64,000 bases of DNA from a virus (taxonomy: Duplodnaviria; Heunggongvirae; Uroviricota; Caudoviricetes). Made by a program: the position numbers and the translations under genes. This document shows, in pieces, positions 1 to 64,000 of the stretch; position 1 is the first letter of the stretch, and every line of letters begins with the position of its first letter. The stretch lies in the IMG/VR virus record IMGVR_UViG_2541047680_000004. One strand, given 5' to 3'. The notes beneath the pieces were generated by a model that was given only the letters and a program-made list of their open reading frames with translations, did no database searches and was not told where the DNA came from.

Positions 1-263
1 ATGAACCTATTAATGTCACTTACTTTTACATCGGCAATGTGCGGCAAAACATGTATCAAAATACAATGAACAGCGATCTCTGGCCGACGTCTGGTTATCA
101 GCAGAGATAAGCGAGTGAATAACAGGAATGCGTCCGAGAATCTCATGTCATTGCTGACCTGGGAGATCATAACGGCCTGCATTTGAGATGCTCTTTCGAG
201 ATACTCTATCGCCTCTTTTGAGGTGTTCTCCGCAGCGCGTGCTCTGTCAAAGCTATTTTTCAT
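1..263 (-). CDS. hypothetical protein (N-terminal part only; gene runs off the left edge)
   Basis: Minus-strand ATG at 263 followed by open frame to window edge (MKNSFDRARAAENTSKEAIEYLERAS...). Confidence 0.25.
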   Translation of the reverse strand, partial: MKNSFDRARAAENTSKEAIEYLERASQMQAVMISQVSNDMRFSDAFLLFTRLSLLITRRRPEIAVHCILIHVLPHIADVKVSDINRF

Positions 264-473
264 ATGACAATCACCGAGTTACGCCGATGCACTGTATAAG
301 TAAACAGTATATTAGGCATAGATTCTTATAGGATCAAGAGTAAAAGTAACTCATTTTCAGCAATGATTCCATACATAGTAGGTATGGAATCATTTTGACG
401 TTGTTTTTTGAATTTTAAGGGAAATGGGAGTGAGTTTGGTGGGAATAAAAACGGCTCCTGTGAGCCGTTAAAA

Positions 474-719
474 TCAGAGGGTGCTGACGTATGCAGCCAG
501 TTCTGTGTATCCGCCAATCGGCTGGCCTTCGATCAGCACCTGGGGGATAGTCTCTACCGGTTTACCAACAATTTCACTTAGTTTTTCCTTGTCGATACCG
601 GCAGTGGTGATGTCGATGTACTCATAATCACCGTAGCCATGTCCCTTTAGTTGCTTCGCTAGCTCGACCGCACGTTTGCAGTATGAGCAGTTATCTCGTC
701 CGTAGATAGTGATCGTCAT
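474..719 (-). CDS. glutaredoxin-like protein
   Basis: MTITIYGRDNCSYCKRA... with CxxC redox motif and glutaredoxin-like length; track ORF 474..797 trimmed to the internal Met at 719. Confidence 0.65.
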   Translation of the reverse strand: MTITIYGRDNCSYCKRAVELAKQLKGHGYGDYEYIDITTAGIDKEKLSEIVGKPVETIPQVLIEGQPIGGYTELAAYVSTL

Positions 720-893
720 TGTTACCTCATAGAATTGATATGCAACTTTACTCACAAAGAAGATAGGTATGTGCATACTTATCTTTGCAGTCTGCATTAT
801 AAAGCTATTAAAGCCTCGATCAATCTATTAATTAAGGCATTGTTTGGTTAACATTACCCTAATATTTTATAGTTAGTAGAGTGAAATACATAC

Positions 894-2156
894 ATGCCTT
901 TTTTAATTTTCATTATTATACTACTGCTCACCGTGATTTTTTGGGATTGGGTTGTTTTAAATGGTCAAATTGTTGGAACATTGGCTACAGCATTTGCTTT
1001 TATAGCAACAGCATGGAATGCCTACGAAGCGAGAAAAAGTGCAAAAGCAGCTTTTTCAGCCCTTCAATTAACAACAGAATCATTGTTCGAAATGCGAAAG
1101 AGTGCATTTAAACAATGGTTTGATTCCTTATTAAATCAACATGATGAGCTATGTCTTCTTGCAAAACAAATTATCGATAAACGCAAAATTAATTTAAACA
1201 GCGATGAGTTACATAGACTATATTACCCATTGGTAAAACAGCATGAGGTAATACAGTATGTGAAGCATATTATTAATATTTTTGAGTATGTGGATAGTTC
1301 ATTTTATATTGATGGGGAATGTCTAAAGGAAAAAAGAGCGTATGTGTCACAATTAATTTTCAAAATCCCACCTCAGATGAAGTTGATCATTGCTATCTTT
1401 GGATTAAAGATCGATTATTGTGAACATATTAATTCGGGAAAACTGTGTTGTTTATTAAATAAATATGATTTTTTCAATGATGAAATATTTTTTGATGATG
1501 CTTATTCAGATATGCCTTATCTGGATGCATTCATAAACCTTAGATTCAACAAAATATTCAAATCTCGAATGATAAATTATTTTGATAATATCATTAAAAG
1601 TTATTATGTTCCATCGGACGTTAAAAGGGACTGGATGTTTCGAGACCCAAAGCTCGTACCGTCGGTTCTTATGAATTATAAAACTCCTTGTTCTCCTATA
1701 ATTAATGATTACTTTGAGAAGTTGCCTTTACATGTAAGAAACTACTTTGAGGAACTACTTAAAACCGCGAATGATAGAGTTACTCATTTTGACGTTTACA
1801 TCCCACGCCTTATTGGTTGTTCAATCGTGCAACATTACGAAGATGTGCCTTCCGAAAAAAACAGGTTAAATGACAGGAATGATGTAATAGCTATGGCTGA
1901 AGATTACATCGAGAAAAGAAAATCTAATCAACTAGATTACATACTTGAAGATATATACTTCAAGAGTGACGAAGATATAATCCCAGGCCACCATTTGATT
2001 GTGGCATTTGATGACTATGAATTTAAATTATCACTCATTAAGATAAATGAGAATAAAGATAGCGATAATCTTTTAAATCGAATTTATACTGAATCCAGTA
2101 GCATGGTTAAAGAATATAAGCGCGAAATATTAAAACTGGGCGACTATGTAAAGTAA
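894..2156 (+). CDS. hypothetical membrane protein (two N-terminal TM helices plus about 360-aa soluble domain), low-GC orphan
   Basis: 420-aa ORF, strongly AT-rich relative to surroundings, opposite strand to neighbours, own terminator downstream; N-terminus FLIFIIILLLTVIFWDWVV / IVGTLATAFAFIATAW hydrophobic. Confidence 0.6.
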   Translation: MPFLIFIIILLLTVIFWDWVVLNGQIVGTLATAFAFIATAWNAYEARKSAKAAFSALQLTTESLFEMRKSAFKQWFDSLLNQHDELCLLAKQIIDKRKINLNSDELHRLYYPLVKQHEVIQYVKHIINIFEYVDSSFYIDGECLKEKRAYVSQLIFKIPPQMKLIIAIFGLKIDYCEHINSGKLCCLLNKYDFFNDEIFFDDAYSDMPYLDAFINLRFNKIFKSRMINYFDNIIKSYYVPSDVKRDWMFRDPKLVPSVLMNYKTPCSPIINDYFEKLPLHVRNYFEELLKTANDRVTHFDVYIPRLIGCSIVQHYEDVPSEKNRLNDRNDVIAMAEDYIEKRKSNQLDYILEDIYFKSDEDIIPGHHLIVAFDDYEFKLSLIKINENKDSDNLLNRIYTESSSMVKEYKREILKLGDYVK

Positions 2157-2176
2157 ATTGCACTGTTCAACAAAAA

Positions 2177-2201
2177 AGGGGCCGAAGCCCCTTTGAATTT
2201 T
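2177..2201 (+). terminator. rho-independent terminator
   Basis: aggggccgaagcccct hairpin followed by T-rich tract immediately after the 894..2156 stop. Confidence 0.55.
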
Positions 2202-2348
2202 GCGCTGAAAAAAGTGTTGCTAGGATGTTAGCAAGCTATGGTTAAGAACGTCTGCCGTAATTATCTATCACAGCGTTGAGCGGTCTGGTTTATGTTAGCG
2301 GAGTCTTAATCGAGTTGATTAAAAGGCCAAACCGCTCAACGCTGTGTC

Positions 2349-2435
2349 TGGCGGAGAGTAATGGAATCGAACCATCATCGTTTGCACAATGGGACGGTTT
2401 TCAAGACCGCTTGAGCACCATGCTCCCTACTCTCC
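2349..2435 (-). tRNA. tRNA-Ser (anticodon UGA), class II
   Basis: Hand-folded: acceptor GGAGAGT/ACTCTCC, anticodon loop CTTGAAA, long variable arm, T-loop GGTTCGATTCC, discriminator G + encoded CCA; 87 nt. Confidence 0.75.
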
Positions 2436-2755
2436 AGCTATTGTGATGGTCGGTGCTGAACTCCGACACAGGGTTGTAGCAAGCCCCGCAAAGCGCGCAC
2501 TACTGTAGTTGCGGCACATCAGCCTGTGCATTCATCACAATGGTAAGATCACTACCTTTCGACCAGTCATTGTGCACATGAACGACGATTAACCGTAATG
2601 ATATTATCGTTGTGTTGTGAAGCCAGATGCTTATCTTCTGGTTGCTTCAAAGAGCTGCACTTCCTCACAACGGTAAGAGCACTGGTCTGACTCTATCGAT
2701 TTACGGCCTTGTGGGTCAGTATCGCCGATTCGCCCAATGCTCTTACCTGTTGTGT

Positions 2756-2831
2756 TGGTGCCGGTTAACGGACTTGAACCGCTGGCCATTCGCTTACAAA
2801 ACGACTGCTCTACCAACTGAGCTAAACCGGC
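2756..2831 (-). tRNA. tRNA-Thr (anticodon UGU)
   Basis: Acceptor GCCGGTT/AACCGGC, D-arm GCTCAGTTGGTAGAGC, anticodon loop TTTGTAA, T-loop GGTTCAAGTCC, encoded CCA; one mismatch at base of anticodon stem. Confidence 0.75.
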
Positions 2832-2835
2832 AATT

Positions 2836-2922
2836 TGGTGGGGAGTGATGGAGTCGAACCACCCGAGTCGCCATGACAGTAGATTTACAGTCTACACCGC
2901 TACCTCTACGGACTAACTCCCC
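2836..2922 (-). tRNA. tRNA-Tyr (anticodon GUA), class II
   Basis: Acceptor GGGGAGT/ACTCCCC, anticodon stem GTAGA/TCTAC with loop CTGTAAA, long variable arm, T-loop GGTTCGACTCC, encoded CCA; sequence differs from the E. coli host tRNA-Tyr. Confidence 0.8.
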
Positions 2923-2927
2923 TAAAT

Positions 2928-3002
2928 TGGCGATGGTGGGTGGATTCGAACCACCGACCAGTTGGTTAACAGCCAACTGCTCTACCGCTGAGCTACACCA
3001 TC
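2928..3002 (-). tRNA. tRNA-Asn (anticodon GUU)
   Basis: Perfect cloverleaf: acceptor GATGGTG/CACCATC, D-arm GCTCAGCGGTAGAGC, anticodon stem GTTGG/CCAAC with loop CTGTTAA, T-arm GGTGGTTCGAATCCACC, encoded CCA; differs from host tRNA-Asn. Confidence 0.85.
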
Positions 3003-3780
3003 AATTCAGCACTGCCAGTATTTATTACTCAACAGTGCCAATCGCGACGGTTTAGTTTCTGCCAGGAAACGCACCGCTACTTGCACTTTTCGTTAGTGCC
3101 AGACGCTTTCGACTTCGCTCAATAGTAGAAGGCAAAATCTTTAAGTAGATGATGTTTCTGAGGACAGCACCTACTTTGTAATTTATACAATGTGATGTAT
3201 GGAATCATTTGTTGTGAAAACAGGCACCAATGGCAACAGTGGTTAAACCTACACAACAATCCCGTCTTCACAACGTTGAGGCCACTACTCCGATTGAATG
3301 TTTGCCCAACATGTTACATATCAACGCTCGCCGGTATCTCTGTGAATAGAACCTTAGAATTGATAAAAATGTAATGGCCTCAACGTTGTGTGCTGGCTAA
3401 CCATACCAGCCGGGCTACGTCGCCGCTTTTTAACCCAGTATAAACGACATAATTGAACAAAATGACGTAACAGGATGGGCGGTCAGTGGCTAAGAATCCG
3501 GGAGTCATATGGAGTTGAAAATATACCAACCGCCCATTCTGTTACTTCATCGGAGGGAACATGAATGTTCCCTCCTGCGTTCTGCAATCACACTCGCTCA
3601 GTGTGTCCCATTTCGGTAACGAGGCTGGAAACTGACCTCGCTGGTGTTTGGCTTATTAGGCTACTGCCAGATAGACTTCTTCGTTTGCACTTGTATTTAA
3701 GTTCAAACAGTCGCGTCTCAACGAAAACAAAGTCATCTTATACACAAAAGATAAGTAAGTAAATACTTATCATTGTATTT

Positions 3781-4071
3781 TTATTCGGTTGTGACTTTTT
3801 TGATCAAGGCCACTCTACGACTAGGTGTTCTTGTGATGGTGGCAGTGAATCGTTTCGCCTGGATAGTAATGGTTTCGTTCTCCTTAAGTTGCCCGTAGCG
3901 AGTTTCCACCAGGGTGCCAAGACGCCACAGACCATCATCGATACGTTTATGACTAGCAAATTTAATCAGCAACAGTTTTACGACTAACTGACCTACGTAA
4001 AAGGCGAATGCGACTCCGGCCGCTAAGAAATAGGTGGCCAACCACCAGTCCCAAGAAGTTAAATTGCTCAT
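3781..4071 (-). CDS. hypothetical small membrane protein
   Basis: 96-aa ORF with N-terminal hydrophobic helix (WLATYFLAAGVAFAFYVGQLVV). Confidence 0.4.
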   Translation of the reverse strand: MSNLTSWDWWLATYFLAAGVAFAFYVGQLVVKLLLIKFASHKRIDDGLWRLGTLVETRYGQLKENETITIQAKRFTATITRTPSRRVALIKKVTTE

Positions 4072-4216
4072 TTTCTAACCTTTGTTTCATGAACTACCCG
4101 ATACACACGCTTTCCGATACACAGTGTTTTGGTTTTAAGTTCCTGCTTAATTAAATCACGACAGATGCCGAAGCCGATAAGGAAGCCACCCATAAAAGCT
4201 AATGAGATGTATGGAA

Positions 4217-4432
4217 TCATTTTAACACTCCTGATTCTACTAATTGCTGTAGCAATACTTTCCCTTTATCAGTTAACTGGTAGTTGGCCGAACACTTCGT
4301 TTCAGAAACGTTTGCAACCAACCCTAACCGCTCTAACTTAGCTCGCGTTTTAGGCTTCCAGTACTCAGGGAACTCCGGCCACTTACTGATTTCATGAAGC
4401 GTTTCCTTCTCCCGTTTACTTAATACGATCAT
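4217..4432 (-). CDS. hypothetical small protein
   Basis: 71-aa ORF in phage early-type region. Confidence 0.3.
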   Translation of the reverse strand: MIVLSKREKETLHEISKWPEFPEYWKPKTRAKLERLGLVANVSETKCSANYQLTDKGKVLLQQLVESGVLK

Positions 4433-4591
4433 CCTTAATCTCCTTCACGGTGTTGGTTATTTCTACAATGCGATAAATGCGACCTCGTCTTTCTATAACA
4501 CCGTTTTTAATGTAGTCATTAATGCAACTGGACATCACCACAATACCGATGAAAAAACCAACTGCTAAAAATGCAATCATCCAGCCGAGCA

Positions 4592-5914
4592 TCATTCTTT
4601 ATCTCCGATTCGATCTTCTGTATCGCGTAAGCAACGCGGCCATTTCAGTCGTGGGTGGCGTAAGCTGCCATCCGGCGTTTTCTCGTGACAATGAACCTCG
4701 ACAATACGACCACGGTACTTCTCTTTGTTGTTCCAGATCTCGTCCAGATATTTATGCTTAATGCCGCTCGCACGAACAATCACACCGTTTTCAAGGCGAA
4801 TAACAATTTTTCCAAGCGTGTTGGCAAAACCAGAGTCCGGGTCGCCCGGCTCAAAGTCGATAATTTCACCATCTTCTGAATCTTCGTCTTTTAACTTCCA
4901 CCAGCTGCGGGTACGTTTAAACTCGTAAACAGAGTTCGGATCTTTGCCCATCTCCCCTTCTTCGTTATCGTCCAGGCGTTTCATGAAGCGTTCGATGAAA
5001 TCTTCGTGGCTATGGATGATATAGAACGGATGCAGGTGAATGTCTTGTGCGTAGCCTTCACTGCGATCGTTTTTAAACAACGCCACCAGCATAGCCAGGC
5101 GCTCTTTCAGCTTCATACCTGTCTTTGCATACTCTTTGGATTTAGCCTGTGCCCGCCATTCCGGTAGGAAGAAGTCGAAAACATGATAAATAGCGCCAAT
5201 TGCCTGCACGTTCTTTTTGCGCAATGCAGATACGGACTGGTTAAATGAACCGGCTGTTCCTTCACCATCGAAGAAGATGTGTTTGTGGCCTGAAAGTTTG
5301 CCTAATTCGAGCATTGCTGGCTTTAGGTGATCGAGAGACGTGATTGGATTACCAGTACGAGAAAGGAAGTTAACCTCTTCCTCGTCAACAATAACCTCGC
5401 AAATTACTCGCAAACCATCGAGCTTAAGACTGCCAATCATCGGCCATTTTGCTTTAGGATTTGGCTTGAAGGGGTATTTGTCGCCTTTTTCTTTATACGG
5501 TGACGCCAGCTGCACCTCGAATTTCGGAATGGGATTTTCAAAAACCTTGTTGCATAGGCTAATCCCAACACCTGCTTTCGGGTCTTTTAAGAGGAAACGA
5601 CGGAACACGTCCTGCCCATCGGCGCACATTGACGCCACGATAGACTCAACAGCTGCTATTGCTGCGTTCCCCGTTAGCTCGCGAGAGGCCAGCTTATTCA
5701 GTATATCAATGGCTTTTTCGTCACTTGGGACGGACTCACTAAGCGGCTCTGCCACTTTGTATTTCTTTACCCCAAAACGGATGAAAGGGTTGAGCATCAA
5801 TGAAACCATGCTTTGTTCAAAGTCATCCATGTTGGCCAATGCCTCTTTTTTTGCATTGGTTCCCATAGCTTTCATTTCGTCCAGCTTATGCTTAAGTGCG
5901 ATCAACTTTTTCAT
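4592..5914 (-). CDS. ATP-dependent DNA ligase
   Basis: Adenylation motif I KxDG(x)R present as SLKLDGLRV; 440 aa, size and layout typical of phage ATP-dependent ligases. Confidence 0.8.
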   Translation of the reverse strand: MKKLIALKHKLDEMKAMGTNAKKEALANMDDFEQSMVSLMLNPFIRFGVKKYKVAEPLSESVPSDEKAIDILNKLASRELTGNAAIAAVESIVASMCADGQDVFRRFLLKDPKAGVGISLCNKVFENPIPKFEVQLASPYKEKGDKYPFKPNPKAKWPMIGSLKLDGLRVICEVIVDEEEVNFLSRTGNPITSLDHLKPAMLELGKLSGHKHIFFDGEGTAGSFNQSVSALRKKNVQAIGAIYHVFDFFLPEWRAQAKSKEYAKTGMKLKERLAMLVALFKNDRSEGYAQDIHLHPFYIIHSHEDFIERFMKRLDDNEEGEMGKDPNSVYEFKRTRSWWKLKDEDSEDGEIIDFEPGDPDSGFANTLGKIVIRLENGVIVRASGIKHKYLDEIWNNKEKYRGRIVEVHCHEKTPDGSLRHPRLKWPRCLRDTEDRIGDKE

Positions 5915-6381
5915 TGTTGTTTTGCCTCCATATGTTGATCGATTTGCTCATGTGTTTCTTTTGTTGTTTCTTCAAGCAACGCCGCATACACGTCAGTGAT
6001 CGCTGTTTGTGATGTGGCGCTCTTCTTAACCATGCTATTAATCGTTACACTGTCACGTTTTCGTTTTATAGTTCTGGCTTGTTTATTCCGTTCTTCAACC
6101 TCCTTAATGAGTGCGGTCATATCTTCAAAATACAGAGATTCTCCTTTACGAATCTCTTCAACCATCATTTTTAACGCCTTGCATTTGCCTGCTTTAATAG
6201 CGGTTGCGCACGACTGGAAAGAAGTTCGAGGAAGACGGTTTTCTTTGAAGGCAAGAATGGTGTGCTGGCAAACGGAATAGCTGCAATATGCCGACTCACC
6301 GTTTATCTTTACTTCCTCACAACGAAGTGAATAACTGTTATTTCCTGAAATAGAAGGGATTTTTGACAAATCAGCTTTCAC
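5911..6381 (-). CDS. hypothetical protein (Cys-rich N-terminus)
   Basis: 156-aa ORF overlapping ligase start (operon arrangement). Confidence 0.45.
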   Translation of the reverse strand: MKADLSKIPSISGNNSYSLRCEEVKINGESAYCSYSVCQHTILAFKENRLPRTSFQSCATAIKAGKCKALKMMVEEIRKGESLYFEDMTALIKEVEERNKQARTIKRKRDSVTINSMVKKSATSQTAITDVYAALLEETTKETHEQIDQHMEAKQQ

Positions 6382-6448
6382 AATTACCGCCAGAAATAAT
6401 CTTGTGCTTACCTATCATTATTTGCGTAAAAAACGACACACAGAGAGC

Positions 6449-7225
6449 TTACCAACTTCCCCAGCTAATCATCTTGCGCTGATCGCTTTCTAAGCGATAA
6501 GGGGCAAGAAGCTCTGTGACATGATTGGTGGCGTATGATTTAGCCTCTTGCTTAATCATCGGTAATTCGTTAGCAATCCTGACCATCTTCCCAGCAAATT
6601 CCGCCATTACGCCATCACAAGCCTTCCCCGCATCAACAACGATATGCACAAGATCCAACTGGCTTTTGCACATATCCCAAAGAGACGCGTATTCACTCTC
6701 TCTGATTACATTTACGGCACTATTAGCCCCTTTATTAATCAAAACTTCCAACAGATTTTTCGGGGTAACGAAATCTGCTTTCAGAGATAATGTCTTTTCA
6801 CCACTTATCGAACGCAAGTACTCTTCGTAGTTATTCTTCATCAAACCGCTGCTGCGCATTGCTAGAACTGCTTCTTGAATGGCCGCTTCAATAGTTTCGT
6901 CGTTTGAAAGACAAAAAACGGTATTTGTGTAGATCACTCTGCCATCAAGCCATGCTCCAACCTGCACTTTAAGACTGAGCGGGTTTTCTTTGCTAATAAA
7001 AACAACTAATGCAGAACGCCGTGCACAAGAAGGTTCGCCCCATACGTGTAACTCAACTTTCAGATAAGGCAACCCTGGTAGCGGGATCTCGTCCATACGA
7101 GCAGCGATATGATTCATTGCTGTATTGACGACCTTTCCAATGATGTCTAGTCGACTGCCCTCGCTGATTTCTAAACCTGTTTTATCAATGATGTCACAGG
7201 CCAATTTCTGAATTTCGTCTTTCAT
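6449..7225 (-). CDS. hypothetical protein
   Basis: 258-aa ORF with upstream conserved intergenic motif. Confidence 0.45.
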   Translation of the reverse strand: MKDEIQKLACDIIDKTGLEISEGSRLDIIGKVVNTAMNHIAARMDEIPLPGLPYLKVELHVWGEPSCARRSALVVFISKENPLSLKVQVGAWLDGRVIYTNTVFCLSNDETIEAAIQEAVLAMRSSGLMKNNYEEYLRSISGEKTLSLKADFVTPKNLLEVLINKGANSAVNVIRESEYASLWDMCKSQLDLVHIVVDAGKACDGVMAEFAGKMVRIANELPMIKQEAKSYATNHVTELLAPYRLESDQRKMISWGSW

Positions 7226-7350
7226 ACCAACTCCTAGCTAACAGATGAAAGTATTCTTACAAAAAACTAAGTATGTATCTACTTATCATTTTAGGCGCAA
7301 TAGTTCCCTATACGAAGATGCCGGGCTTATAGTCTGCCCGGCATTCACCA

Positions 7351-7764
7351 TTAATGAGCTACAGCCTCACTGTTGCACATCTTTCTGTAGACCTGCTTAT
7401 AACGCTGTAAGTCATGAGGATCATTAGGTGCCAACGACTTCGATAGGATTTTGTATACCACCCCTTTCGAAAACATGCCCTTTGGCTTCATTTCGAGTTC
7501 AACAACATATGAGTGATAGCCCACGTATGCACCAAAGCCATTTTTGGCGTTCAATTCTCCGCACACAAAGCCTGTCACACTCCCATCGTCATGATCAGTC
7601 CTGACAAACTTATCTTTCCTAAACATCACCGACGTGGGATCTTTCATATCATCCGCAATTGCTTGTTGGCCCAGAGCAATAGCCTTCTCGTCTGTAGGCT
7701 TACACCCCACTAAAGCAAACAAAGACAATAAAGCTCCTGTTAAAATCAGCTTATTTTTGCTCAT
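7351..7764 (-). CDS. putative lipoprotein
   Basis: Signal peptide with lipobox LSLFALVG-C near N-terminus; 137 aa. Confidence 0.55.
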   Translation of the reverse strand: MSKNKLILTGALLSLFALVGCKPTDEKAIALGQQAIADDMKDPTSVMFRKDKFVRTDHDDGSVTGFVCGELNAKNGFGAYVGYHSYVVELEMKPKGMFSKGVVYKILSKSLAPNDPHDLQRYKQVYRKMCNSEAVAH

Positions 7765-7996
7765 GTTGGCTTCCCTTTATTTATATTTATCGCAGGTATT
7801 AGTTAATCAAAACACGAGCAGTGCCACAATAATTAAATGGCGTACTATTTCTTATGGTTATTAGTTTCCCAGTAACTTTACCGACCATAAACTAAATCAA
7901 CAAAGCTGACATATTAACTAAATTTAAGTACCCTTTTTCGCACACTTGACGCTTGCCGCGTCTAAACTGTTCATCCTATATCAACAGAAAAAAAAC

Positions 7997-9142
7997 ATGA
8001 AATACATAAAATCTTCATCGTTGCTGGCATTAACTTTGCTTTTTAACTCTGGATTCGTTAACGCAGACAATAAACAAACGCTGATAGAAGCCGCTACCGC
8101 AGGGGATACCGCAGCACAAAGTGAGTTAGGTACAAATTATTTTGATGGTGTCAATGGTTTTGATAAGGATGTAGTTGAGGCCAAGAAGTGGATTGATCTA
8201 GCTGCAGAAAAGGGAGATAAAGTAGCATATTATGCACTTGGAGTTATGTACACATTTGGCGAGGGTGTAGATAAAGACCTAAATAAAGCTGTTGAGTACT
8301 ACAAACTTGCGGGGGATGCTCGTGAAGGTAGAGCCTACAACAATCTTGGTGCTATTTATCAAAAGGGGATGCTTGGTAAAGTAGATCATGCACTCGCCAT
8401 TAAATACTTCAAACTAGCCTCTGATGCCGGGTATGTTAAAGCAACTTCAGTTCTTGGGGCGTATTACCAATATGGTAAAGGCGTTAAAAAGAATTATAAA
8501 AAGGCTTTTACTTATTACAAAAAGGCGGCAGACCAAGGCAGTTCAGAAGCTATGATAGGATTAGGAATACTATACGATGATGGGTTAGGCGTTAAACGCA
8601 ATGATGCAGAAGCAGTTAAGTGGTATAAAAAGGCAGCGGAACTTGGAAACGCCGACGCCATAACCAATCTTGGCATTATGTATGAGAATGGGGAAGGTGT
8701 AAAAAAGGACTATAAAAAAGCAGCCGACCTTTATCAGACTGCTTGCGATAAAGGAGAAAAAAGAGGCTGCGATTACATTGCAGAACTGAAAGAAAGCGGC
8801 AAATATCGAGCGCCGGCTTCCAAAGCCAAAACAAAATCCGCCACCCAGCGACTTATTGCTAAATCCATTGATAAGGGCGTTAACGCTACATTTACCTGGC
8901 AGGGTGATGATGCTACCTTCACCGCTAATGATGGCAAAGTTGACTGCACCTTCCTGAAGGATTTTTCAGAGAAAGGAGGCAATCTGGCTACCTCGTTTGT
9001 TTGCACCGATAACGTTCAAATCATCCTGAAGCAATTCAGAGATACCAAGAATGCCTACCTCGCGGTAATGACTGACAACTTCAATACAGAAGTTAAATCA
9101 TTTTCGGTCAATGTGTATGTGACTAATACTGGTTCAAACTAG
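7997..9142 (+). CDS. secreted Sel1-repeat (TPR-like) protein
   Basis: Signal peptide MKYIKSSSLLALTLLFNSGFVNA followed by about 7 Sel1-type repeats (A..YxLGxxYxxGxGVxKDxxKAxxWYKKAA pattern); plus strand among minus-strand phage genes. Confidence 0.65.
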   Translation: MKYIKSSSLLALTLLFNSGFVNADNKQTLIEAATAGDTAAQSELGTNYFDGVNGFDKDVVEAKKWIDLAAEKGDKVAYYALGVMYTFGEGVDKDLNKAVEYYKLAGDAREGRAYNNLGAIYQKGMLGKVDHALAIKYFKLASDAGYVKATSVLGAYYQYGKGVKKNYKKAFTYYKKAADQGSSEAMIGLGILYDDGLGVKRNDAEAVKWYKKAAELGNADAITNLGIMYENGEGVKKDYKKAADLYQTACDKGEKRGCDYIAELKESGKYRAPASKAKTKSATQRLIAKSIDKGVNATFTWQGDDATFTANDGKVDCTFLKDFSEKGGNLATSFVCTDNVQIILKQFRDTKNAYLAVMTDNFNTEVKSFSVNVYVTNTGSN

Positions 9143-10387
9143 TGCTGCAATGCCTTTCACCTTGCTTAAGAGTTCAAGCTGTCGTGAATAAGGTTTTGCG
9201 CAATAGTAGGCTTTGATAATCTGCCCCGGTGTCGCATCGCCGGGGTCGAGTCCTTCCTCGCCCAAACACGCAACTTTGACATTAAGACCAATACTTGTGA
9301 GTCGCCTGGCTGCGGCCATAGTGTTGCGTATAGCTTGCTTTTCACTATCCCACATCATGATCACATTACGTAATCCACGCGCCTTGAGCGTCAGGAACGC
9401 GCCCAGCTGATCTTCTGCATCCTGAGTGGTGTTGCCAGATAGATGCATCCCGAACGTTCCTATTGGTTCCACGTAATCACGTAATGTTTCTTCGTCAAAA
9501 ATAGCTCGTTTAACTCCCATAACATCGAACGCCCCCTCACAGACAACTACAGTCTGTTTGCCAACTGCATTATGGCCGTTGTAGAGAAACTTACCTGAAG
9601 CTGGAAGCTGCATAGGAAAGAGGTAGCGGCGGTCTGCTGTACCGGTAATGTCTCGTCCCTGAAATGTCTTCATTACCCCATCCAGATCGTAAACCGGTAT
9701 CAGTACTCGCATATCGAATATCTGTCCTTTTACCTGATCTGTATACGGATCTACATAAGCGTGCTTGCCTTCGACGCAGTATCGTAGGTCAAAATACTTT
9801 GCCATTTCAGGCGATATGTTTCGTTCAACCAGATAGTCTGGAAGACGGCCATCTATAGGAAGTTCGTAATGACGAGGGAGTGCAAGTGGTCCCTCTAACT
9901 CGACTGTGCTTGTAAGCACTATCTCTTCTTTCTTTGGTGCCCACCCCTGGGAAAGAAGAGCGTTCTGCACATATTCCTCGAACTGTCGTCGTGATTTACC
10001 GCTGTAGTACTTGAGGAAGACCAGCTTATTGAACTGAATCTCTTCGGGATGATCACCAGCGAAGCATTTGCCGACGCCACTGGTCAGATTGAAATATACC
10101 TTCCAGTTGGAGCTGCCGCATACCGGACACTCCTTGATATTCACTTCACGACCGCGAGCACTCACGCCTCCACGTCGATAAACGATACCTTCAGTGTCCA
10201 ACCATTGTTCAAAATCTAATTCGGTAATTAGCTCTTTCAGCTCGCTCACGATAATTCCACTTTTAACAGGCAATATTGTGACCAACCTAAATGTTGATAT
10301 AACATAAAGGCTCATGTGTTTTTCTTTTGTGGTTTGGCAAAAGAAAAGTTGTTTCACCAATGAATCAAGCGTGGAGGTGTTCTCCAC
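9134..10387 (-). CDS. DNA primase (zinc-binding domain + TOPRIM), T7 gp4 primase-like
   Basis: CPVCGSS...C zinc ribbon and TOPRIM-like VVCEGAFD motif; immediately downstream of the helicase gene. Confidence 0.7.
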   Translation of the reverse strand: MENTSTLDSLVKQLFFCQTTKEKHMSLYVISTFRLVTILPVKSGIIVSELKELITELDFEQWLDTEGIVYRRGGVSARGREVNIKECPVCGSSNWKVYFNLTSGVGKCFAGDHPEEIQFNKLVFLKYYSGKSRRQFEEYVQNALLSQGWAPKKEEIVLTSTVELEGPLALPRHYELPIDGRLPDYLVERNISPEMAKYFDLRYCVEGKHAYVDPYTDQVKGQIFDMRVLIPVYDLDGVMKTFQGRDITGTADRRYLFPMQLPASGKFLYNGHNAVGKQTVVVCEGAFDVMGVKRAIFDEETLRDYVEPIGTFGMHLSGNTTQDAEDQLGAFLTLKARGLRNVIMMWDSEKQAIRNTMAAARRLTSIGLNVKVACLGEEGLDPGDATPGQIIKAYYCAKPYSRQLELLSKVKGIAALV

Positions 10388-10396
10388 GCTTATTTT

Positions 10397-11737
10397 TTAG
10401 GTAACGTCTAAGATCCGCTCAATGAAGCGCATTTGTTCGAGGTTTTGTTTAACACGAATGCTGATCCCTCCCTGCTGGTTACGTGAACCAGCAAAGTAGA
10501 GACGAGCCTCTCCTTTCGCTTCTTCTTCTTCGGTTTTGTTGATCGTTATTACCAGGTCAGCAATACGTACTTTTTCGATGTTGTCGGCGGCGTGCATCAT
10601 TGTGGCAACTTCTGACGCGCCACCTTCACGGTTTGTCTGCGATGCCGTGATTCCAGCAACGTTATGTTTGTCATAAAGAGCACGTAAATCGGTGTAGATA
10701 CTACGAATGTTGGCGCGATCATCACGAAGGTCATAACTGGCACGCATCAAATCTGCGTAGTCGACAACAAGCATGTCAGGCACCATGCCATTGGCTTTCA
10801 TACTGTTAAGCATACGGTCCAGATCTGCCGGTGACATACTTCCTGACGGACGCTCAACCACCCACAAACTACCAATCCCCTTCGTGGCTCCCAACTCTGC
10901 CAACTTACGATGAACCTCATCGCGCCGTTCCACCAGCTTGGACATTTCTGTCTCCGACAATCTTGCATCAAAACGGTCGGATAAAATGGTGGTGTGAACC
11001 TCCAGCGAAAGATACAGAACATTGTAGCCAGCAAGCGTTGCATTTATGGAAAATTCACCCATTGCGGTCGATTTACCGGATTTAGCGAACCCCATGAAGA
11101 GCACCATTTCACGCTTCGCCCAGCCTTTTTGGTACAGCAACCTATCGAGCAGAGGGAGTCCAGTTGTAATGCTGTTTGGCACATACTCCTCTGAAGCCTC
11201 ATATTCACGCGCTTTCAATCGCTCACTTGCGGAGGTGTAGTAGTCATAGATTCCGGTCGCTTCGTTCGATCCAATCTGCTGAACCTTGGCCATGATTGCC
11301 ATCGCCCCCTGAAAGTCGCCTTTCTCTTTCAGTTCAGCAGCCTTAATCAGAGCATCATCAAACGCTACACTTTTTGCGAAGGTTGATACCTGGTCAACCA
11401 TGTACGAGGTATCGGACAATTTTTCTGCAAGAATGCGCTTAAACGCAGCAACAACATCGGCGAATAGTTCCTCACGGATAGTCTTATCGCGTTTCGCACG
11501 CTTAAGCATATCCAGAATTGCAGATGAAGAGGGCGCGCTCTTGTACATACGGTAATAGCCCGAAACCATATTAACCAATATGGCATTGGCCGCATTGGCA
11601 AATTGGCTAGGCACAACCAGATCTCCCGCACGAGTAAGAAACTCGTGATCACGACAAAAATATGCCGTCAGTCTGTTCTGGAAATCTTCATCAAACTCTT
11701 CGGACAGCCCGCGTCCTGTATGGCAAAGTTCTGTCAT
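10397..11737 (-). CDS. replicative helicase, DnaB/T7 gp4 helicase-like (RecA fold)
   Basis: Walker A GFAKSGKST, Walker B LVVDYADL; 446 aa. Confidence 0.75.
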   Translation of the reverse strand: MTELCHTGRGLSEEFDEDFQNRLTAYFCRDHEFLTRAGDLVVPSQFANAANAILVNMVSGYYRMYKSAPSSSAILDMLKRAKRDKTIREELFADVVAAFKRILAEKLSDTSYMVDQVSTFAKSVAFDDALIKAAELKEKGDFQGAMAIMAKVQQIGSNEATGIYDYYTSASERLKAREYEASEEYVPNSITTGLPLLDRLLYQKGWAKREMVLFMGFAKSGKSTAMGEFSINATLAGYNVLYLSLEVHTTILSDRFDARLSETEMSKLVERRDEVHRKLAELGATKGIGSLWVVERPSGSMSPADLDRMLNSMKANGMVPDMLVVDYADLMRASYDLRDDRANIRSIYTDLRALYDKHNVAGITASQTNREGGASEVATMMHAADNIEKVRIADLVITINKTEEEEAKGEARLYFAGSRNQQGGISIRVKQNLEQMRFIERILDVT

Positions 11738-11756
11738 GTGCTTTCCTTTGTTTTTT

Positions 11757-11769
11757 AAACAAATTGTTT
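11757..11769. promoter_or_regulatory. palindromic operator-like site AAACA-N3-TGTTT
   Basis: aaacaaattgttt 20 bp upstream of the helicase start; same palindrome recurs at 10 sites. Confidence 0.5.
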
Positions 11770-11780
11770 TCTAGTATTAG

Positions 11781-12530
11781 TTAATTAGATAGGGGATCAA
11801 TAAACCGCCGTGCTTCTTCCAGTTCTTCTGGAAAGTGGGCGGAAATAAGGCGCTCTGGAACGATTTCCATTAGCCAGATAGCGGAGAAAATTGCGCGTAT
11901 GCGCTTGCTGCGAGGGATGGTGCGCAAACGCTCCAGAATCCACTCAAAATAGCTTTCCTGAATCGGGTTGAACTGCATGTCTCCCATATGCTTAAAGCTA
12001 ACAAGAGAGTCATCCAGACGGGTTGTTGCGCGTCTGGCTAATTTCTCTTCGAATATCTCAACCAGCTCTGGCTGCCACAAATGCTGTGGGCGCGGCAGCT
12101 TGTCCCACAGCCGTCGTGCAGCTGCGGAAAGAACGGTGGAGATAAAGTAGTCGTATGAGCAGCAATAGCGGTCAGCAAACTGGCGTGCTTTCCATAGAGA
12201 CGTTTTATTGGCAGTCGACAACTCCTGATAAGGCAGGCGTTTTAACCCGGTGGTGAACGGAGCTGTTTCAAAGTGTTCGCGACCGTGCGTCAGCATGATA
12301 TTTGAGTACTGACGTTTGTATGCCTCCGTAAACAGACAGGTGGCCATAAGAGGATGCATGTCTCGGTAATCAAACCACTTCGTCTCGAAGAGTTCAGCCT
12401 CGTCTTTACAGCGCGACAAACCAATGTTTTCAGCGACCCACTTGTCCATAACAGCGGTATTCCACTCTGTCATGAAGTCGTACTGGTCGTTGTCGATGGT
12501 ATCGAAAAAGATTTGGCTCATGTGGCTCAC
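11781..12530 (-). CDS. hypothetical protein (replication module)
   Basis: 249-aa ORF directly upstream of the helicase in the same operon. Confidence 0.45.
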   Translation of the reverse strand: MSHMSQIFFDTIDNDQYDFMTEWNTAVMDKWVAENIGLSRCKDEAELFETKWFDYRDMHPLMATCLFTEAYKRQYSNIMLTHGREHFETAPFTTGLKRLPYQELSTANKTSLWKARQFADRYCCSYDYFISTVLSAAARRLWDKLPRPQHLWQPELVEIFEEKLARRATTRLDDSLVSFKHMGDMQFNPIQESYFEWILERLRTIPRSKRIRAIFSAIWLMEIVPERLISAHFPEELEEARRFIDPLSN

Positions 12531-12637
12531 CTGGTAGGTAGTTACTTACTTATCACGATGGACGGATGATAGCGACTGGTGTCAGTTTTTGGAAGTGAAA
12601 ACGGAAGGGAGTTGTTCTGGTGGTGTCTTTTAAAAGA

Positions 12638-12683
12638 CCTGCTTCCGTATATATTTAATAAGTTACTTATTATTTATATACAG
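12638..12683. repeat. copy 1 of a 43-bp AT-rich repeat (second copy 45937..45984)
   Basis: cctgcttccgtatatatttaataagttacttattatttatata(c)ag, near-identical in both copies, each about 110 bp upstream of an operon start. Confidence 0.7.
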
Positions 12684-12795
12684 AAACAGGCTCCTAATGG
12701 ATACCAAGAACAACATAATTTGACTCCAACTCCAGATGCTATGTCATTGACAGATTTATCAAGGGAGATCATGTTAGAATTAGTGTTTTAGCCTC

Positions 12796-13869
12796 GTGGA
12801 TATTGTCACCATGCGCATGAATAGACTTCCAGGATATGGCCTTCCCGAACTGGCTTTTTGGCCTCAGCCTAAATATGAACGGAATAAATGGTCGATGTTC
12901 TGTCTGAAACTCCGTAATGATGGAACCCTTGCTTGGTATCGGCGATATGTTGATCGTGGTATGCCAAACCACGCTGTTGATGACGACTACGATAACTATC
13001 CTGAAGCAAGAAAAGCGGCATTAGAGCTGAATAAAAACGTGAGCTTTGACATTGAAAAACTTCCTCTATCTATGTTTCAAAAGAAGTCATTGCGTTTGAA
13101 AGTTGACAAAGCACTCAAAGCCAAATCACGTCTCATGGATGAAGAGTATATAATGCTCAACGAAGCAATTAAGGCACACGCCAACGATCCGCGAGTGACA
13201 TTAAATGAGTTAATAATTAACCCAGATTACGAAACTTTGCGTCAACCCCTTTTTGACGTGCTAAGCGAGATGCCTTACTTACATTTTGTTTTTCTTCCCA
13301 AATTCCAAGTTTCACTTCAACTCGTTGCTCCTAACACTTGGGAATGTTCATATAACAACAAAGCTAAGACAGCGAAGATCTGCTACCAAGAACGCATAGC
13401 CAGAGGTTTTGGTTTATCAGGTGCTGCACATTGGGGAAAAACAAAAGCGACTATTCGCTCAATGCTTCTGCCGCGTGCTAACCGGTTACTGCAACTCGCC
13501 AGCGTAAAAAGAATGCTGGATGAAGCTCTCAGGAATGGGCAAAAGGTACTGGTTGTTGGCAACTTTGTTTTCTGGTTTGAGGACAAAAATCAGGTAGGTT
13601 GGAGTGTTAAAGTTGCTAGCGAAAGCGAAACCACCTCAAGAGGCAATACGCTCTGGAAAGAAGGAACTATCATTTCAAAAAATCACGGTCGAATTGTCGT
13701 GCTGCCGTATACAAAAGAAAACGGTAAACATGTAAAAGGTTATACCAAGAATGCCCCTAACGACGGCAATGCAATTCCTAGACATAAGGATGAGTATGTT
13801 GAGTTGCCCTTTGAAATTTTGGATGGTGACTTGATGTTCAGTCTGTTCGGTGAGCTTAACTACGAATAG
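12796..13869 (+). CDS. hypothetical protein (plus-strand orphan)
   Basis: 357-aa ORF with bidirectional hairpin terminator at 13,880-13,920. Confidence 0.45.
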   Translation: MDIVTMRMNRLPGYGLPELAFWPQPKYERNKWSMFCLKLRNDGTLAWYRRYVDRGMPNHAVDDDYDNYPEARKAALELNKNVSFDIEKLPLSMFQKKSLRLKVDKALKAKSRLMDEEYIMLNEAIKAHANDPRVTLNELIINPDYETLRQPLFDVLSEMPYLHFVFLPKFQVSLQLVAPNTWECSYNNKAKTAKICYQERIARGFGLSGAAHWGKTKATIRSMLLPRANRLLQLASVKRMLDEALRNGQKVLVVGNFVFWFEDKNQVGWSVKVASESETTSRGNTLWKEGTIISKNHGRIVVLPYTKENGKHVKGYTKNAPNDGNAIPRHKDEYVELPFEILDGDLMFSLFGELNYE

Positions 13870-13929
13870 CTTTCATAGAACGAAATATTTCTAAGGCTGT
13901 CCAATGCAGACCAGCCTTAGAGATTTATA

Positions 13930-14289
13930 TCAACCTTTCTTCATTAACTCGCGTTTAATTTCATCGGTACGCATCGTGACATCGGCAGCAGTGATCGCCT
14001 CGTTCAGCTTCACGATGTCCTCGATTTCCTGCGGTGTCTTCTCCGCAAGATGGAAAATAGCAGCACGAATCACATCAGAGCGGGTGAATTTCTCGAAGCG
14101 AGGGATGAACTTCATCATCTCCAGCAGTTCGAAGTATTCGTCTTCCAGTGACATTGTGCGGCTTTTAATTTTCTCTTTGCCACGAGTCGGGCGTCCCTGT
14201 GGTCTGACTGGTTGGCGCAAAGGAGTTGTGTTCTTAGCCGGTGCATCAGGCTCTTTGCGCTTTGCTAGGTCACCCATTTTCATGGACAT
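13930..14289 (-). CDS. putative ribbon-helix-helix centromere-binding protein (ParG-like)
   Basis: Small protein translationally coupled to parA; predicted beta-strand/helix/helix segment SRTMSLEDEYFELLEMM...RSDVIRAAIFHLAEK. Confidence 0.4.
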   Translation of the reverse strand: MSMKMGDLAKRKEPDAPAKNTTPLRQPVRPQGRPTRGKEKIKSRTMSLEDEYFELLEMMKFIPRFEKFTRSDVIRAAIFHLAEKTPQEIEDIVKLNEAITAADVTMRTDEIKRELMKKG

Positions 14290-14957
14290 TATTCTTCTTC
14301 CTCCAGACTCAACAGATAATCTACAAATTCTTCAAACTCGGCTTCCGCCTTTTTGTCGCGCTCGCTACCGGTCATTTCAAAGATAGAACGACCAGACTCT
14401 TCCGCATCATCATAGACGTTGCGGTTATATAGATTGACTGGCGCAGACTCGATGCCAAACGTCTCAACAATCTCTTTAGCCGCCAGAATGCGAGACACTT
14501 GTGATGGCAAAGCCGGGCACTGGTTCATGACCGCGCGGACCTTCACTTTATCGTTTACATTACGAACATTGTCGATAATAGGATCGATGTCACGCAGAGA
14601 TTTCAAATCACGACGCTTAGGACGAAGCGGGATAATGATAACGTCGGCCATCAGCATCGCTTGTCGCTGAATTTCGGAGTCAAAGCCACCAGCATCTACC
14701 ACTACATACTCAGCTCTACCCTGAAGCGATTTTAGGTGCTTAATGATGTCATCCTGAACGTATGCAAAAGGAATCAGCTCAAGGTCTTCGTTCTGTCGAC
14801 GGTCTTCACACCAGCTCGTTGTCGTGCGCTGAATATCTATATCGGTGATATAAACCTTCTTCTTCTTTTTGACTTTCAGGCAAACGGCAATTTGCTGGGC
14901 TACGGTGGATTTGCCTGGCCCGCCCTTTGTGCCGCCAACCACAAAGATCTTGGTCAT
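14289..14957 (-). CDS. parA: ParA-family partition ATPase (short, type Ib-like)
   Basis: Deviant Walker A GGTKGGPGKST, Walker B-like VVVDAGG; 222 aa. Confidence 0.75.
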   Translation of the reverse strand: MTKIFVVGGTKGGPGKSTVAQQIAVCLKVKKKKKVYITDIDIQRTTTSWCEDRRQNEDLELIPFAYVQDDIIKHLKSLQGRAEYVVVDAGGFDSEIQRQAMLMADVIIIPLRPKRRDLKSLRDIDPIIDNVRNVNDKVKVRAVMNQCPALPSQVSRILAAKEIVETFGIESAPVNLYNRNVYDDAEESGRSIFEMTGSERDKKAEAEFEEFVDYLLSLEEEE

Positions 14958-14992
14958 TGGAGAGTTCCCTTTGCGTATATAATTATCGTCTG

Positions 14993-15005
14993 AAACAACT
15001 TGTTT
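14993..15005. promoter_or_regulatory. palindromic operator-like site AAACA-N3-TGTTT upstream of parA
   Basis: aaacaacttgttt 36 bp upstream of parA start. Confidence 0.5.
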
Positions 15006-15105
15006 TCTTATATGTGATATAGCCTAAATGCCTACGGCTGTGGTGTAAAGGTTTAATGATAGGTACATAGGTGGGCTTAATAACAAAAAACCCGCCGTAG
15101 CGGGT

Positions 15106-15879
15106 TTATTGATTCATAGATCGTTTACTCAGAATGTTCACTATATGAGTACAAGCACCTGGGGTGAGATTGATTTTATTAGTCCCCCACTCTTCACGTC
15201 TTCGCATCTGGCCTCCGTCAGACTTACCGATATCCCACGGAATAAAACCACTTACGCCACAGGCATCCTCACCCAATTCCTCTATAAAATTTTCGTTCTT
15301 CGTATCGTAAATTTCGACCAGTCCATGTTTGCGCATACTCACAGCCCAAAGAGTTGCGCCTTTTATCGTCTGTAACGTATCGCAAACCAAGTACTGATAC
15401 TTATCTACGAGATAAAGGTAAGCAAAACTTGCGATGCCTAATCCCATATAATCAGCATGAGTAAAAACCCCTCTAATCTGCTTGGCGCTGACTTTTACTC
15501 CAGATTTATCCTTGATTGGAAACTCGCAGTAGGCCACGCGGAAGACTGTTTGGACTGGCTGCCCCACATGCAACTTGTAGGATTCAATTTCTGCTCCTAT
15601 CTCAAGAGGTGTGTAACCAGCACGTTTGAGTCGCTTAACTTCCTGCTCTTGGTAATCAGGATCACATGACTCAAGACACTCGCCAACAATACAGCGTTCA
15701 TAGGCCGAATCAACAAGCTCGTATTCGGTAAATCGAATTAGATCGAAACCTCGGGAGATAAAATAGAACTCACCGAGAGCGATAATTCTCGTCGCTCTCG
15801 GCATTTCAGACAAGACCTTGCTGTAGTCTTCTATTTCAGGGATTAATCTGTTCGCCTGACCAATTAGAGATGGTGCCAT
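15106..15879 (-). CDS. hypothetical protein
   Basis: 257-aa ORF followed by bidirectional terminator (cccgccgtagcggg). Confidence 0.4.
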   Translation of the reverse strand: MAPSLIGQANRLIPEIEDYSKVLSEMPRATRIIALGEFYFISRGFDLIRFTEYELVDSAYERCIVGECLESCDPDYQEQEVKRLKRAGYTPLEIGAEIESYKLHVGQPVQTVFRVAYCEFPIKDKSGVKVSAKQIRGVFTHADYMGLGIASFAYLYLVDKYQYLVCDTLQTIKGATLWAVSMRKHGLVEIYDTKNENFIEELGEDACGVSGFIPWDIGKSDGGQMRRREEWGTNKINLTPGACTHIVNILSKRSMNQ

Positions 15880-16283
15880 GAAGTATTCTGTGCCGTTGAT
15901 GGTTCCATATCATCGATTTTACAGAATTTCTTCATAAAAGACTCTACAACTTGTTTGATTCGTGAAGAAATATCACGATCTAAACACTTCAAGTCAGGAT
16001 ATTGTTCAGCAACATCTAAAACAAAAGAGGTTCGTTTACCGTTAGCGACAACCTCGGCCAACGGTTTAACCAGTGACGTAGAATTAGAGACCTTTTCGGC
16101 ACGCGCCACATCGCTCTTAAAAGTGACGATGAAGTGCTGGCGGTTAGCTGATTCACGGCACAACATACGTCGCACTTCTACTGCGTCTTCACTGTTGTGA
16201 ATACGCATAGGAAAGCTGTCGATAACCGCAGTATTGGTGCGGATCGTCTGCATAGAACGCGTATTGTCATGATAATTTAGCAT
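15864..16283 (-). CDS. hypothetical protein
   Basis: 139-aa ORF. Confidence 0.4.
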   Translation of the reverse strand: MLNYHDNTRSMQTIRTNTAVIDSFPMRIHNSEDAVEVRRMLCRESANRQHFIVTFKSDVARAEKVSNSTSLVKPLAEVVANGKRTSFVLDVAEQYPDLKCLDRDISSRIKQVVESFMKKFCKIDDMEPSTAQNTSWHHL

Positions 16284-16492
16284 ATATCCACCTTAGCCGT
16301 TAACACAAGTGTCATTGCGGCACCCCTCTCGGGGTTGAAGGCTACGAGAATGCGTAGCCTGTATGTGCCCACTTACGTGGATGCCTAATAAATCTACATC
16401 AAATTACTAAATGATTCAACATGAGCTTGAGTGAACAGGCGTGTATATGAGTGAAGATGCCATCTTTAGGATAAAAGGTAAACTGAGATCAA

Positions 16493-16717
16493 TCATCGAC
16501 TCAGTTCAGGTGCCCCCCACTCACACAGCCTTTCACCTATCGTATTGTGGATAAGCAACTGTCGCTCCGTTTCCTCAGTCATAAAATCCTCTCTACTCAC
16601 ATAGATAGGATTTGCAGCATCGCAGAATAGCACGCCTGGAGCCTGCGTCTTAATCACGCACCCATTTATCAAACAGCTCGCGATGAACACCAGAGGCATC
16701 TTTTTGCCGCACTTCAT
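16493..16717 (-). CDS. o-spanin lipoprotein (Rz1-like), starting inside Rz in another frame
   Basis: MKCGKKMPLVFIAS-C lipobox; ORF begins within the Rz-like gene and extends past its stop. Confidence 0.45.
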   Translation of the reverse strand: MKCGKKMPLVFIASCLINGCVIKTQAPGVLFCDAANPIYVSREDFMTEETERQLLIHNTIGERLCEWGAPELSR

Positions 16718-16901
16718 TAACCGTTTCATTTTTGACATCCACTGTGCTTTGAAGTCGTTTTCTGTCTTCCTGTTTTGCCTTCTCTTCCATTGCTCGTCGC
16801 GCCGCATTCCCGCCCATCGTGTAAGCGCCGACCAGAACGAAAAGAACGGCAGCCAGCGTAATCAAAGCAACTTTTAGCTTTGTCATCAGGCTGCCTAGCA
16901 T
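16650..16901 (-). CDS. i-spanin (Rz-like)
   Basis: N-terminal TM helix then charged coiled-coil region; adjacent to endolysin. Confidence 0.55.
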   Translation of the reverse strand: MLGSLMTKLKVALITLAAVLFVLVGAYTMGGNAARRAMEEKAKQEDRKRLQSTVDVKNETVNEVRQKDASGVHRELFDKWVRD

Positions 16902-16902
16902 A

Positions 16903-17622
16903 TTAGACCATCCCTTTCTGGTGTTTTCTTACCTGCGACCAGGCAATGAATCCTGCCACAACAATAGTGGCAATACCGAAGATGATGCGTACTGTATCCC
17001 CGCTAGAGATATGACCTTGTGCTTTATCCATAGCAGCGGAAACCTGTGGCATAACATCGGCCAGCTGTGCCAGACCAATACCTGCTGTAACAGTTGCGCC
17101 TGCGGTTTCTTTAGTTACAGGAACAGCCTTCACGGTTTTCACCGGCTTAACGACGCCAGCTCGACGCAGACCTTCCTCAATAACTTCTGCCGCATACCAG
17201 GTGTTCAGCGTTTTTAGCGGACCTCGCCCATTCTCATGGCGAATGATTGCCTCAACCAAAGGTCGAAGGATGTCGTAATCATGCAGATCGATGATCATGT
17301 CTGCGGTTACACCAACGGCTTTAGACACCTCATTAATGTAGGCGTCAGTGTTGTTTTCATTCGGCGGTGCCCAACGTTCAATAACTTCACGAATGGTATC
17401 GATACTTGAGCCGTCTTTTGCGCGACGTTTGTCGTGGTAGGTAATTAGAGTCACCGCCAGCGCACGAATCCCCCAAACAGGGTCTTTAAACGTGCAAAAG
17501 CGCGGTTCGTCTGGATTCGCAACCAGACCTTGCCACGGTGATCCTTTATCAAGATTACCGGGGTTATTATTACGAATGCCTCTCGGAGTCTTCATCCTTG
17601 ATCTCCTGTTATTGCAGTCCAT
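16903..17622 (-). CDS. putative endolysin with C-terminal hydrophobic segment
   Basis: Position between holin-like and spanin genes; GIRNNNPGN motif region; C-terminal IIFGIATIVVAGFIAW helix. Confidence 0.45.
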   Translation of the reverse strand: MDCNNRRSRMKTPRGIRNNNPGNLDKGSPWQGLVANPDEPRFCTFKDPVWGIRALAVTLITYHDKRRAKDGSSIDTIREVIERWAPPNENNTDAYINEVSKAVGVTADMIIDLHDYDILRPLVEAIIRHENGRGPLKTLNTWYAAEVIEEGLRRAGVVKPVKTVKAVPVTKETAGATVTAGIGLAQLADVMPQVSAAMDKAQGHISSGDTVRIIFGIATIVVAGFIAWSQVRKHQKGMV

Positions 17623-17944
17623 TTTTTACGCCATACGCGGCTAACCCCAAAAGCAGTGCAGTAATAATGAACGACGTTATTTTAGAAACAATGCCGCCAA
17701 AGAACCCACTGGAGATGGAATCTAACCGGTTAAGGAGTTTGTCCAGATTGGAGTGTTGAATACTATGTTGCGCCGGGGTCATATCACCAAAGTAGGTTTT
17801 CAGCTGATCATTGACCTCTTGGCCAATTTCTTCACGTAGCTCTTTACCTAATTTACCAACAACCTCCCGAGCAACGATCGCGGCAATACGCTCAACTTGC
17901 TCTGTTGTAACGCCCGCCATCTCGTTCGACATATTTTCCTCCAT
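17609..17944 (-). CDS. putative holin / lysis membrane protein
   Basis: 111-aa protein with C-terminal TM helix (ITSFIITALLLGLAAYGV) immediately upstream of endolysin. Confidence 0.4.
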   Translation of the reverse strand: MEENMSNEMAGVTTEQVERIAAIVAREVVGKLGKELREEIGQEVNDQLKTYFGDMTPAQHSIQHSNLDKLLNRLDSISSGFFGGIVSKITSFIITALLLGLAAYGVKNGLQ

Positions 17945-18013
17945 GAAAAGTCAAATCGGGATGGCGGATTTATATCACATTTCACCCTTTTGTTGTAGGT
18001 GTGTGCTTACCTA

Positions 18014-18244
18014 TCATTCAGCATTGCAACGGACTGATGAGAAAGCACCTACTCCAACCCATCGCCAGTTATAGATGCTACCCGCTTTGTATAAGGTATA
18101 GTCGTTCACTTTTTTAACAGCATATATGGGTATGACTGTCTCCTGTCCACCAATGATAGCCTCACCATAACATATAGGTGTCGGCAATTTCTGGCAGCCA
18201 GTAAGAGAGAGAACAACAGCTATTGTTAGAAATAATCTTTTCAT
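18014..18244 (-). CDS. small lipoprotein, Cor/Llp-like superinfection-exclusion candidate
   Basis: 76 aa, lipobox LSLTG-C, located between the tail fiber genes and the lysis cassette as cor/llp are in T1/phi80/T5-type phages. Confidence 0.5.
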   Translation of the reverse strand: MKRLFLTIAVVLSLTGCQKLPTPICYGEAIIGGQETVIPIYAVKKVNDYTLYKAGSIYNWRWVGVGAFSSVRCNAE

Positions 18245-18254
18245 CGTTTACTCA

Positions 18255-18863
18255 TCAGTTATACAGATTTCTATTTATTACCGGTACTCTGCCATTTACA
18301 CTAAAACTATGGCCGCCATTAAGTTGGTTTACGAATATAGAGCTAACAGTATTTCCATATGCCGCATATCCATAAACCATTGTCATGGCCCCGCCCGGTA
18401 CTGGAACCGCGAACACATTTGCATATGTTGGGATTATCGCTGGCGGGTAATCAAAAACATGCCCTCCAGAACTGTTCCACTCCGTATTATTAAGAAAGGT
18501 AAATGAAAGTGGGATATTTGCCGTATTATAGATCTCCTCTCCTCGCGCATTGAAAAAACTCATGCCCCAAGTTTCTTTTTTGGCTATACCTTTCGAAAAT
18601 ACGTATATCGTGGCACTAGAGTCGCTACCCTGACCTCCGAAACTGTAAATCACCTGGTTGTTACGCACTATTCTGTTGGCTATTAATGAAACAGCTTTCG
18701 AATAGGCAACAAAAATCATCGGTGAACGATCTGGAGATATTTGGGTGTTAAACTCTGTCCCGCCGGACAAAGAAACAACCTGCTTTCTCTGAAAAACGAT
18801 AGGAGACAAAGAAGGAGACATCCAGACCTTCCCGTCAGATCGATATATCTTGCTTCCGTACAT
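18255..18863 (-). CDS. hypothetical tail-fiber-associated protein
   Basis: 202-aa ORF, start overlaps stop of the upstream gene (TAATG). Confidence 0.4.
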   Translation of the reverse strand: MYGSKIYRSDGKVWMSPSLSPIVFQRKQVVSLSGGTEFNTQISPDRSPMIFVAYSKAVSLIANRIVRNNQVIYSFGGQGSDSSATIYVFSKGIAKKETWGMSFFNARGEEIYNTANIPLSFTFLNNTEWNSSGGHVFDYPPAIIPTYANVFAVPVPGGAMTMVYGYAAYGNTVSSIFVNQLNGGHSFSVNGRVPVINRNLYN

Positions 18864-19117
18864 TATTTTTGAAAAACCAATATGTTTAAATTACCACTAG
18901 CTCCAGACCACGAAATGGTATTTCCAGAAACCGTAAGACTTGTGTATTTTCCATTGGTTACGTCCATTATGTAATAGTCGATTCCCAATCCCGCCTCAAC
19001 CTCATATGTTCTACTTCCTGAACCAGAGGGAGTAAAATAATCGAGGTAATAAACAGGGGCCAACGCATCGACCATCTCCTGTCTTGATGGCGACCAAACC
19101 TGTGCACCATAGCTCAT
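18863..19117 (-). CDS. hypothetical protein (tail-fiber-associated)
   Basis: 84-aa ORF directly downstream of the long tail fiber gene. Confidence 0.4.
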   Translation of the reverse strand: MSYGAQVWSPSRQEMVDALAPVYYLDYFTPSGSGSRTYEVEAGLGIDYYIMDVTNGKYTSLTVSGNTISWSGASGNLNILVFQK

Positions 19118-19177
19118 AAATATATCCTTATACTTTTAAGCAGGGGCTGGTTTAGTTCCAGCCCCGATTGAAGTTGT

Positions 19178-22100
19178 TTATTCTTTAGGTGAATTTAACT
19201 TCGTTTCAAGCTCCTCAACCCTTTTGGTCAATTGCTGAATATGATGAATGAGTGGTACAACCAAACGCTCATACATCACTCCTTCAGCGACCATACCATT
19301 TGAGGAAATATCTCCTGGAGAATCATTATTTGTTGGTTCACGCCAATGGACATATTGCGGGGCAATCTCACCAACCTCTTCAGCAATAAGGCCGTAATAC
19401 CCCCAATCCTTTCGGTCACCTCGACAAATTGAACGATACCAAACAGGTCTTAATGACAAAAGTTCATCAGCATATCGATCTTGTAATGTTTCAATATCCT
19501 TTTTATAGCGCCTTGAAGATGTTGAACGCCAAACTGTATTGATACCTGGGTTTGGATCAATGTACATATTGGCACCGCTAGTAGTTGTGCCAATATCCCA
19601 TATAGCAAACCCTCCACTACCGCCTGATTTGACAACCAGTGTTTCAGCAATAATATCCAGGTTGCCACTATAGCCTGTCAGTGATGATCTGCTTGCATAG
19701 GAACTTAGAAGGTTTGTTACCTCTGTTTTCGTATAAGCATTAAGGTTAGCCGCAGTCAAAGTAATATCGGCAGAGCCATCAAACGCCACACCAGCAATTT
19801 TCCTTGCTGTCTGCAATTTTGTGGCTGTTGCGGCATTACCAGTAGTATTCTGATTACCGGTTGTATTCACACCAGGGATTGAATCCTTAGCGGTATATAC
19901 CTGCGCCCACGCTGACCATGCCGCATCAGTGGTATCTCTTCTGGAGCGAATGAAAACCGGCGCATGTGCACCGCTCGTACCACTCCAGCCAATAAGCAAC
20001 TCGCCCTCACCAGCAGCACTCGCACCTTTCATGTGCAATACGTTGCCATACGTGGTCGGGTAGCTATTGTTGTACGCCTCGTACATTTGAATGCCAGCAG
20101 TACCTTGAGTAGAACCGCTTAAAGCCGTAACTCGACCACGAGAAACCAATGTATTAATATTGATATCACCTGAACCATCAAACTTAACACCATTGATGTT
20201 TCTCGCTGTTTGCAACTTCGTAGCTGTTGAAGCATTGCCATTCAAGCTACCATTTACGCCACCAGTAACATTTAGTCCATTACCAATAGACACAACACCG
20301 CTGCTATTATTAATTATAATCGGTCGCAAACTGTTCCATGAACCTAACGTATCTCCTGATGCTGTTAGCATGAAATATGTGCTGCCGCCGTCATTACGGA
20401 TAAAGAACCCGTAGTTACCGTAAGCAATGCGGAAACCATTTGCATATTTTGAAACGATCTCACCAGAAGACGTCAACCCTCCAGATAATGTGCCACCTGA
20501 AAGCGGTAATGCTCCTACATCAGAAGCTGTTGGTTTGTTTCTAGTGTTATAAGAACGACGCCAGCCTGGCGCATAATCACTCCCATTGTACACATAAATA
20601 AATTCCGCATTATTAACACCACCATGACCTGATGTTGTTGCCGTTGTAACACGAATAGTGTAGTGGCTTGTTGCCTTATTACTAAACACCTCAATCACGG
20701 AACCAGATAGATCGATCCTACCGCAACCAGTGTCGTCTATATAATTATTGTTGGCGTAAGTCCATGAGCACCGTGCGATCCAATGTTTGTTTGTAAATGC
20801 CCCCTGATTGTTTAGCCAAGTTATAAATTGAGCAGTCGTAAATGCCGTTCCGTTACCACTATTTAACCATCCAGCGGCAGCGGTTGGTGCGTTTATATCA
20901 GCCGGCTGAGGCATAAATCCAGTCGTGTAAACCTGCTCCCAACCACTTTCAAAACCATAGCCATCTCTTGAGGAACGGTAGAACAGACCACCATTTTTAT
21001 AGTGAGCTTTAATTTGAAGCGTACGGCAACTACCTACACCGGTATAAAAGTTGGCAAGAATATAACTGGCGCCTGTTCTAGTTACATTGTAAGCACCAGA
21101 TTCAGCATTCCACGGCACGCCACCATCAGCATCCGCATATGACCCTGTTGCCCTTCTTGCGAAAGCGGCAACATGCGCAGCGGTTAAAGTGATATCAGTA
21201 GAACCATCAAATGGAACACCGGATATTTTTCTTGCAGTCTGAAGTTTTGTAGCAGTTGCAGCATTACCAGTGGTGTTCTGATTACCCGTAGTGTTTACAC
21301 CTGGAAGGTTGATATTTGCAGAACCGTCGAAACCAACTCCACCGATAGATCTTGCCGTCTGCAATTTCGTTGCTGTACTTGCATTACCATTTAATGTTCC
21401 GGTGATCCCACCAGTAACAGACAACGGACCTGAAACTGTTCCTCCGGTTGTTGGCAGTGCTCCAATATCTAACGGCGTCGGTTTCTGATGTGTGCTATAC
21501 ATCGTATAAACAACACCATCGGTAACGCTGGAAGGCTTACTCGCTGAATATGTTGGCGATGTATAAACAGAAACTGACGCATTTGCAGTACAATCCCAAT
21601 GGATATTTACACTCGTCGCATAATTGCCAATTTCAACGTAAATATCATATGTATCGCCGGATGTGTTGATCCAGGCGAAATTCGTTAATCCGACAGCTGT
21701 ACGCTTCCACAAAGCACCTGTAATCCCTTTGGGGTTTCCATTGCCTGCTCGTAGAACCAGTTCTGAAATGCCTGCCTGATGTGGGGAGCCGACGTTGTAA
21801 CCAGCGCCACCAATCAATGCGATGTAAACGATGGAACTCGCTTGTGGCATTGTAACAGTAGCCAGTTTGAACCACCCGGCCCCGCCAGAGAAAGACATCG
21901 TTATTGAATTTAAAGTACCAATATCTTTCGGCGTTAATGTGATATCCGCAGTCAGTGCTTTCCCGTTAATTTTTCGGTTAGATGGCACCCTGCTGTTCGC
22001 ATTGTCATTGACTACTTTAACTGCTTTTGGCGTTGCGGCCAGCGATTCACTGGTGCTGTCGACAGCACTGCTAAGTTTCACAACACCTTTAGTTGTAAGG

Positions 22101-23476
22101 CTTGCGTCTTCCATCGCAACTGCACCGGCAATCTCTTCAGCACGATCAGCAGCAGCTTCCGCACGGGTCGCAGCGGATTCAGCAGCAGTTTTGCTCTGAG
22201 ATGCTGCCGTCGCACTGCCTGCCGCCTCTGTTGCTTTCGTGGATGCCGTCGTGGCGCTGCCCTTCGCTGCTGACGCCTGTCTGGTCGCCTCATCTTTTGA
22301 AGCAGACGCAGATGATGCCGATGACGCTGCCGAACTGGCGGACGATGCGGCTGCCGTTTTTGAGGATTCTGCACGGGTTTCCGACGCTTTCGCGTTCGTT
22401 TCGGATGTCTTCGCTGCGGAAGCAGACCTCGCTGCTGCGCTGGCCTGTTCAGTGGCTTCGCCAGCCTTCGTTGTGGCTGTTGAAGCAGATGATGCGGCAC
22501 TTTCTGCCGATTTTCCGGCGGCGGTGGCACTGGCTGAGGCCTGCCCGGCACTTGTTGACGCGGCACTGGCAGACGACGCAGCCGCTGTTTTTGAGCCTGC
22601 CGCAGCCGAGGCGCTCTGTCCCGCTGCCGTTTCAGAAGACCTGGCGTTCGTCTCGGACGTTTTTGCCGCCTTCGCGGAATTTCCTGCCGCCGTTGCCGAG
22701 GAAGCGGCATTACTGGCGCTCGAGGCTGCGCTCGTTTCTGATGATTTCGCTGCCTCTTTTGAGGCCGCCGCATCCCGGGCTGAGGTGGCAGCTTCTGACG
22801 CCTTCGTGGTCGCGGTGGATGCAGAAGTGGCTGCAGATTTTTGTGACGCTGCAGCATTCGTTTCAGACGTTTTCGCGGCACCGGCACTGGTGGCCGCCGC
22901 GCTTTTTGAGGACTCTGCAGCGGATGCACTTTGAGACGCTTGAGAGGCTTTTTCTCCAGCGGTATTGGCGCTTTCTGCTGCTGCGGCAGCACTGGCCGCC
23001 GCCTCACGAGCTTTGTCGCCAGCAGCATCAATCGCGTCAGTGTTATTTTTATACCACTCAACGTTTTCGTTGTGCTCGTTGACGATCTGCATTAGCGGCT
23101 TAACGGTCACTTCTGTACCGTCTTCACGCTCGATTGTCACCTCATCCAGAGCAGTCAACCAACTGCGCATGGACTTGGAATCAGCCGACATACGCGACAT
23201 TAGTGCTGTAAAGCGCGCGCTAAACTGTGTTAAGTCGCCTTCATAGGTCGTAATGATTCGGCACGGAACTTCAGACTGAGTTTCGCCGGTATAGGGTTCT
23301 GAGAGAACAATGTTCGTATCACTGGTTACGCGCTTGATCTCATACAGCTTATTGTCGGGGCCAATGACGATCATCCCCGGCAACACACCATTAGCTGTTA
23401 CGTTCCAGGCTGTCCCTGCCCCAACCAGAGTATTGCTGCCCTGTGTAAATGTGATAGTACCTTCCCTGTACCACAT
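19178..23476 (-). CDS. long (side / L-shaped) tail fiber with C-terminal S74 intramolecular chaperone domain
   Basis: 1432 aa; Ala/Ser-rich stalk; four GNAATATKLQTAR-type fibre repeats; C-terminal auto-processing chaperone-like segment. Confidence 0.8.
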   Translation of the reverse strand: MWYREGTITFTQGSNTLVGAGTAWNVTANGVLPGMIVIGPDNKLYEIKRVTSDTNIVLSEPYTGETQSEVPCRIITTYEGDLTQFSARFTALMSRMSADSKSMRSWLTALDEVTIEREDGTEVTVKPLMQIVNEHNENVEWYKNNTDAIDAAGDKAREAAASAAAAAESANTAGEKASQASQSASAAESSKSAAATSAGAAKTSETNAAASQKSAATSASTATTKASEAATSARDAAASKEAAKSSETSAASSASNAASSATAAGNSAKAAKTSETNARSSETAAGQSASAAAGSKTAAASSASAASTSAGQASASATAAGKSAESAASSASTATTKAGEATEQASAAARSASAAKTSETNAKASETRAESSKTAAASSASSAASSASSASASKDEATRQASAAKGSATTASTKATEAAGSATAASQSKTAAESAATRAEAAADRAEEIAGAVAMEDASLTTKGVVKLSSAVDSTSESLAATPKAVKVVNDNANSRVPSNRKINGKALTADITLTPKDIGTLNSITMSFSGGAGWFKLATVTMPQASSIVYIALIGGAGYNVGSPHQAGISELVLRAGNGNPKGITGALWKRTAVGLTNFAWINTSGDTYDIYVEIGNYATSVNIHWDCTANASVSVYTSPTYSASKPSSVTDGVVYTMYSTHQKPTPLDIGALPTTGGTVSGPLSVTGGITGTLNGNASTATKLQTARSIGGVGFDGSANINLPGVNTTGNQNTTGNAATATKLQTARKISGVPFDGSTDITLTAAHVAAFARRATGSYADADGGVPWNAESGAYNVTRTGASYILANFYTGVGSCRTLQIKAHYKNGGLFYRSSRDGYGFESGWEQVYTTGFMPQPADINAPTAAAGWLNSGNGTAFTTAQFITWLNNQGAFTNKHWIARCSWTYANNNYIDDTGCGRIDLSGSVIEVFSNKATSHYTIRVTTATTSGHGGVNNAEFIYVYNGSDYAPGWRRSYNTRNKPTASDVGALPLSGGTLSGGLTSSGEIVSKYANGFRIAYGNYGFFIRNDGGSTYFMLTASGDTLGSWNSLRPIIINNSSGVVSIGNGLNVTGGVNGSLNGNASTATKLQTARNINGVKFDGSGDININTLVSRGRVTALSGSTQGTAGIQMYEAYNNSYPTTYGNVLHMKGASAAGEGELLIGWSGTSGAHAPVFIRSRRDTTDAAWSAWAQVYTAKDSIPGVNTTGNQNTTGNAATATKLQTARKIAGVAFDGSADITLTAANLNAYTKTEVTNLLSSYASRSSLTGYSGNLDIIAETLVVKSGGSGGFAIWDIGTTTSGANMYIDPNPGINTVWRSTSSRRYKKDIETLQDRYADELLSLRPVWYRSICRGDRKDWGYYGLIAEEVGEIAPQYVHWREPTNNDSPGDISSNGMVAEGVMYERLVVPLIHHIQQLTKRVEELETKLNSPKE

Positions 23477-23567
23477 GTTGAATATGCTCCTTGATTTGGT
23501 GGGCTATCCTTGCCCCCATTAAGTGTGTACCTACTTATTTTTACCGATATAAATATTTTTTTCTACA

Positions 23568-26500
23568 TTACAGAAGGCCAATTCTTACTCGTAGGACGTT
23601 GTTATCGTCATAAACGTCAATCCGCTGACCATTTATGACCAGTCGCCCATTACCCCCGCTATTACCGTTGATCTCAAGCGTTCCATTTTTGCCGAACCGC
23701 CATCCAGATCTACCGCTAACAAAATTGGTAGATTGCAGATCGCCTACTTTTGCATTGGTGATTGTGCCATCCTTGATATACGCACCATTCATATAGGCGA
23801 TACTGTTTTCGATAACAAATGGCGTGGTGATCTTCCCGTTAACAGAGTTGACCAAACCAAACCTGTCAGCCTGCACCAAAAACTGAGAAAGGCCAGTGGT
23901 GTCGATACCAAGCGCAATACCAGCAACATACTTCTGCCCTCCGCTCGTTGAAGTTTCCATTTTCAACGTCCACGCGGTTGACACTTTTTTGTTGGTATCA
24001 GCAATAGCTGTTGCCTGCTGTTGAATTGTCGCGGTATTTCCATCCACCTCTGCTTTCAGAGTATCGATTCGCCCACTCAGAGCATTATCTGCCTGCGTTC
24101 TCGCTGTCGTTTCAGTTGTTACCGCCGCGGAAATGTTGGCTGCCGTTTGAGACTCTAAGTTTGTGATTTGAGTCGCCAATGCAGCATCTTGCTCTGTACG
24201 CGTTTTCGTTTCGGTTGCTACAGCCGCTTTAATATCCTCTTTGTATTGAGAGGTCAGCTTGGTGATCTGAGACGACAACGCCGAGTCAGCATCAGTTCGA
24301 GCCTGCGTTTCAACTGCAACGGCCGCACTAATATCTTTCGCTGTCTGTGCTTTTAAACTTGAAACCTCTTTTGTTAAAGCGGTATCACCATCAGCACGAG
24401 CCGTTGTTTCTCTGGCAAGAGATGCCTCGAGATCATTAGCTTTTGCTGTAAGAGACGAAATCTGAGTGGACAATGCACTATCGGCATCAGTCCTTGCCTT
24501 TGTCTCTACAGCAACCGCTGCGGCAATATCAGTTCCGGTTTGTGCTCGCAGGCTGTTAATTTCTCGTGAGAGCGCCTGGTCAGCACTTGCTCTGGCCTCC
24601 TGCTCCTGAGTGATGGCAGCGGATATATCACCGTCAACCTTTGACTGAAGCTGGTTTATTAGTTTGGCTAACGCAGAGTCCCCGCTTGCTCGGGCCTCCT
24701 GCTCACTACGTATTGCAGCAGAAATATCATCATCAACCTTTGCCTGAAGTTGGGTGATCTGGCTTGCCAGAGCCGAATCTTCCGTTGCTCGGGCTTCTTG
24801 CTCTTCCTTAATAGCTGCGACGATATCGTTGCTTACTTTCGACTCAAGCTGAGTGATCTGTGTCGTCAGAGCTTCATCGGCAGATGTGCGAGCCTCCTGC
24901 TCTGTACTAATCGCCGCGCTGATATCTCCTTCAAACTTAGATTGCAGCTGAGTGACACGCTTTGCCAACGCTTCATCGCCATCGGCACGAGCGGTGGACT
25001 CTTCCAGAATACTGGCCTTAATGTCTTCGCCAATTTCTACGCGAATTTCCTCAACCTTCGTGGCCATTGCAGACATATCATCAGCAAAGGTTTTCTGTGT
25101 TGTTGCGATCTTCGCGTTATTGACCATCTGCTTGTGCTGGTCTTCATCTTGACGAAGAGCCAGGTCAATATTTGTTTTGGCTAACGCCTCAATGTTCGTA
25201 GTCAGTTCTGCACTGGCACGATCGACCTCTGCAACCGTCTTTTTCATTTCTTCAACGGCAGCGGAGCTTTCCTCTACCGTTGACTGCAACACTTCCAGTT
25301 GTTTAGCGTTTGCAGCATCGCCTTCAACACGAGCCTCGCTTTCCTTAGCAATAAGAGCCGCCGCTTCATCTCTTGCAGCCTTTATTGCCTCGACTGTATT
25401 AGCGAGAGCTTTATCGTGTTCAGATACGGTGTTTTCGATTTCAACAATTGCAGCATCAGTGGCATCAATTTTTTCAAACGCTTCATTGACCTTGTCGATC
25501 GTTGCCGAAACCTCACCTTTAAGCTCGGTTTGTGCGTTCTCCAAAGCATCGCTACGCTCGTTGAATTTTATTTCAAAACCCGCGAGGTTATCGCTGAACT
25601 GCTTATCTAATTCAGCTATATCTTCCTTAACGTCGTTTACCGACCCCTCCAAAGATTCGACGCTCTGGTTGATATGCTCATTTAACTCGTCAACTGCTTC
25701 TTGAGAGGCTTTGCTGTTGATGTCCTCAAGCAGAGCCTGACCAAGCTCGGAAGATGTAATTTTGCCAGCCAGGAACGACAGTACATCGCGAGTTGTCGCC
25801 TCTGTACCCAAGTTTGAGTTCGGAGGGCTTAACATACCTCGCTTGTTCGATGCTCGAACCCAGTAATACCACGTTTCGCTATCCCCAAGACCAGCATGTG
25901 TAAAGGTGGTGCTTGCAGACTCTGCGATCAGTTTCGCCGTATCCAGATTGTTGGTCTGGGATGCGTAAACATTAATGTGATCAAGGTCTACCGAATCTGG
26001 ATTAACCCAATTCAGTATCACATTACGATAGTCTCCAACGGCCGTTAATGACGTTGGGGCATCCGGCGGTGTCATTGTGCCCAACACCTGATAAACGGTA
26101 CTGATAATCTCTGTTTTTTTACCGTTGAATGAAACCGCATACAGTTGGAAGTCGTAGCGTCCATTCTCCGCGACATTAACGATTTCGTATTGCTCTTCGG
26201 TTACACGCGCCGATTGCCAGTTCGATACATTGTTTTCATCAGAACGTCGCCAACTGATCCAATACTCTGGAGATTTTCCTTCCCATGTTGCAGTCAGTTT
26301 TACTGACAGGTTGCCCGGGCTTGAGAGATAAGTCCCTTCAGTGATTTGCAGATTAGATGGCTTGGAGTAAGTTGGGTCCAATACCGTCGTATTCTGCGGG
26401 ATCAGCGTTGCACCATTGTCGATTGCCTCATATTTAGACGGATTGTTCTCAACAGCGGTGATGTCAAAGCTACCCGGCGTTTCCCCCTGCGCGATGTTAA

Positions 26501-28298
26501 CGATGCGAACGCGCATAGGTTCGAGATCTGGTTCTGTAATTGTCCAGACACCGTTCAAAACAGGCGTTTCCGCTGACGACAGGGCTTTTGAAAACGTAAC
26601 CTTTGTTATGTTTTCGCCAGTTTCAAGAACATCGCGTTCAACGATTTTGCCTTCCTGATTCAATATCCGAATAAAGCTGCCGCTTTTAGCTAACGACACA
26701 GGCGCATCGAGAGTGATGCTGTTTTTGGTAAACTCCACAATTCGACCGGAGTTACGTTTACCTGCACGATATTTGTTCTGAATCAGAACGGTTTCACCGG
26801 GCATCAGAAATGAGGCGTCTAAGCCGGCAGTAAATGTAATTACATCCGACTCCATTCTGGCGGTATACAAAAGCCACAAACCAACTCGGTGAGCCTGGCC
26901 TCGGCTTGTACATCCAAATGCTACGACTTCTGTTTTACGCTCACCATAACGGCGCATTGCGTCCTGATCTTCAACGTACTCGATGTTTTGCTTATAACCG
27001 TCCTCCTTGTTGTTGTAGGTTACGAGCGCAACGGATGGGCGATCTTTACGCGCAGAACCTTTATAGGTAAACAGTCCATCTTTGACGTTGGAGTTGGTAA
27101 ACATCATTACCGGATCTGATGGGCTATCCTGCATGATGTTAACCATGCCACCAGCCCAAAACACCATGCCGCGGAATGCACCGGCAATATCCTGAATTAA
27201 TCGGTATGCGTCTTGTCGACTGGTGATCTGCGTATTGATTGCAAAGCGTTTCTCTTTACCCCCAAAGCCATCATCGACCTCTTCGTCACAATATCGACCA
27301 ATCTGGTAGAGCTGGCCGAGGTCAATCATGGATTCCGACACAAATTGCCCAAGACCATACCGAGTATTGGTAAGCAAATCGTAGAGAATCCACGCAGGGT
27401 TTGAAGAAGACAACAGCTTAAAAGTACCGTCCCATACGCCGACATAAGTATTGGTGTATTCGTTGTAGTTTGACGGTACTCGGATTTTGATACCGCGCAC
27501 CAAATACGAACGGGAAGGCATTGTGCTACCAAACTGCTCTGAATTGACCTTCAAGCCAACAAGAGCAGAGTTAGGGTAGTTCATTGGCGTGTCGACAATC
27601 TCACCGATGGAATCAACCCATGTGTCGTTGTAGAGGTACTGGCTACTATTATCATCTGTAAGACGAATCACCCTAACCTTGTATGCACGACCAGGCTTAG
27701 GCAGTTTCAGCTCATAGCTACGGTAATACACGCCGGTTTTCTTTGCCGTTAGCGTGATATCAACGCTTTTCTCACCTTCTGCCACTACATCAGAAAATGT
27801 TGCGTCTGCGTTGGCGATCTGGAATTTGTACTTCACCGTAGTGCCATTTGTATCGCCAGAGCTTTTATCAACGCTACGTAAAGAGGGGAATTTCATGATG
27901 ACACGAACGCGATCAGCTTCATCGTTATCGATTGAAACCGTAACGTCGTGTGTTTTTTTAAGCTGAATATTTACGGACTTAGGCGTTTCGACAAAATCAA
28001 AACCAGCCATTGGCGTCTGATCTTGTGAGCCGTCACGAAAATCCCATGTAATACCGCTGAAGTTGGAAGAGCCATCTTCATTCAAGATCGGTAAATCGTC
28101 GATGAAGATCGACTTTGCGCCATTTACCAGGCCACCGATAACCCCCTCGCCAAGAAGGTCGAGGATGGCTGCCATAGCACGAGAATTGACAGTATCATCA
28201 GCTTCAACCGGGGTACGGCTGGAGCTTTTACTTTTCTTGCCACCAGCACCGGCAATAAGAAGCGGTAATTTTTTCTTCTTGAACTGTTCCATGTCCAA
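23568..28298 (-). CDS. central tail fiber / host specificity protein (lambda J-like) with expanded coiled-coil repeat insert
   Basis: 1576 aa; blocks matching lambda J (PNSALVGLKVNSEQFGS, FGCTSRGQAHRVGLWL, C-terminal VAGIALGID...FLV region); about 14 tandem 28-aa repeats. Confidence 0.85.
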   Translation of the reverse strand: MDMEQFKKKKLPLLIAGAGGKKSKSSSRTPVEADDTVNSRAMAAILDLLGEGVIGGLVNGAKSIFIDDLPILNEDGSSNFSGITWDFRDGSQDQTPMAGFDFVETPKSVNIQLKKTHDVTVSIDNDEADRVRVIMKFPSLRSVDKSSGDTNGTTVKYKFQIANADATFSDVVAEGEKSVDITLTAKKTGVYYRSYELKLPKPGRAYKVRVIRLTDDNSSQYLYNDTWVDSIGEIVDTPMNYPNSALVGLKVNSEQFGSTMPSRSYLVRGIKIRVPSNYNEYTNTYVGVWDGTFKLLSSSNPAWILYDLLTNTRYGLGQFVSESMIDLGQLYQIGRYCDEEVDDGFGGKEKRFAINTQITSRQDAYRLIQDIAGAFRGMVFWAGGMVNIMQDSPSDPVMMFTNSNVKDGLFTYKGSARKDRPSVALVTYNNKEDGYKQNIEYVEDQDAMRRYGERKTEVVAFGCTSRGQAHRVGLWLLYTARMESDVITFTAGLDASFLMPGETVLIQNKYRAGKRNSGRIVEFTKNSITLDAPVSLAKSGSFIRILNQEGKIVERDVLETGENITKVTFSKALSSAETPVLNGVWTITEPDLEPMRVRIVNIAQGETPGSFDITAVENNPSKYEAIDNGATLIPQNTTVLDPTYSKPSNLQITEGTYLSSPGNLSVKLTATWEGKSPEYWISWRRSDENNVSNWQSARVTEEQYEIVNVAENGRYDFQLYAVSFNGKKTEIISTVYQVLGTMTPPDAPTSLTAVGDYRNVILNWVNPDSVDLDHINVYASQTNNLDTAKLIAESASTTFTHAGLGDSETWYYWVRASNKRGMLSPPNSNLGTEATTRDVLSFLAGKITSSELGQALLEDINSKASQEAVDELNEHINQSVESLEGSVNDVKEDIAELDKQFSDNLAGFEIKFNERSDALENAQTELKGEVSATIDKVNEAFEKIDATDAAIVEIENTVSEHDKALANTVEAIKAARDEAAALIAKESEARVEGDAANAKQLEVLQSTVEESSAAVEEMKKTVAEVDRASAELTTNIEALAKTNIDLALRQDEDQHKQMVNNAKIATTQKTFADDMSAMATKVEEIRVEIGEDIKASILEESTARADGDEALAKRVTQLQSKFEGDISAAISTEQEARTSADEALTTQITQLESKVSNDIVAAIKEEQEARATEDSALASQITQLQAKVDDDISAAIRSEQEARASGDSALAKLINQLQSKVDGDISAAITQEQEARASADQALSREINSLRAQTGTDIAAAVAVETKARTDADSALSTQISSLTAKANDLEASLARETTARADGDTALTKEVSSLKAQTAKDISAAVAVETQARTDADSALSSQITKLTSQYKEDIKAAVATETKTRTEQDAALATQITNLESQTAANISAAVTTETTARTQADNALSGRIDTLKAEVDGNTATIQQQATAIADTNKKVSTAWTLKMETSTSGGQKYVAGIALGIDTTGLSQFLVQADRFGLVNSVNGKITTPFVIENSIAYMNGAYIKDGTITNAKVGDLQSTNFVSGRSGWRFGKNGTLEINGNSGGNGRLVINGQRIDVYDDNNVLRVRIGLL

Positions 28299-28309
28299 AA
28301 AATCCTTGA

Positions 28310-28900
28310 TTACATAAGCTGGTCGATGGTGATAGAAGAACTCACGACCTGTGAGCCAACTAAAATTTCCTCGCCATAGATAAGCTGTACAGGGTTCCCC
28401 TGGTTTGTTGTGTTTTGAGGTCCATCAAAGTAATAAGAGTTCGAGTTATCCGCCTGCCTCACACTTTCGTTAGTGGCTTGCGGAGATATGATTTGCGCTA
28501 TACCGCCCATCATCAGTGACAAACCGAGAGGCGCAAGAGCGGGCACCCATATCGAGGCAACCATTAATACTGCTCCAACAACCGTCTGAAACCATCCAAA
28601 AGCAGATCCACCACTTCCTCGCGGAACAGGGGTAATGCGGATTTTTGCAATATTGTCAGACTGCCCCATCATCTGATATTCACTCTCGTCCACAGACCAC
28701 TTGTGGCCCTGTTTATTGGTGATCTGGATGTGGTATCTGTCATAGGTTTTGATATTGCGCTTCATCCATGCTTTAAACCCAGGCTTGTTGGCCTCAATTA
28801 AATCCAGAGCCTGTTTTGTATTACGCACCTTTAGATGCCAGTGGCGGCCAAAATGTTTGGCCATAGGGCCGCCAAGCTGCACATGAACTAACTCAGACAC
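28310..28900 (-). CDS. tail assembly protein I-like
   Basis: 196 aa, hydrophobic central segment, lambda I-like position between K and J. Confidence 0.75.
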   Translation of the reverse strand: MSELVHVQLGGPMAKHFGRHWHLKVRNTKQALDLIEANKPGFKAWMKRNIKTYDRYHIQITNKQGHKWSVDESEYQMMGQSDNIAKIRITPVPRGSGGSAFGWFQTVVGAVLMVASIWVPALAPLGLSLMMGGIAQIISPQATNESVRQADNSNSYYFDGPQNTTNQGNPVQLIYGEEILVGSQVVSSSITIDQLM

Positions 28901-29712
28901 GTCTCATCTCCCTTGAGCAAGTCTCTGTGACGCAAGTGATGCGTCGTATGTTTCTGATACATCCCGCCGTAATAAGCACGACAACTAAGGCGGTCGATCT
29001 GGTGATGAAGAATCATTCCATCGCCGATATAAACCGCACAGTGGTCAGGCATTTTTCCGTATTGGATAAAGAAGACGTCCCCACGTTGAGGTTCTGTTCC
29101 GGGCGCAAGCCGTACCAATCCTTCGTTTCGGTAGTTCTGATCGAGAATGTCGTTATCGCCGGTGTACCACGATGGAATATGCAGGTGTGCGTTCGGGTTT
29201 AGTTCGACGTTAAACTCACGCTTCAAATAGTCCCGACACAACATCCAGCAATCAAATACGCCAAATACATACGGTCTGCCCAGGTATGGCATTTCGAAAC
29301 CATCAGGTGTGATCACATTCATCTCGCTAAAATGGAAAGGGGCATCTCCCTCAACATTCTTGCGAATAGCCAGAATCATCCACGGAACTTCCGTCGCTTC
29401 GCAGCCTGCACGATCGGCATAAGATGCTTCTGCTGATTCATCAGTATGTGAATGCCAGATTGCGATAACATCACCCGCATCCTCTGCCGCCATAATGTCG
29501 TCAACGTGCATTACAAAAGTGTTCTGCGGGTTCTCCGAAACATTCCGCGCTTCCATAAAGCGATATTTGTCGCCATTAGTTCTAACCAGAAAGCCACACG
29601 CTTCATTAGGGTAGCGATTTATGGCGCAGAGATAGATTTGCTGCATAACGTCAGAGCCAAGCTCAGGGATTGCTTTATTACCCATACCGCGTAGCTCCAA
29701 TAAATCCGCCAA
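28888..29712 (-). CDS. minor tail protein K-like (MPN/JAMM + NlpC/P60)
   Basis: HSHTDE metal-binding motif and Cys/His NlpC-P60-type segment (DCWML...H); lambda K position. Confidence 0.8.
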   Translation of the reverse strand: MADLLELRGMGNKAIPELGSDVMQQIYLCAINRYPNEACGFLVRTNGDKYRFMEARNVSENPQNTFVMHVDDIMAAEDAGDVIAIWHSHTDESAEASYADRAGCEATEVPWMILAIRKNVEGDAPFHFSEMNVITPDGFEMPYLGRPYVFGVFDCWMLCRDYLKREFNVELNPNAHLHIPSWYTGDNDILDQNYRNEGLVRLAPGTEPQRGDVFFIQYGKMPDHCAVYIGDGMILHHQIDRLSCRAYYGGMYQKHTTHHLRHRDLLKGDETCLS

Positions 29713-30409
29713 AATGGATCACACCGTCGGCAAAATAATTCCGACGCGCATTACAGGCGTCATAACGTTTTGTGCAGTAATCCGCACCAGACATAGACGT
29801 CTGCTGGTTATTTTTGTCGAAATATGGACCGGTATAGCCGCATTCTGGCCCTCGGTATTTCCACGGGCAGGTGTTTTTAATGATCTGACGATACGGCAGT
29901 TGCACCCCCATCAAATCGAACACACTGGACAATTCAAACTCGACAACCTGATGAGTTTCGAGAGTTTTCTGTTCGATAAACCACATTTCATCCGGGAAAT
30001 GTTGGTTTGGATCTGCTGTTGGGTTGCCGTCTTTAAAATTAACGGCATCGAGGAAGCGAGCCAGCGTCATCTTGCGAATAATGCGGCAGCCAACAAGATC
30101 GTCGTTCGCCTGAACTTCCGCAGAGACGGTTCCGGCAAAGTTCGATACCTGAATTTTTGGACGTGGCAACGTTCCCTGGCCAGTTTTGTCAAAGCCTGAT
30201 GCTTTGATTGGCCACGGCTCGTATGTCACTCCTTGCCAGACGACCGGTTGCATCAGTTCGTTTGTTCCGGCGTGGAAGAATAGCTTCCCCCCTGAAGTTG
30301 TGTTCGACATATCCAGTACGAACAACTCAATGAGTGCAGAGGGAGATAAGCTCTGAATATCAGCTTTAATTCCCATTGTTTCATCCTTGAAATAAGTAGG
30401 CGCTAACAT
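29678..30409 (-). CDS. minor tail protein L-like
   Basis: 243 aa with C-terminal Cys cluster (CPWKYRGPECGYTGPY...C..C), lambda L position. Confidence 0.8.
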   Translation of the reverse strand: MLAPTYFKDETMGIKADIQSLSPSALIELFVLDMSNTTSGGKLFFHAGTNELMQPVVWQGVTYEPWPIKASGFDKTGQGTLPRPKIQVSNFAGTVSAEVQANDDLVGCRIIRKMTLARFLDAVNFKDGNPTADPNQHFPDEMWFIEQKTLETHQVVEFELSSVFDLMGVQLPYRQIIKNTCPWKYRGPECGYTGPYFDKNNQQTSMSGADYCTKRYDACNARRNYFADGVIHFGGFIGATRYG

Positions 30410-30458
30410 CCTGTCAGCGCCACAATGATAGTAAATTAGTACTTACTTATCCAGATAC

Positions 30459-30794
30459 TTAAGCCTCAAATACTTGTCTGAATGTAGCAGTTAAGACACA
30501 GTACCCCTGATATCGCTTGACCGTATGACTGTCACATACAACTACAATCTGCTTGCCTCTTGGATTAACCCAATAGAACGATTCAACACCTGATCGCTCA
30601 GTCAGGAAGTCATCGATTGCATTAATTTCGTTGTATGATCTGGTAAAGGTTAACGACCATTCTTCTTTAATACGATTAAGACCTTGAGCCTGTCGCTGCT
30701 CGTAGTCATCACCAAAATTAAGTACCGTTACATTCGGTTTTACGCTCTTTTCAGATTCGTAATCTGGATACCAATTAAACGTTTGTCTTTCCAT
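30459..30794 (-). CDS. minor tail protein M-like
   Basis: 111 aa, immediately downstream of tape measure gene as in lambda. Confidence 0.7.
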   Translation of the reverse strand: MERQTFNWYPDYESEKSVKPNVTVLNFGDDYEQRQAQGLNRIKEEWSLTFTRSYNEINAIDDFLTERSGVESFYWVNPRGKQIVVVCDSHTVKRYQGYCVLTATFRQVFEA

Positions 30795-30836
30795 CTCACA
30801 TCCTTGTGAGACTGCCCCGGTCGGGGCAGTCGATAG

Positions 30837-33800
30837 TTAGTTACGTTGAGTGTTTGGGTTGAGTGATCCGCCAGGGCGTTTCTCTTGAGCGATAGTCTCA
30901 AGCGCGATTGCTTTCATCCGTTGAGCGGCATTGTTCCATATGCTTTCTGTATCGCCGGATTCTGTCGTGCTACCGTCACTATGGACGTTGATCTCAATTG
31001 ATACAGGAGAAAGAACATTTCCGCCTCCACTCATACCATCGGTACTGAGCGTTACAGGGATTGTTCGGCCATCAGGCAATGGAACATACGCCTCATTCAT
31101 AGAACCTTCCCCAAACAACGCTAATTGAGGCGAGTTAGCAATACCGCCTTTCTGGTATGCCCCGAGCGGGATCACGCCGTCTTTTCCGAATATTCCTCCA
31201 TTTGCAAACTTCGGGATTGCAGGAATGCCTTTAGTTCCGTCAGCCACACTGCTGGTTGCGGTTTTAGCAGAGCTTGATGTCACGCTGTCGAAACCACCGC
31301 CAGCCCAAGCTGAAACAAGACCAGATGCAACCGTTGCTCCAAAACTCAACCACTTATTACCAGAGCCGGAAGCATTAGCTCCAAGCATTGCAAACGCGGC
31401 AGACAGCGCGCCGGTAACAGAGCTGAGGTTCTGCATCGAGAAGATGGAGTCCTTCACGGCTTTTGTCTCGGCATCTTTGGCTTCAGTGCTATCAAATAGC
31501 CCTGATACCCAGCTACCAATCGCATTTGTTGCAGTGCCAATTGCGCTGGTGGTCTGCTGTGTTGTTTGCCCCAATCCAGTTACCGAACTGGACGTCTCCT
31601 TCGTGGCTTCTCCTACCGACTTGTCGCCGTTAACAGTGTTGCCCATTCGTACCCCTTGATTGGCAACGGCGGAAGCAACCCCGGTCAGCAAATTACCACT
31701 CTGTGAACTACCAGCTGCGGTGGTTCCCATCCCCAACATGTTCATTAGAGGCAGCGTGATTTGCGACTTCACGACCATATTGGTGATATCTTTCAAAATG
31801 GACTGAGATAGGCTGGAGAAGCTCATCTTCCCGTTAATAACGAAATCAGTCAGGACATCAGTTAAGCCACTAAACAAATCAGTCCAGGTGCTTTCGATCT
31901 GCTCTGCCAAGTTTTCGTATTCCAGTGCCAACTTCTGCGTCGCAGTCCCCGTCTCTTTAATAAGCGCGGTATTGCCAGCAGCAATCAGTTGATTGATTTT
32001 CTTTGTATAAAGCGCCACAACTTTAGGATCAGACGCCTTATCACGAAGTTCTATCAACGCTTTGAGATTGCGGTTGTAGGTGTCTTCGAAATCAGCAACT
32101 TTCTCTTCGCGAGACGGCGTATAGCCAGCACTAATAATGGAATCCGCCTCCGGTGCCCAAGTGGAGATCATCTGCTCAACATTGCGGCGATTAAACATCT
32201 CGCGATATTCAGGTGTCGCATTTTTGAGGTCTTCAAGACGTTTTTTCGCCTTGTCGATCATCTCTTGAGTGATGAACTCGTTAGGAACCGCATTAGCCAA
32301 ATCTGTCAGCGATTTCGTTGTATCGCGAAGAGACTGATCAAACGATACCGTAGCCTTAGAGCTTTCACCCATTTGCCCCATAAGCTGATCGGCTTTGTCC
32401 AGAGCCTTCTGGTATCCGGCTGCCAGTTTCTGTTGCGCTGCCTGTTCCTTCTTGGCCGCACGCTGCGAGGCGTTAGCTGATCGTTGGGCTGCTTTCTCGG
32501 CAGCTGCTGCATCCTGTTCACGAGCTTTAGTTAGTGCAGCAATGGCTGCGGCACGCTCTTCATCGCTCATTTTCTCCAGAGAGCTGGCGCTGGATGCTTT
32601 CTGCAAATTAAGCTGCGTCTTGAGTTGTTTAGGCCCAATAATCGGCTTACCTTCGAAGTCCATCATCGGAGTGCCGTCAGGCAAAGTACGCTGATAAGTC
32701 GCAGAATCCATCTGGTTTCGCATATATTGCGCCAACGCCTTCTGAGCAGCTTTATCAGTTGTACCTAACCCAAGAACAGTCCCCTGGTTTGACATTACGC
32801 CCTTACCAGTTTTGGCCGCGTTATCTCTCTCGAACTCTGCCTGAGTAAGTTCCTGAGCAACGGCTTCCAAATGCTCCTGATAACCACGAATACTGCCTTG
32901 CAGTTTCTGGATTTGCTCGGTATTGCCATCCTTTTTGGCTTTTTCAAGCTGATCATTAAGAGTCGCGATTTGCTTCTCGGTCGCATTCTTACGAGAAGAA
33001 AGTGAATCAACCAGTTTTTGCGCAGGCTCCAGATAGCTTTTGTTTACCGTTTCACGTAACGGTGCCAATAGCTTGTTCTTTTCGTCATCTGAAAGTGAAC
33101 CGTCATCATTGATTTTCTGAATCTTATCCAGAGCCTCCTGCCGGGCTTTCACGAATGTTGCCGCGAAAATCTGGTTTTCCTCTCGAATTTTCTCAATCTG
33201 AGATTCGGCAGCCTCTTTAGCCAAACGCTTTGCTACAGCGCCGTCACCAAGAGCTATCGTGCCGGTTATCTTTTGATACTCTTCCTGATTTTTTTTCAGG
33301 CGTGCTTCGATGTCAGCCTTCGACTCTTTGTGAGTAATAACACCGGCAGAGTTAGATACGTAATTAACGCCCTCACCATTTTTTAATGCTCGTTGATCAG
33401 CGAGAATCTGCTTTTCGAGCTTTTCTGCGCGATCGGCCATCTGTGCTCGTTTGGCCGCTGTCATCGCCTCTGGTATTTTCCTAATCTCGTCAACGACCTT
33501 TGAAGTTTCGCTGCGGAGCATGGTCATGTACGTGATTAGGCCAGCAACAGCTACAGTGGCAACTGTAAATGCTGCCCCTATAGGGTTTGCTGCAATGAAC
33601 GCCGTTAATCCCGCAAAAGCGCCTTTAAGCCCCGTAATCGCCCCACGGATGGCGAAAATAAGAGAGGGGATCGGAGCCAGCCCCATACGTGCCGCACGAT
33701 TGAATCGAGTTACTGCTGTAGCACCGAGATTAAATGGAGTCTGTATGGCGGTCGCCATCGTGGCAAAGGTGCTAACCATCTGGCTCCCAGCGCCAACTAC

Positions 33801-35411
33801 CCCCATGATCCCTGCTCGCATCAGTTTGAACGCAACCATCGCGGCCACGACCTTACCGAGATTAATTACCAGCTCTTGGTTCTTTGCTAACCATTGAGCA
33901 AGCTGACGCAACCCATCGATTGCCGTTGTTAACCCCGAACCTAAAGAATTGGCAAACGAAATCCCTTCGGCGCTATTCATGATTGAAGCCAGTTCTTTCA
34001 TCCCCTTCGATAGAGAATCCAGATATCCGGCCTGACCAACCCGATCAGCAAATAACGTGAATGACGTCTGAAGTTGCGCCAGCGCACCTGTGTAGGTTTG
34101 CATCATGTCTTTCGCTGCGTTCTCATTCTCCGCACGCAGACCAACAAACATCAGAGACAACGCCTGTTTTGCCTCAACCGTACCGCTGGCAACGGCTTTA
34201 GTCAGTTCCCCCATAGTGATGCCTGCGGCGTCTGCCATTGCCTGCATCGCGTTAGGAACGGCTTCACCTAATTGCTGACGTAGCTCTTCCATTGACACAA
34301 CGCCCTTACCGGACATCTGCTGAACGGCCACAGCCGCACGTTTCAACAGCTCACTATCACCACCAAAACGAGCAACGGAGTCCACCAGCGCCTTCAGAGA
34401 ACCATCGGTTGGATCTAAGCCAGCAGAACGAAACTTCACGAAGGAGTCTGTTAACGCCTGCATCGCGAACGGCGCATTTTGAGCCATGTCTACGATGTAC
34501 TTCATATCATCAGCGGCAGCCTGGCCCGGGTTGGACTTCTCCTTATTCAACCCTCGAAGCATCACCCGCATACGTTCCATTTCGGCCGCAGCTTCAACAA
34601 TAGGCTTCTGCCACCCAAACATGATGTCAGTAACCGTTCTGGCTGCATCTCCGATCTCGCCAAGCAGGAAAATGTTGCCACGAAGGCCAGAGAACATACC
34701 TCCTTCGTTACTTTTACCGCTATGGCCAGAAGCGCCGCTACGCCGCCCGCTACCACCATCGCCACTTCCAGATGTACGAACGCGTACCGGCTTGCTAATC
34801 AGTTGCTGACGTCCGATAACTTCGTCCATCTGCTCACGAACCTTTTTCAGTCCCTCGGCAGCCTGACTCGTTGTGACACCCCAATTACTGAGTCGCTTCG
34901 TCGTGGTATTAAGGCGCGTATTCATGCCACTCACGGACGCAGAGGCTTCTTTGACCTCCGTACCAAAGCGGCTTGCGCTTTTGCTTGCATAGGTCGCCCA
35001 ATCAGAGAAATCATTTAGCTCTGATTGCACTTTACGTAATGACGCGGTGAGTTTATCTACTGAAGAAGTTGTCGTATCGACGCGCTCAATCAGGGCTTTA
35101 AGACCAGAATTGAGGCTGGTGATGTTGCCACGCATTTTACGCGTAGCATCTGAAGCAAGCTCAAAACCGGCAGCTACATCCTGTAGTTTATCTGCAGTAG
35201 AATCGAGCTTGCTTTCCAGAACGCCAATGATACGGGCGACCGAACCCAAAGAGCGTTCAAAGGTTTGGATTTTTTGAGCAGGCTTTGTTACCTGCTCACC
35301 AAATCGAGTAAGCAGTTTCCCCGCACGATCGATTGACGCTGTAAACTGTTTGTCTTCCAGCGACAGGATAAACTCTACGTTTTGTGACATTCCCTTGTCA
35401 TCCTCTGCCAA
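30837..35411 (-). CDS. tail tape measure protein
   Basis: 1524 aa, extensive coiled-coil/helical repeats, hydrophobic central segments, Gly-rich C-terminus; located between G/T chaperones and M. Confidence 0.85.
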   Translation of the reverse strand: MAEDDKGMSQNVEFILSLEDKQFTASIDRAGKLLTRFGEQVTKPAQKIQTFERSLGSVARIIGVLESKLDSTADKLQDVAAGFELASDATRKMRGNITSLNSGLKALIERVDTTTSSVDKLTASLRKVQSELNDFSDWATYASKSASRFGTEVKEASASVSGMNTRLNTTTKRLSNWGVTTSQAAEGLKKVREQMDEVIGRQQLISKPVRVRTSGSGDGGSGRRSGASGHSGKSNEGGMFSGLRGNIFLLGEIGDAARTVTDIMFGWQKPIVEAAAEMERMRVMLRGLNKEKSNPGQAAADDMKYIVDMAQNAPFAMQALTDSFVKFRSAGLDPTDGSLKALVDSVARFGGDSELLKRAAVAVQQMSGKGVVSMEELRQQLGEAVPNAMQAMADAAGITMGELTKAVASGTVEAKQALSLMFVGLRAENENAAKDMMQTYTGALAQLQTSFTLFADRVGQAGYLDSLSKGMKELASIMNSAEGISFANSLGSGLTTAIDGLRQLAQWLAKNQELVINLGKVVAAMVAFKLMRAGIMGVVGAGSQMVSTFATMATAIQTPFNLGATAVTRFNRAARMGLAPIPSLIFAIRGAITGLKGAFAGLTAFIAANPIGAAFTVATVAVAGLITYMTMLRSETSKVVDEIRKIPEAMTAAKRAQMADRAEKLEKQILADQRALKNGEGVNYVSNSAGVITHKESKADIEARLKKNQEEYQKITGTIALGDGAVAKRLAKEAAESQIEKIREENQIFAATFVKARQEALDKIQKINDDGSLSDDEKNKLLAPLRETVNKSYLEPAQKLVDSLSSRKNATEKQIATLNDQLEKAKKDGNTEQIQKLQGSIRGYQEHLEAVAQELTQAEFERDNAAKTGKGVMSNQGTVLGLGTTDKAAQKALAQYMRNQMDSATYQRTLPDGTPMMDFEGKPIIGPKQLKTQLNLQKASSASSLEKMSDEERAAAIAALTKAREQDAAAAEKAAQRSANASQRAAKKEQAAQQKLAAGYQKALDKADQLMGQMGESSKATVSFDQSLRDTTKSLTDLANAVPNEFITQEMIDKAKKRLEDLKNATPEYREMFNRRNVEQMISTWAPEADSIISAGYTPSREEKVADFEDTYNRNLKALIELRDKASDPKVVALYTKKINQLIAAGNTALIKETGTATQKLALEYENLAEQIESTWTDLFSGLTDVLTDFVINGKMSFSSLSQSILKDITNMVVKSQITLPLMNMLGMGTTAAGSSQSGNLLTGVASAVANQGVRMGNTVNGDKSVGEATKETSSSVTGLGQTTQQTTSAIGTATNAIGSWVSGLFDSTEAKDAETKAVKDSIFSMQNLSSVTGALSAAFAMLGANASGSGNKWLSFGATVASGLVSAWAGGGFDSVTSSSAKTATSSVADGTKGIPAIPKFANGGIFGKDGVIPLGAYQKGGIANSPQLALFGEGSMNEAYVPLPDGRTIPVTLSTDGMSGGGNVLSPVSIEINVHSDGSTTESGDTESIWNNAAQRMKAIALETIAQEKRPGGSLNPNTQRN

Positions 35412-35667
35412 ATATTTGCATCAGTTGCTCTTTGGCGTCAGGGTCTGCCTTATCCTGGCTTGGATCGTAGACTTTATCTGTTACGACTGGTCTTCCAATC
35501 CTGAGTTGCAAACCCTCCATGAACGCCTTCACAGCCTCGCCATCCGCCTGGGACGCACGAGCGACTTGTAAGTTGCGGACATCCTCTTCCGCACGCAGAC
35601 GGTCTATATTGCGACTGAGCATCCAGAACATCGTGAGAGGAACGTTCAGTAGCTCTAATGGCGACAC
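35398..35667 (-). CDS. tail assembly chaperone T-like segment (expressed as G-T fusion by -1 frameshift)
   Basis: Frame is open upstream to 35,784 overlapping the 3' end of the G-like gene in the -1 frame; track ORF starts at GTG. Confidence 0.5.
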   Translation of the reverse strand: MSPLELLNVPLTMFWMLSRNIDRLRAEEDVRNLQVARASQADGEAVKAFMEGLQLRIGRPVVTDKVYDPSQDKADPDAKEQLMQIFGRG

Positions 35668-35747
35668 GGCGTAGTGAGCAACTACACGACTGAAATAGAA
35701 TCCGAGATCTATTGAGACGGTCCTTGTCCCGGATTCATCGCGGGAAA

Positions 35748-36065
35748 TTACTTTGCCCCTTCGCCAGCCGCTTTTTCGTTTTCTTCATCAATCACTTCCA
35801 TAGCGAAGGTGAAGATCTGCTGGAGTTGCGGAACAGTCAGTTTTTCAAGAACTTCGTCAGGTACTGAAGGGATAACCTTACGAACCAGATCTGCATAAGC
35901 TGTCACTTGCTCAACAGGAGACATGTTCATGAGATCTTTACCTTCCATCTGCTTGATGGAAACGAACAGACCTACCGTCATTTCAACGATGGGATATTCC
36001 TGACCGCCAAATTTGATGCTTTTCTTCGGAGGCAGAATGGAATCGAGATCGAGTAATTTGGTCAT
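35748..36065 (-). CDS. tail assembly chaperone G-like
   Basis: 105 aa acidic protein between major tail and tape measure genes with overlapping -1 frame ORF. Confidence 0.6.
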   Translation of the reverse strand: MTKLLDLDSILPPKKSIKFGGQEYPIVEMTVGLFVSIKQMEGKDLMNMSPVEQVTAYADLVRKVIPSVPDEVLEKLTVPQLQQIFTFAMEVIDEENEKAAGEGAK

Positions 36066-36120
36066 TGGTTAAAATCCTTTTAAAAGAGAGGCCCATCCTG
36101 AGCCTCTGCTTAATTACTGA

Positions 36121-36903
36121 TTAATCTGCGGGGTTAATCGTTACTGACTTAGTTGCCTTCTTACCACCGCTATTGCTGGTGAAGGAGATATTTGTAGAAC
36201 CCTGCGCCACACCACGTACCAGACCCGTTTGATCTACCGTGGCCTTTTCCTGGTCTTCGGATTCCCAAACACCGGTTTTGTCTGCGGCATCAGCTGGAGT
36301 GATTTCGGCTGTCAGTTGCACAGTTTCTCCAGCTTTTACGGTTGGAGATTCCGGTGAGATCGACACAGTTTTTACCGGTTTAGGACCGCTCATTTTGCCC
36401 AGAACGCCTTCATCATCCGGGTATGCGCTGAACTGAACAGAGAACACACGAACATCATCAGACTGGTAGGTCATAGTGAAGTTGCCCGCGGTTGCCGCTT
36501 TCGGGATGGTCAACACATAGTCGGTGGTGTCCTGCGGAGTCAGAACCAGCTCCTTCGCCACATCAATCAGGTTAACGCCCTGTGCAGATGTGATCGTGAC
36601 AGAGTTGTCATCTTCGCTCAGAGTAGAACCAGGCATCAGGTCAACCATGTTTTGGAGTACAGACTCAGCCAGAGGCGCGGTGATGGTAATGTTGCGCCCC
36701 TGAACTAATTCGGAAATTACGGTCTGCCCCAACTGATCGACGGTGACTTTCAGCGTTTCAGTGGCTACTTCAACCTGAACACCACCTTTGGTGTAACCCA
36801 AATCCACACCACCAAACGACACCTTACAGGCACCAAGTTTGATGTTTTTTACATGGGTATTAGACATTGATGGAAAACTCCTTTTTCCGTTAATTCTACG
36901 CAT
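36121..36903 (-). CDS. major tail protein (V-like) with C-terminal Ig-like (Big_2) domain
   Basis: 260 aa; C-terminal segment VSISPESPTVKAGETVQLTAEITPADAADKTGVWESEDQEKATVDQTGLVRGVAQGS typical of Big_2. Confidence 0.75.
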   Translation of the reverse strand: MRRINGKRSFPSMSNTHVKNIKLGACKVSFGGVDLGYTKGGVQVEVATETLKVTVDQLGQTVISELVQGRNITITAPLAESVLQNMVDLMPGSTLSEDDNSVTITSAQGVNLIDVAKELVLTPQDTTDYVLTIPKAATAGNFTMTYQSDDVRVFSVQFSAYPDDEGVLGKMSGPKPVKTVSISPESPTVKAGETVQLTAEITPADAADKTGVWESEDQEKATVDQTGLVRGVAQGSTNISFTSNSGGKKATKSVTINPAD

Positions 36904-36941
36904 TCATTGCGCTAATAGTAAGTATATACTTACTAATTGAG

Positions 36942-37298
36942 TTAATTCAATAAATAGCCAGCAAATTCAACAGGAATGCCTGCTTCTATTAATGCCCCAT
37001 CATTTTTGGGATAAATGATTGGCATCGCCATCGGTCGTACAAGTCGAAAATAAACACCACCAGATTCCGTTTCCTCTACTGGAAACATCTCAATGATTTT
37101 ATTGGCTTTCTCAACCGTCGTAGTAATTGACGAACCACGCACAATGATTGTGAATGATTCGAGATAAAAGCCCTGTAGCTCATGATCGATGCTGATACCG
37201 GTATTTGGGTTAATAAGCAGGACGCCAGATTTCACATTGGCAGGCAAGTAGTGACAGAAAATGTCAGTCCCGACCGTGCCAATCTTTGCCTTCTGCAT
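36942..37298 (-). CDS. tail terminator/completion protein (U-like), start trimmed
   Basis: Position upstream of major tail gene; track ORF 36942..37448 overlaps the upstream gene, internal Met at 37298 used. Confidence 0.4.
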   Translation of the reverse strand: MQKAKIGTVGTDIFCHYLPANVKSGVLLINPNTGISIDHELQGFYLESFTIIVRGSSITTTVEKANKIIEMFPVEETESGGVYFRLVRPMAMPIIYPKNDGALIEAGIPVEFAGYLLN

Positions 37299-37326
37299 CA
37301 AACTTGCAAACGCTTCAATAAACACA

Positions 37327-37800
37327 TTAACCTCTCGTAAATCCGGCTTTTCTGGCAGCCTCAAGAATCGCTTCTGAGAACTGCTTCTCGCTAATTTCCA
37401 CCGCTCTTTCCAGAAAGTGTGGCCCAACACGGGGTTTAACACCGGCAATTGGTGGGTTTGTCACGTTCTTCATTCGAGAAAGATAACCGAGTCGGTATTT
37501 ACCCAGCTCCATGTACTTAGCATAGTCACCTACTTCTACGCCCGGATGCCCCTGACGTGGTTTTGCTCCAGACACAGAAAGCTCAATACGCAGCCCTGAA
37601 TAACCTTCTTTAATCACCCTGGCAAAGATGGCTGTCTCCAGAGATCCGGTTTCCAGCGGGGCCATTGCACGGCTGAGACGCTCAACCAAACGCGCCAGCT
37701 TTTCCATGTCCCGAATAAGATATCGCTTAAATGCTTTCTGGCTGTTGTTGAGTCGATTCCCCGCACGTTTGAACTGATGCGCATCGTATTTCAGACCCAT
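37327..37800 (-). CDS. head-tail joining / tail component protein
   Basis: 157-aa ORF in connector region. Confidence 0.45.
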   Translation of the reverse strand: MGLKYDAHQFKRAGNRLNNSQKAFKRYLIRDMEKLARLVERLSRAMAPLETGSLETAIFARVIKEGYSGLRIELSVSGAKPRQGHPGVEVGDYAKYMELGKYRLGYLSRMKNVTNPPIAGVKPRVGPHFLERAVEISEKQFSEAILEAARKAGFTRG

Positions 37801-38135
37801 ATATTCGCCCCTACTTCAAGATGCCCAGGTCTTCCTCGTAGCCCCCAGCGGCGATGAACACTGGACACCTTTAATTTTTGACCTTCAAGGATCAGTACAT
37901 CATCAAGTTGTACAGCCGCTTCCAAAGGGACAACTAACACAGCATCAAACAGCTCCAGACTCGCCTTACCACGACTACCAGAGCTATCAGCACGAACTGA
38001 CGATTTCTCATTACTCTGTTCGAACTTAACCACGCCGACATTCGTCTTCCTGACGAATTGTAATTGCGCCTCACCGTAAACGTTCTTTGCGCCAAAGCGG
38101 TAGATCGCAATTTCTGTTTGCCATGAAATATTCAT
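37791..38135 (-). CDS. head-tail connector protein (start trimmed)
   Basis: Connector-region ORF; internal Met chosen to avoid overlap with upstream gene. Confidence 0.35.
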   Translation of the reverse strand: MNISWQTEIAIYRFGAKNVYGEAQLQFVRKTNVGVVKFEQSNEKSSVRADSSGSRGKASLELFDAVLVVPLEAAVQLDDVLILEGQKLKVSSVHRRWGLRGRPGHLEVGANIWV

Positions 38136-38214
38136 GCTCTCTCCCTGTTGTTGTCGGTCGCTCTCATTACTGGCCAAAAACCCTTTAGACCAAAAGTAAA
38201 TAATGCGACTGGCG

Positions 38215-39048
38215 TTACGCACGGCGAACAATCATACGGTTGTTGATGTAACTGACCAGCAAGCGCCAGGTACTACGAGCCACATGCACGTTTGCAGCTT
38301 TACCGGTACGGTACATGTTGGTTGTTTCACCGATGGACTCTGACAAAATGCCATCCTCTCGTGCTGCGGCTACATCATTGCCATTTGCGATCTCACACGC
38401 TTCGTTGACAACGGCAAGCATCAACGCTTCTTTGAAGTAGTCAGGGAACTCTTCAAACTTCTCCTGCGTCATCTTTTCCCAATCGACTAAATCATGCCGG
38501 TACGCTCCATCTGCTCCCCACGGAATATCATACACATTCAGCATATTTTGAGGGCGATCGTATCGGTCAAAGTCGATACGTAGAATTTTGCGGATTGAGA
38601 ACGGTAAAGTTTTAATTCGTCTGGTAGCCTCAATGAGACGCTTGCGCATTAAGCCTTCACCATCCGACAGCAAAGTGTCCCCATTCAGCATATCGATCGC
38701 CTGCATTTGAGCATCAGCGACAGTTGCAAACGACTGTTCTGGTATCGACAGTTCAAAACTATTCAGCAGAACATACATTTGCCGCTCTTCATGCGTCAGA
38801 CCCGATGCAACAGCCTTCACAATGACGTACCGCAGATCTCGCTCTTTCTCAGAGAGCTGGTTATATTCAGCCGACACGACGACCGGAATCGACATTTGAC
38901 CGCTGGTAATTTCTAGCGGCTCGCCATCAACGAGAATAGCCCCGGTGCTGTCCTTTACTGTGTAGGTGGCAGATTCGATATCCAGCACGTTGAAGGCAAA
39001 TGAAAGAGAAACAGCTTCACCGCTACGATACGAGTCGATCTGCGCCAT
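38215..39048 (-). CDS. hypothetical structural protein
   Basis: 277-aa ORF between capsid and tail modules. Confidence 0.4.
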   Translation of the reverse strand: MAQIDSYRSGEAVSLSFAFNVLDIESATYTVKDSTGAILVDGEPLEITSGQMSIPVVVSAEYNQLSEKERDLRYVIVKAVASGLTHEERQMYVLLNSFELSIPEQSFATVADAQMQAIDMLNGDTLLSDGEGLMRKRLIEATRRIKTLPFSIRKILRIDFDRYDRPQNMLNVYDIPWGADGAYRHDLVDWEKMTQEKFEEFPDYFKEALMLAVVNEACEIANGNDVAAAREDGILSESIGETTNMYRTGKAANVHVARSTWRLLVSYINNRMIVRRA

Positions 39049-39482
39049 TACTCACCGCCTTGTGCTTTCAGGATGCCGTCAATCATTTCGACAATTCCTT
39101 TCGCTTTGACACCAACCTGATTACCAATAACTCGTAGACCGGCAATACCTTCGTTGTCTGCAATTGACTCCAGCTCTTCTCGTGTGAAAGTCTGGATCTG
39201 TTTGGCCGGTTCATCTGGTGTCCCACGTTTCATTGGCACAATGTCAGGCGCTGCTGGCTCGGTAATCAGGTCTGCTGTCAATTCACCACGATCACTGTAT
39301 GCGGCAGACGGAGAAACATTTTTGCCCTCTACTGTTGACGCTCGCATTGAAGCACAAATCCTCTGCTGATCGATAAAAGGCAACTCCGCTACGGATACCC
39401 CGTTCTCGAACTGAACGCCACACAGCATTCCCGAATAACCGGAAAATTGCGGTTCTAATAAAACAATTTTTGCTGGTTTCAT
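39048..39482 (-). CDS. hypothetical structural protein
   Basis: 144-aa ORF translationally coupled to the downstream gene. Confidence 0.4.
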   Translation of the reverse strand: MKPAKIVLLEPQFSGYSGMLCGVQFENGVSVAELPFIDQQRICASMRASTVEGKNVSPSAAYSDRGELTADLITEPAAPDIVPMKRGTPDEPAKQIQTFTREELESIADNEGIAGLRVIGNQVGVKAKGIVEMIDGILKAQGGE

Positions 39483-39526
39483 AACGCTTTCTCTCTACAT
39501 GGGCGGCTTTCGCCGCCCAATATTGA

Positions 39527-40447
39527 TTATTCCTGTGCAGCAGTGACTTCTACGGTCGCTGTCGCTTTGTGGCTACCATCTTGGGTAGTAACCTCGATTG
39601 TGGCAGTACCAGCCGCAACGCCAGTTACAACACCGGTTTCGCTATCCACCGTTGCAAACTCGGTATTTTTGGATTCCCAAGTAACGGTTTTATTTGTTGC
39701 TCCTGCCGGCTCGACATTTGCGGACAGCTGAACAGTTTTGTTTGCCTCAACGGTTGTGCTATTTGGGTCGATTTCGACGCCGGTAACAGCCACAACAGGC
39801 GCAGTTACTTCCACCGTTGCAGTTGCCTTTTTGCTGCCATCTTGGGAAACGATCTCAATCGTCGCAGTGCCAACTTCTACACCAGTAACGTTCCCGCTCT
39901 GGTCTACCGTTGCCTTATCTTCATTTTTGGAAGACCAGGTAACAGCCTTATTCGTCGCATTTGACGGCTGAACATTCGCTTTCAGACTGACTGATTTCCC
40001 TTTCTCAACAGACGTTGATTCTGGCGTTACCGTTACGGATTGAACGGCTACCGGATTTACGGTGACTTCCACTGAAGCGGAAAGCTGGGTTTCCTGATCA
40101 GTTGCAGTAATTTTTACTTTGCCTGGTGCTACGCCAGTTACTAATCCAGTGCCGTTAACGGTTGCAATTTGGTCATTTGCTGACTTCCAGGTGAATGAAC
40201 TGGCACTCTTACCCATACTAATACCTGCACTAAGTTGAACAGTTTTCCCAACCAAAACTGACGGTGAAGCCGGGGTTATGTTTACGGATTGGGAGAGGGG
40301 AACCGCCTGCAAACAAGCAGATAGCTGACTTTGTTGCCGCTCGGTTAAAGGTTCATCGGAGATAGAATTGGTAAATCCGGCACGGCACATATGCCCCGTA
40401 AAATCCGAAAATGCCTCTTCCGTAATCTTCATCTTTTGTTCTGGCAT
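39527..40447 (-). CDS. Ig-like (three Big_2 domains) protein, putative head decoration
   Basis: Three repeats of ..TV.P.S.TV..GKTVQLSA.V.P..ATNK.VTW.S.N...ATVD..G.VTGV..G.ATI.. directly downstream of major capsid gene. Confidence 0.6.
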   Translation of the reverse strand: MPEQKMKITEEAFSDFTGHMCRAGFTNSISDEPLTERQQSQLSACLQAVPLSQSVNITPASPSVLVGKTVQLSAGISMGKSASSFTWKSANDQIATVNGTGLVTGVAPGKVKITATDQETQLSASVEVTVNPVAVQSVTVTPESTSVEKGKSVSLKANVQPSNATNKAVTWSSKNEDKATVDQSGNVTGVEVGTATIEIVSQDGSKKATATVEVTAPVVAVTGVEIDPNSTTVEANKTVQLSANVEPAGATNKTVTWESKNTEFATVDSETGVVTGVAAGTATIEVTTQDGSHKATATVEVTAAQE

Positions 40448-40520
40448 TTCTCGCTCCTACAAAAAGGGTGGGCGTATAGCCCACCCTTTAACATAGATAA
40501 CTACTTATCTACTACACTGA

Positions 40521-41396
40521 TTAAATTTTTACATTGGTCAGTGCAGCGATAGCCTTATCATGCTTATTCGCCAGAGAGCAGTACCACTTCACACGGGTAC
40601 GTACTGCGTCTTTGTTCTGTACAGTACCAATGTTTTCAACAACGATACCTGCGTTATCGCCGCCATACAGACCAGTAACGCCGTTCTCTTCTGACAGATG
40701 CAGGCAGTAGATGCTTGCTTTGCCAGCATCGGTCGGGATGAAGTCGTTGATGATGAACGGAACGCCGTTATGACACAGCATCGGACGACCAAAGTTCTCC
40801 ATCATGATTTCAGACGGACCTACGTTTACTGTACGCAGCAGCGCACGATAAGCACGCAGGTGCTCTGAACGCATCATGATGCAGTCAGCACCAAGATCTT
40901 TCACCGCATCGACCAGTTCGTCGAACATAGAGAAAGTCATAGATGCACCGGCGATATCGATCTTCTGATCTGCGTGCATCAGGCGTGGAATGCCGTCAAA
41001 CGCCTTGTTGTTGGAGCTGGAGTCACCCAAAATCAGGTTGCGACGGAACGCACGAGCCAGACCTTTAACTTTCTGACGAACCTGAATAGCCAACTGGTTG
41101 TTGGTGTCGGCCATAGTGGTCGCCAGGAATTTATCAACGTCTACGTCACCAGCCAGAATACGCAGTTTCGCAACGCATTCTTCGAAGGTTGCTGCACCTT
41201 CAGGGATGGTGTCGTTAACGTCGATGAAGGTAGCTTCACTCAGCGTTTTTTCACGGTTGTACAGATATGCCTTTGAATTAATTTTCATAAAAGGCAGGAT
41301 GGCAAACAGGTCATCGCGATCGATGATAGTTTCGATCACACCCTGTTCAAGTTCGTTGTTAGACAGCTTTTCAGCTTCTTCACGCAGTAATGGCAT
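40521..41396 (-). CDS. major capsid protein
   Basis: 291-aa ORF between scaffold and decoration genes; strong terminator hairpin after stop. Confidence 0.7.
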   Translation of the reverse strand: MPLLREEAEKLSNNELEQGVIETIIDRDDLFAILPFMKINSKAYLYNREKTLSEATFIDVNDTIPEGAATFEECVAKLRILAGDVDVDKFLATTMADTNNQLAIQVRQKVKGLARAFRRNLILGDSSSNNKAFDGIPRLMHADQKIDIAGASMTFSMFDELVDAVKDLGADCIMMRSEHLRAYRALLRTVNVGPSEIMMENFGRPMLCHNGVPFIINDFIPTDAGKASIYCLHLSEENGVTGLYGGDNAGIVVENIGTVQNKDAVRTRVKWYCSLANKHDKAIAALTNVKI

Positions 41397-41421
41397 CTAT
41401 CAATTCCCTTTGATTTAGATG

Positions 41422-42309
41422 TTACTTAAGTCCAATTTTCCCCAGACCGGAGGCCAACTTATCCATAGTCGACTTGTTCTTCGGTTGGGATATTGTGTAG
41501 GTCGATTTGGAATGTGAGCCTACACCCTGCTTGGCTTCGCTACGCATCAATGCGTCAGCTTCCGGATCTGCCCGCACAATGCGTTCAATCGCGGATTCAA
41601 ACGGCAACGGCTTACCTTCACCGTCAACCAGAACAGCTCGTTCTTTGTGACCTGCCGGTTTGTCATAACCCACTACGCTACCGTCTTCACCCACTTCAAA
41701 ATGAGAACCGTAGATCACGCGGGCTTTTGCCGGGGTCATCAGAACTTTGTCACGTAGGAAGAGAGAGTTACTGAAGGAAGCGCCCACGGTCATCTCGACT
41801 AATTGAGATTTCAGTGATGCGTTTTCACTTTCCAGTGCTGCATAACGTTCGTCACGCTGTGCCAGCTCTGCCTGGTGTGCTTCGATCATCTGTTTTTTAA
41901 CAGCATCGAACTCACCACGACGCTCCAGTTCAGCTTGCTCCGCCTCACGACGTGCGTTTTCTGCGGCCTGTTCAGCTTCTAAAAGCTGGCGAGCACGAGC
42001 CGGATCGATATCACCGTACTGAGCAAGCTGATCGGCCAATGTGCGCTCTTTCTCTTTGCGCTTCATGTTCTCCTTCAGCAGTTCAGCACCAGCTTTCTTG
42101 GTTTTACGAAGTTCGGCCAGTAACTCTTCCTGAGTCATGCCAGCGTATTCGTCATCGCCCTTCGGCTGCTCTTTTTGTTCACCCTGTTTGTCAGGATCTT
42201 GTGTACTCTGCTCATTATCAGCAGCTACACCGCCAGCGCCTCCACGCTCATGCGCTTCAGCGACATCCATCAGACCACGACGGGCCAAAAGCATTTGCCA
42301 CAGATTCAT
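41422..42309 (-). CDS. scaffolding protein
   Basis: 295 aa, highly charged helical/coiled-coil (EAEQAAENARREAEQAELERR), between portal and capsid. Confidence 0.6.
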   Translation of the reverse strand: MNLWQMLLARRGLMDVAEAHERGGAGGVAADNEQSTQDPDKQGEQKEQPKGDDEYAGMTQEELLAELRKTKKAGAELLKENMKRKEKERTLADQLAQYGDIDPARARQLLEAEQAAENARREAEQAELERRGEFDAVKKQMIEAHQAELAQRDERYAALESENASLKSQLVEMTVGASFSNSLFLRDKVLMTPAKARVIYGSHFEVGEDGSVVGYDKPAGHKERAVLVDGEGKPLPFESAIERIVRADPEADALMRSEAKQGVGSHSKSTYTISQPKNKSTMDKLASGLGKIGLK

Positions 42310-42330
42310 AAAAATTCCTTTTGTTACTTA

Positions 42331-43905
42331 TCACTCGTTCTCTTGAGTAGATGAGTCCCCATTCCCTCGGGGTTGATCTTGCCCTCTTTCTTGGGCTGCA
42401 CCACGATCATAAGTAAGTGCTGACTTATTTTCAAGGGTATTTAGATCATTTTTTGGAGGAAAATTCAAGAGATCTTTATCAAATTCCTTTTTCATCGCCT
42501 CAGTAATGTTCGGGAAAATCTTCTCAATAAGCATTTCCATCTGGTGACGACGTACAGAGTCCGGTGCCTGAAGTAATGACAGTTTCTCGGCAACAGAAAA
42601 TTCATCAGTAAGGCCACGAATATCGAAACTTTCTGGATACGCAATTAAAGAGTGGTCTTCGTCCAGATCTACCCCCATCCATTTCGCAACCAGTAGCATG
42701 ATTTGGCGTTCAGCCCTTTCCAGACGCTCTGCTTTTGTGACAAGCAAGCTATTTACACGCTGGAAGTCATACATTTTTGCGGCACCAGATGAGTTATCGA
42801 TTCCCTGTGCGTTGTCCTGCTTCGTTCGCTCACCAGCTACACCAACTGAATGGTAGATTTCGTTAATCACCGTCTTAATCGTAGTGATGATCATCTGAGC
42901 TTGTTTCGGGTCTGGTGACAGATAAAACGGCTGGTTTCCACCTTCAGAATCGTAGGTGAAGACTCGCTTTGTGCCCATTTCAAGCACTTTAGTGTGGTTT
43001 TCATCACCAGGTAAAAGCGACTGTACTGGTATAGCCAACTGGCTAAATGTCTGATCCTGAATAATGGCATCAAGGTTTGACAGATAGTTTGCAACCGCAC
43101 GATCAAGATAAGCGATATCATCGATCAACGATGGGCTGAAATACGGTGATTCACTTTCTCCAATACAATCAACAGGAAACACAGGAACTACGCTGAGATT
43201 ATGCTCACCGCTATCCTCTAAAATAACTTTTGCCTGACGGCGACCTGCTCCACCAGCGCCCTTCTTCACTTCCTCACGGAACAGATACCACTCGTTTTGT
43301 GTCCACAGACGATAACGTTGGTATTCCTGACCTGTAGAAGTAAAAGGATCTGCGTCATCGCGAGCGACTTCCACAATTAACGCCCATAACATATTCCCGT
43401 CGTCGTCCCATGCCACATCCAGCATTTGCTGAGGTGAAATCCAGTAGGCGTAGGCGCGAGCATCTTTCTTTTTCTCGTCAGCTACTGACTCAACATCACC
43501 ACTCATCGTGCTATCGACAACAACCCATATGCGACCGTAAATAGACGACTGCAAATCAATAGCGGCCATAAATGAGTCAATAGAGGCATTCTGGCGAGTC
43601 GCACGTTTCCAGAAATTGCGGATCTGCTCTGGTGCCTCTTCGATATTTCTATGAATGTCTTCTTTAAAGAGATATTTGTTGATGAGGTTTACCACCTCAC
43701 GAGTGTGGTTGAAGCGATAAGCACGTTCAACTCGCTCCTTAAACTCCTGATCTCCCTCTTTAAAGTAACGAAAGATATTGTCTGTAAACCAACCACGCCC
43801 GCCAGCGTAAGTGCTGGCGAGGAAGTCCCAATGTTCTTTTTTCTTTTCGTATTCCGGGTGGCGTCGCGCCACCAGATCCTTAATTTGTTTGTCGTTCAAT
43901 TCCAT
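42331..43905 (-). CDS. portal protein
   Basis: 524 aa directly downstream of terminase large subunit. Confidence 0.65.
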   Translation of the reverse strand: MELNDKQIKDLVARRHPEYEKKKEHWDFLASTYAGGRGWFTDNIFRYFKEGDQEFKERVERAYRFNHTREVVNLINKYLFKEDIHRNIEEAPEQIRNFWKRATRQNASIDSFMAAIDLQSSIYGRIWVVVDSTMSGDVESVADEKKKDARAYAYWISPQQMLDVAWDDDGNMLWALIVEVARDDADPFTSTGQEYQRYRLWTQNEWYLFREEVKKGAGGAGRRQAKVILEDSGEHNLSVVPVFPVDCIGESESPYFSPSLIDDIAYLDRAVANYLSNLDAIIQDQTFSQLAIPVQSLLPGDENHTKVLEMGTKRVFTYDSEGGNQPFYLSPDPKQAQMIITTIKTVINEIYHSVGVAGERTKQDNAQGIDNSSGAAKMYDFQRVNSLLVTKAERLERAERQIMLLVAKWMGVDLDEDHSLIAYPESFDIRGLTDEFSVAEKLSLLQAPDSVRRHQMEMLIEKIFPNITEAMKKEFDKDLLNFPPKNDLNTLENKSALTYDRGAAQERGQDQPRGNGDSSTQENE

Positions 43906-43931
43906 TTGAATAACCTTAGATAATTACTTAC

Positions 43932-45188
43932 CTATCGAGAACCACCAAGAATAACACGGTTTTTGACTGGATACCTACGATGTACTGGATAGCCCAATGC
44001 GTCTGCACTATGCTCAATGCCACCTGTCTTATCCATATCTCGTGTTCCAGGCTTGTAGATGACTTTTTCCAGTGAATCAATCAAATGCTTGCACTTCGGA
44101 TCGATATACAGCCGGATATCTCCAGATGCGGTCATCAGCATTCGGTTAACAGCATTAACACGATCCGCAATTGGCGGGTGCTTTTTCGAATAATCGACAC
44201 GTAAGAATCCCTTCTCTTTGAATATGTCGACGTCAGACTCCCCGCGAGCATGTTGGCGATAAGCACCTGCCGGATCTGGAAATATCGTTATCTGTGATTT
44301 CCAGCGCCAGAAGCGTCTCTCAAGCTCATCACAAACCTCTGCCGTGTTAGAGGAAAAGAGCACCAATTCATCAATTGCCCATAGCTCACCATTTGGCTGA
44401 GGTTGCAAAATTACGGAAGACATCGGGTCAATGTTGAAGTCCTGCCCTACCCATATAGGTAACCGAGGGTTGAACTGAAGCGGTTTTACATGCACGTTAC
44501 GATCGAACGGGTAGTAAACGCGCCCGGACATGTTCTCAAAGCTGGCCAGGTACTCCTGAGCGAACGATTTGGGGTCCATATCGTTCTTAGCAGCTTCAAT
44601 TTCCGCCGTAGGTACAAACGGAGAATCGGCAGTTACAAACTGCCAGCTCTTCCACTGTCCCTTTCTTTGCAGCTCTACGTTCTGGCCTATAGTCCACAGT
44701 TTGTGAAATTCCGAGAAGCCTTTTGGCGTACCAATGATCAGTGCACCGCCGCGTGTCGATGAAAGAGTAGGTCGTAACACCTTGTACCAAGTGTCAGCCT
44801 TCATATCCTGAAATTCATCAAGCACTACAAAATGCAACGCTACGCCGCGCAGAGTGTCAGGCTTATCAGCACCTTTGAGGGCGATCTCCGAACCGTTCTT
44901 CAACACGATTGTCATCGTGGTGTCGTTCTTTTTCCTAACCCACTTACGAGGCAGAACTTCCTGTAGATCGTCCCACAAAATCTGGCGAGCCATCTGGTAA
45001 GTAGGAGCGACATACCAGACCCTTTGCTTTTTTTCCTTTGCCGCCGCACGAATAATAGTGGAGATCGACAACCGGGATTTTCCCCAGCGTCGACCAGCAC
45101 AAACAACTTTAAATCGATGCGGAGACTGGAAGACTTTCATCTGTCCAGAATGCAGTTGCACAAGACTGAGCGAGGACGGGATTGCCAT
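43932..45188 (-). CDS. terminase large subunit
   Basis: N-terminal Walker A (CAGRRWGKSR), Walker B-like VVLDEF, C-terminal nuclease-type acidic residues. Confidence 0.8.
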   Translation of the reverse strand: MAIPSSLSLVQLHSGQMKVFQSPHRFKVVCAGRRWGKSRLSISTIIRAAAKEKKQRVWYVAPTYQMARQILWDDLQEVLPRKWVRKKNDTTMTIVLKNGSEIALKGADKPDTLRGVALHFVVLDEFQDMKADTWYKVLRPTLSSTRGGALIIGTPKGFSEFHKLWTIGQNVELQRKGQWKSWQFVTADSPFVPTAEIEAAKNDMDPKSFAQEYLASFENMSGRVYYPFDRNVHVKPLQFNPRLPIWVGQDFNIDPMSSVILQPQPNGELWAIDELVLFSSNTAEVCDELERRFWRWKSQITIFPDPAGAYRQHARGESDVDIFKEKGFLRVDYSKKHPPIADRVNAVNRMLMTASGDIRLYIDPKCKHLIDSLEKVIYKPGTRDMDKTGGIEHSADALGYPVHRRYPVKNRVILGGSR

Positions 45189-45820
45189 TATTCGTCCTCC
45201 CCTTCACTTCCATCATCTGTCGCATCAAATTCGCTTAGAGCTTCTTCTTCCAACGTCTCAAGCAATTCGTCATCGATGATTTCAGGCTCGTCGTCTTCCT
45301 GACGTAATTTCGCCACCTGGGAAGGCGTAAGCTCACCAAATACCAGATTCGGAATTTCTTCCTCGTCATTTTCCGCATGATCCATGCCCAATGCTTTGGA
45401 CGAAACTTCAAAGCATTTTGCAAGGGTATTACTGGCTCTCTGTAAGCTCTTGAGAGAATCCTCAATCGCCCCTAAAGGCTTACCCTCACGTTTGGCCGTA
45501 GTGACTTCGACCATCACCATCTGCCCCAACGCATACGCCCAGCCGTCATAACGTGTACGACGTTCTTCTATCTTTTCCGCACGGGCTTTAGCGCGAAGCT
45601 CTGCGTCAGATTTAAGAGACTCACGAACCATCTTCCCAACAGAGTCCGCGCCTTTCTCTAATCCTCGCTTTTTGAAATGTCTGGAGAGTGTTTCACGACG
45701 AATGCCGTACTCTTCCTCCAGCTTTGAGAGTGTATATTCGCCTGACGTCCATTTGGCTTCAGCTTCGGCCCACTCCGCTGGTGTCAGGCGAGTTTTTACC
45801 TCGTCTTTTTCGACCGTCAT
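45188..45820 (-). CDS. terminase small subunit
   Basis: 210 aa with N-terminal HTH-like segment (TLSKLEEEYGIRRETLSRHF) and acidic C-terminus; stop overlaps TerL start. Confidence 0.6.
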   Translation of the reverse strand: MTVEKDEVKTRLTPAEWAEAEAKWTSGEYTLSKLEEEYGIRRETLSRHFKKRGLEKGADSVGKMVRESLKSDAELRAKARAEKIEERRTRYDGWAYALGQMVMVEVTTAKREGKPLGAIEDSLKSLQRASNTLAKCFEVSSKALGMDHAENDEEEIPNLVFGELTPSQVAKLRQEDDEPEIIDDELLETLEEEALSEFDATDDGSEGEDE

Positions 45821-45860
45821 AGATCCCTCTAAAACACACAGAGCGCGTCCATGCGCTCTA

Positions 45861-45898
45861 AAACAACTTGTTTACTGCATCTGCTAACCAACTTGTTT
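45861..45898. promoter_or_regulatory. two tandem AAACA-N3-TGTTT operator-like palindromes upstream of terminase operon
   Basis: aaacaacttgttt (45861-45873) and aaccaacttgttt (45886-45898), 40-80 bp upstream of TerS start. Confidence 0.5.
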
Positions 45899-45936
45899 TC
45901 TGGGGTGTTTAATTAGGTCTGGCATGTCTTACGAAG

Positions 45937-45984
45937 CCTGCTTCCGTATATATTTAATAAGTTACTTATTATTTATATATACAG
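45937..45984. repeat. copy 2 of the 43-bp AT-rich repeat
   Basis: Near-identical to 12638..12683. Confidence 0.7.
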
Positions 45985-46015
45985 ATGCAGGTCTTTAAAT
46001 AAGCTCCCAGACCGA

Positions 46016-46282
46016 TTACATCACCAGTAACTTCGCTTTGGCTCGACCTAAAGTGGTTAACCCAAGAGTTCGGCGGTGATAGCGATTGTCACTGCGTTGG
46101 CGCGTATGCCCTTTCTCCACCAGCCCCTTTTTTATCAGAGCGCGAATTGAGAACTGGATACTTTGCTTGGTTGTCTTGTACGGCAAAACTTCAAGCAATT
46201 CGTCCAGGTCAAGTAGATGACCTCGCTCATAACCGAGATTGAGCGTTTTGATGATGTCCTTTTGTTTATCGGTTAACGTCAT
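46016..46282 (-). CDS. small winged-helix-like protein
   Basis: 88 aa, basic C-terminus; helix-turn-helix-like segment. Confidence 0.35.
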   Translation of the reverse strand: MTLTDKQKDIIKTLNLGYERGHLLDLDELLEVLPYKTTKQSIQFSIRALIKKGLVEKGHTRQRSDNRYHRRTLGLTTLGRAKAKLLVM

Positions 46283-46291
46283 GGCAAATCC

Positions 46292-47182
46292 TTATGCCGG
46301 TAAAGCAATTTCTAACGGTTTATCCAAAGGTTGTTTGTCGAATGCCAGCAGTGGCAGCGTGTCAGGCAGTCGACGGCCAAAGTCAGGGTTTCGGTACACA
46401 CCATACAACGGAGACGTAAAGCTCAGGTTGTGAATGTCCTTGAGCAGCTTCACAATGCTGGCCTCGTCCACCAGACTGTCGGCAATGTCCTGAATCGTCG
46501 TGCCACGATTCCGCCCAGCTTTTGCCAGGGAACTGTTCTTGTGGTAGTCCGCCACCAGATCACGCAGTGCACGGCGACGACGAGACTCGCTCATTGCGAA
46601 CAATTCTTTGACGATCGCCTCGTTATCACCCGGGTCGGAACGGAAATGGCGCTGGAATACACGCAGTGCACTTTCATAGCTCTTCGGTCGCTCAGGGCGG
46701 ATGAACTTAAACCCTGCTTTCATGGCGAAGGGATTGTATTTGCTCATCGAGGACTGGATCTCAATGATTGGCCGGTCATGCATCCTGCTAACCAGGTTAA
46801 TCATTCGATAAGAGACGCCTACGCCACGATACTGAGTATCCACAACTGAGCGACTGATCACCGCAAAGTTGTTATTCACGTACCGACCCCAGTACTGGTT
46901 AGCCACGGTGGTATTAGTGGTTGGTTTCAACTTAGGAAACATGCGGTGGCGAGGTGCCAGCAGTAGTTTCGGGTAAGCCATAACCACGACGCCCACCAGA
47001 CGGTCATCAAGTTCGCAGCGATAGTAAGTTGGCGCGAAAGGTTTGCCGTCTGTTTTGTAGTGAAGCGACTTAAGAGCGTGCCAGTCCTCTACAGTTCCCT
47101 TTGTGACAGTCATTCGCTCCAGAAAGTCCAGATGACGCGGAAACTCTTCAGGGCGGTAGCGTTTAATGATGATGTCCGTCAT
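46292..47182 (-). CDS. GNAT-fold acetyltransferase-like protein
   Basis: CoA-binding-type motif VVDTQYRGVGVSYRMINLV (R-G-x-G-x-S) in a 296-aa protein. Confidence 0.4.
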   Translation of the reverse strand: MTDIIIKRYRPEEFPRHLDFLERMTVTKGTVEDWHALKSLHYKTDGKPFAPTYYRCELDDRLVGVVVMAYPKLLLAPRHRMFPKLKPTTNTTVANQYWGRYVNNNFAVISRSVVDTQYRGVGVSYRMINLVSRMHDRPIIEIQSSMSKYNPFAMKAGFKFIRPERPKSYESALRVFQRHFRSDPGDNEAIVKELFAMSESRRRRALRDLVADYHKNSSLAKAGRNRGTTIQDIADSLVDEASIVKLLKDIHNLSFTSPLYGVYRNPDFGRRLPDTLPLLAFDKQPLDKPLEIALPA

Positions 47183-47844
47183 AAATGAACCTCATCATGA
47201 CTACCATTGTGATATTCCACCTTCACGCGTTCTTTGTAGTGCTTGGTGATCTGCATATCCGGGCGCAGCGCGTTCTTCAGGTCTTCGTGAGTCGTCGCCA
47301 CCATTACCGTCGCACCAACCTTTCGAGCGGCACGCTGGAGGTTAGATGCCACAACCTGAGCGGTTACACGGTCTAGAACAGCACCGAACTCGTCAGCAGC
47401 CCACACTTTAGCGCCTGACTCAATCAGTTTGGCAATCTTGAGACGATATTTCTGACCGTCTGACATTTCAGAAGGCTTGCGAACAAACAGATATGCATCG
47501 TTCAGACCAGCCATAGATAACAACCCAAGCGCATCGCTGGTCGTTTTGCCCAACTGATCGATGACGTTAACCTCATTATCGAAGGTAAAATCATCGATGG
47601 AGGCTACAGACAGCCCTTCATCCTTCATCTGTCGTTGCAACTCGCGCAGCACAACGGATTTGCCGGAACCGGATTGGCCGGTGATGTACACCACATCGCC
47701 CTGCTTCACTTCCAGCTCCAGATTGTCGTAAAGCGTCCACTCTTTTTCGTCCAGGCCAAGCCCGAACGACTCAGCGATTTCCAACGTGCGCGTGGTTTTA
47801 TTTACGCGTGTCTGAAACGATACGTTGATGATGTATTTGCTCAT
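47179..47844 (-). CDS. stand-alone ABC-type ATPase (nucleotide-binding domain only)
   Basis: Walker A GQSGSGKS, signature-like MSDGQKYR, Walker B VWAADEF, H-loop TTHED. Confidence 0.65.
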   Translation of the reverse strand: MSKYIINVSFQTRVNKTTRTLEIAESFGLGLDEKEWTLYDNLELEVKQGDVVYITGQSGSGKSVVLRELQRQMKDEGLSVASIDDFTFDNEVNVIDQLGKTTSDALGLLSMAGLNDAYLFVRKPSEMSDGQKYRLKIAKLIESGAKVWAADEFGAVLDRVTAQVVASNLQRAARKVGATVMVATTHEDLKNALRPDMQITKHYKERVKVEYHNGSHDEVHL

Positions 47845-48542
47845 ACAGCCATCTCCCCGGAAGAGATCTTCTCCGCATATGCCACAAATGCGTCTACCCC
47901 GCTTTCTCCCGTCATTTCTTCCATGTGGGCAAGCAAATCACCAACAACAATGGCAGAGCCAGCAGGAAGCGTTTTAAAGCCCAATACGTCGACAACACGT
48001 ACTTCTTCCGCTGCAACTTCACGACTGATCTCGGTGTGTTCATCCTTCTGTCGTTTAGTTTCTTCGCCAAGATCGATAACTAGCGAGTCGGTGTCCATTT
48101 CTTCTGTCATGCTGCCAACGAGAACATTCAACTCACGCTCTTCAAAGCCGAAAACCTCGATATCGTCCAGAACAAGCGACTCAAGCTCTTTCTGTAGCTT
48201 AATTGCATCGTAATCAATGCTGGCAAGTCGGTTATCTTCAAGGCGCTTCGCACGAACCTCGTCATCACTGAGATCATCGCGAACAATAACCGGTACGCGC
48301 TCAAGTCCAGCAAAAATTGCAGCCTCACGGCGGCCGTGGCCAGTAATAATTACGTCGTTCTTATCGACCGTAATTGGCTGGTCAAATCCGCGCTTTTTAA
48401 TGGCTGCGGCTAGATCTCGGATCTGCTGTTCATCATGCTTTTTGGCATTCATCTCATAGGGAATAAGATCTGCCGGGTCGCGATATACGATTTCAAACTT
48501 TTTGGTCATTACATACGCTCCTTGTAGTAGTCGACCAGCCAC
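47841..48542 (-). CDS. ParB N-terminal domain (ParB/Srx-like) protein
   Basis: ITGHGRREAA motif resembling the ParB GxxRxxA box. Confidence 0.6.
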   Translation of the reverse strand: MAGRLLQGAYVMTKKFEIVYRDPADLIPYEMNAKKHDEQQIRDLAAAIKKRGFDQPITVDKNDVIITGHGRREAAIFAGLERVPVIVRDDLSDDEVRAKRLEDNRLASIDYDAIKLQKELESLVLDDIEVFGFEERELNVLVGSMTEEMDTDSLVIDLGEETKRQKDEHTEISREVAAEEVRVVDVLGFKTLPAGSAIVVGDLLAHMEEMTGESGVDAFVAYAEKISSGEMAV

Positions 48543-49207
48543 ACCAGAGCCTCACCAGCGTTCTCCATTTCATTACCGGTGTTAATAGCCTGCTCTTTGA
48601 TGATGTTTTTTATGGTTTCTGCAACACGATCTGACGCATCGAAAGTTACTTTGAAGCGCATGGTCTGATGTTCCGCCCCCACACGTTCGGTTTTCTCTCG
48701 TTTGTCGGTATCGACAGGCTCATCACTACCACGAGACAACGCCTCCAGTGCTTCAAGGTCGATTGCCGCCTCTTTTGCTAAAACCATCGAGATTTCGTCG
48801 TCATACGGGGCGATTTCAGACAGTTGATAGTCAAGTTCTGACTGAATTTCTTCAATGAAGCGTTGCAATGCGATTTGGTCGTCTTCACCGTATCGCTCGT
48901 TGTCCACCAGTGACATCTGTTTAGCTACGACATCGCTAATTTTGCCCACAGAAAGCACTGGAACCGTTGAAATTCCTTGCTCAATAGCGGCACGCCAGCG
49001 ATGTTCGCCGCCGAGGATTTCAAAAAATCCATCTTCAAGTTCACGAGCCAAAATTGGCTTAAAAAAGCCCAATTTTTCGATAGAACCTTTCAGTTTTTCA
49101 AAATTCTGCGCACCAACCGAATTGGTGTTCCAGGTATTCGGGCGAAGGTTGGCAACATCAACCTGCAAAATCGTGATTTTTACATCCATTTTATTGCTAC
49201 AATCCAC
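48509..49207 (-). CDS. ParB N-terminal domain (ParB/Srx-like) protein
   Basis: ILGGEHRWRAA motif resembling the ParB GxxRxxA box. Confidence 0.6.
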   Translation of the reverse strand: MDCSNKMDVKITILQVDVANLRPNTWNTNSVGAQNFEKLKGSIEKLGFFKPILARELEDGFFEILGGEHRWRAAIEQGISTVPVLSVGKISDVVAKQMSLVDNERYGEDDQIALQRFIEEIQSELDYQLSEIAPYDDEISMVLAKEAAIDLEALEALSRGSDEPVDTDKREKTERVGAEHQTMRFKVTFDASDRVAETIKNIIKEQAINTGNEMENAGEALVWLVDYYKERM

Positions 49208-49271
49208 TAAGTAATCACTTACTTATTATAATAGCCAAATAACATACAAAAGGCACTAAGGAAAGAGGTTT

Positions 49272-50831
49272 ATGACTGTTCGGATTGTATCTAACGCAGT
49301 TAATGCGCTTATTTCTGGCGCAGATGACAAGGTAAAGCAACTGGTGCAACAGATGTTGAGCTACGAAGTCGAGACTGGCGACTGGAAGGGCACAAGCACA
49401 ATGTTCAACTGGAGTAAAAACTCGTTCCCTGCAGGCTTTGCCAAGCCTGTAGCGGCGAACTTGAACAAGGCGGGCATCAAATGTGTTCATATCCGCAAAG
49501 ACAAAGCCCCGGCGCTTGGAAAACCAAATCCGGCGGTTAACCCATTCCCATACAATCCTGATTATGCGTATCAGGATCAGACTGTGGAAACACTGGTTCG
49601 AGAGGGAATGATGATTGCGCAGATCGCTACTGGTGGCGGGAAATCTAACGTTGCCTGCAAAGCAGCTGCACGTATCGGTCGAATGACATTATTTTTAACA
49701 ACCCGCTCTGTTCTGATGTTTCAAATGGCCGAAAACTTCCAGAGATCCATCGACTACCGCGCCGAAAATGGCGAACCGTGGTTAAAAGACCAAAAGGTTG
49801 GAGTCATTGGCTCGGGTGAGTTCCAGGTATCACGACATATCAACGTCGCTACAGTTCAAACTCTTGCAAGTTTCCTCGAAGAACCACCACGCGATGCAAC
49901 ACCAGATAAGAAAAGCTACCACCTCAAACGTCGGGAGTTGGTGAAACGCTTCCTTTCAAGTGTCTCTCTTCTTATTCTGGAAGAGGCGCATGAGTCTTCA
50001 GGCTCAAATTTCTATGACATCGCCAGATTATGTGTGAACGCAGACTATCGTCTGGCGCTTACAGCCACGCCGTTCATGAAGGATTCGACGGAAGCCAACA
50101 TGCGCCTGATGGCGGTGGCCGGGCGAATTGAAATTAAAGTCACAGAAAAGTACCTGATTGATCGAGGCATTCTGGCAAAGCCGTACTTCCTTTATCATAA
50201 AGTTGCCTACAAGCCAGACGAGGCCAGAATCAAGGCCGAACTTGCCAACAAACACCTCAATTTTAGAGTTGGTATGAGCACCGCCTACCAAAAGGCTTAT
50301 CAGTTGGGGATCGTGTATAATTTGGGACGTAACGAGGCCATTGTTCGCGAAGCATTGCTCTATAAGCAACATTCTCTCAATTGTATGACTCTGGTTCGTC
50401 TTAAACGCCACGGGCAAATCCTGATGGAAATGATGAAAGAGTCCGGCCTTAGAGTTGACTTCATCTATGGGGAATCTAACCAGGCGACAAGGCAAGCAAA
50501 GCTGAACAGTTTAGCGTCTGGAGAAATAGATGTTTTAATAGGCTCGACTATTCTGGATGTCGGTGTTGATGTGCCAAGCGTTGGTGCGGTCATTCTTGCT
50601 GGTGGTGGGAAAGCAGAAGTTGAAATGAGGCAGCGTGTCGGTCGTGGCTTACGAGCAAAAAAAAATCAGGCAAACGTGTGTTTTATCACTGATTTCATTG
50701 ACATTAGCAACAAATACCTGTTGTCTCACTCTTATGAGCGAAAACACATCATCGACACCACACCTGGCTTTGCAGAAGGTGTATTGCCTATTGATGGAGC
50801 ATTCGATTTTGGAGTTCTGAAACGAGATTAG
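49272..50831 (+). CDS. superfamily 2 DEAH-box helicase
   Basis: Motif I ATGGGKS, motif II LILEEAHE, motif III TATP, motif VI QRVGRGLR. Confidence 0.8.
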   Translation: MTVRIVSNAVNALISGADDKVKQLVQQMLSYEVETGDWKGTSTMFNWSKNSFPAGFAKPVAANLNKAGIKCVHIRKDKAPALGKPNPAVNPFPYNPDYAYQDQTVETLVREGMMIAQIATGGGKSNVACKAAARIGRMTLFLTTRSVLMFQMAENFQRSIDYRAENGEPWLKDQKVGVIGSGEFQVSRHINVATVQTLASFLEEPPRDATPDKKSYHLKRRELVKRFLSSVSLLILEEAHESSGSNFYDIARLCVNADYRLALTATPFMKDSTEANMRLMAVAGRIEIKVTEKYLIDRGILAKPYFLYHKVAYKPDEARIKAELANKHLNFRVGMSTAYQKAYQLGIVYNLGRNEAIVREALLYKQHSLNCMTLVRLKRHGQILMEMMKESGLRVDFIYGESNQATRQAKLNSLASGEIDVLIGSTILDVGVDVPSVGAVILAGGGKAEVEMRQRVGRGLRAKKNQANVCFITDFIDISNKYLLSHSYERKHIIDTTPGFAEGVLPIDGAFDFGVLKRD

Positions 50832-50833
50832 TT

Positions 50834-51112
50834 ATGAGTGAAAAGAAAACAACTTACTGTCAGGTAGCATTGTCTGATAAGGCCAATGACAAACTTGGAA
50901 AGTTTCAAGTGAAACTAAAAGAAAAAAATATCAAAATGTCTAAGGCTGAAGTCATAAATACCATTCTGGAACAATTGACAATGGCCGACTTTGACAAGGT
51001 TATATCTTCTGTCGGGGCTTCCGCTAAGACTCGTGAGAAAATCATGCGTATCTATGAGAACTCTAATATGACAAAGGAAGATCTCGAAACGCTATTAAGC
51101 AGATTAAAATAA
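50834..51112 (+). CDS. small ribbon-helix-helix-like protein
   Basis: 92 aa; beta-strand/helix/helix pattern TYCQVALSDKANDKLGKF...SKAEVINTILEQL. Confidence 0.35.
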   Translation: MSEKKTTYCQVALSDKANDKLGKFQVKLKEKNIKMSKAEVINTILEQLTMADFDKVISSVGASAKTREKIMRIYENSNMTKEDLETLLSRLK

Positions 51113-51180
51113 TCACGCTATCAATTAGGGAGACAAAGATGAAGTCTCCCATACTGTTCACTTTCTGTTCTAAAACTATC

Positions 51181-51603
51181 ATGAAATACTCGCTTCTCCC
51201 TCTACTAACGTTACCAGTGTTGATGCTTACCGCGTGCCAATCACGCCCAATATCAATCCATGACGCCAAACCAGCACCGCAGGCCAAAGTGTTCAAGTAT
51301 CAAAGCGCAGCGCCAGCTACGTTGGTGGTAATGAGAGACACAGGTTTTGTAGGAGCTGGATGTGATGCTTCCATTTTCATCAACGGCGAAACTGTCGCAA
51401 AACTGGCTACAGGCGAAAAAGCGACTTTCCATTTAAATGCCGGAGAATTAATTGTGGGTGCATCTCTTGAAGGTGCAGGTTTATGTGCTCTAAACCCCGC
51501 TCGTCAAGAGCGAGAAACGACTCTGAAGAATGGAGACACAAAAGCGTTCAGGGTGTTCACCAGCAATTCTGGTGACATCGACATTCTGCCAACAACTCTG
51601 TGA
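51181..51603 (+). CDS. lipoprotein
   Basis: Signal peptide MKYSLLPLLTLPVLMLTA-C lipobox. Confidence 0.55.
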   Translation: MKYSLLPLLTLPVLMLTACQSRPISIHDAKPAPQAKVFKYQSAAPATLVVMRDTGFVGAGCDASIFINGETVAKLATGEKATFHLNAGELIVGASLEGAGLCALNPARQERETTLKNGDTKAFRVFTSNSGDIDILPTTL

Positions 51604-51607
51604 TGAC

Positions 51608-52132
51608 ATGACAACCAAAGATATTACCTACGGTATCCAAGCTGAACTCTGGCCGCGAGATTACACTAACGTTGAAAAACTACTGATGTTCTGGCGCAGA
51701 GAACAAATTCCTGTAAGGGTCACTCTCGAAGATGGCCAGGCGTTTTGCATGTACGTTTATGGCCTCATGCCATCTCGTAACAAAGTTGACCTTTGCCCAG
51801 CCCCTTTTGACAAAGAAAATCGTATAAGGCTCCCACTTGAACGCATTAGTACAATTGAATCAGGTGTGGTTGACAGTATCGCTCACGATTTCAAAGGTCG
51901 ACTAACAGTTCACCCTGATTATGTCGATAATCGGCCATCACGCCGCGATTTTTTTGCAATTTGCAACCAAGCCTACAAAGCAAACAAATCTATAAGGGTG
52001 TACATGGCGGATGGCCGTGAAATTGAGGGGGTGTCAGCAGGCGCAGATGCTTGTCAGGTTACACTACGTGTCGAGAACGGTAGAAAAATAGTTGTTTTGT
52101 TCGATTGGGTTGAACGAATTTTGCCTTTTTGA
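51608..52132 (+). CDS. hypothetical protein
   Basis: 175-aa ORF (internal Met with reasonable spacing after lipoprotein stop). Confidence 0.45.
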   Translation: MTTKDITYGIQAELWPRDYTNVEKLLMFWRREQIPVRVTLEDGQAFCMYVYGLMPSRNKVDLCPAPFDKENRIRLPLERISTIESGVVDSIAHDFKGRLTVHPDYVDNRPSRRDFFAICNQAYKANKSIRVYMADGREIEGVSAGADACQVTLRVENGRKIVVLFDWVERILPF

Positions 52133-52135
52133 GTT

Positions 52136-52444
52136 ATGAAATCGATATTGTTACCACCATTATTTTTACTTTGCTCAGTTGCGGCAAATGCAATGGACTA
52201 TAAGCCTGTCATTCAGTCGCTGATGAATGACGTGTGCTCAACGTCTCAGAATGTATCAGTTTGCATGTATCAATTTTCGGCAGCCGTAAAAGCAGGAAAA
52301 GCGATAGGTGAGAATGTGGAACTGTGTAAGAAAGTGGCAAATGAAGAACGGGCAATGTTGGATTGCGAATCTAGCGAGTCATCGGCACAGTTCGTTGATG
52401 CGCTATTTGACACCAATCGTAAGGCTGTAGAGTCTGTTCAATAA
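52136..52444 (+). CDS. small secreted Cys-containing protein
   Basis: Signal peptide MKSILLPPLFLLCSVAANA; four Cys in mature part. Confidence 0.5.
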   Translation: MKSILLPPLFLLCSVAANAMDYKPVIQSLMNDVCSTSQNVSVCMYQFSAAVKAGKAIGENVELCKKVANEERAMLDCESSESSAQFVDALFDTNRKAVESVQ

Positions 52445-52458
52445 ATCTATAAGGTTAA

Positions 52459-52486
52459 TAACCGGCTAAGTCCGGTTATTATTTTT
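52459..52486 (+). terminator. rho-independent terminator
   Basis: aaccggctaagtccggtt hairpin followed by T-tract. Confidence 0.55.
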
Positions 52487-52726
52487 CACATCACTTCTTT
52501 ATATCTATAAATCAAATAATCTAAATATATAAGGTCGAAAGCCGGAATCGATTATTTATTTAGGGAACACCTTCGACGATCTCGCTTTTATTTCTAGGAC
52601 TTTCATCCCTGCAAAAAAAACTTAAAAAAACACTTGCAATCTTTTTTCGCGTATCGATAATTGAACTCGTCGAAAGCGAAGACGCTAACGACAATAAATT
52701 TTAAATTTACATAAGGAAAAATTATC

Positions 52727-53377
52727 ATGGCTAACATTATCATTTCTAAAAAGTCCATCATTGAAGCTGCATCTATTGTATCCGACGAGCTGCGCGAAAA
52801 AGCAGATCTGGCAACTCAAACATATAACGAACATTATAAAAATGGTACGCACACTAAAGCAGACAAAGCAAATATGCAAGCTGCGACCACTAAACTTGCT
52901 TACTTCATCAACAACGTCGTAAACGCAGTAGAAGACGAAAAATTATGCTCTGTTTTCTACTATGCGATTAAAGCAAGCAAACAAGCGCCAGAAGTATTTT
53001 TCCGTGATGCAATGACTAATAGTTATTCTCTGGAAAAACTGGTTTATCTGGTTAAATCAATTAAATCTGGTAAATGCGTTTATTCCGTCGCTGATATGTC
53101 TGGATCTCGTGTATTCGCTTTAATCGATATGATTAACGACGAGATCGACACGTTCACTAATGGCGCTGTTTTCGATTTAATGAATGAAGCTAAAAAAGCG
53201 TGTGAAATTAAATTGGACGCTGGCTATACTCAAGCCAACCAGTTGATCAATCTTTGCGAACGTCTTGGACTTGTTGAAAAAGTCAAAGGAGCTGGGAGTG
53301 CGAAAGCTGGTACTCAGCAATATCGCTTTATTAAAAATGATTTCTACAATTATTTAGCTGATGCTTTCAAAGCGTAA
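52727..53377 (+). CDS. hypothetical protein (AT-rich cassette gene 1)
   Basis: 216-aa ORF with AT-rich codon usage, strong RBS-like aaggaaaaa upstream. Confidence 0.5.
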   Translation: MANIIISKKSIIEAASIVSDELREKADLATQTYNEHYKNGTHTKADKANMQAATTKLAYFINNVVNAVEDEKLCSVFYYAIKASKQAPEVFFRDAMTNSYSLEKLVYLVKSIKSGKCVYSVADMSGSRVFALIDMINDEIDTFTNGAVFDLMNEAKKACEIKLDAGYTQANQLINLCERLGLVEKVKGAGSAKAGTQQYRFIKNDFYNYLADAFKA

Positions 53378-53425
53378 TTAATGGAATCAAGCGCCCACTA
53401 TGGGCGCTTTAAAGGAGCTTTAAAG

Positions 53426-53629
53426 ATGGTCAGCTATGACAAGATCCGCGCGGAATATCGCGCAAAGTATCGCGCTTATAAACTGGAATTAATCGATGAT
53501 TTGATCGCGCAACGCGACCAATTAAATTTTACGTTTTCTGATTTGCTTAACAACAAGCGAGATTGCAAGCGTAAACGTGAATACTTACGTTTAAGCGCAT
53601 TAATCGGAAAACTTCAAAATTCTATTTAA
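53426..53629 (+). CDS. hypothetical small protein (AT-rich cassette gene 2)
   Basis: 67 aa; start chosen at Met with aaggag RBS; track ORF 53381..53629 begins inside a hairpin. Confidence 0.4.
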   Translation: MVSYDKIRAEYRAKYRAYKLELIDDLIAQRDQLNFTFSDLLNNKRDCKRKREYLRLSALIGKLQNSI

Positions 53630-53648
53630 TTTTTTAAGGAGCTTAATC

Positions 53649-53879
53649 ATGTTTGTTCTTATCGCTGGCGTTAACGTCCATAATGAATATTATGTTAATC
53701 GCATCGCTGGGATCGCTGGTTACGCTGGGCGCGCAGTCGAGCTTATAGATGAAACGACGCGCAAAATTGACTTATTGAGCGACCAGGAGCGAAAAAAAGC
53801 AGACGTGAACGACGCTGATATATTTTTAATGTTAAAAGCGTTTGTAGAAATGGGATTTGAAATCAGTCTACATAAATAA
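53649..53879 (+). CDS. hypothetical small protein (AT-rich cassette gene 3)
   Basis: 76-aa ORF followed by terminator. Confidence 0.4.
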   Translation: MFVLIAGVNVHNEYYVNRIAGIAGYAGRAVELIDETTRKIDLLSDQERKKADVNDADIFLMLKAFVEMGFEISLHK

Positions 53880-53883
53880 AATC

Positions 53884-53908
53884 GAGCGCCCACTATGGGC
53901 GCTTTTTT
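53884..53908 (+). terminator. rho-independent terminator
   Basis: gagcgcccactatgggcgc hairpin + TTTTTT; same hairpin without T-tract at 53,389-53,410. Confidence 0.6.
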
Positions 53909-53930
53909 CGTTTCCAATACTCCCACCAAA

Positions 53931-53956
53931 ACGCGCCAATGATGGCGCGTTTTTTA
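53931..53956 (+). terminator. rho-independent terminator (second in tandem)
   Basis: acgcgccaatgatggcgcgt hairpin + TTTTTT. Confidence 0.55.
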
Positions 53957-54370
53957 TTGTCTTTAACTCACTCCAACAACATAAAAATAAGCGCCAAAAT
54001 AACGCCATAGACGCGCTTTTATATCCTTACCAGTACATACCCATTACTTAACACATTAACGCGCTTAAAACGCGTTATATTGCGCTATAGAGTATGGTTA
54101 ATCATTGGCTTTTAGTCTTGCTTTATGATCCGCGTTTATTTGTCGGCGCGGATCGGCATTTTGTTTTGTTCCGTATCCGCTCGCGTATTATGTGCGCGTG
54201 ATTTTTCACATAATCACACCACTTAATCACGTATGTGATTATGCTACGAAAGAAATCTGGATGTCTCAGGCGACGAAAGTCATCATAATTTTCCCCGCTC
54301 ACCTGTCCGACAACCGCTGGTTGGATTCCACCAGCTTCCCGATGTTTTTTCTACACAAAGGCGAATGCAG

Positions 54371-54450
54371 CCGTTTCCCGAAAAAATCCTGGCCGTTCCC
54401 CGTCGGCTCATGAATACGTTCCTCGCCGTTTCTGAAAATTTCCCTGCGGC
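54371..54450. repeat. iteron cluster A (3-4 direct repeats, consensus CCGTTTCCCGAAA)
   Basis: ccgtttcccgaaaa / ccgttccccgtcgg / ccgtttctgaaaat / ttccctgcgg spaced about 22-33 bp. Confidence 0.6.
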
Positions 54451-54495
54451 AGCTGGTGGCTATAGAGAAAGGGCCGTTTCTGGCCCTCTTCTCAG

Positions 54496-54978
54496 TTACA
54501 CGCCATCAAGGATGTGGATGCGGTTGCTTGCGTATACATTCAGCATAAAGTTAGCGCAAAACAGTTTCCATGTATCAACGCCAGCGGTATACGTAATGTT
54601 TTTGCATTTAATCGCATTGTTGGCGATCCGCATCCCCTGCGATACTGCTTCATCGTCGGAAAATTTGAACGACGATTGAGTTTTAATCCAGACAGAAATC
54701 TGCGTAGCAAACTCAATCAGCTTAGACTGGCAGAATCGCCCGGAGCGTACCGGGAAGACGAACGTTCCGAATCCAGAATTAACCACATATGCTTTCTCAA
54801 ATACCCTCGAGTAACGACGATTGCCAATGATGTCGCGTGCAATAATGCATTTTTCTTGTGCTGACAGTTCTACCGTCTCATTGTCGCGCCATGCACCAAG
54901 TACTCGTTTTTCAATGTCAGAGAACGTTACAGCGATATTGCCATGTGCGGGTGCGTTTACAGTAGCGATAAAATTCAT
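54496..54978 (-). CDS. hypothetical protein (small-gene cassette 1)
   Basis: 160-aa ORF; operator palindrome at 54,999-55,011 upstream. Confidence 0.45.
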   Translation of the reverse strand: MNFIATVNAPAHGNIAVTFSDIEKRVLGAWRDNETVELSAQEKCIIARDIIGNRRYSRVFEKAYVVNSGFGTFVFPVRSGRFCQSKLIEFATQISVWIKTQSSFKFSDDEAVSQGMRIANNAIKCKNITYTAGVDTWKLFCANFMLNVYASNRIHILDGV

Positions 54979-55328
54979 GATTAATTCCTTATCGTAAATA
55001 ACAAATTGTTTTCTTGTTGGTGTTAATTATCGTTGTACGAATAAGGCGTCAAAGTGGAAAGTTGCGGTAGCCGGACGGGAACAGGTGGGTTTGTCGGTTG
55101 CCTGGAGGTAAGAGGTTGGTGTTTTTAGCCTGCGGGAAACAGGATGGTCATTTAAGGCCACCAATGCTGATGGCCTTAATAATTATCGACCGATTACGCT
55201 AAGGATCTTTTCCTCAACTGATTTGTTGTTGCGACTAAACTGCCTTGCGTATCTGATGACAGAAGAGGCGTTTTGCTTTCTGACCATCTCGGCTCTTTCC
55301 TTCAGGCGTTTCTTGAAATCGCCCATAT

Positions 55329-55703
55329 TTACCACCAGGCGCAGAAGGTCAGTCTGTTATTGTGAAAGTCGTGGTTCCTGATCAGGTCTTCCACAAGTTT
55401 TTTCAGCTTATCCACGTCATGCCAGTAACCTTCGTCGTACTCCTGACTGCCGAAGAAAAAACCTTCCCGAGTAGGCAAGTACTCTTCGCAATTGCTTTCG
55501 TTTATGTGCATCAAATGAGCTTTCAGAAGACAAATGTCATTCATCGTTAATTCTAAAAGCTCACAATTTTCGACTTCACCTACGTTGCGCTCCATCCACC
55601 CAACGAGCGCATTGAACTTACGGAAGTAAGCAACCTGCTTTCTGGATGCCTCGTTATTCAGATCGTTTTTAGGCTGTGTCTCGATATAGATATCAAGTCC
55701 CAT
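55329..55703 (-). CDS. hypothetical protein (small-gene cassette 2)
   Basis: ORF with AAGGAA RBS before ATG at 55,703; operator-like palindrome at 55,763-55,775. Confidence 0.4.
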   Translation of the reverse strand: MGLDIYIETQPKNDLNNEASRKQVAYFRKFNALVGWMERNVGEVENCELLELTMNDICLLKAHLMHINESNCEEYLPTREGFFFGSQEYDEGYWHDVDKLKKLVEDLIRNHDFHNNRLTFCAWW

Positions 55704-55820
55704 GATGGTTTCCTTATTAAGTTGCTTCAGTGAAATCATTTTCACAAATCAGATAAGGCAGAAAACAAATTGTTATCGGGCATAATAAAATGGCGCGGTT
55801 TACGCGCCATTTAAAGAGGA

Positions 55821-56216
55821 TTAAGCGAATACGCTTTCAGGGATTAAGGTGTCGGCAGGAATGCCAGAGGTAATGCGCAGACCGTACTGGCCAATCCAGG
55901 TGGTGCTGGTGTTCAGGCTGGAGGCGAATACGGTGTTAACCATATTCATCATGGTTTCAAACACCTCTTCATCAACCTGGCGGAAGTAGTTCTCGATTTT
56001 CAGCAGCAGCGGGTCAGTTGCATCGAGAATGGACTGGTATTGAGTCGCGTACTCGCCGTCGGAGGCATCACCTTTACGCACGATCGTACTGGCCTGTACT
56101 TCGGCACCAGTTTCGGTGTTGTACGTAACAACGGTGATTTTTGCCACATTCTTACCTTCGGCGGTTTCAGAGGCATAGTAAACATCAACTGTCAGTTTTT
56201 CGCGTTTAACGGTCAT
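55821..56216 (-). CDS. hypothetical protein (small-gene cassette 3)
   Basis: ORF with GGAGAG RBS before ATG at 56,216. Confidence 0.45.
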   Translation of the reverse strand: MTVKREKLTVDVYYASETAEGKNVAKITVVTYNTETGAEVQASTIVRKGDASDGEYATQYQSILDATDPLLLKIENYFRQVDEEVFETMMNMVNTVFASSLNTSTTWIGQYGLRITSGIPADTLIPESVFA

Positions 56217-56342
56217 TTCACTCTCCGTAGTGTATTGGTTATTTTTATATTCTATGATCGTAAGTATGTACTTACAATACAAAAAAGCCCCGTAAGGATG
56301 GCGGGGCTGTCGTACTGTCGACTAATTACCACTTGCACATTA

Positions 56343-56654
56343 TCAGGCTATTGCCATCACTGATGCTCTCTGAATTTCTTGCTGGGCCACGCGGTTAACT
56401 TCCATCAAGGCCAGTTCGAGCTGATGTTCCGGCCACATTCTTTGAAACGCCATCCAGCCTTTTCCACGCTGGCGACGAACATTCATTACATAACGAGTAA
56501 AGGTGTTTTTATCGAAAGACACCGCTGTTTCACGGAACAGACGAATAGAGGTTCCATTGGCAACGATGTCCAGCAAAGTTAATTGAGCAACCAGCGCAGG
56601 CTTCTCTTTTCTCTTCTGGTCTTTGTCCAGACCAAGAACCAATGATTTTTTCAT
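56343..56654 (-). CDS. hypothetical protein, possible DNA-binding regulator (small-gene cassette 4)
   Basis: ATG at 56,654 lies 12 bp downstream of palindrome 56,666-56,678; terminator hairpin after stop. Confidence 0.45.
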   Translation of the reverse strand: MKKSLVLGLDKDQKRKEKPALVAQLTLLDIVANGTSIRLFRETAVSFDKNTFTRYVMNVRRQRGKGWMAFQRMWPEHQLELALMEVNRVAQQEIQRASVMAIA

Positions 56655-56665
56655 CACAACTCCGT

Positions 56666-56678
56666 AAACAACTTGTTT
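56666..56678. promoter_or_regulatory. palindromic operator-like site AAACA-N3-TGTTT
   Basis: aaacaacttgttt immediately upstream of gene start 56,654. Confidence 0.5.
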
Positions 56679-56808
56679 TCTCAATGGCGTAAATAATACC
56701 AGTAAGAAAACGGCTACAAAGCATAATGATCAGGTGTATGAGCGATATGCAGGTTCTTCCCTGCGGCTACAGATGAAGTTAAGCCAGCATTGCTGGCTTT
56801 GGTTGGGT

Positions 56809-57138
56809 TTACTCGAATACTTCAAGAAACTCCTGAACGTCCCAATGCTGGACGAGGTGAAGATAGACCTTAGAAATCACGTCATTTTCGCTATCGCATG
56901 TGAAGTAGTACTTCTGGCTGCGGTTGTATGTGTCCACACAAAATTCGCTCATATCCATAAAGTCAGCATCTTCACCCATGTCGCAAATCATCAAAGCAGG
57001 TGCATCATCACGAGTCATCAGCTCCAGCACCCATCTTGAATTAATCAGAGTGGAAGACCAACCTTCCAGCTCATAGAACTGGTCAAACTCTTTTTGAGTT
57101 AATTTCTTGATTTGGTTGATGTCGATATTTGCAAACAT
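56809..57138 (-). CDS. small acidic protein (small-gene cassette 5)
   Basis: 109 aa with about 22 Asp/Glu; ATG at 57,138 is 13 bp downstream of palindrome 57,151-57,163. Confidence 0.45.
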   Translation of the reverse strand: MFANIDINQIKKLTQKEFDQFYELEGWSSTLINSRWVLELMTRDDAPALMICDMGEDADFMDMSEFCVDTYNRSQKYYFTCDSENDVISKVYLHLVQHWDVQEFLEVFE

Positions 57139-57150
57139 AAAGCAATCCTT

Positions 57151-57163
57151 AAACAACATGTTT
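57151..57163. promoter_or_regulatory. palindromic operator-like site AAACA-N3-TGTTT
   Basis: aaacaacatgttt. Confidence 0.5.
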
Positions 57164-57499
57164 TCTTGATGGTGTTATTATCGCAATAACGCACAGGCGA
57201 AAAAGGATTTTATTCCGGTGAATATGGTTTTGGCAGTGAGTTTTCAGGTTCAGTACCGAGTATACTTTTTACATTATTCTGATTTAGTGGCCGAAGGTGG
57301 CTGGTGGGCAGAATAATCCTCTCCCCGAAAACCTACTGAAATCGATTGTGACCCGTTGGCTGTCTGGCACAATTACGCTGTAGCTGGGCATTCAGAGGGA
57401 ATCCAGCGGTAAGCAAGTCCGCCTACGTGAGCGCCTCTCTTCTTCCCGCACATTACAGGTGGGTAGCCGCAACTCTCCCTCTCGCTATACCGGTACGCC

Positions 57500-57635
57500 G
57501 CCGTTCCTGAACCGGCATCGAGCCTTTTCCCGAAATCCACACAGGCAACTCGACCGTTTCCCTGAAAACCTCCAGCCGTTCCCCGAAGGCAACCCAGCCT
57601 TTTCTGTAGCGGGATGCAACCTTTTCCCTGTATGG
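57500..57635. repeat. iteron cluster B (6 direct repeats, about 22-bp period, consensus CCGTTTCCCGAAA)
   Basis: gccgttcctgaacc, gccttttcccgaaa, accgtttccctgaaaa, gccgttccccgaagg, gccttttctgtagc, accttttccctgta at about 57,501, 57,524, 57,555, 57,576, 57,598, 57,621. Confidence 0.65.
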
Positions 57636-57749
57636 ACCGAAGGCTGACCGTAGGGGTTTTACGGGGGATAAAATCAGGAGTTGAATAAATACGAAAAAGG
57701 AGGCGACACCCCTCCTTCCCTCCCCACTTATACATACCTGGCTTCTTCG

Positions 57750-58600
57750 CTATACATGTTGTGTTTTCTTCGTGTTTTATCTGTCTCAACCTCTCTATAG
57801 GCGTTAATGCTCACTCCTTCCAGAACCTTCTATACGGCGACTATTTCTGTTGGTGAATTGGGTGTGTTGTTCTCTCTGTCGGTGTATGTGGTTTCGTTCG
57901 TTTTGCGGTGGTTCTTCTATGGGGTGTTCTCGTCGTTTTGGTGATTGTTCTTCTCCGTGTATGGAGTAATGGCAGGTGGGCGATTCCTTTCGTTATTGTG
58001 TTTGAGTTGTTTGTCTGGAGTGTGTGAAAGGCTTTTGTAGTTATTCGTGTATTGGGTAATGGCGTTTCCCGTGATTGTTATGTTTCGTGTCTTTTGGGAT
58101 TGAGAGAAACCTTGCGGTTACAGGCTTCGTTGGGGTTTCAGTGATTCTGGTGTTTCTTCGCTGTTTGGGTAATGGCGTGTCGTGGGTATCGCGCGTATGA
58201 ATGTTTTCGGATTGCCTGTGAAAGTTAGGTTGGTTGTCCGGTAGCCTGGGGAGAAGAGGTGGGTCTTTTCGGTAGCCTGCCATAAAGAGGTTGGTTGTTT
58301 TGGGTAATGGTATATGTGTTATTTAGTTGTTTTGTTATGCCTGAAAATAAGTTGTTTATATGGTTGTGTAACGCAACGGGAGCGATTTTGAGCGTGTGTT
58401 TTTGTTGGTAGTGTGTTGAGTCGTCTGTGGTGAAAATTGGACGCTGTGGCGCTATCTGCTGCGTAGAATTACGGGTATAAGAAGTGATGTGTGATAACGT
58501 CAATTTTTTAGACCAAATCGGGAGAAAGCGTTGATGTTTCGTTGATCTGTTATTTAGTTGTTTTCTTATTGGTATAAACAACCATAACCTATTGATATTT
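57750..58600. repeat. GT-skewed non-coding tract with short dispersed repeats
   Basis: Plus strand almost devoid of C-runs, rich in G/T; repeated tgggtaatgg (x4), gttatttagttgtttt (x2), ggtagcctg...agaggttgg (also at 55,060-55,130). Confidence 0.55.
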
Positions 58601-58700
58601 AATGATGTGATTGCTGGTATGGGAGGGGAGTAGTGGCGATCAACGGGTTCTTATAGAAAAGAATCAAATTGTGACCGCCATTATCAATAAGTTGCAACCG

Positions 58701-59306
58701 TTAGTTGTTCAGATAAACATTTGGAACACGGACGTAGAACTTACTGTTACCGGTAAGTTCCAGAGTAATGTTAATGTCATTACCATTGTCTAGTGTAGCC
58801 GTCGCTCTATAGAACTTATCAGTTACCTTTTCGTCAATATTAACCTTGATGCATTTCGCCGCAGTAGAACCATTATGCTCTTTCAGAATAGTTGTCACGA
58901 CAGGACATGCGGCTTCCTCAATGACGCCATCTTCCTGTTTCGGTATTACAATGAAGAATACGTAAGCCAGCAAGGTAACGACTATAATAAATGGCAGTCT
59001 ACTGCTCTTTGTTATAGTCGCACGCTTCCATAGGTAGATTGGCATGAAAACTATTCCCCATAAAATAGCAGGTGGCTCATAGCCGGATTCCGAAATCGCC
59101 ATTCTGTCAGCCACTAATAATCCGATGGCAGCTAAACTTCCAATTAATACAGCATAATTTGCATACTCTTCGTTCGGAATGCCGAAGCAAATTGGAATAA
59201 AAGCTAAAATCCACGCATAAGTGTTATTCAAAGGTTTTTTTTGTTGGTTATTGGTTTCCATCACATCCATCTCATCACTTAAATTACTTGTATATATTAT
59301 CAACAT
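58701..59306 (-). CDS. hypothetical integral membrane protein
   Basis: About 4 predicted TM helices then soluble C-terminal domain; 201 aa. Confidence 0.45.
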   Translation of the reverse strand: MLIIYTSNLSDEMDVMETNNQQKKPLNNTYAWILAFIPICFGIPNEEYANYAVLIGSLAAIGLLVADRMAISESGYEPPAILWGIVFMPIYLWKRATITKSSRLPFIIVVTLLAYVFFIVIPKQEDGVIEEAACPVVTTILKEHNGSTAAKCIKVNIDEKVTDKFYRATATLDNGNDINITLELTGNSKFYVRVPNVYLNN

Positions 59307-59382
59307 TTAACAAACATAACCTAAACACACAGCAGATATAGCATTACAAACTCATTGTGAAAACCATTATCATAGGAAACGA

Positions 59383-59568
59383 TTAGATGAGATGGTCTAA
59401 TTCATCATCTATCATGGCTTTGACGCTGGAGTCATTCACTCCATATTTATTTATGAGCTGTTTCAGCTCTGGCGAAAACTGAAGGTAGATATCGTGAGCG
59501 TTTTTCACTGTAGGTTCAACGCCACGCATTTCAAGCGCCTTTAGTAGATATGAGTCTTCTTTAAGCAT
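59383..59568 (-). CDS. hypothetical small protein
   Basis: 61-aa ORF. Confidence 0.3.
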   Translation of the reverse strand: MLKEDSYLLKALEMRGVEPTVKNAHDIYLQFSPELKQLINKYGVNDSSVKAMIDDELDHLI

Positions 59569-59604
59569 AAATTCTCCGTTATCTAGTATGAAGCGATTGC
59601 CGGA

Positions 59605-59904
59605 TTACCATTGCCAGCACTCAAGCCCTTCAACGACCGGTGCGCCACAATCAAAATGTACAGAGTCAAAGCCTACATCAAGTACTTTCTGAATGTTCGC
59701 AATCGCGCCCTCGGATATACCATATCGACGCAACTCATCTATCCAGTCATCGTCCTGTAACCCGGCGTGGACAATGCAACCGTACTCAATTTGTGAAACC
59801 CAATCCAGCTCATTGCTTGCGATCATGAATCGGCGAGCATCTTCCTCTGATGTATGAGATGAGCTGATCAATGCCACCTGGTAGGCTTGGGTAATGTTCA
59901 ACAT
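59605..59904 (-). CDS. hypothetical protein
   Basis: ORF with ATG at 59,904 located 14 bp downstream of operator palindrome 59,918-59,930. Confidence 0.4.
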   Translation of the reverse strand: MLNITQAYQVALISSSHTSEEDARRFMIASNELDWVSQIEYGCIVHAGLQDDDWIDELRRYGISEGAIANIQKVLDVGFDSVHFDCGAPVVEGLECWQW

Positions 59905-59917
59905 TTCAACCACTCCA

Positions 59918-59981
59918 AAACAAGTTGTTTTCTTATGTGGTTTATTATCTCCATCAACAAAAGGCAGAAAACATATTGTTT
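59918..59981. promoter_or_regulatory. two AAACA-N3-TGTTT operator-like palindromes at the right edge of the element
   Basis: aaacaagttgttt (59,918-59,930) and aaacatattgttt (59,969-59,981). Confidence 0.5.
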
Positions 59982-60015
59982 TAGGTACTGTGTAAATCAG
60001 AAGGGATTGTGTCTA

Positions 60016-60045
60016 TATGAAAATGCCCGGCGTGTTGCCGGGCAT
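60016..60045 (-). terminator. rho-independent terminator of metG
   Basis: atgcccggcgtgttgccgggcat hairpin followed by T-tract on the minus strand, about 20 bp past the metG stop. Confidence 0.6.
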
Positions 60046-60065
60046 TGCGAAGAGAGGTTGTTTAA

Positions 60066-62099
60066 TTACTTAACCTGGTGGCCAGGTTTAGCACCAGCAT
60101 CCGGGCTTAACAGGAAGATATCTTTCCCGCCGGGGCCAGCAGCCATCACCATGCCTTCAGAGATACCGAAGCGCATTTTACGCGGAGCCAGGTTAGCCAC
60201 CATAATTGTGTGACGACCAATCAGTGCCTGTGGGTCTGGATAAGCAGAACGGATGCCTGAGAAGACATTACGCTTTTCACCACCGAGATCCAGCGTCAGG
60301 CGCAGCAGCTTGTCAGAACCTTCAACAAACTCTGCGTTTTCAATCAGCGCCACGCGCAGGTCAACTTTAGCGAAGTCGTCAAAGGTGATGGTTTCCTGAA
60401 TCGGGTCGTCTGCCAGTGGGCCAGTTACCGGTGCGGCTGTGGCTTTCACTTCTTCTTTGGATGCTTCCACCAGTGCTTCCACCTGTTTCATATCGATACG
60501 GTTATACAATGCCTTGAACGGATTCACTTTATGGCCCAGCAGCGGTTGCTGGATACCATCCCAGGTCAGTTCTGTATTCAGGAATGCTTCTGCACGTTCA
60601 GTCAGTTTCGGCAGTACCGGTTTCAAGTAAGTCATCAGCACGCGGAACAGGTTAATGCCCATAGAGCAAATCGCCTGCAGATCGGCATCGCGTCCTTCCT
60701 GCTTCGCCACCACCCACGGAGCCTGTTCATCAACATAGCGGTTAGCCAGGTCAGCCAGTGCCATGATTTCACGGATAGCTTTACCAAATTCGCGGCTTTC
60801 CCATGCTTCGCCAATCACTTCAGCGGCATCAGTAAAGGTTTTGTACAGTTGCGGGTCAGCCAGTTCGCTTGCCAGCACGCCGTCAAAACGCTTGTTGATA
60901 AAGCCTGCATTACGGGAGGCCAGGTTAACCACTTTGTTCACGATATCGGCATTCACGCGCTGAACGAAATCCTCCAGGTTGAGATCGATATCATCAATGC
61001 GCGAAGAGAGTTTCGCAGTGTAGTAGTAACGCAGGCTGTCGGCGTCAAAATGATTCAGCCAGGTGCTGGCTTTAATAAAGGTACCGCGAGACTTAGACAT
61101 CTTCGCGCCGTTCACCGTCACATAGCCATGAACAAACAGGTTGGTCGGCTTGCGGAAGTTGCTGCCTTCCAGCATTGCTGGCCAGAACAGACTGTGGAAG
61201 TAAACAATATCTTTACCGATGAAGTGGTACAGCTCGGCGGTGGAGTCTTTCTTCCAGTATTCATCGAAGCTTACGCTGTCGCCGCGCTTGTCGCACAGAT
61301 TCTTGAAAGAACCCATATAGCCAATCGGCGCATCTAGCCAGACGTAGAAATATTTACCCGGCGCGTTCGGAATTTCAAAACCGAAATACGGCGCGTCGCG
61401 GGAGATATCCCACTGTTGCAGGCCAGATTCAAACCACTCCTGCATTTTATTTGCCACCTGCTCCTGCAACGCACCGCTGCGGGTCCATGCCTGCAACATT
61501 TCGCTGAAAGAGGGCAGATCAAAGAAGAAGTGTTCAGAATCACGCATTACCGGCGTAGCGCCAGAAACCACCGATTTCGGCTCGATCAATTCAGTCGGGC
61601 TGTAGGTCGCGCCGCAGACTTCGCAGTTATCGCCGTATTGATCCGGGGATTTACATTTCGGGCAGGTGCCTTTCACAAAACGATCCGGCAGGAACATGCC
61701 TTTTTCCGGGTCGTACAACTGAGAGATAGTGCGATTTTTAATAAAACCGTTCTCTTTCAGGCGAGTATAGATAAGCTCAGACAACTGACGGTTCTCTTCG
61801 CTGTGCGTCGAGTGATAGTTGTCATAGCTGATGTTAAAGCCTGCGAAATCAGTCTGGTGTTCCTGACTCATTTCGCCAATCATCTGCTCCGGTGTGATAC
61901 CAAGTTGCTGTGCTTTCAGCATGATCGGCGTACCGTGGGCATCGTCGGCACAGATGAAATTAACCTCGTGGCCGCGCATTCGCTGGTAACGAACCCAGAC
62001 ATCAGCCTGGATGTGCTCCAGCATATGGCCGAGGTGGATTGAGCCGTTAGCGTACGGCAGCGCGCACGTCACCAGAATTTTCTTCGCGACTTGGGTCAT
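60066..62099 (-). CDS. metG: methionyl-tRNA synthetase
   Basis: 677-aa product beginning [26 protein letters not shown] (HIGH motif) with KMSKS motif, matching enterobacterial MetG as recalled from memory; track ORF 60066..62228 has a spurious N-terminal extension. Confidence 0.95.
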
Positions 62100-62256
62100 A
62101 GTAGGCATTACTTCTTTGTAGTGAAAAGGGGCTTGATAGTAACAAAATGGCCTTATGTCTGCCATGTGATAACAGCATTTCTCATAAATGATTAAATGTC
62201 GCAGCTGGAGTACACTACAAGGCGACAATTGCGCAAATTAAAATAAAGGAGACGGG

Positions 62257-63357
62257 ATGAGCGAGTCCAAATCGCCGGATGCCCTGAGAGCAATGGTAGC
62301 CGGTACGCTGGCTAATTTTCAGCACCCAACCCTGAAACACAACCTGACTACGCTTAAAGCGTTACACCATGTTGCGTTGATGGATGACACACTGCATGTC
62401 GAACTAATCATGCCTTTCGTGTGGAATAAGCCTTTTGAAGACCTGAAAGAGCAATGTAGTGGTGATCTGCTCCGTATCACTGGCGCAAAGGCTATTGACT
62501 GGAAGCTGTCGTACAACATTGCCACGCTTAAGCGCGTCAAAAACCAACCAGGCATTAATGGTGTTAAGAATATTATCGCCGTAAGCTCAGGCAAGGGCGG
62601 TGTAGGCAAATCGTCCACAGCAGTAAACTTGGCACTGGCTTTGGCTGCTGAAGGTGCGAAAGTTGGTATTTTGGATGCCGATATCTATGGTCCATCAATT
62701 CCAACCATGCTGGGCGCGGAAAACCAACGTCCAACCTCACCGGACGGTACTCACATGGCACCTATCATGTCTCATGGCCTGGCAACCAACTCTATTGGTT
62801 ATCTGGTCACCGACGACAATGCAATGGTGTGGCGTGGACCGATGGCCAGCAAGGCGCTGATGCAGATGTTGCAGGAAACACTGTGGCCTGATCTGGACTA
62901 TCTCGTTCTCGATATGCCGCCGGGCACTGGTGATATTCAATTGACGCTGGCGCAGAACATTCCTGTAACTGGTGCGGTTGTGGTAACTACGCCGCAAGAC
63001 ATCGCGCTGATCGATGCGAAGAAAGGCATTGTGATGTTCGAAAAAGTCGAAGTGCCGGTACTAGGTATCGTCGAAAACATGAGTGTGCATATTTGCAGTA
63101 ACTGCGGTCATCACGAGCCAATTTTTGGCACCGGTGGCGCACAGAAACTGGCCGAGAAATACAACACGCAGTTGTTAGGCCAAATGCCACTTCATATCTC
63201 TCTTCGTGAAGATCTGGATAACGGAACACCAACCGTTATTAGTCGTCCAGATAGCGAATTTACGGCTATTTATCGTGACCTCGCAGATCGCGTTGCTGCC
63301 CAAATGTATTGGCAAGGTGAAGTAATACCTGGCGAAATCGCATTCCGCGCAGTGTGA
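62257..63357 (+). CDS. apbC: Fe-S cluster carrier ATPase Mrp/ApbC
   Basis: Product ...SPDALRAMVAGTLANFQHPTLKHNLTTLKALHHV... with P-loop SGKGGVGKSS and CxxC (CSNCGHH); divergent from metG as in E. coli. Confidence 0.9.
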   Translation: MSESKSPDALRAMVAGTLANFQHPTLKHNLTTLKALHHVALMDDTLHVELIMPFVWNKPFEDLKEQCSGDLLRITGAKAIDWKLSYNIATLKRVKNQPGINGVKNIIAVSSGKGGVGKSSTAVNLALALAAEGAKVGILDADIYGPSIPTMLGAENQRPTSPDGTHMAPIMSHGLATNSIGYLVTDDNAMVWRGPMASKALMQMLQETLWPDLDYLVLDMPPGTGDIQLTLAQNIPVTGAVVVTTPQDIALIDAKKGIVMFEKVEVPVLGIVENMSVHICSNCGHHEPIFGTGGAQKLAEKYNTQLLGQMPLHISLREDLDNGTPTVISRPDSEFTAIYRDLADRVAAQMYWQGEVIPGEIAFRAV

Positions 63358-63394
63358 TAAAAAGGTGGTGCAATGCACCACCTAAACAGTTCTC

Positions 63395-63784
63395 CTACAT
63401 CACAGGACAATCATCAAACTCGCCACTTCTTGCGTCGTTGATAATGTGAGTGATCACACCAAACACGGCATTGCTGCCCGTGCATCCATCATCATCCTTT
63501 GGCAATGCTTCCTTCTTACCAGTTCTTAAATCCTCCAGATGCTGACGTGGATACTTCCGGTATCTTTTTACGCGATATTCCCCATCCAGAGCACATACAA
63601 GAAGAGATCCATCAACAGGAGTCAGTGAGGAATCGACCACCAGCAATGCACCCTGCAATATTCCCTCACGATGATGACTATCAGCCGCCCTCATGAAGTA
63701 GGTCGCTGAAGGATGTCTAATTATCTGCTGATCAAGAGAAATACGGCTCTCAGCATAATCCGCCGCAGGAGAAGGGAAGCCCAT
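63395..63784 (-). CDS. UmuD-prime-like S24 peptidase-family protein (natively lacks the N-terminal arm)
   Basis: Begins MGFPSPAADYAE, matching UmuD from Gly25 onward (GFPSPAADY...HPSATYF); in-frame stop 4 codons upstream of ATG. Confidence 0.7.
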   Translation of the reverse strand: MGFPSPAADYAESRISLDQQIIRHPSATYFMRAADSHHREGILQGALLVVDSSLTPVDGSLLVCALDGEYRVKRYRKYPRQHLEDLRTGKKEALPKDDDGCTGSNAVFGVITHIINDARSGEFDDCPVM

Positions 63785-63802
63785 AATACTCGCCTCTTAA
63801 TG

Positions 63803-63818
63803 CTGTATATGCATACAG
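63803..63818. promoter_or_regulatory. LexA (SOS) box
   Basis: CTGTATATGCATACAG = CTGT-N8-ACAG, 19 bp upstream of the UmuD-prime-like start. Confidence 0.75.
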
Positions 63819-64000
63819 TATATGTTGAAGCTATATATTTTTGAACTCTATCTCTTAAAAAAGATGTTAATAAGATGCTAACTATTGAAAGGCATAAATA
63901 TATACAATTCCAACAAACGTTATTTTTAACAAATTTTTACTTCCCATTGACTTTCCCAGACTCCTTGTCTGAACTAATGTCCGCGGAAACCACTTTTTCC

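Follow-up and report, generated by a model that had tools for sequence, protein, structure and literature searches.

The 64,000-nucleotide stretch of DNA analysed here (the window), an E. coli SSU5-like phage-plasmid, carries a dispersed 22-bp palindrome that is, on balance, best read as a putative DNA operator of an element-encoded dimeric HTH regulator, most likely the Xre-type repressor of the CYRAN_45 family. The repeated word from which the analysis started, ACTTACYTATCAT, is a single half of this palindrome. The full dyad (motif 1) has the consensus GATArGTAAGT-ACTTAyTATC, so that the 11-13-mer described earlier corresponds to one arm.

Results

Motif form, enrichment and placement

The sequence ACTTACYTATC, allowing at most one mismatch, occurs nine times in the window against 1.5 expected, a number reached in none of 100 shuffles, and an unbiased comparison of 7-mers between non-coding and coding DNA of the window ranked TAAGTAA and ATAAGTA first and second. 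Thirteen distinct dyads match at least 16 of 22 positions, compared with 0.35 per shuffle (100 shuffles, maximum 3), and 12 of the 13 lie in non-coding DNA, which makes up 12.6% of the window (binomial p ~2e-10). PWM matches numbered 23 in the window versus 0.32 in shuffles, and 51 versus 0.16 in SSU5. The motif-1 sites are AT-rich.

The original prediction of a conserved intergenic motif is borne out, as the word or a close variant is present at every coordinate that it listed and is enriched over shuffled background. Start codons lie ~10-110 nt downstream of the dyad centres, in agreement with the placement claimed. The description as a regulatory signal specific to the element, situated between genes close to promoters and not itself forming a sigma70 -35/-10 pair, is likewise supported. 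The list of sites needed amendment: at 42,324 and 15,054 the word is present as a half-site only, both 43-bp repeats contain the motif only in a compressed form, and the sites at 762-783, 42408-42429 and 56259-56280 had been missed (Table 1). The 43-bp repeat copies are uncertain members of the proposed regulon. The reported strand preference is weak in the window, where the better arm is on the + strand at nine sites versus four (p = 0.03), and absent in relatives (10:9, 11:9 and 10:9). At the leftmost dyad, we placed the start of the glutaredoxin gene 3' of the palindrome because the Pfam glutaredoxin domain begins at aa 29 of the ORF.

Table 1. Motif-1 sites, half-sites and 43-bp repeats in the window, with matches to the 22-bp consensus, neighbouring genes and equivalent positions in relatives
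Position	Strand	Feature	Match	Sequence	Context
762..783	.	dyad	19/22	GATAGGTATGTGCATACTTATC	upstream of glutaredoxin gene 474..~719 (minus); other flank, divergent 894..2156 (plus)
3750..3771	.	dyad	20/22	GATAAGTAAGTAAATACTTATC	after 3781..4071 (minus); ~750 nt upstream of minus-strand tRNA cluster 2349-3002; orthologous sites SSU5 41772, pJN2-26 83365
6395..6416	.	site; 5' arm strong, 3' arm degenerate	16/22	GATAGGTAAGCACAAGATTATT (sense strand)	centre 24 nt upstream of 5911..6381 (minus), ahead of DNA ligase gene
7266..7287	.	dyad	17/22		upstream of 6449..7225 (minus)
12533..12554	.	dyad	19/22		48-bp gap between 11781..12530 (minus), head of DnaB-helicase/primase unit, and plus-strand ORFs; orthologues SSU5 33599, pJN2-26 74982
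12638..12680	.	exact 43-bp repeat, copy 1		AATAAGTAACTTATT (compressed motif)	AT-rich palindrome
15054..15075	+	half-site only	PWM 15.5	AATGATAGGTAC	opposite orientation; adjoins terminator
17994..18015	.	dyad	17/22		upstream of holin/endolysin cassette (17609..17944 and 16903..17622, minus); orthologues SSU5 27473, pJN2-26 69441
23518..23539	.	dyad	16/22		between two minus-strand tail genes, J-like tail tip 23568..28298 and tail fibre 19178..23476
30430..30451	.	dyad	18/22		upstream of tail tip L-like gene 29678..30409 (minus); overlaps sigma70-like match TGGATA-17-TATCAT
36913..36938	.	dyad	register ambiguous	TAGTAAGTATATACTTACTA (core, perfect palindrome)	upstream of Ig-domain tail gene 36121..36903 (minus); overlaps TTGAAT-18-TATACT
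40492..40513	.	site	16/22		gap between major capsid gene 40521..41396 and Ig-like gene 39527..40447; terminator-like hairpin after site
42318..42334	-	half-site only	PWM 12.2	GTGATAAGTAAC	18 nt 5' of ATG of 41422..42309
42408..42429	.	dyad	18/22		within portal gene 3' end; ~100 nt upstream of 41422..42309
43915..43936	.	dyad	18/22		26-bp gap between large terminase gene 43932..45188 and portal gene 42331..43905; 22/22 copy at equivalent place, pJN2-26 40579
45937..45979	.	exact 43-bp repeat, copy 2		AATAAGTAACTTATT (compressed motif)	upstream of small-terminase-like gene 45188..45820
49206..49227	.	dyad	17/22		64-bp divergent region between ParB_N gene 48509..49207 (minus) and helicase operon 49272.. 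(plus)
56259..56280	.	core	15/22	GTATTGTAAGTACATACTTACG (sense strand)	directly past terminator; overlaps TTGTAA-17-TAGAAT; upstream of small gene 55821..~56200 (minus); orthologues SSU5 93164, pJN2-26 28030

Conservation and lineage restriction

Dyads occupy orthologous positions in related genomes, with 25 copies in SSU5, 26 in pJN2-26 (Klebsiella) and 24 in CMS-2020a (E. coli), and 23 of the 25 SSU5 sites are intergenic according to the annotation of the record. The units behind them include structural, lysis, replication, nucleotide-metabolism and tRNA genes, so that late genes are not the sole targets. Orthologous 22-mers are 89% and 82% identical versus 78-82% in the adjoining 30-nt flanks, and the gaps around them contain indels. 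Searching IMG/VR for the exact 20-mer returned 39 loci, all matching SSU5-like genomes; the match spans at least 57% of the locus in 38 cases and just 17% in one (L058). Among 5426 complete E. coli genomes, 1270 near-consensus places were found in 241, all plasmid-borne, and the chromosomes carried no near-consensus copy. The near-consensus motif is limited to SSU5-like elements.

Relation to sigma70-like promoters

Strong sigma70-like promoters overlapping the sites run in the sense direction in 14 cases and antisense in one. Four geometry classes, conserved between orthologues, can be told apart: the dyad covers the spacer and -10, the -35 and spacer, or +1, or it lies upstream. The dyad at 42408..42429 sits exactly on the spacer and -10 of TTGAAA-17-TATGAT (10/12), the best sigma70-like match of its region, and this layout of promoter plus dyad is repeated at SSU5 3543, pJN2-26 42092 and CMS 57997. 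At 7266..7287, an extended -10 (TGtAAGAAT) begins 7 nt past the dyad, which therefore lies over the -35 and spacer region, a geometry repeated at SSU5 38177. Coverage of promoter cores in several geometries suits repression more than activation. Counting against repression, about 20 of the 25 sites per genome have merely weak sigma70-like elements nearby, surroundings that would equally be expected of activator-dependent promoters. In addition, several sites are 15-30 nt from a start codon inside an apparent single operon, where promoter occlusion is not obvious. At 43915..43936 the downstream space is too small for a promoter.

A candidate repressor

The most likely binder of the dyad appears to be a 126-128-aa Xre-type protein of the CYRAN_45 family, annotated as an HTH putative repressor. 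CYRAN_45 gives weak Pfam HTH_19 and HTH_3 matches and a match to phrog_8 'transcriptional regulator' (1.3e-11), and has homologues in CMS-2020a (98% identity) and pJN2-26 (56% identity). In the LF82 lysogen it is expressed 10-fold over background, and ciprofloxacin induces the phage 39-fold (PMC9928086). Its promoter consists of TTTACA, a 17-nt spacer and TAATAT, followed directly by C(G/A)GTAAGyACTTACCA. All classes between 56 and 100% identity share this promoter-operator block, whereas the remaining upstream region diverges, and the recognition helix segment YKN(A/P)N..LSLIK.G.IPLP is almost constant across the same classes. Among 5.8 billion proteins the family forms 67 clusters, with full-length members almost all on ~100-116 kb contigs from Enterobacterales. 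In a divergent clade the repressor is 51% identical and its helix is changed (NNLSNIKTGR), and the dispersed dyad is changed to GATArGTAG-N4-CTAyyTATC; both changes could simply reflect overall divergence.

Several observations count against this candidate. The CYRAN_45-family gene is absent from phage SSU5, although ~25 sites are kept there, and it lies outside the window; judging from a 98%-identical relative, the element probably carries it ~0.8-1.2 kb past the left edge. The copy near the repressor gene of the divergent clade is upstream of the -35 and not over +1, and the putative autoregulatory copy agrees with the consensus at just 16-17 of 22 positions. Other conserved DNA-binding candidates, two ParB_N proteins and a 92-aa protein, also adjoin a site. 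The 92-aa protein looks ribbon-helix-helix-like by eye, with no Pfam match and a low-confidence model.

Alternative readings

The original prediction had also allowed for an RNA-processing signal. Every palindrome can fold as RNA and the sites are shortly upstream of start codons, so the motif might form an 11-bp hairpin in polycistronic transcripts that is processed by RNase III/E or governs their stability, or that a translational repressor recognises as its operator. The element encodes a candidate for the latter, an FljA-like protein at 51530..52132 (Pfam PF03614, E = 2.5e-84), and FljA is described as blocking translation of fliC mRNA (PMC2652032). Covariation between the arms was looked for among the sites and none was found: Watson-Crick pairs number 7.39 per site versus 7.46 with arms shuffled among sites, positions 5 and 18 pair at random (A-T 20, A-C 14, G-C 14, G-T 13), and the sense strand shows no preference for G·U (74) over A·C (63). 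Independent variation of the arms without a G·U excess is compatible with a DNA site bound by a protein dimer and speaks against a hairpin or processing signal in RNA. Moreover, many sites of the window are degenerate in one arm and could not fold, the distances to start codons are broad (12-141 nt), tRNA genes lie behind one site, an Rfam search gave nothing at the motif sites, and the fliC leader is closer to motif 2, another repeated element of the same genome, than to motif 1. Action in RNA is thus very improbable, and we give as little weight to the idea of a host factor as the binder, or of repeats without a function that serve, for instance, as recombination linkers joining modules. The sites do mark module boundaries and are AT-rich, but the absence of near-consensus copies from E. 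coli chromosomes, the confinement of the exact motif in IMG/VR to SSU5-like elements and the retention of sites at orthologous positions through 20% divergence and indels all speak against it.

The other mechanism originally proposed, a promoter that depends on a modified RNA polymerase or on an activator, is not favoured either. An early protein could bind the dyad and bring host RNA polymerase to promoters without a -35, the dyad being its binding site or part of an activator-dependent middle or late promoter, much as in phage P1, whose Lpa-dependent late promoters combine a -10 with an inverted repeat near -22. Most sites lack a good -35, the lytic region has fewer full sigma70-like matches than expected (16 versus 38.1 ± 6.6 and 9 versus 23.3 ± 3.7), nearly every lytic unit is preceded by sites, and the outer arm TATCAT is a 5/6 match to a -10, which would put the dyad centre near -20. 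We nevertheless consider this reading unlikely: the site is symmetric without orientation bias genome-wide, TATCAT is equally present on the antisense side, and sites are found beyond the late genes. The best -10 starts at variable positions relative to the dyad (-2, 19, 22, 27-32, 36-43), a transcript leader would not fit at some sites, and promoters that already match 10/12 have the dyad on their spacer and -10, or on +1. The same core covers +1 of the promoter of the lysogen-expressed Xre repressor in all relatives from 56 to 100% identity, and the annotations examined, those of SSU5 and pJN2-26 and parts of those of Cyrano and PhiR41_1, list no Lpa-like, sigma-factor or RNA polymerase gene. 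Rather improbable, too, is binding by the ParB_N-domain proteins encoded beside the 49.2-kb site, with silencing or plasmid organisation through many-site loading, reminiscent of the OB operators of KorB on plasmid RK2, where there are 12 dispersed palindromes. The tandem genes (48509..49207 and 47841..48542) start at the dyad-containing divergent region and show 87-91% conservation in SSU5 and pJN2-26, the former of which keeps the sites without the Xre gene. However, no HTH or other DNA-binding domain was detected in these proteins besides ParB_N, the sites are promoter-proximal, evenly spread and unclustered, a distinct ParA-type partition module is present elsewhere in the genome, and autoregulation is a simpler explanation of the unvarying dyad in the promoter of the Xre repressor.

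Discussion

We propose a dispersed operator regulon, a candidate drawn from sequence and analogous to that of P1 C1, built on the ~25 dyad copies per genome that stand in short gaps ahead of practically every lytic transcription unit. While the element persists as a plasmid-prophage, the Xre repressor would occupy these dyads and, by covering the -35 and spacer, the spacer and -10, or +1, would exclude RNA polymerase. Copies without a recognisable promoter, as in the terminase/portal gap, may block read-through or be weak or accessory sites, and negative autoregulation would come from the copy that directly follows the -10 in the promoter of the repressor itself. If this is true, one small phage repressor would silence the whole plasmid-prophage, a type of control that is familiar and that seems undescribed for the SSU5-like phage group.

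A Palindromic Site in the Intergenic DNA of SSU5-like Elements

With ~81% identity to Salmonella phage SSU5 and ~79% to Klebsiella phage-plasmids, pJN2-26 among them, the window represents 64 kb of a ~108-kb SSU5-like phage-plasmid. Its genes lie mostly on the minus strand, and a single opposite-strand block begins at 49,272 with a helicase gene. The original prediction described a word, ACTTAC(C/T)TATCAT, ahead of many minus-strand genes. This word or a variant of it is indeed present at every position for which it was claimed, and it is enriched over background (ACTTACYTATC with at most one mismatch, 9 copies versus 1.5 expected). A motif-free comparison of 7-mers in non-coding versus coding DNA ranks TAAGTAA first and ATAAGTA second. 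When the sites were aligned on the transcribed strand, the word proved to be a single arm of an inverted repeat, most clearly so in the relatives, with a 22-bp consensus of GATArGTAAGT directly followed by ACTTAyTATC and a frequent extension to ATGATA...TATCAT. When the window was scored with this dyad, 13 distinct sites reached 16/22 matches or more, versus 0.35 in shuffles; non-coding DNA makes up 12.6% of the window and holds 12 of the 13 (p ~2e-10). The prediction had overlooked some full sites (see the table) and had included two positions, 42,324 and 15,054, where the motif sequence is present but as half-sites only; inside both 43-bp repeats it likewise occurs, although in a compressed form. 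The description as an oriented 13-mer finds a weak strand bias in the window (9 versus 4 sites, p = 0.03) but none in three full genomes. The stronger arm is 5' versus 3' at a ratio of 10:9 in SSU5, 11:9 in pJN2-26 and 10:9 in E. coli CMS-2020a, the window alone being biased (9:4).

Positions in the window of dyads, promoter-like matches, repeats and genes discussed in the text
Feature	Position	Strand	Remarks
Full dyads overlooked by the original prediction	762; 42408; 56259		
Dyads in short intergenic gaps	43915; 40492; 23518		
Sigma70-like match on dyad	42434-42406		TTGAAA-17-TATGAT, 10/12
Sigma70-like match on dyad	36950-36921		
Sigma70-like match on dyad	30453-30425		
Sigma70-like match on dyad	56277-56249		
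Motif 2, starts of 15-mers	11756; 14992; 45860; 45885; 54998; 55762; 56665; 57150; 59917; 59968		
Exact 43-bp direct repeat CCTGCTTCCGTATATATTTAATAAGTTACTTATTATTTATATA	12638-12680; 45937-45979		
Four tRNA genes	2349-3002		
Two tandem ParB_N-domain genes	47841-49207	minus	between divergent dyad-containing region and terminase genes
92-aa protein	50834-51112		
FljA-family protein, 'repressor of phase-1 flagellin'	51530-52132	plus	Pfam PF03614, E = 2.5e-84; phrog_1444
720-aa ORF	60066-62228	minus	
129-aa ORF	63395-63784	minus	

The complete genomes of SSU5, pJN2-26 and CMS-2020a contain 25, 26 and 24 distinct sites, respectively, with at least 16/22 matches, and 43-50 frames per genome with at least 15/22 matches versus 3-5 in shuffles. 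By the record's own annotation, all but two of the SSU5 sites are intergenic. Among the units preceded by sites are those for the portal, capsid-associated proteins, tail, fibres and lysis, the DnaB/primase unit, those for SSB and recombination, nrdA, thyA and a methylase, as well as the tRNA region and the divergent ParB-like/helicase region; since the sites precede so many kinds of unit, the dyad is not a late-gene signal. Orthologues of the window sites are present in SSU5 and pJN2-26, where the 22-mers are 89% and 82% identical, the adjacent 30-nt flanks are 78-82% identical, and the gaps around the sites carry indels.

We then asked how far the motif extends beyond these genomes. The exact 20-mer ATARGTAAGTACTTACYTAT was found in 39 IMG/VR loci. 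Each of these matches SSU5-like genomes, 38 of them along 57% or more of their length and one (L058) along just 17%. Of 5426 complete E. coli genomes, 241 contain matches to a 30-nt consensus, at 1270 places in all, in every case on a plasmid and never on a chromosome; the plasmids bearing near-consensus copies are ~95-155 kb in size, nearly all of them 100-125 kb. As the motif is confined to SSU5-like elements and plasmids, with none on E. coli chromosomes, a host regulon is unlikely.

Independent Conservation of the Two Arms

The original prediction also allowed for an RNA-processing signal. Arm covariation was assessed in 71 distinct site sequences, with arms shuffled among sites as the control, and none was detected (mean of 7.39 Watson-Crick positions per site versus 7.46 ± 0.11 shuffled). 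The variable positions 5 and 18 are combined randomly (A-T 20, A-C 14, G-C 14, G-T 13), and on the sense strand G·U combinations are not in excess over A·C (74 versus 63). An Rfam scan of the window returned tRNAs only, with no match at the dyads, and no U-tract follows the dyad. Because there is neither covariation nor an excess of G·U over A·C, the arms appear to be independent half-sites, each kept to consensus separately, as expected for a dimeric protein and not for a hairpin. In this respect the motif resembles operators of the Cro/CI (Xre) type, which are dyads of ~14-22 bp with independently conserved half-sites, and lacks the compensatory or wobble changes on the transcribed strand by which a structured RNA keeps its pairing.

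Placement of the Dyad relative to Promoters

As originally noted, the motif does not match the sigma70 consensus: it is symmetric, has no -35, and does not take the form of oriented -35 TTGACA and -10 TATAAT hexamers 16-18 bp apart. A sigma70-like match of at least 9/12 coincides with just 4 of 14 window sites, and the dyad then always lies between or over the hexamers. Full sigma70-like matches are markedly scarce in the lytic region, both in 1-20 kb (16 versus 38.1 ± 6.6 expected) and in 20-40 kb (9 versus 23.3 ± 3.7 expected), and show no depletion in 40-60 kb (29 versus 29.4 expected). Across the three genomes, site-overlapping promoters with a score of 9.5 or more run in the gene direction in 14 cases versus 1 in the opposite direction; they overlap ~5 sites per genome, the remaining sites having weak matches alone.

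Four promoter-dyad geometries were observed, each of which is kept among orthologues. In the first, the right arm forms the -10 and the -35 directly adjoins the left arm; in the second, an extended -10 begins 6-8 nt past the dyad; in the third, the -10 lies just ahead of the dyad, which places the dyad over +1; and in the fourth, the -10 is found ~20 nt further downstream. Repressor operators are variably placed over the core promoter, whereas one fixed offset is expected of an activator site or promoter element. A few sites, for example that in the 26-bp terminase-portal gap, leave too little room for a promoter plus leader.

A Candidate Repressor Encoded outside the Window

Only five of the regulators annotated in SSU5 are conserved in SSU5, pJN2-26 and CMS-2020a alike, namely the FljA-like protein, the two ParB_N proteins, a terminase-small-subunit-like protein and the 92-aa protein. 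SSU5_054, SSU5_055, SSU5_093 (Ant) and SSU5_116 were rejected as the shared binder, not being conserved in CMS-2020a or pJN2-26. The FljA-like protein was dropped for the dyad because the fliC leader has only GATAAG in common with the dyad; the 8-mer CAAGTTGT of the leader recurs instead in another repeated element (motif 2, described below). The 92-aa protein is ribbon-helix-helix-looking but was set aside, as its family is shallow (18 proteins) and its AlphaFold model unreliable (pLDDT 54.8); no meaningful PDB sequence match to it was found. The ParB_N pair is 87-91% conserved in SSU5 and pJN2-26 and is followed by an ABC-type ATPase-like gene.

CYRAN_45 is listed as the putative master repressor of Cyrano, a phage-plasmid of E. 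coli LF82; in the lysogen its expression is 10-fold over the prophage background, and ciprofloxacin induces Cyrano 39-fold (PMC9928086). The protein has 128 aa and an Xre-type HTH, and its gene adjoins an integrase and is divergent from a cobT-like lytic unit. Homologues are present in CMS-2020a (98% identity) and pJN2-26 (56%), whereas neither phage SSU5 nor the window has one. Position 1 of the window corresponds to CMS-2020a 17,374, and the repressor gene is located at 16,152-16,535 in CMS-2020a and at 90088-90468 in pJN2-26; if the window's element is collinear with CMS-2020a, its repressor gene would lie ~0.8-1.2 kb past the left edge.

Upstream of the repressor gene, a block consisting of TTTACA, a 17-nt spacer and TAATAT is directly followed by C(G/A)GTAAGyACTTACCA, so that the motif core falls where transcription is expected to start. 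A lysogen-expressed repressor gene with the putative operator at its own promoter is found in the relatives, and not inside the window. Across all identity classes, from 56 to 100%, the block is unchanged, while the surrounding sequence diverges, and a putative recognition helix segment is nearly constant across the same classes. The family comprises 67 clusters among 5.8 billion proteins; its full-length members are nearly all on ~100-116-kb contigs, with Salmonella, Cronobacter, Enterobacter, Klebsiella, Citrobacter and E. coli as hosts. A PDB search with the repressor alignment returned an insignificant Xre-type match alone (2kpj, E = 0.21).

A divergent SSU5-like clade (loci L132-L138 and L419) encodes a ParB-like protein that is ~72% identical and a repressor that is 51% identical, the helix of which reads NNLSNIKTGR. 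At orthologous places, the dyad of this clade keeps the outer arms and differs inside (GATArGTAG-N4-CTAyyTATC, in the form GATAGGTAG-N4-CTACCTATC), and a scan with this variant matched 7 loci. The repressor of the clade was reached by protein search, the repressor-promoter pattern scan being noisy there. Altogether, the promoter block, the recognition helix, the family distribution, the expression in the lysogen and the variant clade indicate that the candidate CYRAN_45-family protein is an autoregulated repressor with the dyads as its putative regulon.

SSU5 itself is without an Xre repressor, and its record has no integrase annotation, yet ~25 dyads are retained. This would fit a derivative stripped of its immunity module.

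Motif 2 and Other Features of the Element

Motif 2 reads AAGAAAACAAnTTGTTTA on the coding strand and is elsewhere given as aAGAAAACAAnTTGTTTA. There are 12 matches of at least 12/14 in the window versus 0.8 in shuffles, and 15-21 per genome in the relatives. Copies are densest in the small-gene region at 54.9-60 kb, occur also ahead of dnaB, parA and terS-like genes, and are often found directly 5' of a Shine-Dalgarno sequence; some form inverted pairs 51 bp apart that flank a promoter-like stretch. In Salmonella and Citrobacter, the 5' leader of fliC carries the shared 8-mer just upstream of the Shine-Dalgarno sequence. The FljA-family gene of the window belongs to its only opposite-strand operon, together with the helicase, the 92-aa protein and a lipoprotein, and the FljA-like product shows an Hfq-like match at aa 146-188 that is weak and below threshold. 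Motif 2 may be an RNA or DNA operator of this phage FljA-like regulator, and a phage-wide regulon of the FljA type is a lead because CAAGTTGT stands in the fliC leader, the element carries an FljA-family gene, and FljA is a known translational repressor of fliC.

The 43-bp repeat CCTGCTTCCGTATATATTTAATAAGTTACTTATTATTTATATA contains an AT-rich palindrome, and similar palindromes are found in SSU5 at 33472 and 78318. One copy lies upstream of a small-terminase-like gene and the other near a replication-gene unit. At the right end of the window, the 720-aa and 129-aa ORFs have homologous genes in the related PhiR41_1 that its record annotates as methionyl-tRNA synthetase and a UmuD-like protein, respectively, which would be an unusual accessory cargo for a phage-plasmid.

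Discussion

The dyad system appears to be a multi-operator prophage repressor regulon and, for the SSU5 group, an apparently undescribed one; a search of the open-access literature found neither the core sequence nor an operator for SSU5-like elements. In the plasmid-prophage state, dimers of the Xre repressor would sit on the ~25 dyads and occlude the promoters of the lytic units as well as the repressor's own promoter. DNA damage would then lift repression; as the repressor is without a peptidase domain, an antirepressor is a reasonable guess, though only a guess. It is tempting to speculate that the promoterless sites block read-through in the manner of stoperators or provide added cooperative binding.

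The activator envisaged by the original prediction, which would make the dyad an activator site or Lpa-like promoter, keeps some weight, as strong sigma70 elements are missing at most sites. The likeness to P1 Lpa late promoters lies in an element-specific repeat at promoters without a -35 and, if TATCAT is taken as the -10, in an inverted repeat centred ~20 nt upstream of the putative start. However, the offset from the dyad to the best -10 varies instead of being fixed, the motif is symmetric, sites are found beyond the late operons at replication, recombination, nucleotide-metabolism and tRNA units, and no Lpa homologue is known here. Binding of the dyads by the ParB_N proteins also retains some weight, since SSU5, which has no Xre gene, has kept the sites together with the ParB_N genes; the two proteins are encoded beside the 49.2-kb site. 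The model for this would be the IncP plasmid RK2, whose ParB-family protein KorB binds a 13-bp palindromic operator. As with KorB/KorA, a palindrome recurs on a plasmid some dozen times or more, at variable distances from promoters, and ParB_N genes adjoin one site; unlike in RK2, the better candidate here is the Xre HTH protein with its autoregulatory site. Action of the motif in RNA and binding of a host factor are both disfavoured, the former by the lack of covariation or G·U excess among the 71 site sequences and the latter by the zero near-consensus copies on chromosomes in 5426 E. coli genomes.

The closest systems by logic are the dispersed C1 operators of P1, the stoperators of L5 and the KorB regulon of RK2; the motif and the candidate protein are unrelated to the components of all three. 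L5-type stoperators are asymmetric 13-mers in one orientation relative to transcription. In cluster A mycobacteriophages, dozens of sites for the repressor (L5 gp71) are situated in short lytic intergenic gaps, some of them promoterless, and several dyads are similarly located in short gaps, those at the terminase-portal, capsid-decoration and tail-gene junctions among them. In contrast to stoperators, the dyad is symmetric and without genome-wide orientation bias, and the two systems also differ in host phylum and repressor family. In P1, the operators are asymmetric 17-mers and C1 is a large protein unrelated to our candidate, which is a 128-aa Xre-type HTH protein and would bind a 22-bp dyad. 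The principle of P1 is that one repressor serves many operators scattered over a ~100-kb genome beside lytic promoters (PMC8198154). The SSU5-like elements resemble it as plasmid-prophages with ~25 promoter-proximal sites per genome.

In its fullest form, the proposal would be that one Xre repressor and ~25 dyads silence a 100-110-kb phage-plasmid, that promoterless intra-operon copies at the terminase-portal, capsid-decoration and tail junctions are transcription roadblocks, and that the FljA-like protein runs a separate motif-2 regulon with AAGAAAACAAnTTGTTTA by the Shine-Dalgarno sequence. We consider this combination rather improbable; if it holds, the intra-operon dyads would correspond, in symmetric form and in Gram-negative hosts, to the stoperators of mycobacteriophages.

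Clinical Enterobacterales commonly harbour SSU5-like phage-plasmids, the lysis-lysogeny control of which is essentially uncharacterised. The phage-plasmids can carry resistance genes (PMC9600943). The operator, the candidate repressor and the map of ~25 units would offer a handle for reporters, induction and curing, and the motif map would improve transcription-unit annotation and provide a sequence signature to type SSU5-like elements. The design of many operators under one repressor would be a further case beside P1 and the L5-like phages.

Follow-up and report, generated by a model that had tools for sequence, protein, structure and literature searches.

Within the replication module of a temperate element, pointing against the DNA primase gene that it overlaps, lies a gene for a Sel1-repeat protein with a predicted export signal, and the question raised by this locus is what such a gene does among replication genes. 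We analysed it in a window of 64,000 nucleotides (the whole stretch of DNA under study), which by its sequence is an Escherichia coli SSU5-like phage-plasmid, 95-99% identical to the phages Cyrano and CMS-2020a and to many plasmids of about 110 kb such as pECOH89. The SSU5-like group of phage-plasmids is common in E. coli of clinical and livestock origin, and some members bear resistance genes; cargo other than resistance has hardly been studied, and our literature search found no paper linking these elements to Sel1 proteins. The initial annotation had described the gene as a moron, inserted between a lipoprotein gene and the primase gene and encoding a secreted protein. The features on which the present analysis builds are collected in Table 1.

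Table 1. Features at and around the Sel1-barrel gene, with coordinates in the window.
Feature	Coordinates	Strand	Remarks
Variable segment	7287..9148		1862 bp; lipoprotein gene plus Sel1-barrel gene; from blastn of the window against phage Cyrano (L001)
GC-rich hairpin	7320..7342		GCCGGGC ... GCCCGGC; closely follows the lipoprotein stop; read from the sequence
Lipoprotein gene	7351..7764	-	137 aa; lipobox L-V-G-C at aa 18-21, Lys at +2; phrog_2320
Divergent intergenic region	7765..7996		232 bp, AT-rich; must hold the promoters of both genes
Sel1-barrel gene	7997..9142	+	381 aa plus stop; full-length match to phrog_8741; purifying selection
Predicted Sec (SPase I) signal peptide	7997..8065	+	aa 1-23, cleavage after VNA; heuristics and conservation; pLDDT <50
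Seven Sel1-like repeats, α-solenoid	8066..8800	+	aa 24-268; last repeat with invariant Cys250 and Cys258; part swapped between alleles
Linker	8801..8848	+	aa 269-284; Lys/Ser/Ala-rich; sequence variable; low model confidence
Eight-stranded β-barrel domain	8849..9139	+	aa 285-381; conserved; invariant Cys317 and Cys336; no Pfam family; dN/dS 0.04-0.08
DNA primase gene	9134..10249	-	371 aa as annotated in relatives; converges on the Sel1-barrel gene

A variable slot beside the primase gene

Phage Cyrano has 29 unrelated bp in place of the variable segment, with flanks that are 89-97% identical to those in the window, and the unit that varies is thus the whole of 7287-9148 including the lipoprotein gene, not the Sel1-barrel gene alone. 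The earlier description of a gene inserted next to the lipoprotein gene therefore holds insofar as the segment is absent from Cyrano; the lipoprotein gene, however, is itself part of that segment, and one deletion was also seen. In the plasmid pLR-46_1, an internal deletion of 1571 bp has left only the 3' ends of both genes, so that absence of the segment can be a derived state and insertion is not the sole polarity. The segment has a GC content of 41.5% against 46.2% for the whole window, and a search for direct and inverted repeats flanking it gave only short chance matches and nothing transposon-like. As judged from the sequences compared, at least five states exist for this variable slot, which is bounded by a gene for a 258-aa hypothetical protein and by the primase gene.

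The primase-helicase backbone was found in 253 of 5426 complete E. coli genomes, 65 of which have DNA of the segment (nearly the whole segment in 55), and every E. coli copy of the segment is on a plasmid. The barrel domain is encoded by 91 plasmids in PLSDB, including 60 from Escherichia, 22 from Enterobacter and 8 from Citrobacter, and among the matches listed all overlapped or abutted a gene of the primase region, which some records annotate as hypothetical. Carrier strains came from human blood, urine, stool and livestock and also from soil and wastewater, with no pathotype bias visible among them. The lipoprotein gene accompanies the Sel1-barrel gene in only part of these elements: it is missing in L007, L016, L022 and L031, a second E. 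coli type (L007, L022, L031, L032) being without it, and it is absent from the Enterobacter plasmid pG6809-1, which has the same 9-nt convergent overlap with the primase gene as the window.

Both neighbours named by the initial annotation are as it had described them, one a lipoprotein gene with an LVGC lipobox and the other a primase gene whose last 9 nt overlap the 3' end of the Sel1-barrel gene (9134-9142). The lipoprotein has no Pfam or NCBIfam family and only four close homologues; relatives occur in Salmonella phages SEN4 and SEN5, and some phage proteins with a SPOR or peptidoglycan-binding annotation resemble it weakly and in part. The hairpin that follows its stop codon is a possible terminator, which lacks a T-run and was not called by the terminator scan. 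The primase ORF extends on the minus strand over 9134-10387, with matches to DnaG_N and Toprim just under the curated Pfam cut-offs, and is annotated as DNA primase in related records; genes for an ATP-dependent ligase and a DnaB-like helicase flank the region. A search of Rfam over 7000-9600 gave only a sub-threshold snoRNA artefact.

The orientation of the Sel1-barrel gene, opposite to that of its neighbours, implies that it has its own promoter. A consensus promoter scan found no plus-strand promoter in 7765-7996, the last 60 nt of which are conserved among E. coli alleles, and inspection of the sequence ahead of the ATG gave no canonical Shine-Dalgarno motif. The terminator scan found none directly 3' of the gene, and the first terminator-like site on the plus strand is a hairpin at 10367-10391, beyond the primase start. 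This arrangement, together with the conservation of the convergent 9-nt overlap in E. coli, Enterobacter and Citrobacter elements, would suit an accessory role in replication or its control, exerted either by the protein itself or by antisense transcription running from the Sel1-barrel gene into the primase gene and damping the lytic replication genes during plasmid maintenance. We consider such a role very improbable, given that about three quarters of the backbone-bearing E. coli elements are without the gene, and the product and its relatives on other elements, discussed below, also speak against it.

Architecture of the Sel1-barrel protein

The gene corresponds to a plus-strand ORF at 7946-9142, in which the ATG at 7997 gives a product of 381 aa and coincides with the start in the RefSeq annotation of near-identical plasmids. 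It is not an undiscovered gene, since RefSeq annotates it as a 'tetratricopeptide/Sel1 repeat protein' and since its full-length match to phrog_8741 (E 4e-211, positions 1-380 of 380), a family without functional annotation, means that it is already catalogued as a phage protein family.

The N-terminus reads MKYIKSSSLLALTLLFNSGFVNA, followed after the predicted cleavage site by DNK. Heuristics divide it into a basic start (MKYIK), a core (SSSLLALTLLF) and a cleavage region (NSGFVNA, with cleavage before D), with a net charge of +2 ahead of the core, a hydrophobic core of 10 residues with a mean Kyte-Doolittle value of 2.1, and V-N-A at positions -3 to -1. The same layout is kept in 11 homologues despite divergent sequences, which agrees with the signal peptide proposed earlier, and residues 1-21 are disordered in the AlphaFold2 model. 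There is no lipobox, the first cysteine of the protein being residue 250. In addition, Cys250, Cys258, Cys317 and Cys336 are invariant in nine of nine aligned full-length proteins, the latter two also across all 14 barrel sequences, and these four residues would fit two disulfides formed outside the cytoplasm, in an oxidising compartment. From these features we infer that the protein is exported by the Sec pathway, with the periplasm as its default destination. The term 'secreted' is thus appropriate, on heuristic grounds, for passage through the inner membrane, and does not extend to a location beyond the periplasm. An export signal and cysteines of a periplasmic type are also difficult to reconcile with a replication accessory.

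The Sel1 array was matched by Pfam PF08238 with an E value of 1.1e-53 and 178 bits, against a cut-off of 30.7 bits, with six repeats called. In an AlphaFold2 model built on nine homologues (mean pLDDT 81.8), residues 23-266 form 14 helices, predicted with a pLDDT above 90, as antiparallel pairs stacked into a solenoid; since 14 helices make seven hairpins, the earlier count of about seven repeats is correct. Residues 273-282 fall within the low-confidence linker. By sequence and structure matches the solenoid is nearest to LpnE, HcpC and Oxalobacter Sel1 proteins. The cysteine pair found in each repeat of Hcp-type proteins is not present, only the last repeat having a pair (C250 and C258). Further library searches with the array gave, in NCBIfam, only sub-threshold repeat matches to MerG, MotX, AlgK and ExoR and, in the PADLOC defence library, only one repeat matching PtuA, at 22 bits and without an accepted stretch, which we regard as spurious.

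The distinct C-terminal domain reported by the initial annotation was recovered as eight β-strands over aa 285-376 in the AlphaFold2 model, and a barrel-only model on 14 sequences reached a pLDDT of 87.2 and a pTM of 0.77. This barrel is an orphan in the databases searched: the 14 sequences had no Pfam match even at E values up to 10, and there was no sequence match in the PDB. A word-indexed search returned only three proteins, an exhaustive HMM search of 1.84 billion representative proteins gave about eight genuine barrel clusters besides repeat artefacts such as P0125, and among 185,579 species genomes the barrel occurred in five loci. The short homologues P0121, P0122, P0123, P0017 and P0042 (97-260 aa), which have no signal peptides, were rejected as natural barrel-only forms, since they have the look of gene calls cut short or of pseudogene remnants.

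In structure comparisons the predicted fold matches small soluble up-and-down barrels, including the barrel of Cap15, with similar scores for avidins, designed barrels and 8-stranded outer-membrane proteins; because the fold is generic, these matches are leads only. A comparison with predicted viral structures gave stand-alone coliphage proteins of about 110 aa as best matches, one of them annotated as a 'putative lysozyme inhibitor'. The modelled barrel thus resembles small periplasmic inhibitor and immunity folds, a resemblance that offers leads and not assignments. The lysozyme inhibitors MliC/PliC, Brucella PhiA and Bacteroides BtaiB are likewise small periplasmic 8-stranded β-barrels, with a likeness to the Sel1-barrel domain in fold only. 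The SxSGAxY and YxxxTKG motifs of MliC/PliC (PF09864), which we take to be its conserved lysozyme-binding loop motifs, are absent from the Sel1-barrel proteins, and there is no sequence relationship. Moreover, MliC/PliC, PhiA and BtaiB are stand-alone proteins or lipoproteins and not fused to a Sel1 array, whereas the protein studied here is such a fusion.

One could also imagine the barrel inserted in the outer membrane with the Sel1 array displayed or tethered, in the manner of BcsC, PgaA and PelB, which are TPR-plus-barrel exporters, but in miniature. We dropped this reading as highly improbable, because the domain is small, at about 97 residues, and most of its eight strands (five or six) have a length of 6-8 residues, which is too short for a membrane, because the variable tail offers no C-terminal aromatic β-signal, and because the best structural matches are soluble barrels; the invariant cysteine pair also argues against it.

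Selection, allele exchange and the family on other mobile elements

Pairwise Nei-Gojobori comparison with five other alleles gave dN/dS values of 0.09-0.23 for the repeat array and 0.04-0.08 for the barrel, next to 0.01-0.18 for the primase, helicase and ligase genes of the backbone. The only part with a pairwise dN/dS not well below 1 is the signal peptide, whose 23 codons offer too few sites. The Sel1-barrel gene is therefore functional and constrained, and purifying selection acting on the protein sequence counts further against an accessory role in replication or its control. Positive selection was considered and rejected, with dN/dS well below 1 in the array, in the barrel and in the lipoprotein (0.04).

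The array and the barrel have had different histories. Among E. coli alleles the dS of the barrel is about 0.1, the same as that of the backbone, whereas the dS of the array rises to 1.5-2.4 against L018 and L007, which represent allele types of 417 aa and 335 aa. A saturated array beside a barrel with backbone-like dS indicates that recombination with old and divergent alleles has exchanged the array, and the breakpoint, as placed by these alignments, is near the last repeat or the linker. Likewise, in 24 viral contigs the barrel is 94-100% identical among alleles of E. coli phage-plasmids, and the repeat array is 49, 59, 91-92 or 98-100% identical. The swapping of arrays is recombinational and gives no sign of site-level positive selection. 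When E. coli elements are compared with those of Enterobacter, identity is 54% over the entire protein, against 89-92% for ligase, primase and helicase.

Full-length homologues that are 46-62% identical and have the same signal peptide, repeats and barrel occur well beyond the SSU5-like elements. In a lambdoid prophage (L004, L005) the homologue is downstream of the tail-fibre genes, in a P2-like prophage (L040) between the tail tube and tail chaperone genes, and in Leclercia (L013) it has become a split pseudogene that neighbours the tail genes of a prophage. In L009 and L010, which are short contigs, it adjoins a plasmid-type replicase gene, which makes a location on a small plasmid probable, and a Pantoea megaplasmid carries another homologue (L003, L012). 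In Pseudenterobacter (L002) the homologue is found among fragments of contact-dependent-inhibition toxin genes (Fil_haemagg/PT-VENN), together with an IS element and accessory genes. On the E. whittamii chromosome (L011), finally, it is between yciB and yciA/tonB, where the copy is intact, with an IS3 remnant on one side and the decayed remains of the phage-plasmid primase gene on the other.

The E. whittamii copy, kept intact while the adjacent primase decays, argues against a replication accessory role, as does the presence of the family without any primase in lambdoid and P2-like prophages, and no homology to a conserved phage replication accessory was found. The earlier statement that the gene is not part of phage replication is thereby strengthened. 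An all-against-all BLAST of the neighbours at 13 loci found no partner gene shared between contexts, so that the gene acts alone, and this speaks against an obligate two-gene system.

The recurrence of the family in SSU5-like, lambdoid, P2-like and islet contexts indicates mobile cargo and not replication machinery. The cargo (moron) status originally proposed agrees with the distribution of the segment over 65 of 253 backbones, with the indel relative to Cyrano and with the occurrence on unrelated temperate phage backbones; the survey across related elements that had been suggested covered SSU5-like elements of three genera as well as lambdoid, P2-like and Leclercia prophages. On these comparative data, it is well supported that the Sel1-barrel gene is a selectively maintained accessory gene, or moron, of the SSU5-like phage-plasmid. 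It is one of few accessory genes that recur in SSU5-like, lambdoid and P2-like elements, and from this recurrence lysogens probably benefit from it.

Possible roles in the lysogen

What that benefit might be can be approached from the architecture of the protein. After Sec export to the cell envelope, most likely to the periplasm, the seven-repeat solenoid would serve as a protein-binding scaffold that gives ligand specificity and is exchanged between alleles, and the disulfide-bearing barrel would be the constant part with an inhibitory or anchoring function. The protein might then act as a stoichiometric periplasmic binder or neutraliser that protects the lysogen and its resident element against an envelope-acting attacker, which could be the penetration machinery of a superinfecting phage or a contact-delivered toxin. 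This is the reading that we prefer, with a confidence somewhat short of an even chance; the protective role and the target are speculative.

Several circumstantial observations speak for a neutralising role. Immunity to T6SS toxins is on record for a Sel1-repeat protein (Sel1E, PMC7108748), and the barrel has a likeness to inhibitor and immunity folds. The gene is paired in the window with a phage lipoprotein gene, and phage lipoproteins include known exclusion factors such as Cor and Llp. It is also located where prophages usually keep exclusion or fitness genes, and one chromosomal homologue, that of Pseudenterobacter, is inside an orphan contact-dependent-inhibition toxin cluster. Counting against a neutraliser are the lack of a cognate toxin gene adjoining the Sel1-barrel gene in the window, the failure to find a promoter, a canonical Shine-Dalgarno motif, a match of the barrel to MliC/PliC or another Pfam family or a defence-library match beyond noise, and the fact that EsiB, its nearest relative of solved structure, interacts with the host and is not an immunity protein. 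That the arrays were swapped by recombination, with no sign of positive selection on sites, also weighs on this side.

EsiB (c5321) of uropathogenic E. coli (PDB 4bwr), which is 34% identical over the repeats, has a documented ability to bind secretory IgA (PMC3735183), and other bacterial Sel1-repeat proteins also interact with host cells (PMC3851747, PMC10868440). The Sel1-barrel protein might accordingly belong with EsiB, Hcp and LpnE as a factor of host interaction or virulence, reaching the surface or the medium (for example by a T2SS or in vesicles), binding a protein of the animal host such as secretory IgA and modulating colonisation or immunity in a classical lysogenic conversion. The isolation of carriers from human blood, urine, stool and livestock would agree with this. 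However, similarity among Sel1 proteins mostly reflects the repeat consensus, and EsiB, like HcpC (1ouv) and LpnE (6deh), has no C-terminal β-barrel, whereas the barrel is the most conserved part of the proteins studied here, which are encoded on phage-plasmids and prophages. The carriers, moreover, extend to soil, to wastewater and to Pantoea, largely a genus of plants and the environment, and show no pathotype bias, and no route across the outer membrane is evident. We regard a host-directed role as unlikely, although it is the main rival to the preferred reading.

A narrower form of the preferred explanation would cast the protein as an immunity factor, orphan or 'acquired', that is directed at an effector of a T6SS or CDI system and shields the host from bacteria around it. 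Sel1-repeat T6SS immunity proteins exist: in Klebsiella Sel1E, which acts against VgrG4, and in Pseudomonas PA5086-5088, a Sel1 scaffold neutralises an incoming toxin (PMC7108748). The latter proteins were also among our matches by sequence and structure, the barrel resembles the immunity protein BtaiB in structure, the Pseudenterobacter homologue is situated between toxin gene fragments, and the repeat array is present as several swapped alleles. On the other hand, Sel1E and PA5086-5088 have no barrel domain and their genes adjoin the effector inside T6SS loci, whereas no effector gene adjoins the Sel1-barrel gene in the window or in any of the phage and phage-plasmid contexts examined. The similarity to PA5086-5088 (E ~1e-11) is far weaker than that to generic Sel1 proteins, and the link to the toxin cluster, which also has an IS element and other accessory genes, may be incidental. 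A dedicated immunity function appears to us quite unlikely, and slightly less probable than host interaction.

The broader proposal that periplasmic neutralisation suggests is that the Sel1-barrel proteins might form an unrecognised family for protection of the envelope, in which a constant periplasmic barrel is combined with an exchangeable Sel1 'specificity' array, the arrays being traded among temperate phages and phage-plasmids so as to protect lysogens from particular superinfecting phages or contact-delivered toxins; we offer it as a doubtful conjecture, though one that we hold slightly more probable than a host-directed role. If periplasmic exclusion or immunity were true, the modular design would amount to a swappable array on a constant barrel, and an orphan domain would gain a function; if the protein is merely another Sel1 adaptor, it is routine prophage cargo.

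In kind, the Sel1-barrel gene is ordinary prophage cargo. Exported Sel1 proteins and morons are already well known, and what is new here is the fusion of Sel1 repeats to an orphan β-barrel and the pattern of allele swapping. Morons for envelope proteins include bor and lom of lambda, cor of phi80 and N15, llp of T5 and sp of T4. Prophage morons in general are small, independent cargo genes whose exported products alter the envelope or exclude phages (PMC3594210). The classical examples have no homology to the Sel1-barrel gene and are often near tail genes, as are some of its homologues; compared with them, the position of the gene in the window, within a replication module and overlapping the primase gene, is unusual.

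Sel1-barrel genes beyond the phage-plasmid slot

Homologues and remnants of the gene for the Sel1-repeat, β-barrel protein with a predicted export signal (window 7997-9142) were found elsewhere too. In a P2-like myophage (L040, an IMG/VR contig), the homologue lies between the genes for the tail tube (FII) and the tail assembly chaperone (E), and this site is a second insertion slot for the Sel1-barrel cargo gene, unrelated to the first. The copy on the Escherichia whittamii chromosome (L011) is intact and is flanked by remnants of IS3-family transposases and decayed fragments of the phage-plasmid primase, the whole piece being inserted between yciB and yciA/tonB; it is a chromosome-captured fragment of a phage-plasmid. 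Furthermore, E. coli plasmid pLR-46_1 (L021) has lost all but the 3' ends of its lipoprotein and Sel1-barrel genes, which shows that secondary gene loss accounts for some of the phage-plasmids that lack Sel1.

Features of the window and of the compared loci
Feature	Location	Strand	Remarks
Sel1-barrel homologue	L040 5056-6297		413 aa
Chromosomal piece with Sel1-barrel gene	L011 5554-9015		gene of 420 aa
Deletion derivative of locus	L021 2874-3741		window 7167-7432 joined to 9004-9598
Hypothetical protein	window 6449-7225	-	258 aa, phrog_4248; borders variable slot
Lipoprotein	window 7351-7764	-	137 aa, phrog_2320
Hairpin	window 10367-10391	+	11-bp stem, AAGCGTGGAGG...CTCCACGCTT, then ATTTTTT
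Tail-fibre-like ORF	window 19178-23476	-	1432 aa
Tail-tip (GpJ-like) ORF	window 23568-28298		1576 aa

Immediate surroundings of the Sel1 gene

The lipoprotein, a candidate exclusion factor, accompanies the Sel1 gene in some elements only; Salmonella phages SEN4 and SEN5 encode homologues, and its similarity to phage proteins with SPOR or peptidoglycan-binding annotations is weak and partial. The phrog_4248 protein is unusually divergent (79-80% identity among E. coli alleles, about 40% to the Enterobacter version) compared with the neighbouring replication genes, which are 89-99% identical between elements.

Downstream, the gap that separates the helicase stop from the primase start contains a strong hairpin. 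As this is the earliest terminator-like site on the strand of the Sel1 gene, a Sel1 transcript could extend antisense over the entire primase gene.

Other features of the window

Four tRNA genes (Ser-TGA, Thr-TGT, Tyr-GTA and Asn-GTT) are clustered at 2349-3002 on the minus strand, upstream of the replication module. Within the tail-fibre-like ORF, positions 22000-23000 show a local GC content of 0.60 and a strong AT skew; the source is not foreign DNA but a long Ala/Ser/Thr-rich low-complexity stretch in the encoded protein. The GpJ-like ORF contains a tandem repeat at 24586-24803 (99-bp unit, 2.2 copies, 77% matches), encoding repeated coiled-coil-like 'SAAI..EQEAR' segments.

Follow-up and report, generated by a model that had tools for sequence, protein, structure and literature searches.

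Which promoters of a phage-plasmid share a small palindrome, where in those promoters does it lie, and which protein is likely to read it? The window, meaning the whole stretch of 64,000 nucleotides that was analysed, belongs to an Escherichia coli SSU5-like phage-plasmid with 97–98% identity to phage Cyrano/pLF82. An earlier note on its sequence described the palindrome AAACA-N3-TGTTT in front of genes for replication, partition, packaging and accessory functions, and attributed it to a single dimeric regulator controlling the element globally. Because of its fixed position after the -10 element, its strong conservation and the silence of the downstream genes in the plasmid state, the palindrome (hereafter named the A-box) most probably serves as the common target of a single element-encoded repressor, which may be the partner protein of ParA. 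A probability of roughly 0.65 is given to a repressor-operator mechanism with any element-encoded binder.

Form and enrichment of the A-box

The ten positions given in the earlier note were all correct, and the palindrome itself was recovered, but its true form is AAACAA-N-TTGTTT, a 13-bp palindrome with the architecture 6-1-6 rather than 5-3-5. Its frequency lies above expectation. Exact matches to AAACANNNTGTTT numbered 7 in the window against 0.13 expected from shuffles, and matches with at most one mismatch 16 against 4.15. The sharper form AAACAANTTGTTT occurred, with at most one mismatch, at 11 sites against 0.56 expected, a count that 0 of 100 shuffles reached, and these sites are the ten already described plus the one at 58345 and nothing else in the window. 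In an unbiased count of all palindromes of the type 5 + gap + 5, AAACA-3-TGTTT and AACAA-1-TTGTT were top-ranked in the window and also in a Klebsiella relative. No description of the A-box was found in the searchable literature.

Ten A-boxes lie in non-coding DNA, which makes up ~10% of the window, and all of them are oriented as minus-strand genes; overlaps with coding sequence at 56666 and 57151 are only apparent and are caused by over-long ORF calls. The trailing TTCT reported on the plus strand is real and equals an AGA before the box on the gene (minus) strand, present at 7 of the 11 sites. The site at 58345 is doubtful as an operator and probably non-functional.

Table 1. A-boxes of the window, adjoining elements, ParA and proteins considered as binders
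Feature	Position	Strand	Context
A-box AAACAATTTGTTT (gene strand)	11757..11769	-	19 nt upstream of DnaB-like helicase start (ORF 10397-11737)
-10-like element of helicase A-box	site 11757..11769	-	CTAATT, 13 nt upstream of box, gene strand
A-box AAACAAGTTGTTT, parA	14993..15005	-	35 nt upstream of parA (14289-14957); preceded by TAGGCTAT + 13 nt
A-box AAACAAGTTGGTT (1 mismatch), terS, promoter-proximal	45886..45898	-	13 nt downstream of -10-like CCTAAT
Second terS A-box	45861..45873	-	exactly 25 bp downstream of first; 40 nt before terS ATG (45820)
terS-leader hairpin AGAGCGC-N6-GCGCTCT, then GTGTGTTTT	45831..45859	-	between A-boxes and ribosome-binding site; terminator-like
A-box AAACAATTTGTTA (1 mismatch)	54999..55011	-	20 nt upstream of cassette gene 54496-54978
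A-box TAACAATTTGTTT (1 mismatch)	55763..55775	-	17 nt upstream of cassette gene 55329-55745
A-box AAACAAGTTGTTT	56666..56678	-	11 nt upstream of cassette gene 56343-56654; abuts GGAG; -10-like TATTAT
A-box AAACATGTTGTTT	57151..57163	-	12 nt upstream of cassette gene 56809-57138; extended -10 TGCGATAAT + 13 nt
A-box-like AAACAACTTATTT (1 mismatch)	58345..58357	-	within ORF 58225-58581; without AGA prefix or -10 context
A-box AAACAACTTGTTT, promoter-proximal	59918..59930	-	13 nt upstream of DUF5983 gene 59605-59904; GATAAT + 13 nt
Upstream A-box AAACAATATGTTT, DUF5983 promoter	59969..59981	-	exactly 51 bp from proximal box; overlaps -35 position
Small ParA-type ATPase, 222 aa	14289..14957	-	without N-terminal DNA-binding domain; first gene of operon
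119-aa RHH-like protein	13930..14289	-	directly after parA; favoured putative A-box binder
92-aa RHH-like protein	50834..51112	+	after UvsW-like helicase; rival binder
88-aa MarR-like winged-helix protein	46016..46282	-	just upstream of terS promoter; rival binder
XRE-type repressor	outside window; CYRAN_45 in Cyrano		adjoins integrase; rival binder
71-aa protein	4217-4432		rival binder candidate

Promoter geometry and conservation

The proposed use of one site at replication, partition, packaging and accessory promoters was borne out by the boxes of the helicase, parA, terS and cassette genes. The association with promoters also held, but the boxes lie downstream of a -10-like element and not upstream of the promoter. 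Exactly 13 nt separate the end of the -10-like element (GATAAT/TAAT) from the promoter-proximal box, and this gap was found across 42 AGA-prefixed boxes of four genomes. The promoters are of the sigma-70 type, with a weak -35 (cTTgacGCC), ~16 nt and a -10 such as GATAAT, often with the TG of an extended -10; at 54999 a -35-like TTTGAC/TTGACG is followed by GATAAT, 13 nt and the box, and at 55763 the terminator of the gene before it runs straight into the box, which is followed by TCTGCCTT, as in upstream-type copies. Distances to the start codon, formerly given as 12–40 bp, were measured as 11–40 nt for promoter-proximal boxes and 64–65 nt for the outer box in the two pairs. Since the former distance varies, the box is placed relative to the promoter and not to the ribosome-binding site.

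Paired boxes are always spaced by 51 bp (six promoters, four genomes), the upstream copy overlapping the -35, or by 25 bp (terS, three genomes), the second copy lying downstream. The terS spacing is identical in Cyrano and SSU5, and Klebsiella pJN2-26 has a single box, which argues that the pair arose by a 25-bp duplication. A 43-nt segment of the terS leader folds with -14.7 kcal/mol (z -2.3), and its hairpin is kept in SSU5 and pJN2-26.

The same A-boxes occur at orthologous promoters in Cyrano, SSU5 and Klebsiella pJN2-26; the helicase box has orthologues at 32080 in Cyrano, 34385 in SSU5, 21454 in the K. ozaenae plasmid L009 and 7654 in L139. In comparisons of orthologous promoters from 3–4 lineages, the 12 specified positions were 94% identical, the flanks 48–67% and the central base 38%, and the motif is unchanged among elements of E. 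coli, Salmonella and Klebsiella with an overall identity of ~80%. Judged from these alignments, the half-sites are kept by selection. The most widely conserved box is that of the parA promoter (SSU5, L009, L012-L016, L139), the only one whose first half-site, as AAGAAAACAA, survives in Moellerella and Pectobacterium relatives, where the second half-site is gone. In Pectobacterium Drgb1 the A-box is absent and the promoter core persists without the palindrome.

A whole genome carries A-boxes at about fifteen promoters (about ten in the window), and SSU5 has 21 boxes. A second palindrome family, TAAGTA-NN-TACTTA, marks most other promoters, including those of head, tail and lysis genes. More than one regulator must therefore be at work, and the claim of a single regulator governing the element globally is not supported.

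Lysogen silence, the candidate repressor and its alternatives

In published RNA-seq of Cyrano lysogens (background median 9.8), the first genes behind A-boxes stood at 5.7–25.5, with the exception of parA at 49.8. Together with its operon partners (89 and 55), parA forms the only A-box operon expressed in lysogens; apart from it, lysogen-expressed genes have neither an A-box nor a second-family palindrome in front. The two ParB_N proteins (47841-49207) were silent.

It is proposed that the A-box is a double-stranded-DNA operator common to about ten promoters of the window. If transcription starts at the usual distance, ~7 nt past the -10 hexamer, the box would span about +8 to +20, and its occupancy by an element-encoded dimer would prevent open-complex formation or the escape of RNA polymerase from the promoter; the dimeric regulator once read from the dyad symmetry fits a conserved dyad shared by promoters, with the binder putative. 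Tightly controlled promoters would carry a second box, either 51 bp upstream (about five helical turns), where two dimers could bracket RNA polymerase across the -35 and bind cooperatively, or, in the terS variant, 25 bp downstream and before the terminator-like hairpin.

Among the three candidate binders named earlier, the 119-aa RHH-like protein is the favoured putative binder and the other two are disfavoured. The cassette protein encoded at 56343-56654 is not supported, having no DNA-binding signature and standing at background level in lysogens. The 119-aa protein always follows the 222-aa ParA that lacks a DNA-binding domain, is expressed in lysogens and shares 97% identity with its SSU5 counterpart. 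Two segments of it, PQGRPTRGK..IKSRTMSxEDE and FTRSDVIRAAI, are invariant in clades that are only 48% identical overall and that retain the box at parA and the helicase. No other repeat able to act as a par operator was found upstream of parA, and no lineage was found in which a changed box is paired with a changed 119-aa protein. In the Moellerella and Pectobacterium homologues the putative strand reads TVSM for TMSL, a slight change, but the box there has lost its second half-site. Small ParA ATPases generally have partners that recognise short repeats arrayed beside the par operon, whereas a single palindrome is present here, which counts against the ParA partner.

The 119-aa protein would autoregulate the par operon, as partners of small ParA usually do, and would silence the helicase, terS and accessory-cassette promoters during plasmid life; the dispersed boxes might double as its partition sites. 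Should one repressor act at all these promoters, a stronger core promoter or weaker binding would be needed to account for the higher expression of the par operon, and a sigma-70 promoter held off by a partition protein alone would be an odd control for terS. The operator mechanism with this particular binder is a tentative proposal, held at somewhat below even odds.

The same mechanism, with a box at about +14 and an optional second at -35, may be served by another element-encoded protein; this is somewhat less likely. Every operator argument (geometry, selection, lysogen silence) applies to it equally. Lysogen expression was seen for the 92-aa RHH-like protein (114) and for the XRE protein (96), and both occur in ~800 related plasmids. 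However, the former is 52–63% identical among lineages with an identical box, and its putative DNA-reading strand varies (TYCQVAL, IHCQVQL, ISCQVKL). The latter is 56–66% identical among groups, its gene has no A-box nearby but a perfect member of the second palindrome family, GGTAAGTGCTTACC, and SSU5 has no annotated integrase or adjacent regulator, yet retained its boxes. For the 88-aa protein, a winged-helix DNA-binding fold is predicted with confidence (AF2 pLDDT 79.5; Foldseek TM 0.72–0.78 to MepR, MarR and APE0880a), and its gene adjoins the terS double box, but its expression in lysogens stood at background and Drgb1, which has no A-box, keeps the same recognition helix.

It is improbable that the box marks promoters under positive control, with a lytic-only factor such as the winged-helix protein binding it and activating a temporal class. 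Lysogen silence would then reflect the absence of the activator. Most A-box promoters lack a good -35 and were not called by a consensus sigma-70 scan, conservation spans all 35 bp from the -10 to the box, as in a dedicated promoter, the promoter core is retained without the palindrome in Drgb1, and upstream copies are centred near -38, the class II activator position. However, the -38 copy occurs in a minority of promoters only, whereas the universal copy lies at about +14, downstream of the -10, where sigma-70 activators normally do not act. Several promoters have an extended -10 (TGnGATAAT) and therefore should fire unaided, and the box-bearing parA is expressed in lysogens, in which the candidate activator stands at background.

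Recruitment of a host Enterobacteriaceae transcription factor or nucleoid protein appears more improbable still. The box is invariant in elements of Escherichia, Salmonella, Klebsiella, Kluyvera and Buttiauxella and missing from Pectobacterium and Moellerella relatives, which belong to other families, but its loss in distant relatives is equally explained by the element's own divergence. The A-box is not known to fit any E. coli operator consensus, those of LexA, CRP, Fur, DnaA, KdgR, PhoP and IHF being different; the KdgR site AAACA-N-TGTTT differs in spacing, and the PhoP site consists of direct repeats.

Very little speaks for an mRNA-leader element, whether a hairpin or the target of a translational repressor or RNase. 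The promoter-proximal boxes probably do form part of the transcript, in some cases right next to the Shine-Dalgarno sequence, but the A-box forms no more than a negligible hairpin (z about 0, -0.7 to -1.8 kcal/mol), Rfam gave no match, the spacing of the box is fixed to the -10 and variable to the ribosome-binding site, upstream copies lie outside the transcript, and conservation of both half-sites around a free centre fits a protein dimer on duplex DNA. Least credible is a functionless passenger of a promoter cassette spread by duplication, which agrees with the likeness of the entire block between cassettes and the duplicated terS box but not with the far stronger conservation of the box than of its surroundings in the block (94% vs 63–67% in orthologous comparisons) or with its presence in promoters with unrelated -10 regions (parA, helicase).

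Comparison with known systems

The C1 repressor of P1 acts in a phage-plasmid on many scattered operators, with targets including the DnaB-like helicase (ban), antirepressor and methylase genes, and SSU5 likewise has A-boxes before helicase, Ant and methylase genes. However, C1 operators are 17-bp asymmetric sites and C1 is unrelated to the candidates, whereas A-boxes are perfect 13-bp dyads with a fixed location at +14; the main immunity repressor of P1 may correspond better to the second palindrome family. KorB of RK2/RP4 is a partition protein and global repressor, and its OB, TTTAGCSGCTAAA, is likewise an odd-centred 13-bp palindrome at a similar number of promoters (about a dozen promoter regions). 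KorB belongs to the ParB family with HTH and CTPase, and OB lies at variable promoter distances, in contrast to the RHH-like partner of a small ParA favoured here.

The omega protein of pSM19035 and ParG of TP228 are RHH partners of small ParA ATPases that repress their own operon; omega additionally represses several other promoters and serves as centromere-binding protein. The arrangement is alike, in that the small ParA precedes a small strand-helix-helix protein whose N-terminal tail is basic, but no sequence or fold similarity of the 119-aa protein to omega or ParG could be shown, and omega binds 7-bp heptads in arrays and ParG ACTC boxes arrayed near par, unlike the single 13-bp palindromes spread here over >100 kb. 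In the phage-plasmid N15, the Sop centromere sites are reportedly palindromes dispersed in phage-gene control regions, linking partition to expression. The likeness is the scattering of partition-protein palindromes; N15 differs in its F-like SopAB (large ParA and ParB family), its four sites and its reported help to late expression rather than silencing of about fifteen promoters. Although MatP has its role in organising the terminus of the chromosome rather than in repressing promoters, and the sequences are unrelated to those of the A-box system, the E. coli matS site GTGAC-RNY-GTCAC is a 13-bp 5-3-5 palindrome read by a MatP dimer through an RHH motif, and the geometry of the A-box therefore suits an RHH protein.

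The A-box palindrome and its promoter setting

The repeated unit is the 13-bp palindrome AAACAA-N-TTGTTT (A-box, or box), which an earlier note had read as AAACA-N3-TGTTT at ten sites. A motif scan of the window places it far above chance: with one mismatch allowed, the dyad-symmetric A-box occurs at 11 sites against 0.56 expected, namely the same ten and 58345 with no others. For AAACANNNTGTTT, the scan gave 7 exact copies, where 0.13 would be expected, and 16 copies with one mismatch allowed, where 4.15 would be expected. In an unbiased count, the A-box palindrome ranked first among all 5+gap+5 palindromes, both in the window and in a Klebsiella relative. Ten A-boxes lie within the non-coding ~10% of the window, and the remaining site, 58345, is doubtful, being located inside an ORF and devoid of the shared promoter context. 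As the earlier note had also held, the box sequences fit none of the consensus sites of LexA (SOS box CTGT-N8-ACAG), CRP (TGTGA-N6-TCACA), Fur (GATAATGATAATCATTATC) and DnaA (TTATCCACA). A scan of viral contigs for AAGAAAACAANTTGTTT gave, among the matches listed, mostly single occurrences that are probably due to chance.

On the gene strand, the promoter-proximal boxes share one order of elements, with a weak -35-like cTTgacGCC, about 16 nt, a -10-like GATAAT/TAAT, a linker of exactly 13 nt (tACACCAAcAAGA) and then the box, and several promoters carry an extended -10 TG. The box begins exactly 13 nt past the -10-like hexamer at 42 sites, whose promoters and starts are predicted only. This distance is constant, whereas that from the box to the start codon varies from 11 to 40 nt, indicating that the box is set relative to the promoter and not to the ribosome-binding site; it would span about +8 to +20 if transcription starts ~7 nt after the hexamer. 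A second box exactly 51 bp upstream, over the -35 position, is found at six promoters in four genomes, one pair being in the window. The terS promoter has its second box exactly 25 bp downstream in three genomes, and since the Klebsiella terS promoter carries only one box, the pair arose by a 25-bp duplication. In a consensus promoter scan of 54.0-60.2 kb, none of the boxes came with a canonical -35/-10 pair, so that conservation, and not the scan tool, is the basis of the promoter model.

A structured RNA element in the leader is ruled against by the negligible folding of the A-box RNA hairpin (-0.7 to -1.8 kcal/mol, z about 0) and by the lack of a matching Rfam family for the A-box leader. 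Separately, the terS leader contains, between the promoter with its A-boxes and the ribosome-binding site, a conserved hairpin AGAGCGC-N6-GCGCTCT followed by GTGTGTTTT, in a 43-nt segment of -14.7 kcal/mol (z -2.3). With its resemblance to an intrinsic terminator, it hints at a further need for antitermination or read-through in the expression of the packaging genes.

Conservation of the box extends over several lineages. In the E. coli phage-plasmid Cyrano, about 15 promoters have promoter-proximal boxes, 17 in all (terS, parA, helicase, a CobT-like gene, CYRAN_58, nrdB, a tciA-like gene, CYRAN_87, CYRAN_93 and the cassette genes CYRAN_101-111), and SSU5 carries 21, some of them before the Ant and methylase genes, with fifteen in its last 33 kb against 1.7 expected. 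The Klebsiella element pJN2-26 has 13 boxes in a stretch of 40 kb against 1.7 expected. When orthologous promoters from 3-4 lineages are compared, identity is 94% over the twelve specified positions and 38% at the central base, the pattern that a protein dimer contacting both half-sites of duplex DNA should leave. The same promoters are 63% identical in the -10 octamer, 67% in the linker and 48-53% in the outer flanks, so that the box is conserved above its surroundings, which argues against a passenger sequence. The half-sites are thus under purifying selection, with the central spacer free to change.

All box-bearing elements with a known host are from Enterobacteriaceae. The Pectobacterium plasmid Drgb1 shows no box enrichment (6 against 4.8 expected), and a 35-kb stretch from Moellerella has only two one-mismatch boxes, one of them at parA. 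Both relatives retain AAGAAAACAA at the parA promoter, which makes the parA site the oldest of the set. Three promoters of Drgb1 contain the promoter core ATAATTACAyCAAtAAGAAAA without the palindrome; together with the AAGAAAACAA kept at parA, this marks the promoter core as older than the palindrome. The positions noted for this relative are the upstream regions at 797, 7103 and 8366 of L008, and 6179 of L011. In Drgb1, parA is split into two ORFs, and an Hfq-like gene precedes the helicase.

Coordinates of the features in the window
Feature	Position	Strand	Remark
Box pair 51 bp apart	59969/59918
Doubtful A-box copy	58345		inside an ORF
Second palindrome, sites	3756-3769, 7272-7285, 12535-12548, 30436-30449, 36919-36932, 49208-49221, 56261-56274
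Second palindrome, weaker copies	near 23520, 42410, 43917, 45955
ParA, 222 aa	14289-14957
119-aa protein, putatively RHH-like	13930-14289	-	follows ParA
92-aa RHH-like protein	50834-51112
88-aa MarR-like protein	46016-46282	-	adjoins the terS promoter upstream
terS leader hairpin	45831-45859	-
Operon with two ParB_N proteins	46292-49207	-
Cassette protein	56343-56654
DUF5983 match	59605-59904
129-aa S24 protein	63395-63784	-
420-aa ORF	894-2156	+	in a 36%-GC island
tRNA cluster Ser, Thr, Tyr, Asn	2349-3002	-	beside the 420-aa ORF

Expression in lysogens and candidate binders

Expression was taken from the RNA-seq of Cyrano lysogens (Misson et al. 2023; PMC9928086, S1 Table), in which the background for the element is a median of 9.8. 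Genes that come first behind an A-box range from 5.7 to 25.5 (median about 7.5), except for parA, which reads 49.8 and is followed by two genes at 89 and 55. Thirteen genes exceed 80, and the only one behind a box is CYRAN_29 of the parA operon. With the exception of parA, the box is therefore a mark of promoters shut down in the plasmid state. Such silence could arise because a repressor is present or, equally, because an activator is absent. Repression is favoured over activation, since the universal copy lies downstream of the -10 element, the optional copy overlaps the -35 element, and the extended -10 of several promoters should work unaided. We put the probability that the box is an operator bound by a repressor, with any element-encoded protein as the binder, at about two in three. 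A repressor of this kind would be present in lysogens. Under the five RNA-seq conditions, all element genes rise together, and a correlation between candidate and targets would not discriminate.

The foremost candidate is the 119-aa protein encoded after ParA, whose gene overlaps the parA stop codon; the same pairing with ParA is seen in distant relatives. This ParA carries only P-loop ATPase domains, and a ParA that is small and lacks an N-terminal DNA-binding domain, with the gene of a small putative DNA-binding protein after it, is the arrangement of type Ib systems. In small-ParA systems, the partner protein normally represses its own operon, and the A-box is the sole repeat or palindrome at the parA promoter and is conserved there across lineages. 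Lysogens express the 119-aa protein; it shares 97% identity with the one in SSU5, and about 740 plasmids encode versions of it at 89% identity or more. Its basic arm, the putative strand IKSRTMSxEDE and the second helix FTRSDVIRAAI are invariant in clades that are 48% identical overall, and these clades keep the box at parA and the helicase.

The fold of this protein is putatively RHH-like. A profile search with its family among 1.84 billion representatives gave no more than 18 relatives, none from outside this narrow family and none forming a bridge to the ParG, omega or Arc families, and a profile scan of the genome collection gave six loci, all with the same box. Searching the PDB by sequence returned nothing meaningful for the 119-aa, 88-aa and 92-aa proteins or for the profile of the 119-aa family. 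No repeat array of the centromere kind lies beside the par operon, the box at parA being single and the next 3.2 kb away at the helicase; the boxes, if they are the centromere, are dispersed. Taken jointly, a repressor mechanism with the ParA partner as the binder is a tentative reading, held at somewhat below even odds.

A host factor could conceivably bind the A-box instead, and we know of no host regulator with this site. Within the element, the 92-aa RHH-like protein is also expressed in lysogens, but its putative strand varies among lineages that share an identical box. The 88-aa protein beside the terS promoter is confidently predicted to be a MarR-like winged helix (AF2 pLDDT 79.5, Foldseek TM 0.72-0.78). 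Lysogens do not express it above background, and Drgb1, which is without the box, has the same recognition helix. It is a candidate late-gene regulator, and the A-box is probably not its target. The XRE repressor encoded beside the integrase, outside the window, has no A-box at its own promoter and carries a perfect GGTAAGTGCTTACC instead.

The cassette protein that the earlier note had put forward as a possible binder is without supporting evidence; neither the cassette proteins nor the small candidate regulators could be given a function by Pfam, PHROGs or PADLOC, DUF5983 being the only match. A global regulon of the KorB/ParB type finds no support, as the two ParB_N proteins are at background in lysogens, and the S24 protein, UmuD'-like and without a DNA-binding domain, was rejected as a binder.

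A second palindrome family and the wider element

The window has 7 copies of a second palindrome, TAAGTA-NN-TACTTA / GGTAAG-NN-CTTACC, where 0.08 would be expected, and the genomes of Cyrano and SSU5 hold some 15-40 copies each, the figure varying with the stringency. Lying between -35-like TTGAAA and -10-like TATGAT/TATAAT elements, it is found in most promoters without an A-box, including those of structural (head, tail), lysis and DNA-metabolism genes, and the proposal of a single regulator controlling the element globally is consequently not supported. The main immunity repressor probably uses the second palindrome as its operator; in Cyrano, the XRE repressor gene has a perfect copy 32 bp upstream. 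In a distant lineage (L139), the second palindrome is changed and the A-box unchanged, a pattern that fits a fast-evolving immunity repressor for the former and a conserved protein for the latter. In the SSU5 annotation, the integrase and adjacent XRE-type regulator of Cyrano 40268-43038 were not found, and homologues of this regulator occur in about 800 related plasmids, usually beside an integrase. SSU5 may be a repressor-less derivative retaining both palindrome families.

Positions 44.0-60.5 kb of the window are 96-98% identical to the E. coli phage-plasmids CMS-2020a, PhiR41_1 and Cyrano (= pLF82) and ~80-82% identical to Klebsiella phage-plasmids and Salmonella phage SSU5. The Cyrano record has the opposite orientation, so that most genes lie on the minus strand of the window. 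The element belongs to the SSU5 supercommunity by the scheme of a 2024 review (PMC11652158), which is silent on the regulation of this group; neither full-text literature searches nor this review gave a description of the A-box motif. SSU5-like phage-plasmids are common in Enterobacteriaceae, and some carry resistance genes (PMC9600943). About 800 PLSDB plasmids, including S. Typhi pHCM2, have homologues of the studied proteins, and Y. pestis pMT1 is also among them for some of these proteins.

The operon of two ParB_N-domain proteins further encodes an ABC-type ATPase and a 296-aa protein without a Pfam match, and its last gene is of the winged-helix type. It is kept from E. coli to the Pectobacterium relatives, silent in lysogens, and distinct from the partition pair of ParA and the 119-aa protein. 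The 129-aa S24 protein has the Peptidase_S24 domain only, starts with GFPSPAADY at the equivalent of the UmuD cleavage site and resembles a pre-cleaved UmuD'; umuC was not noticed beside its gene within the window. In Cyrano lysogens, the orthologue ranks with the genes of highest expression (148 against the background of 9.8), and it is higher still in macrophages. The 420-aa ORF beside four tRNA genes has no gene of similar size at the corresponding place of the Cyrano annotation, and its sole PADLOC match, PtuB, is sub-threshold; the ORF is possibly an insertion with an accessory or defence role.

The A-box among known operator systems

The A-box is a real, conserved and promoter-embedded predicted operator that joins a known kind of system. 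It maps one regulon by its member promoters, its operator position and a short list of candidate binders, and flags as a co-regulated set the small cassette genes, each with its own terminator and its own promoter under putative box control. It is less likely than not that the ParA partner is also a genome-wide silencer acting via single dispersed 13-bp palindromes. By this mechanism, one small RHH-like protein would autoregulate parA and, in the plasmid state, shut off about fifteen promoters for replication, packaging and accessory-cassette genes, and the palindromes dispersed over 100 kb may together act as a centromere. If so, a single protein would link plasmid segregation to the choice between plasmid life and phage growth in a family that counts ~800 sequenced plasmids, S. 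Typhi pHCM2 among them, and binding by the ParA partner would add another partition protein acting as a global regulator, now in a phage.

The arrangement of the A-boxes has functional parallels in P1 C1 with its dispersed operators, in RK2 KorB with its OB sites and in the set of promoters under omega of pSM19035. N15 Sop is a phage-plasmid precedent for partition sites among phage control regions, and, as with matS and MatP, a 5-3-5 palindrome suits an RHH reader. The element belongs to none of the P1 C1, KorB, omega, N15 Sop and MatP families, from which it differs in sequence, in position and, as far as this could be compared, in the class of protein.
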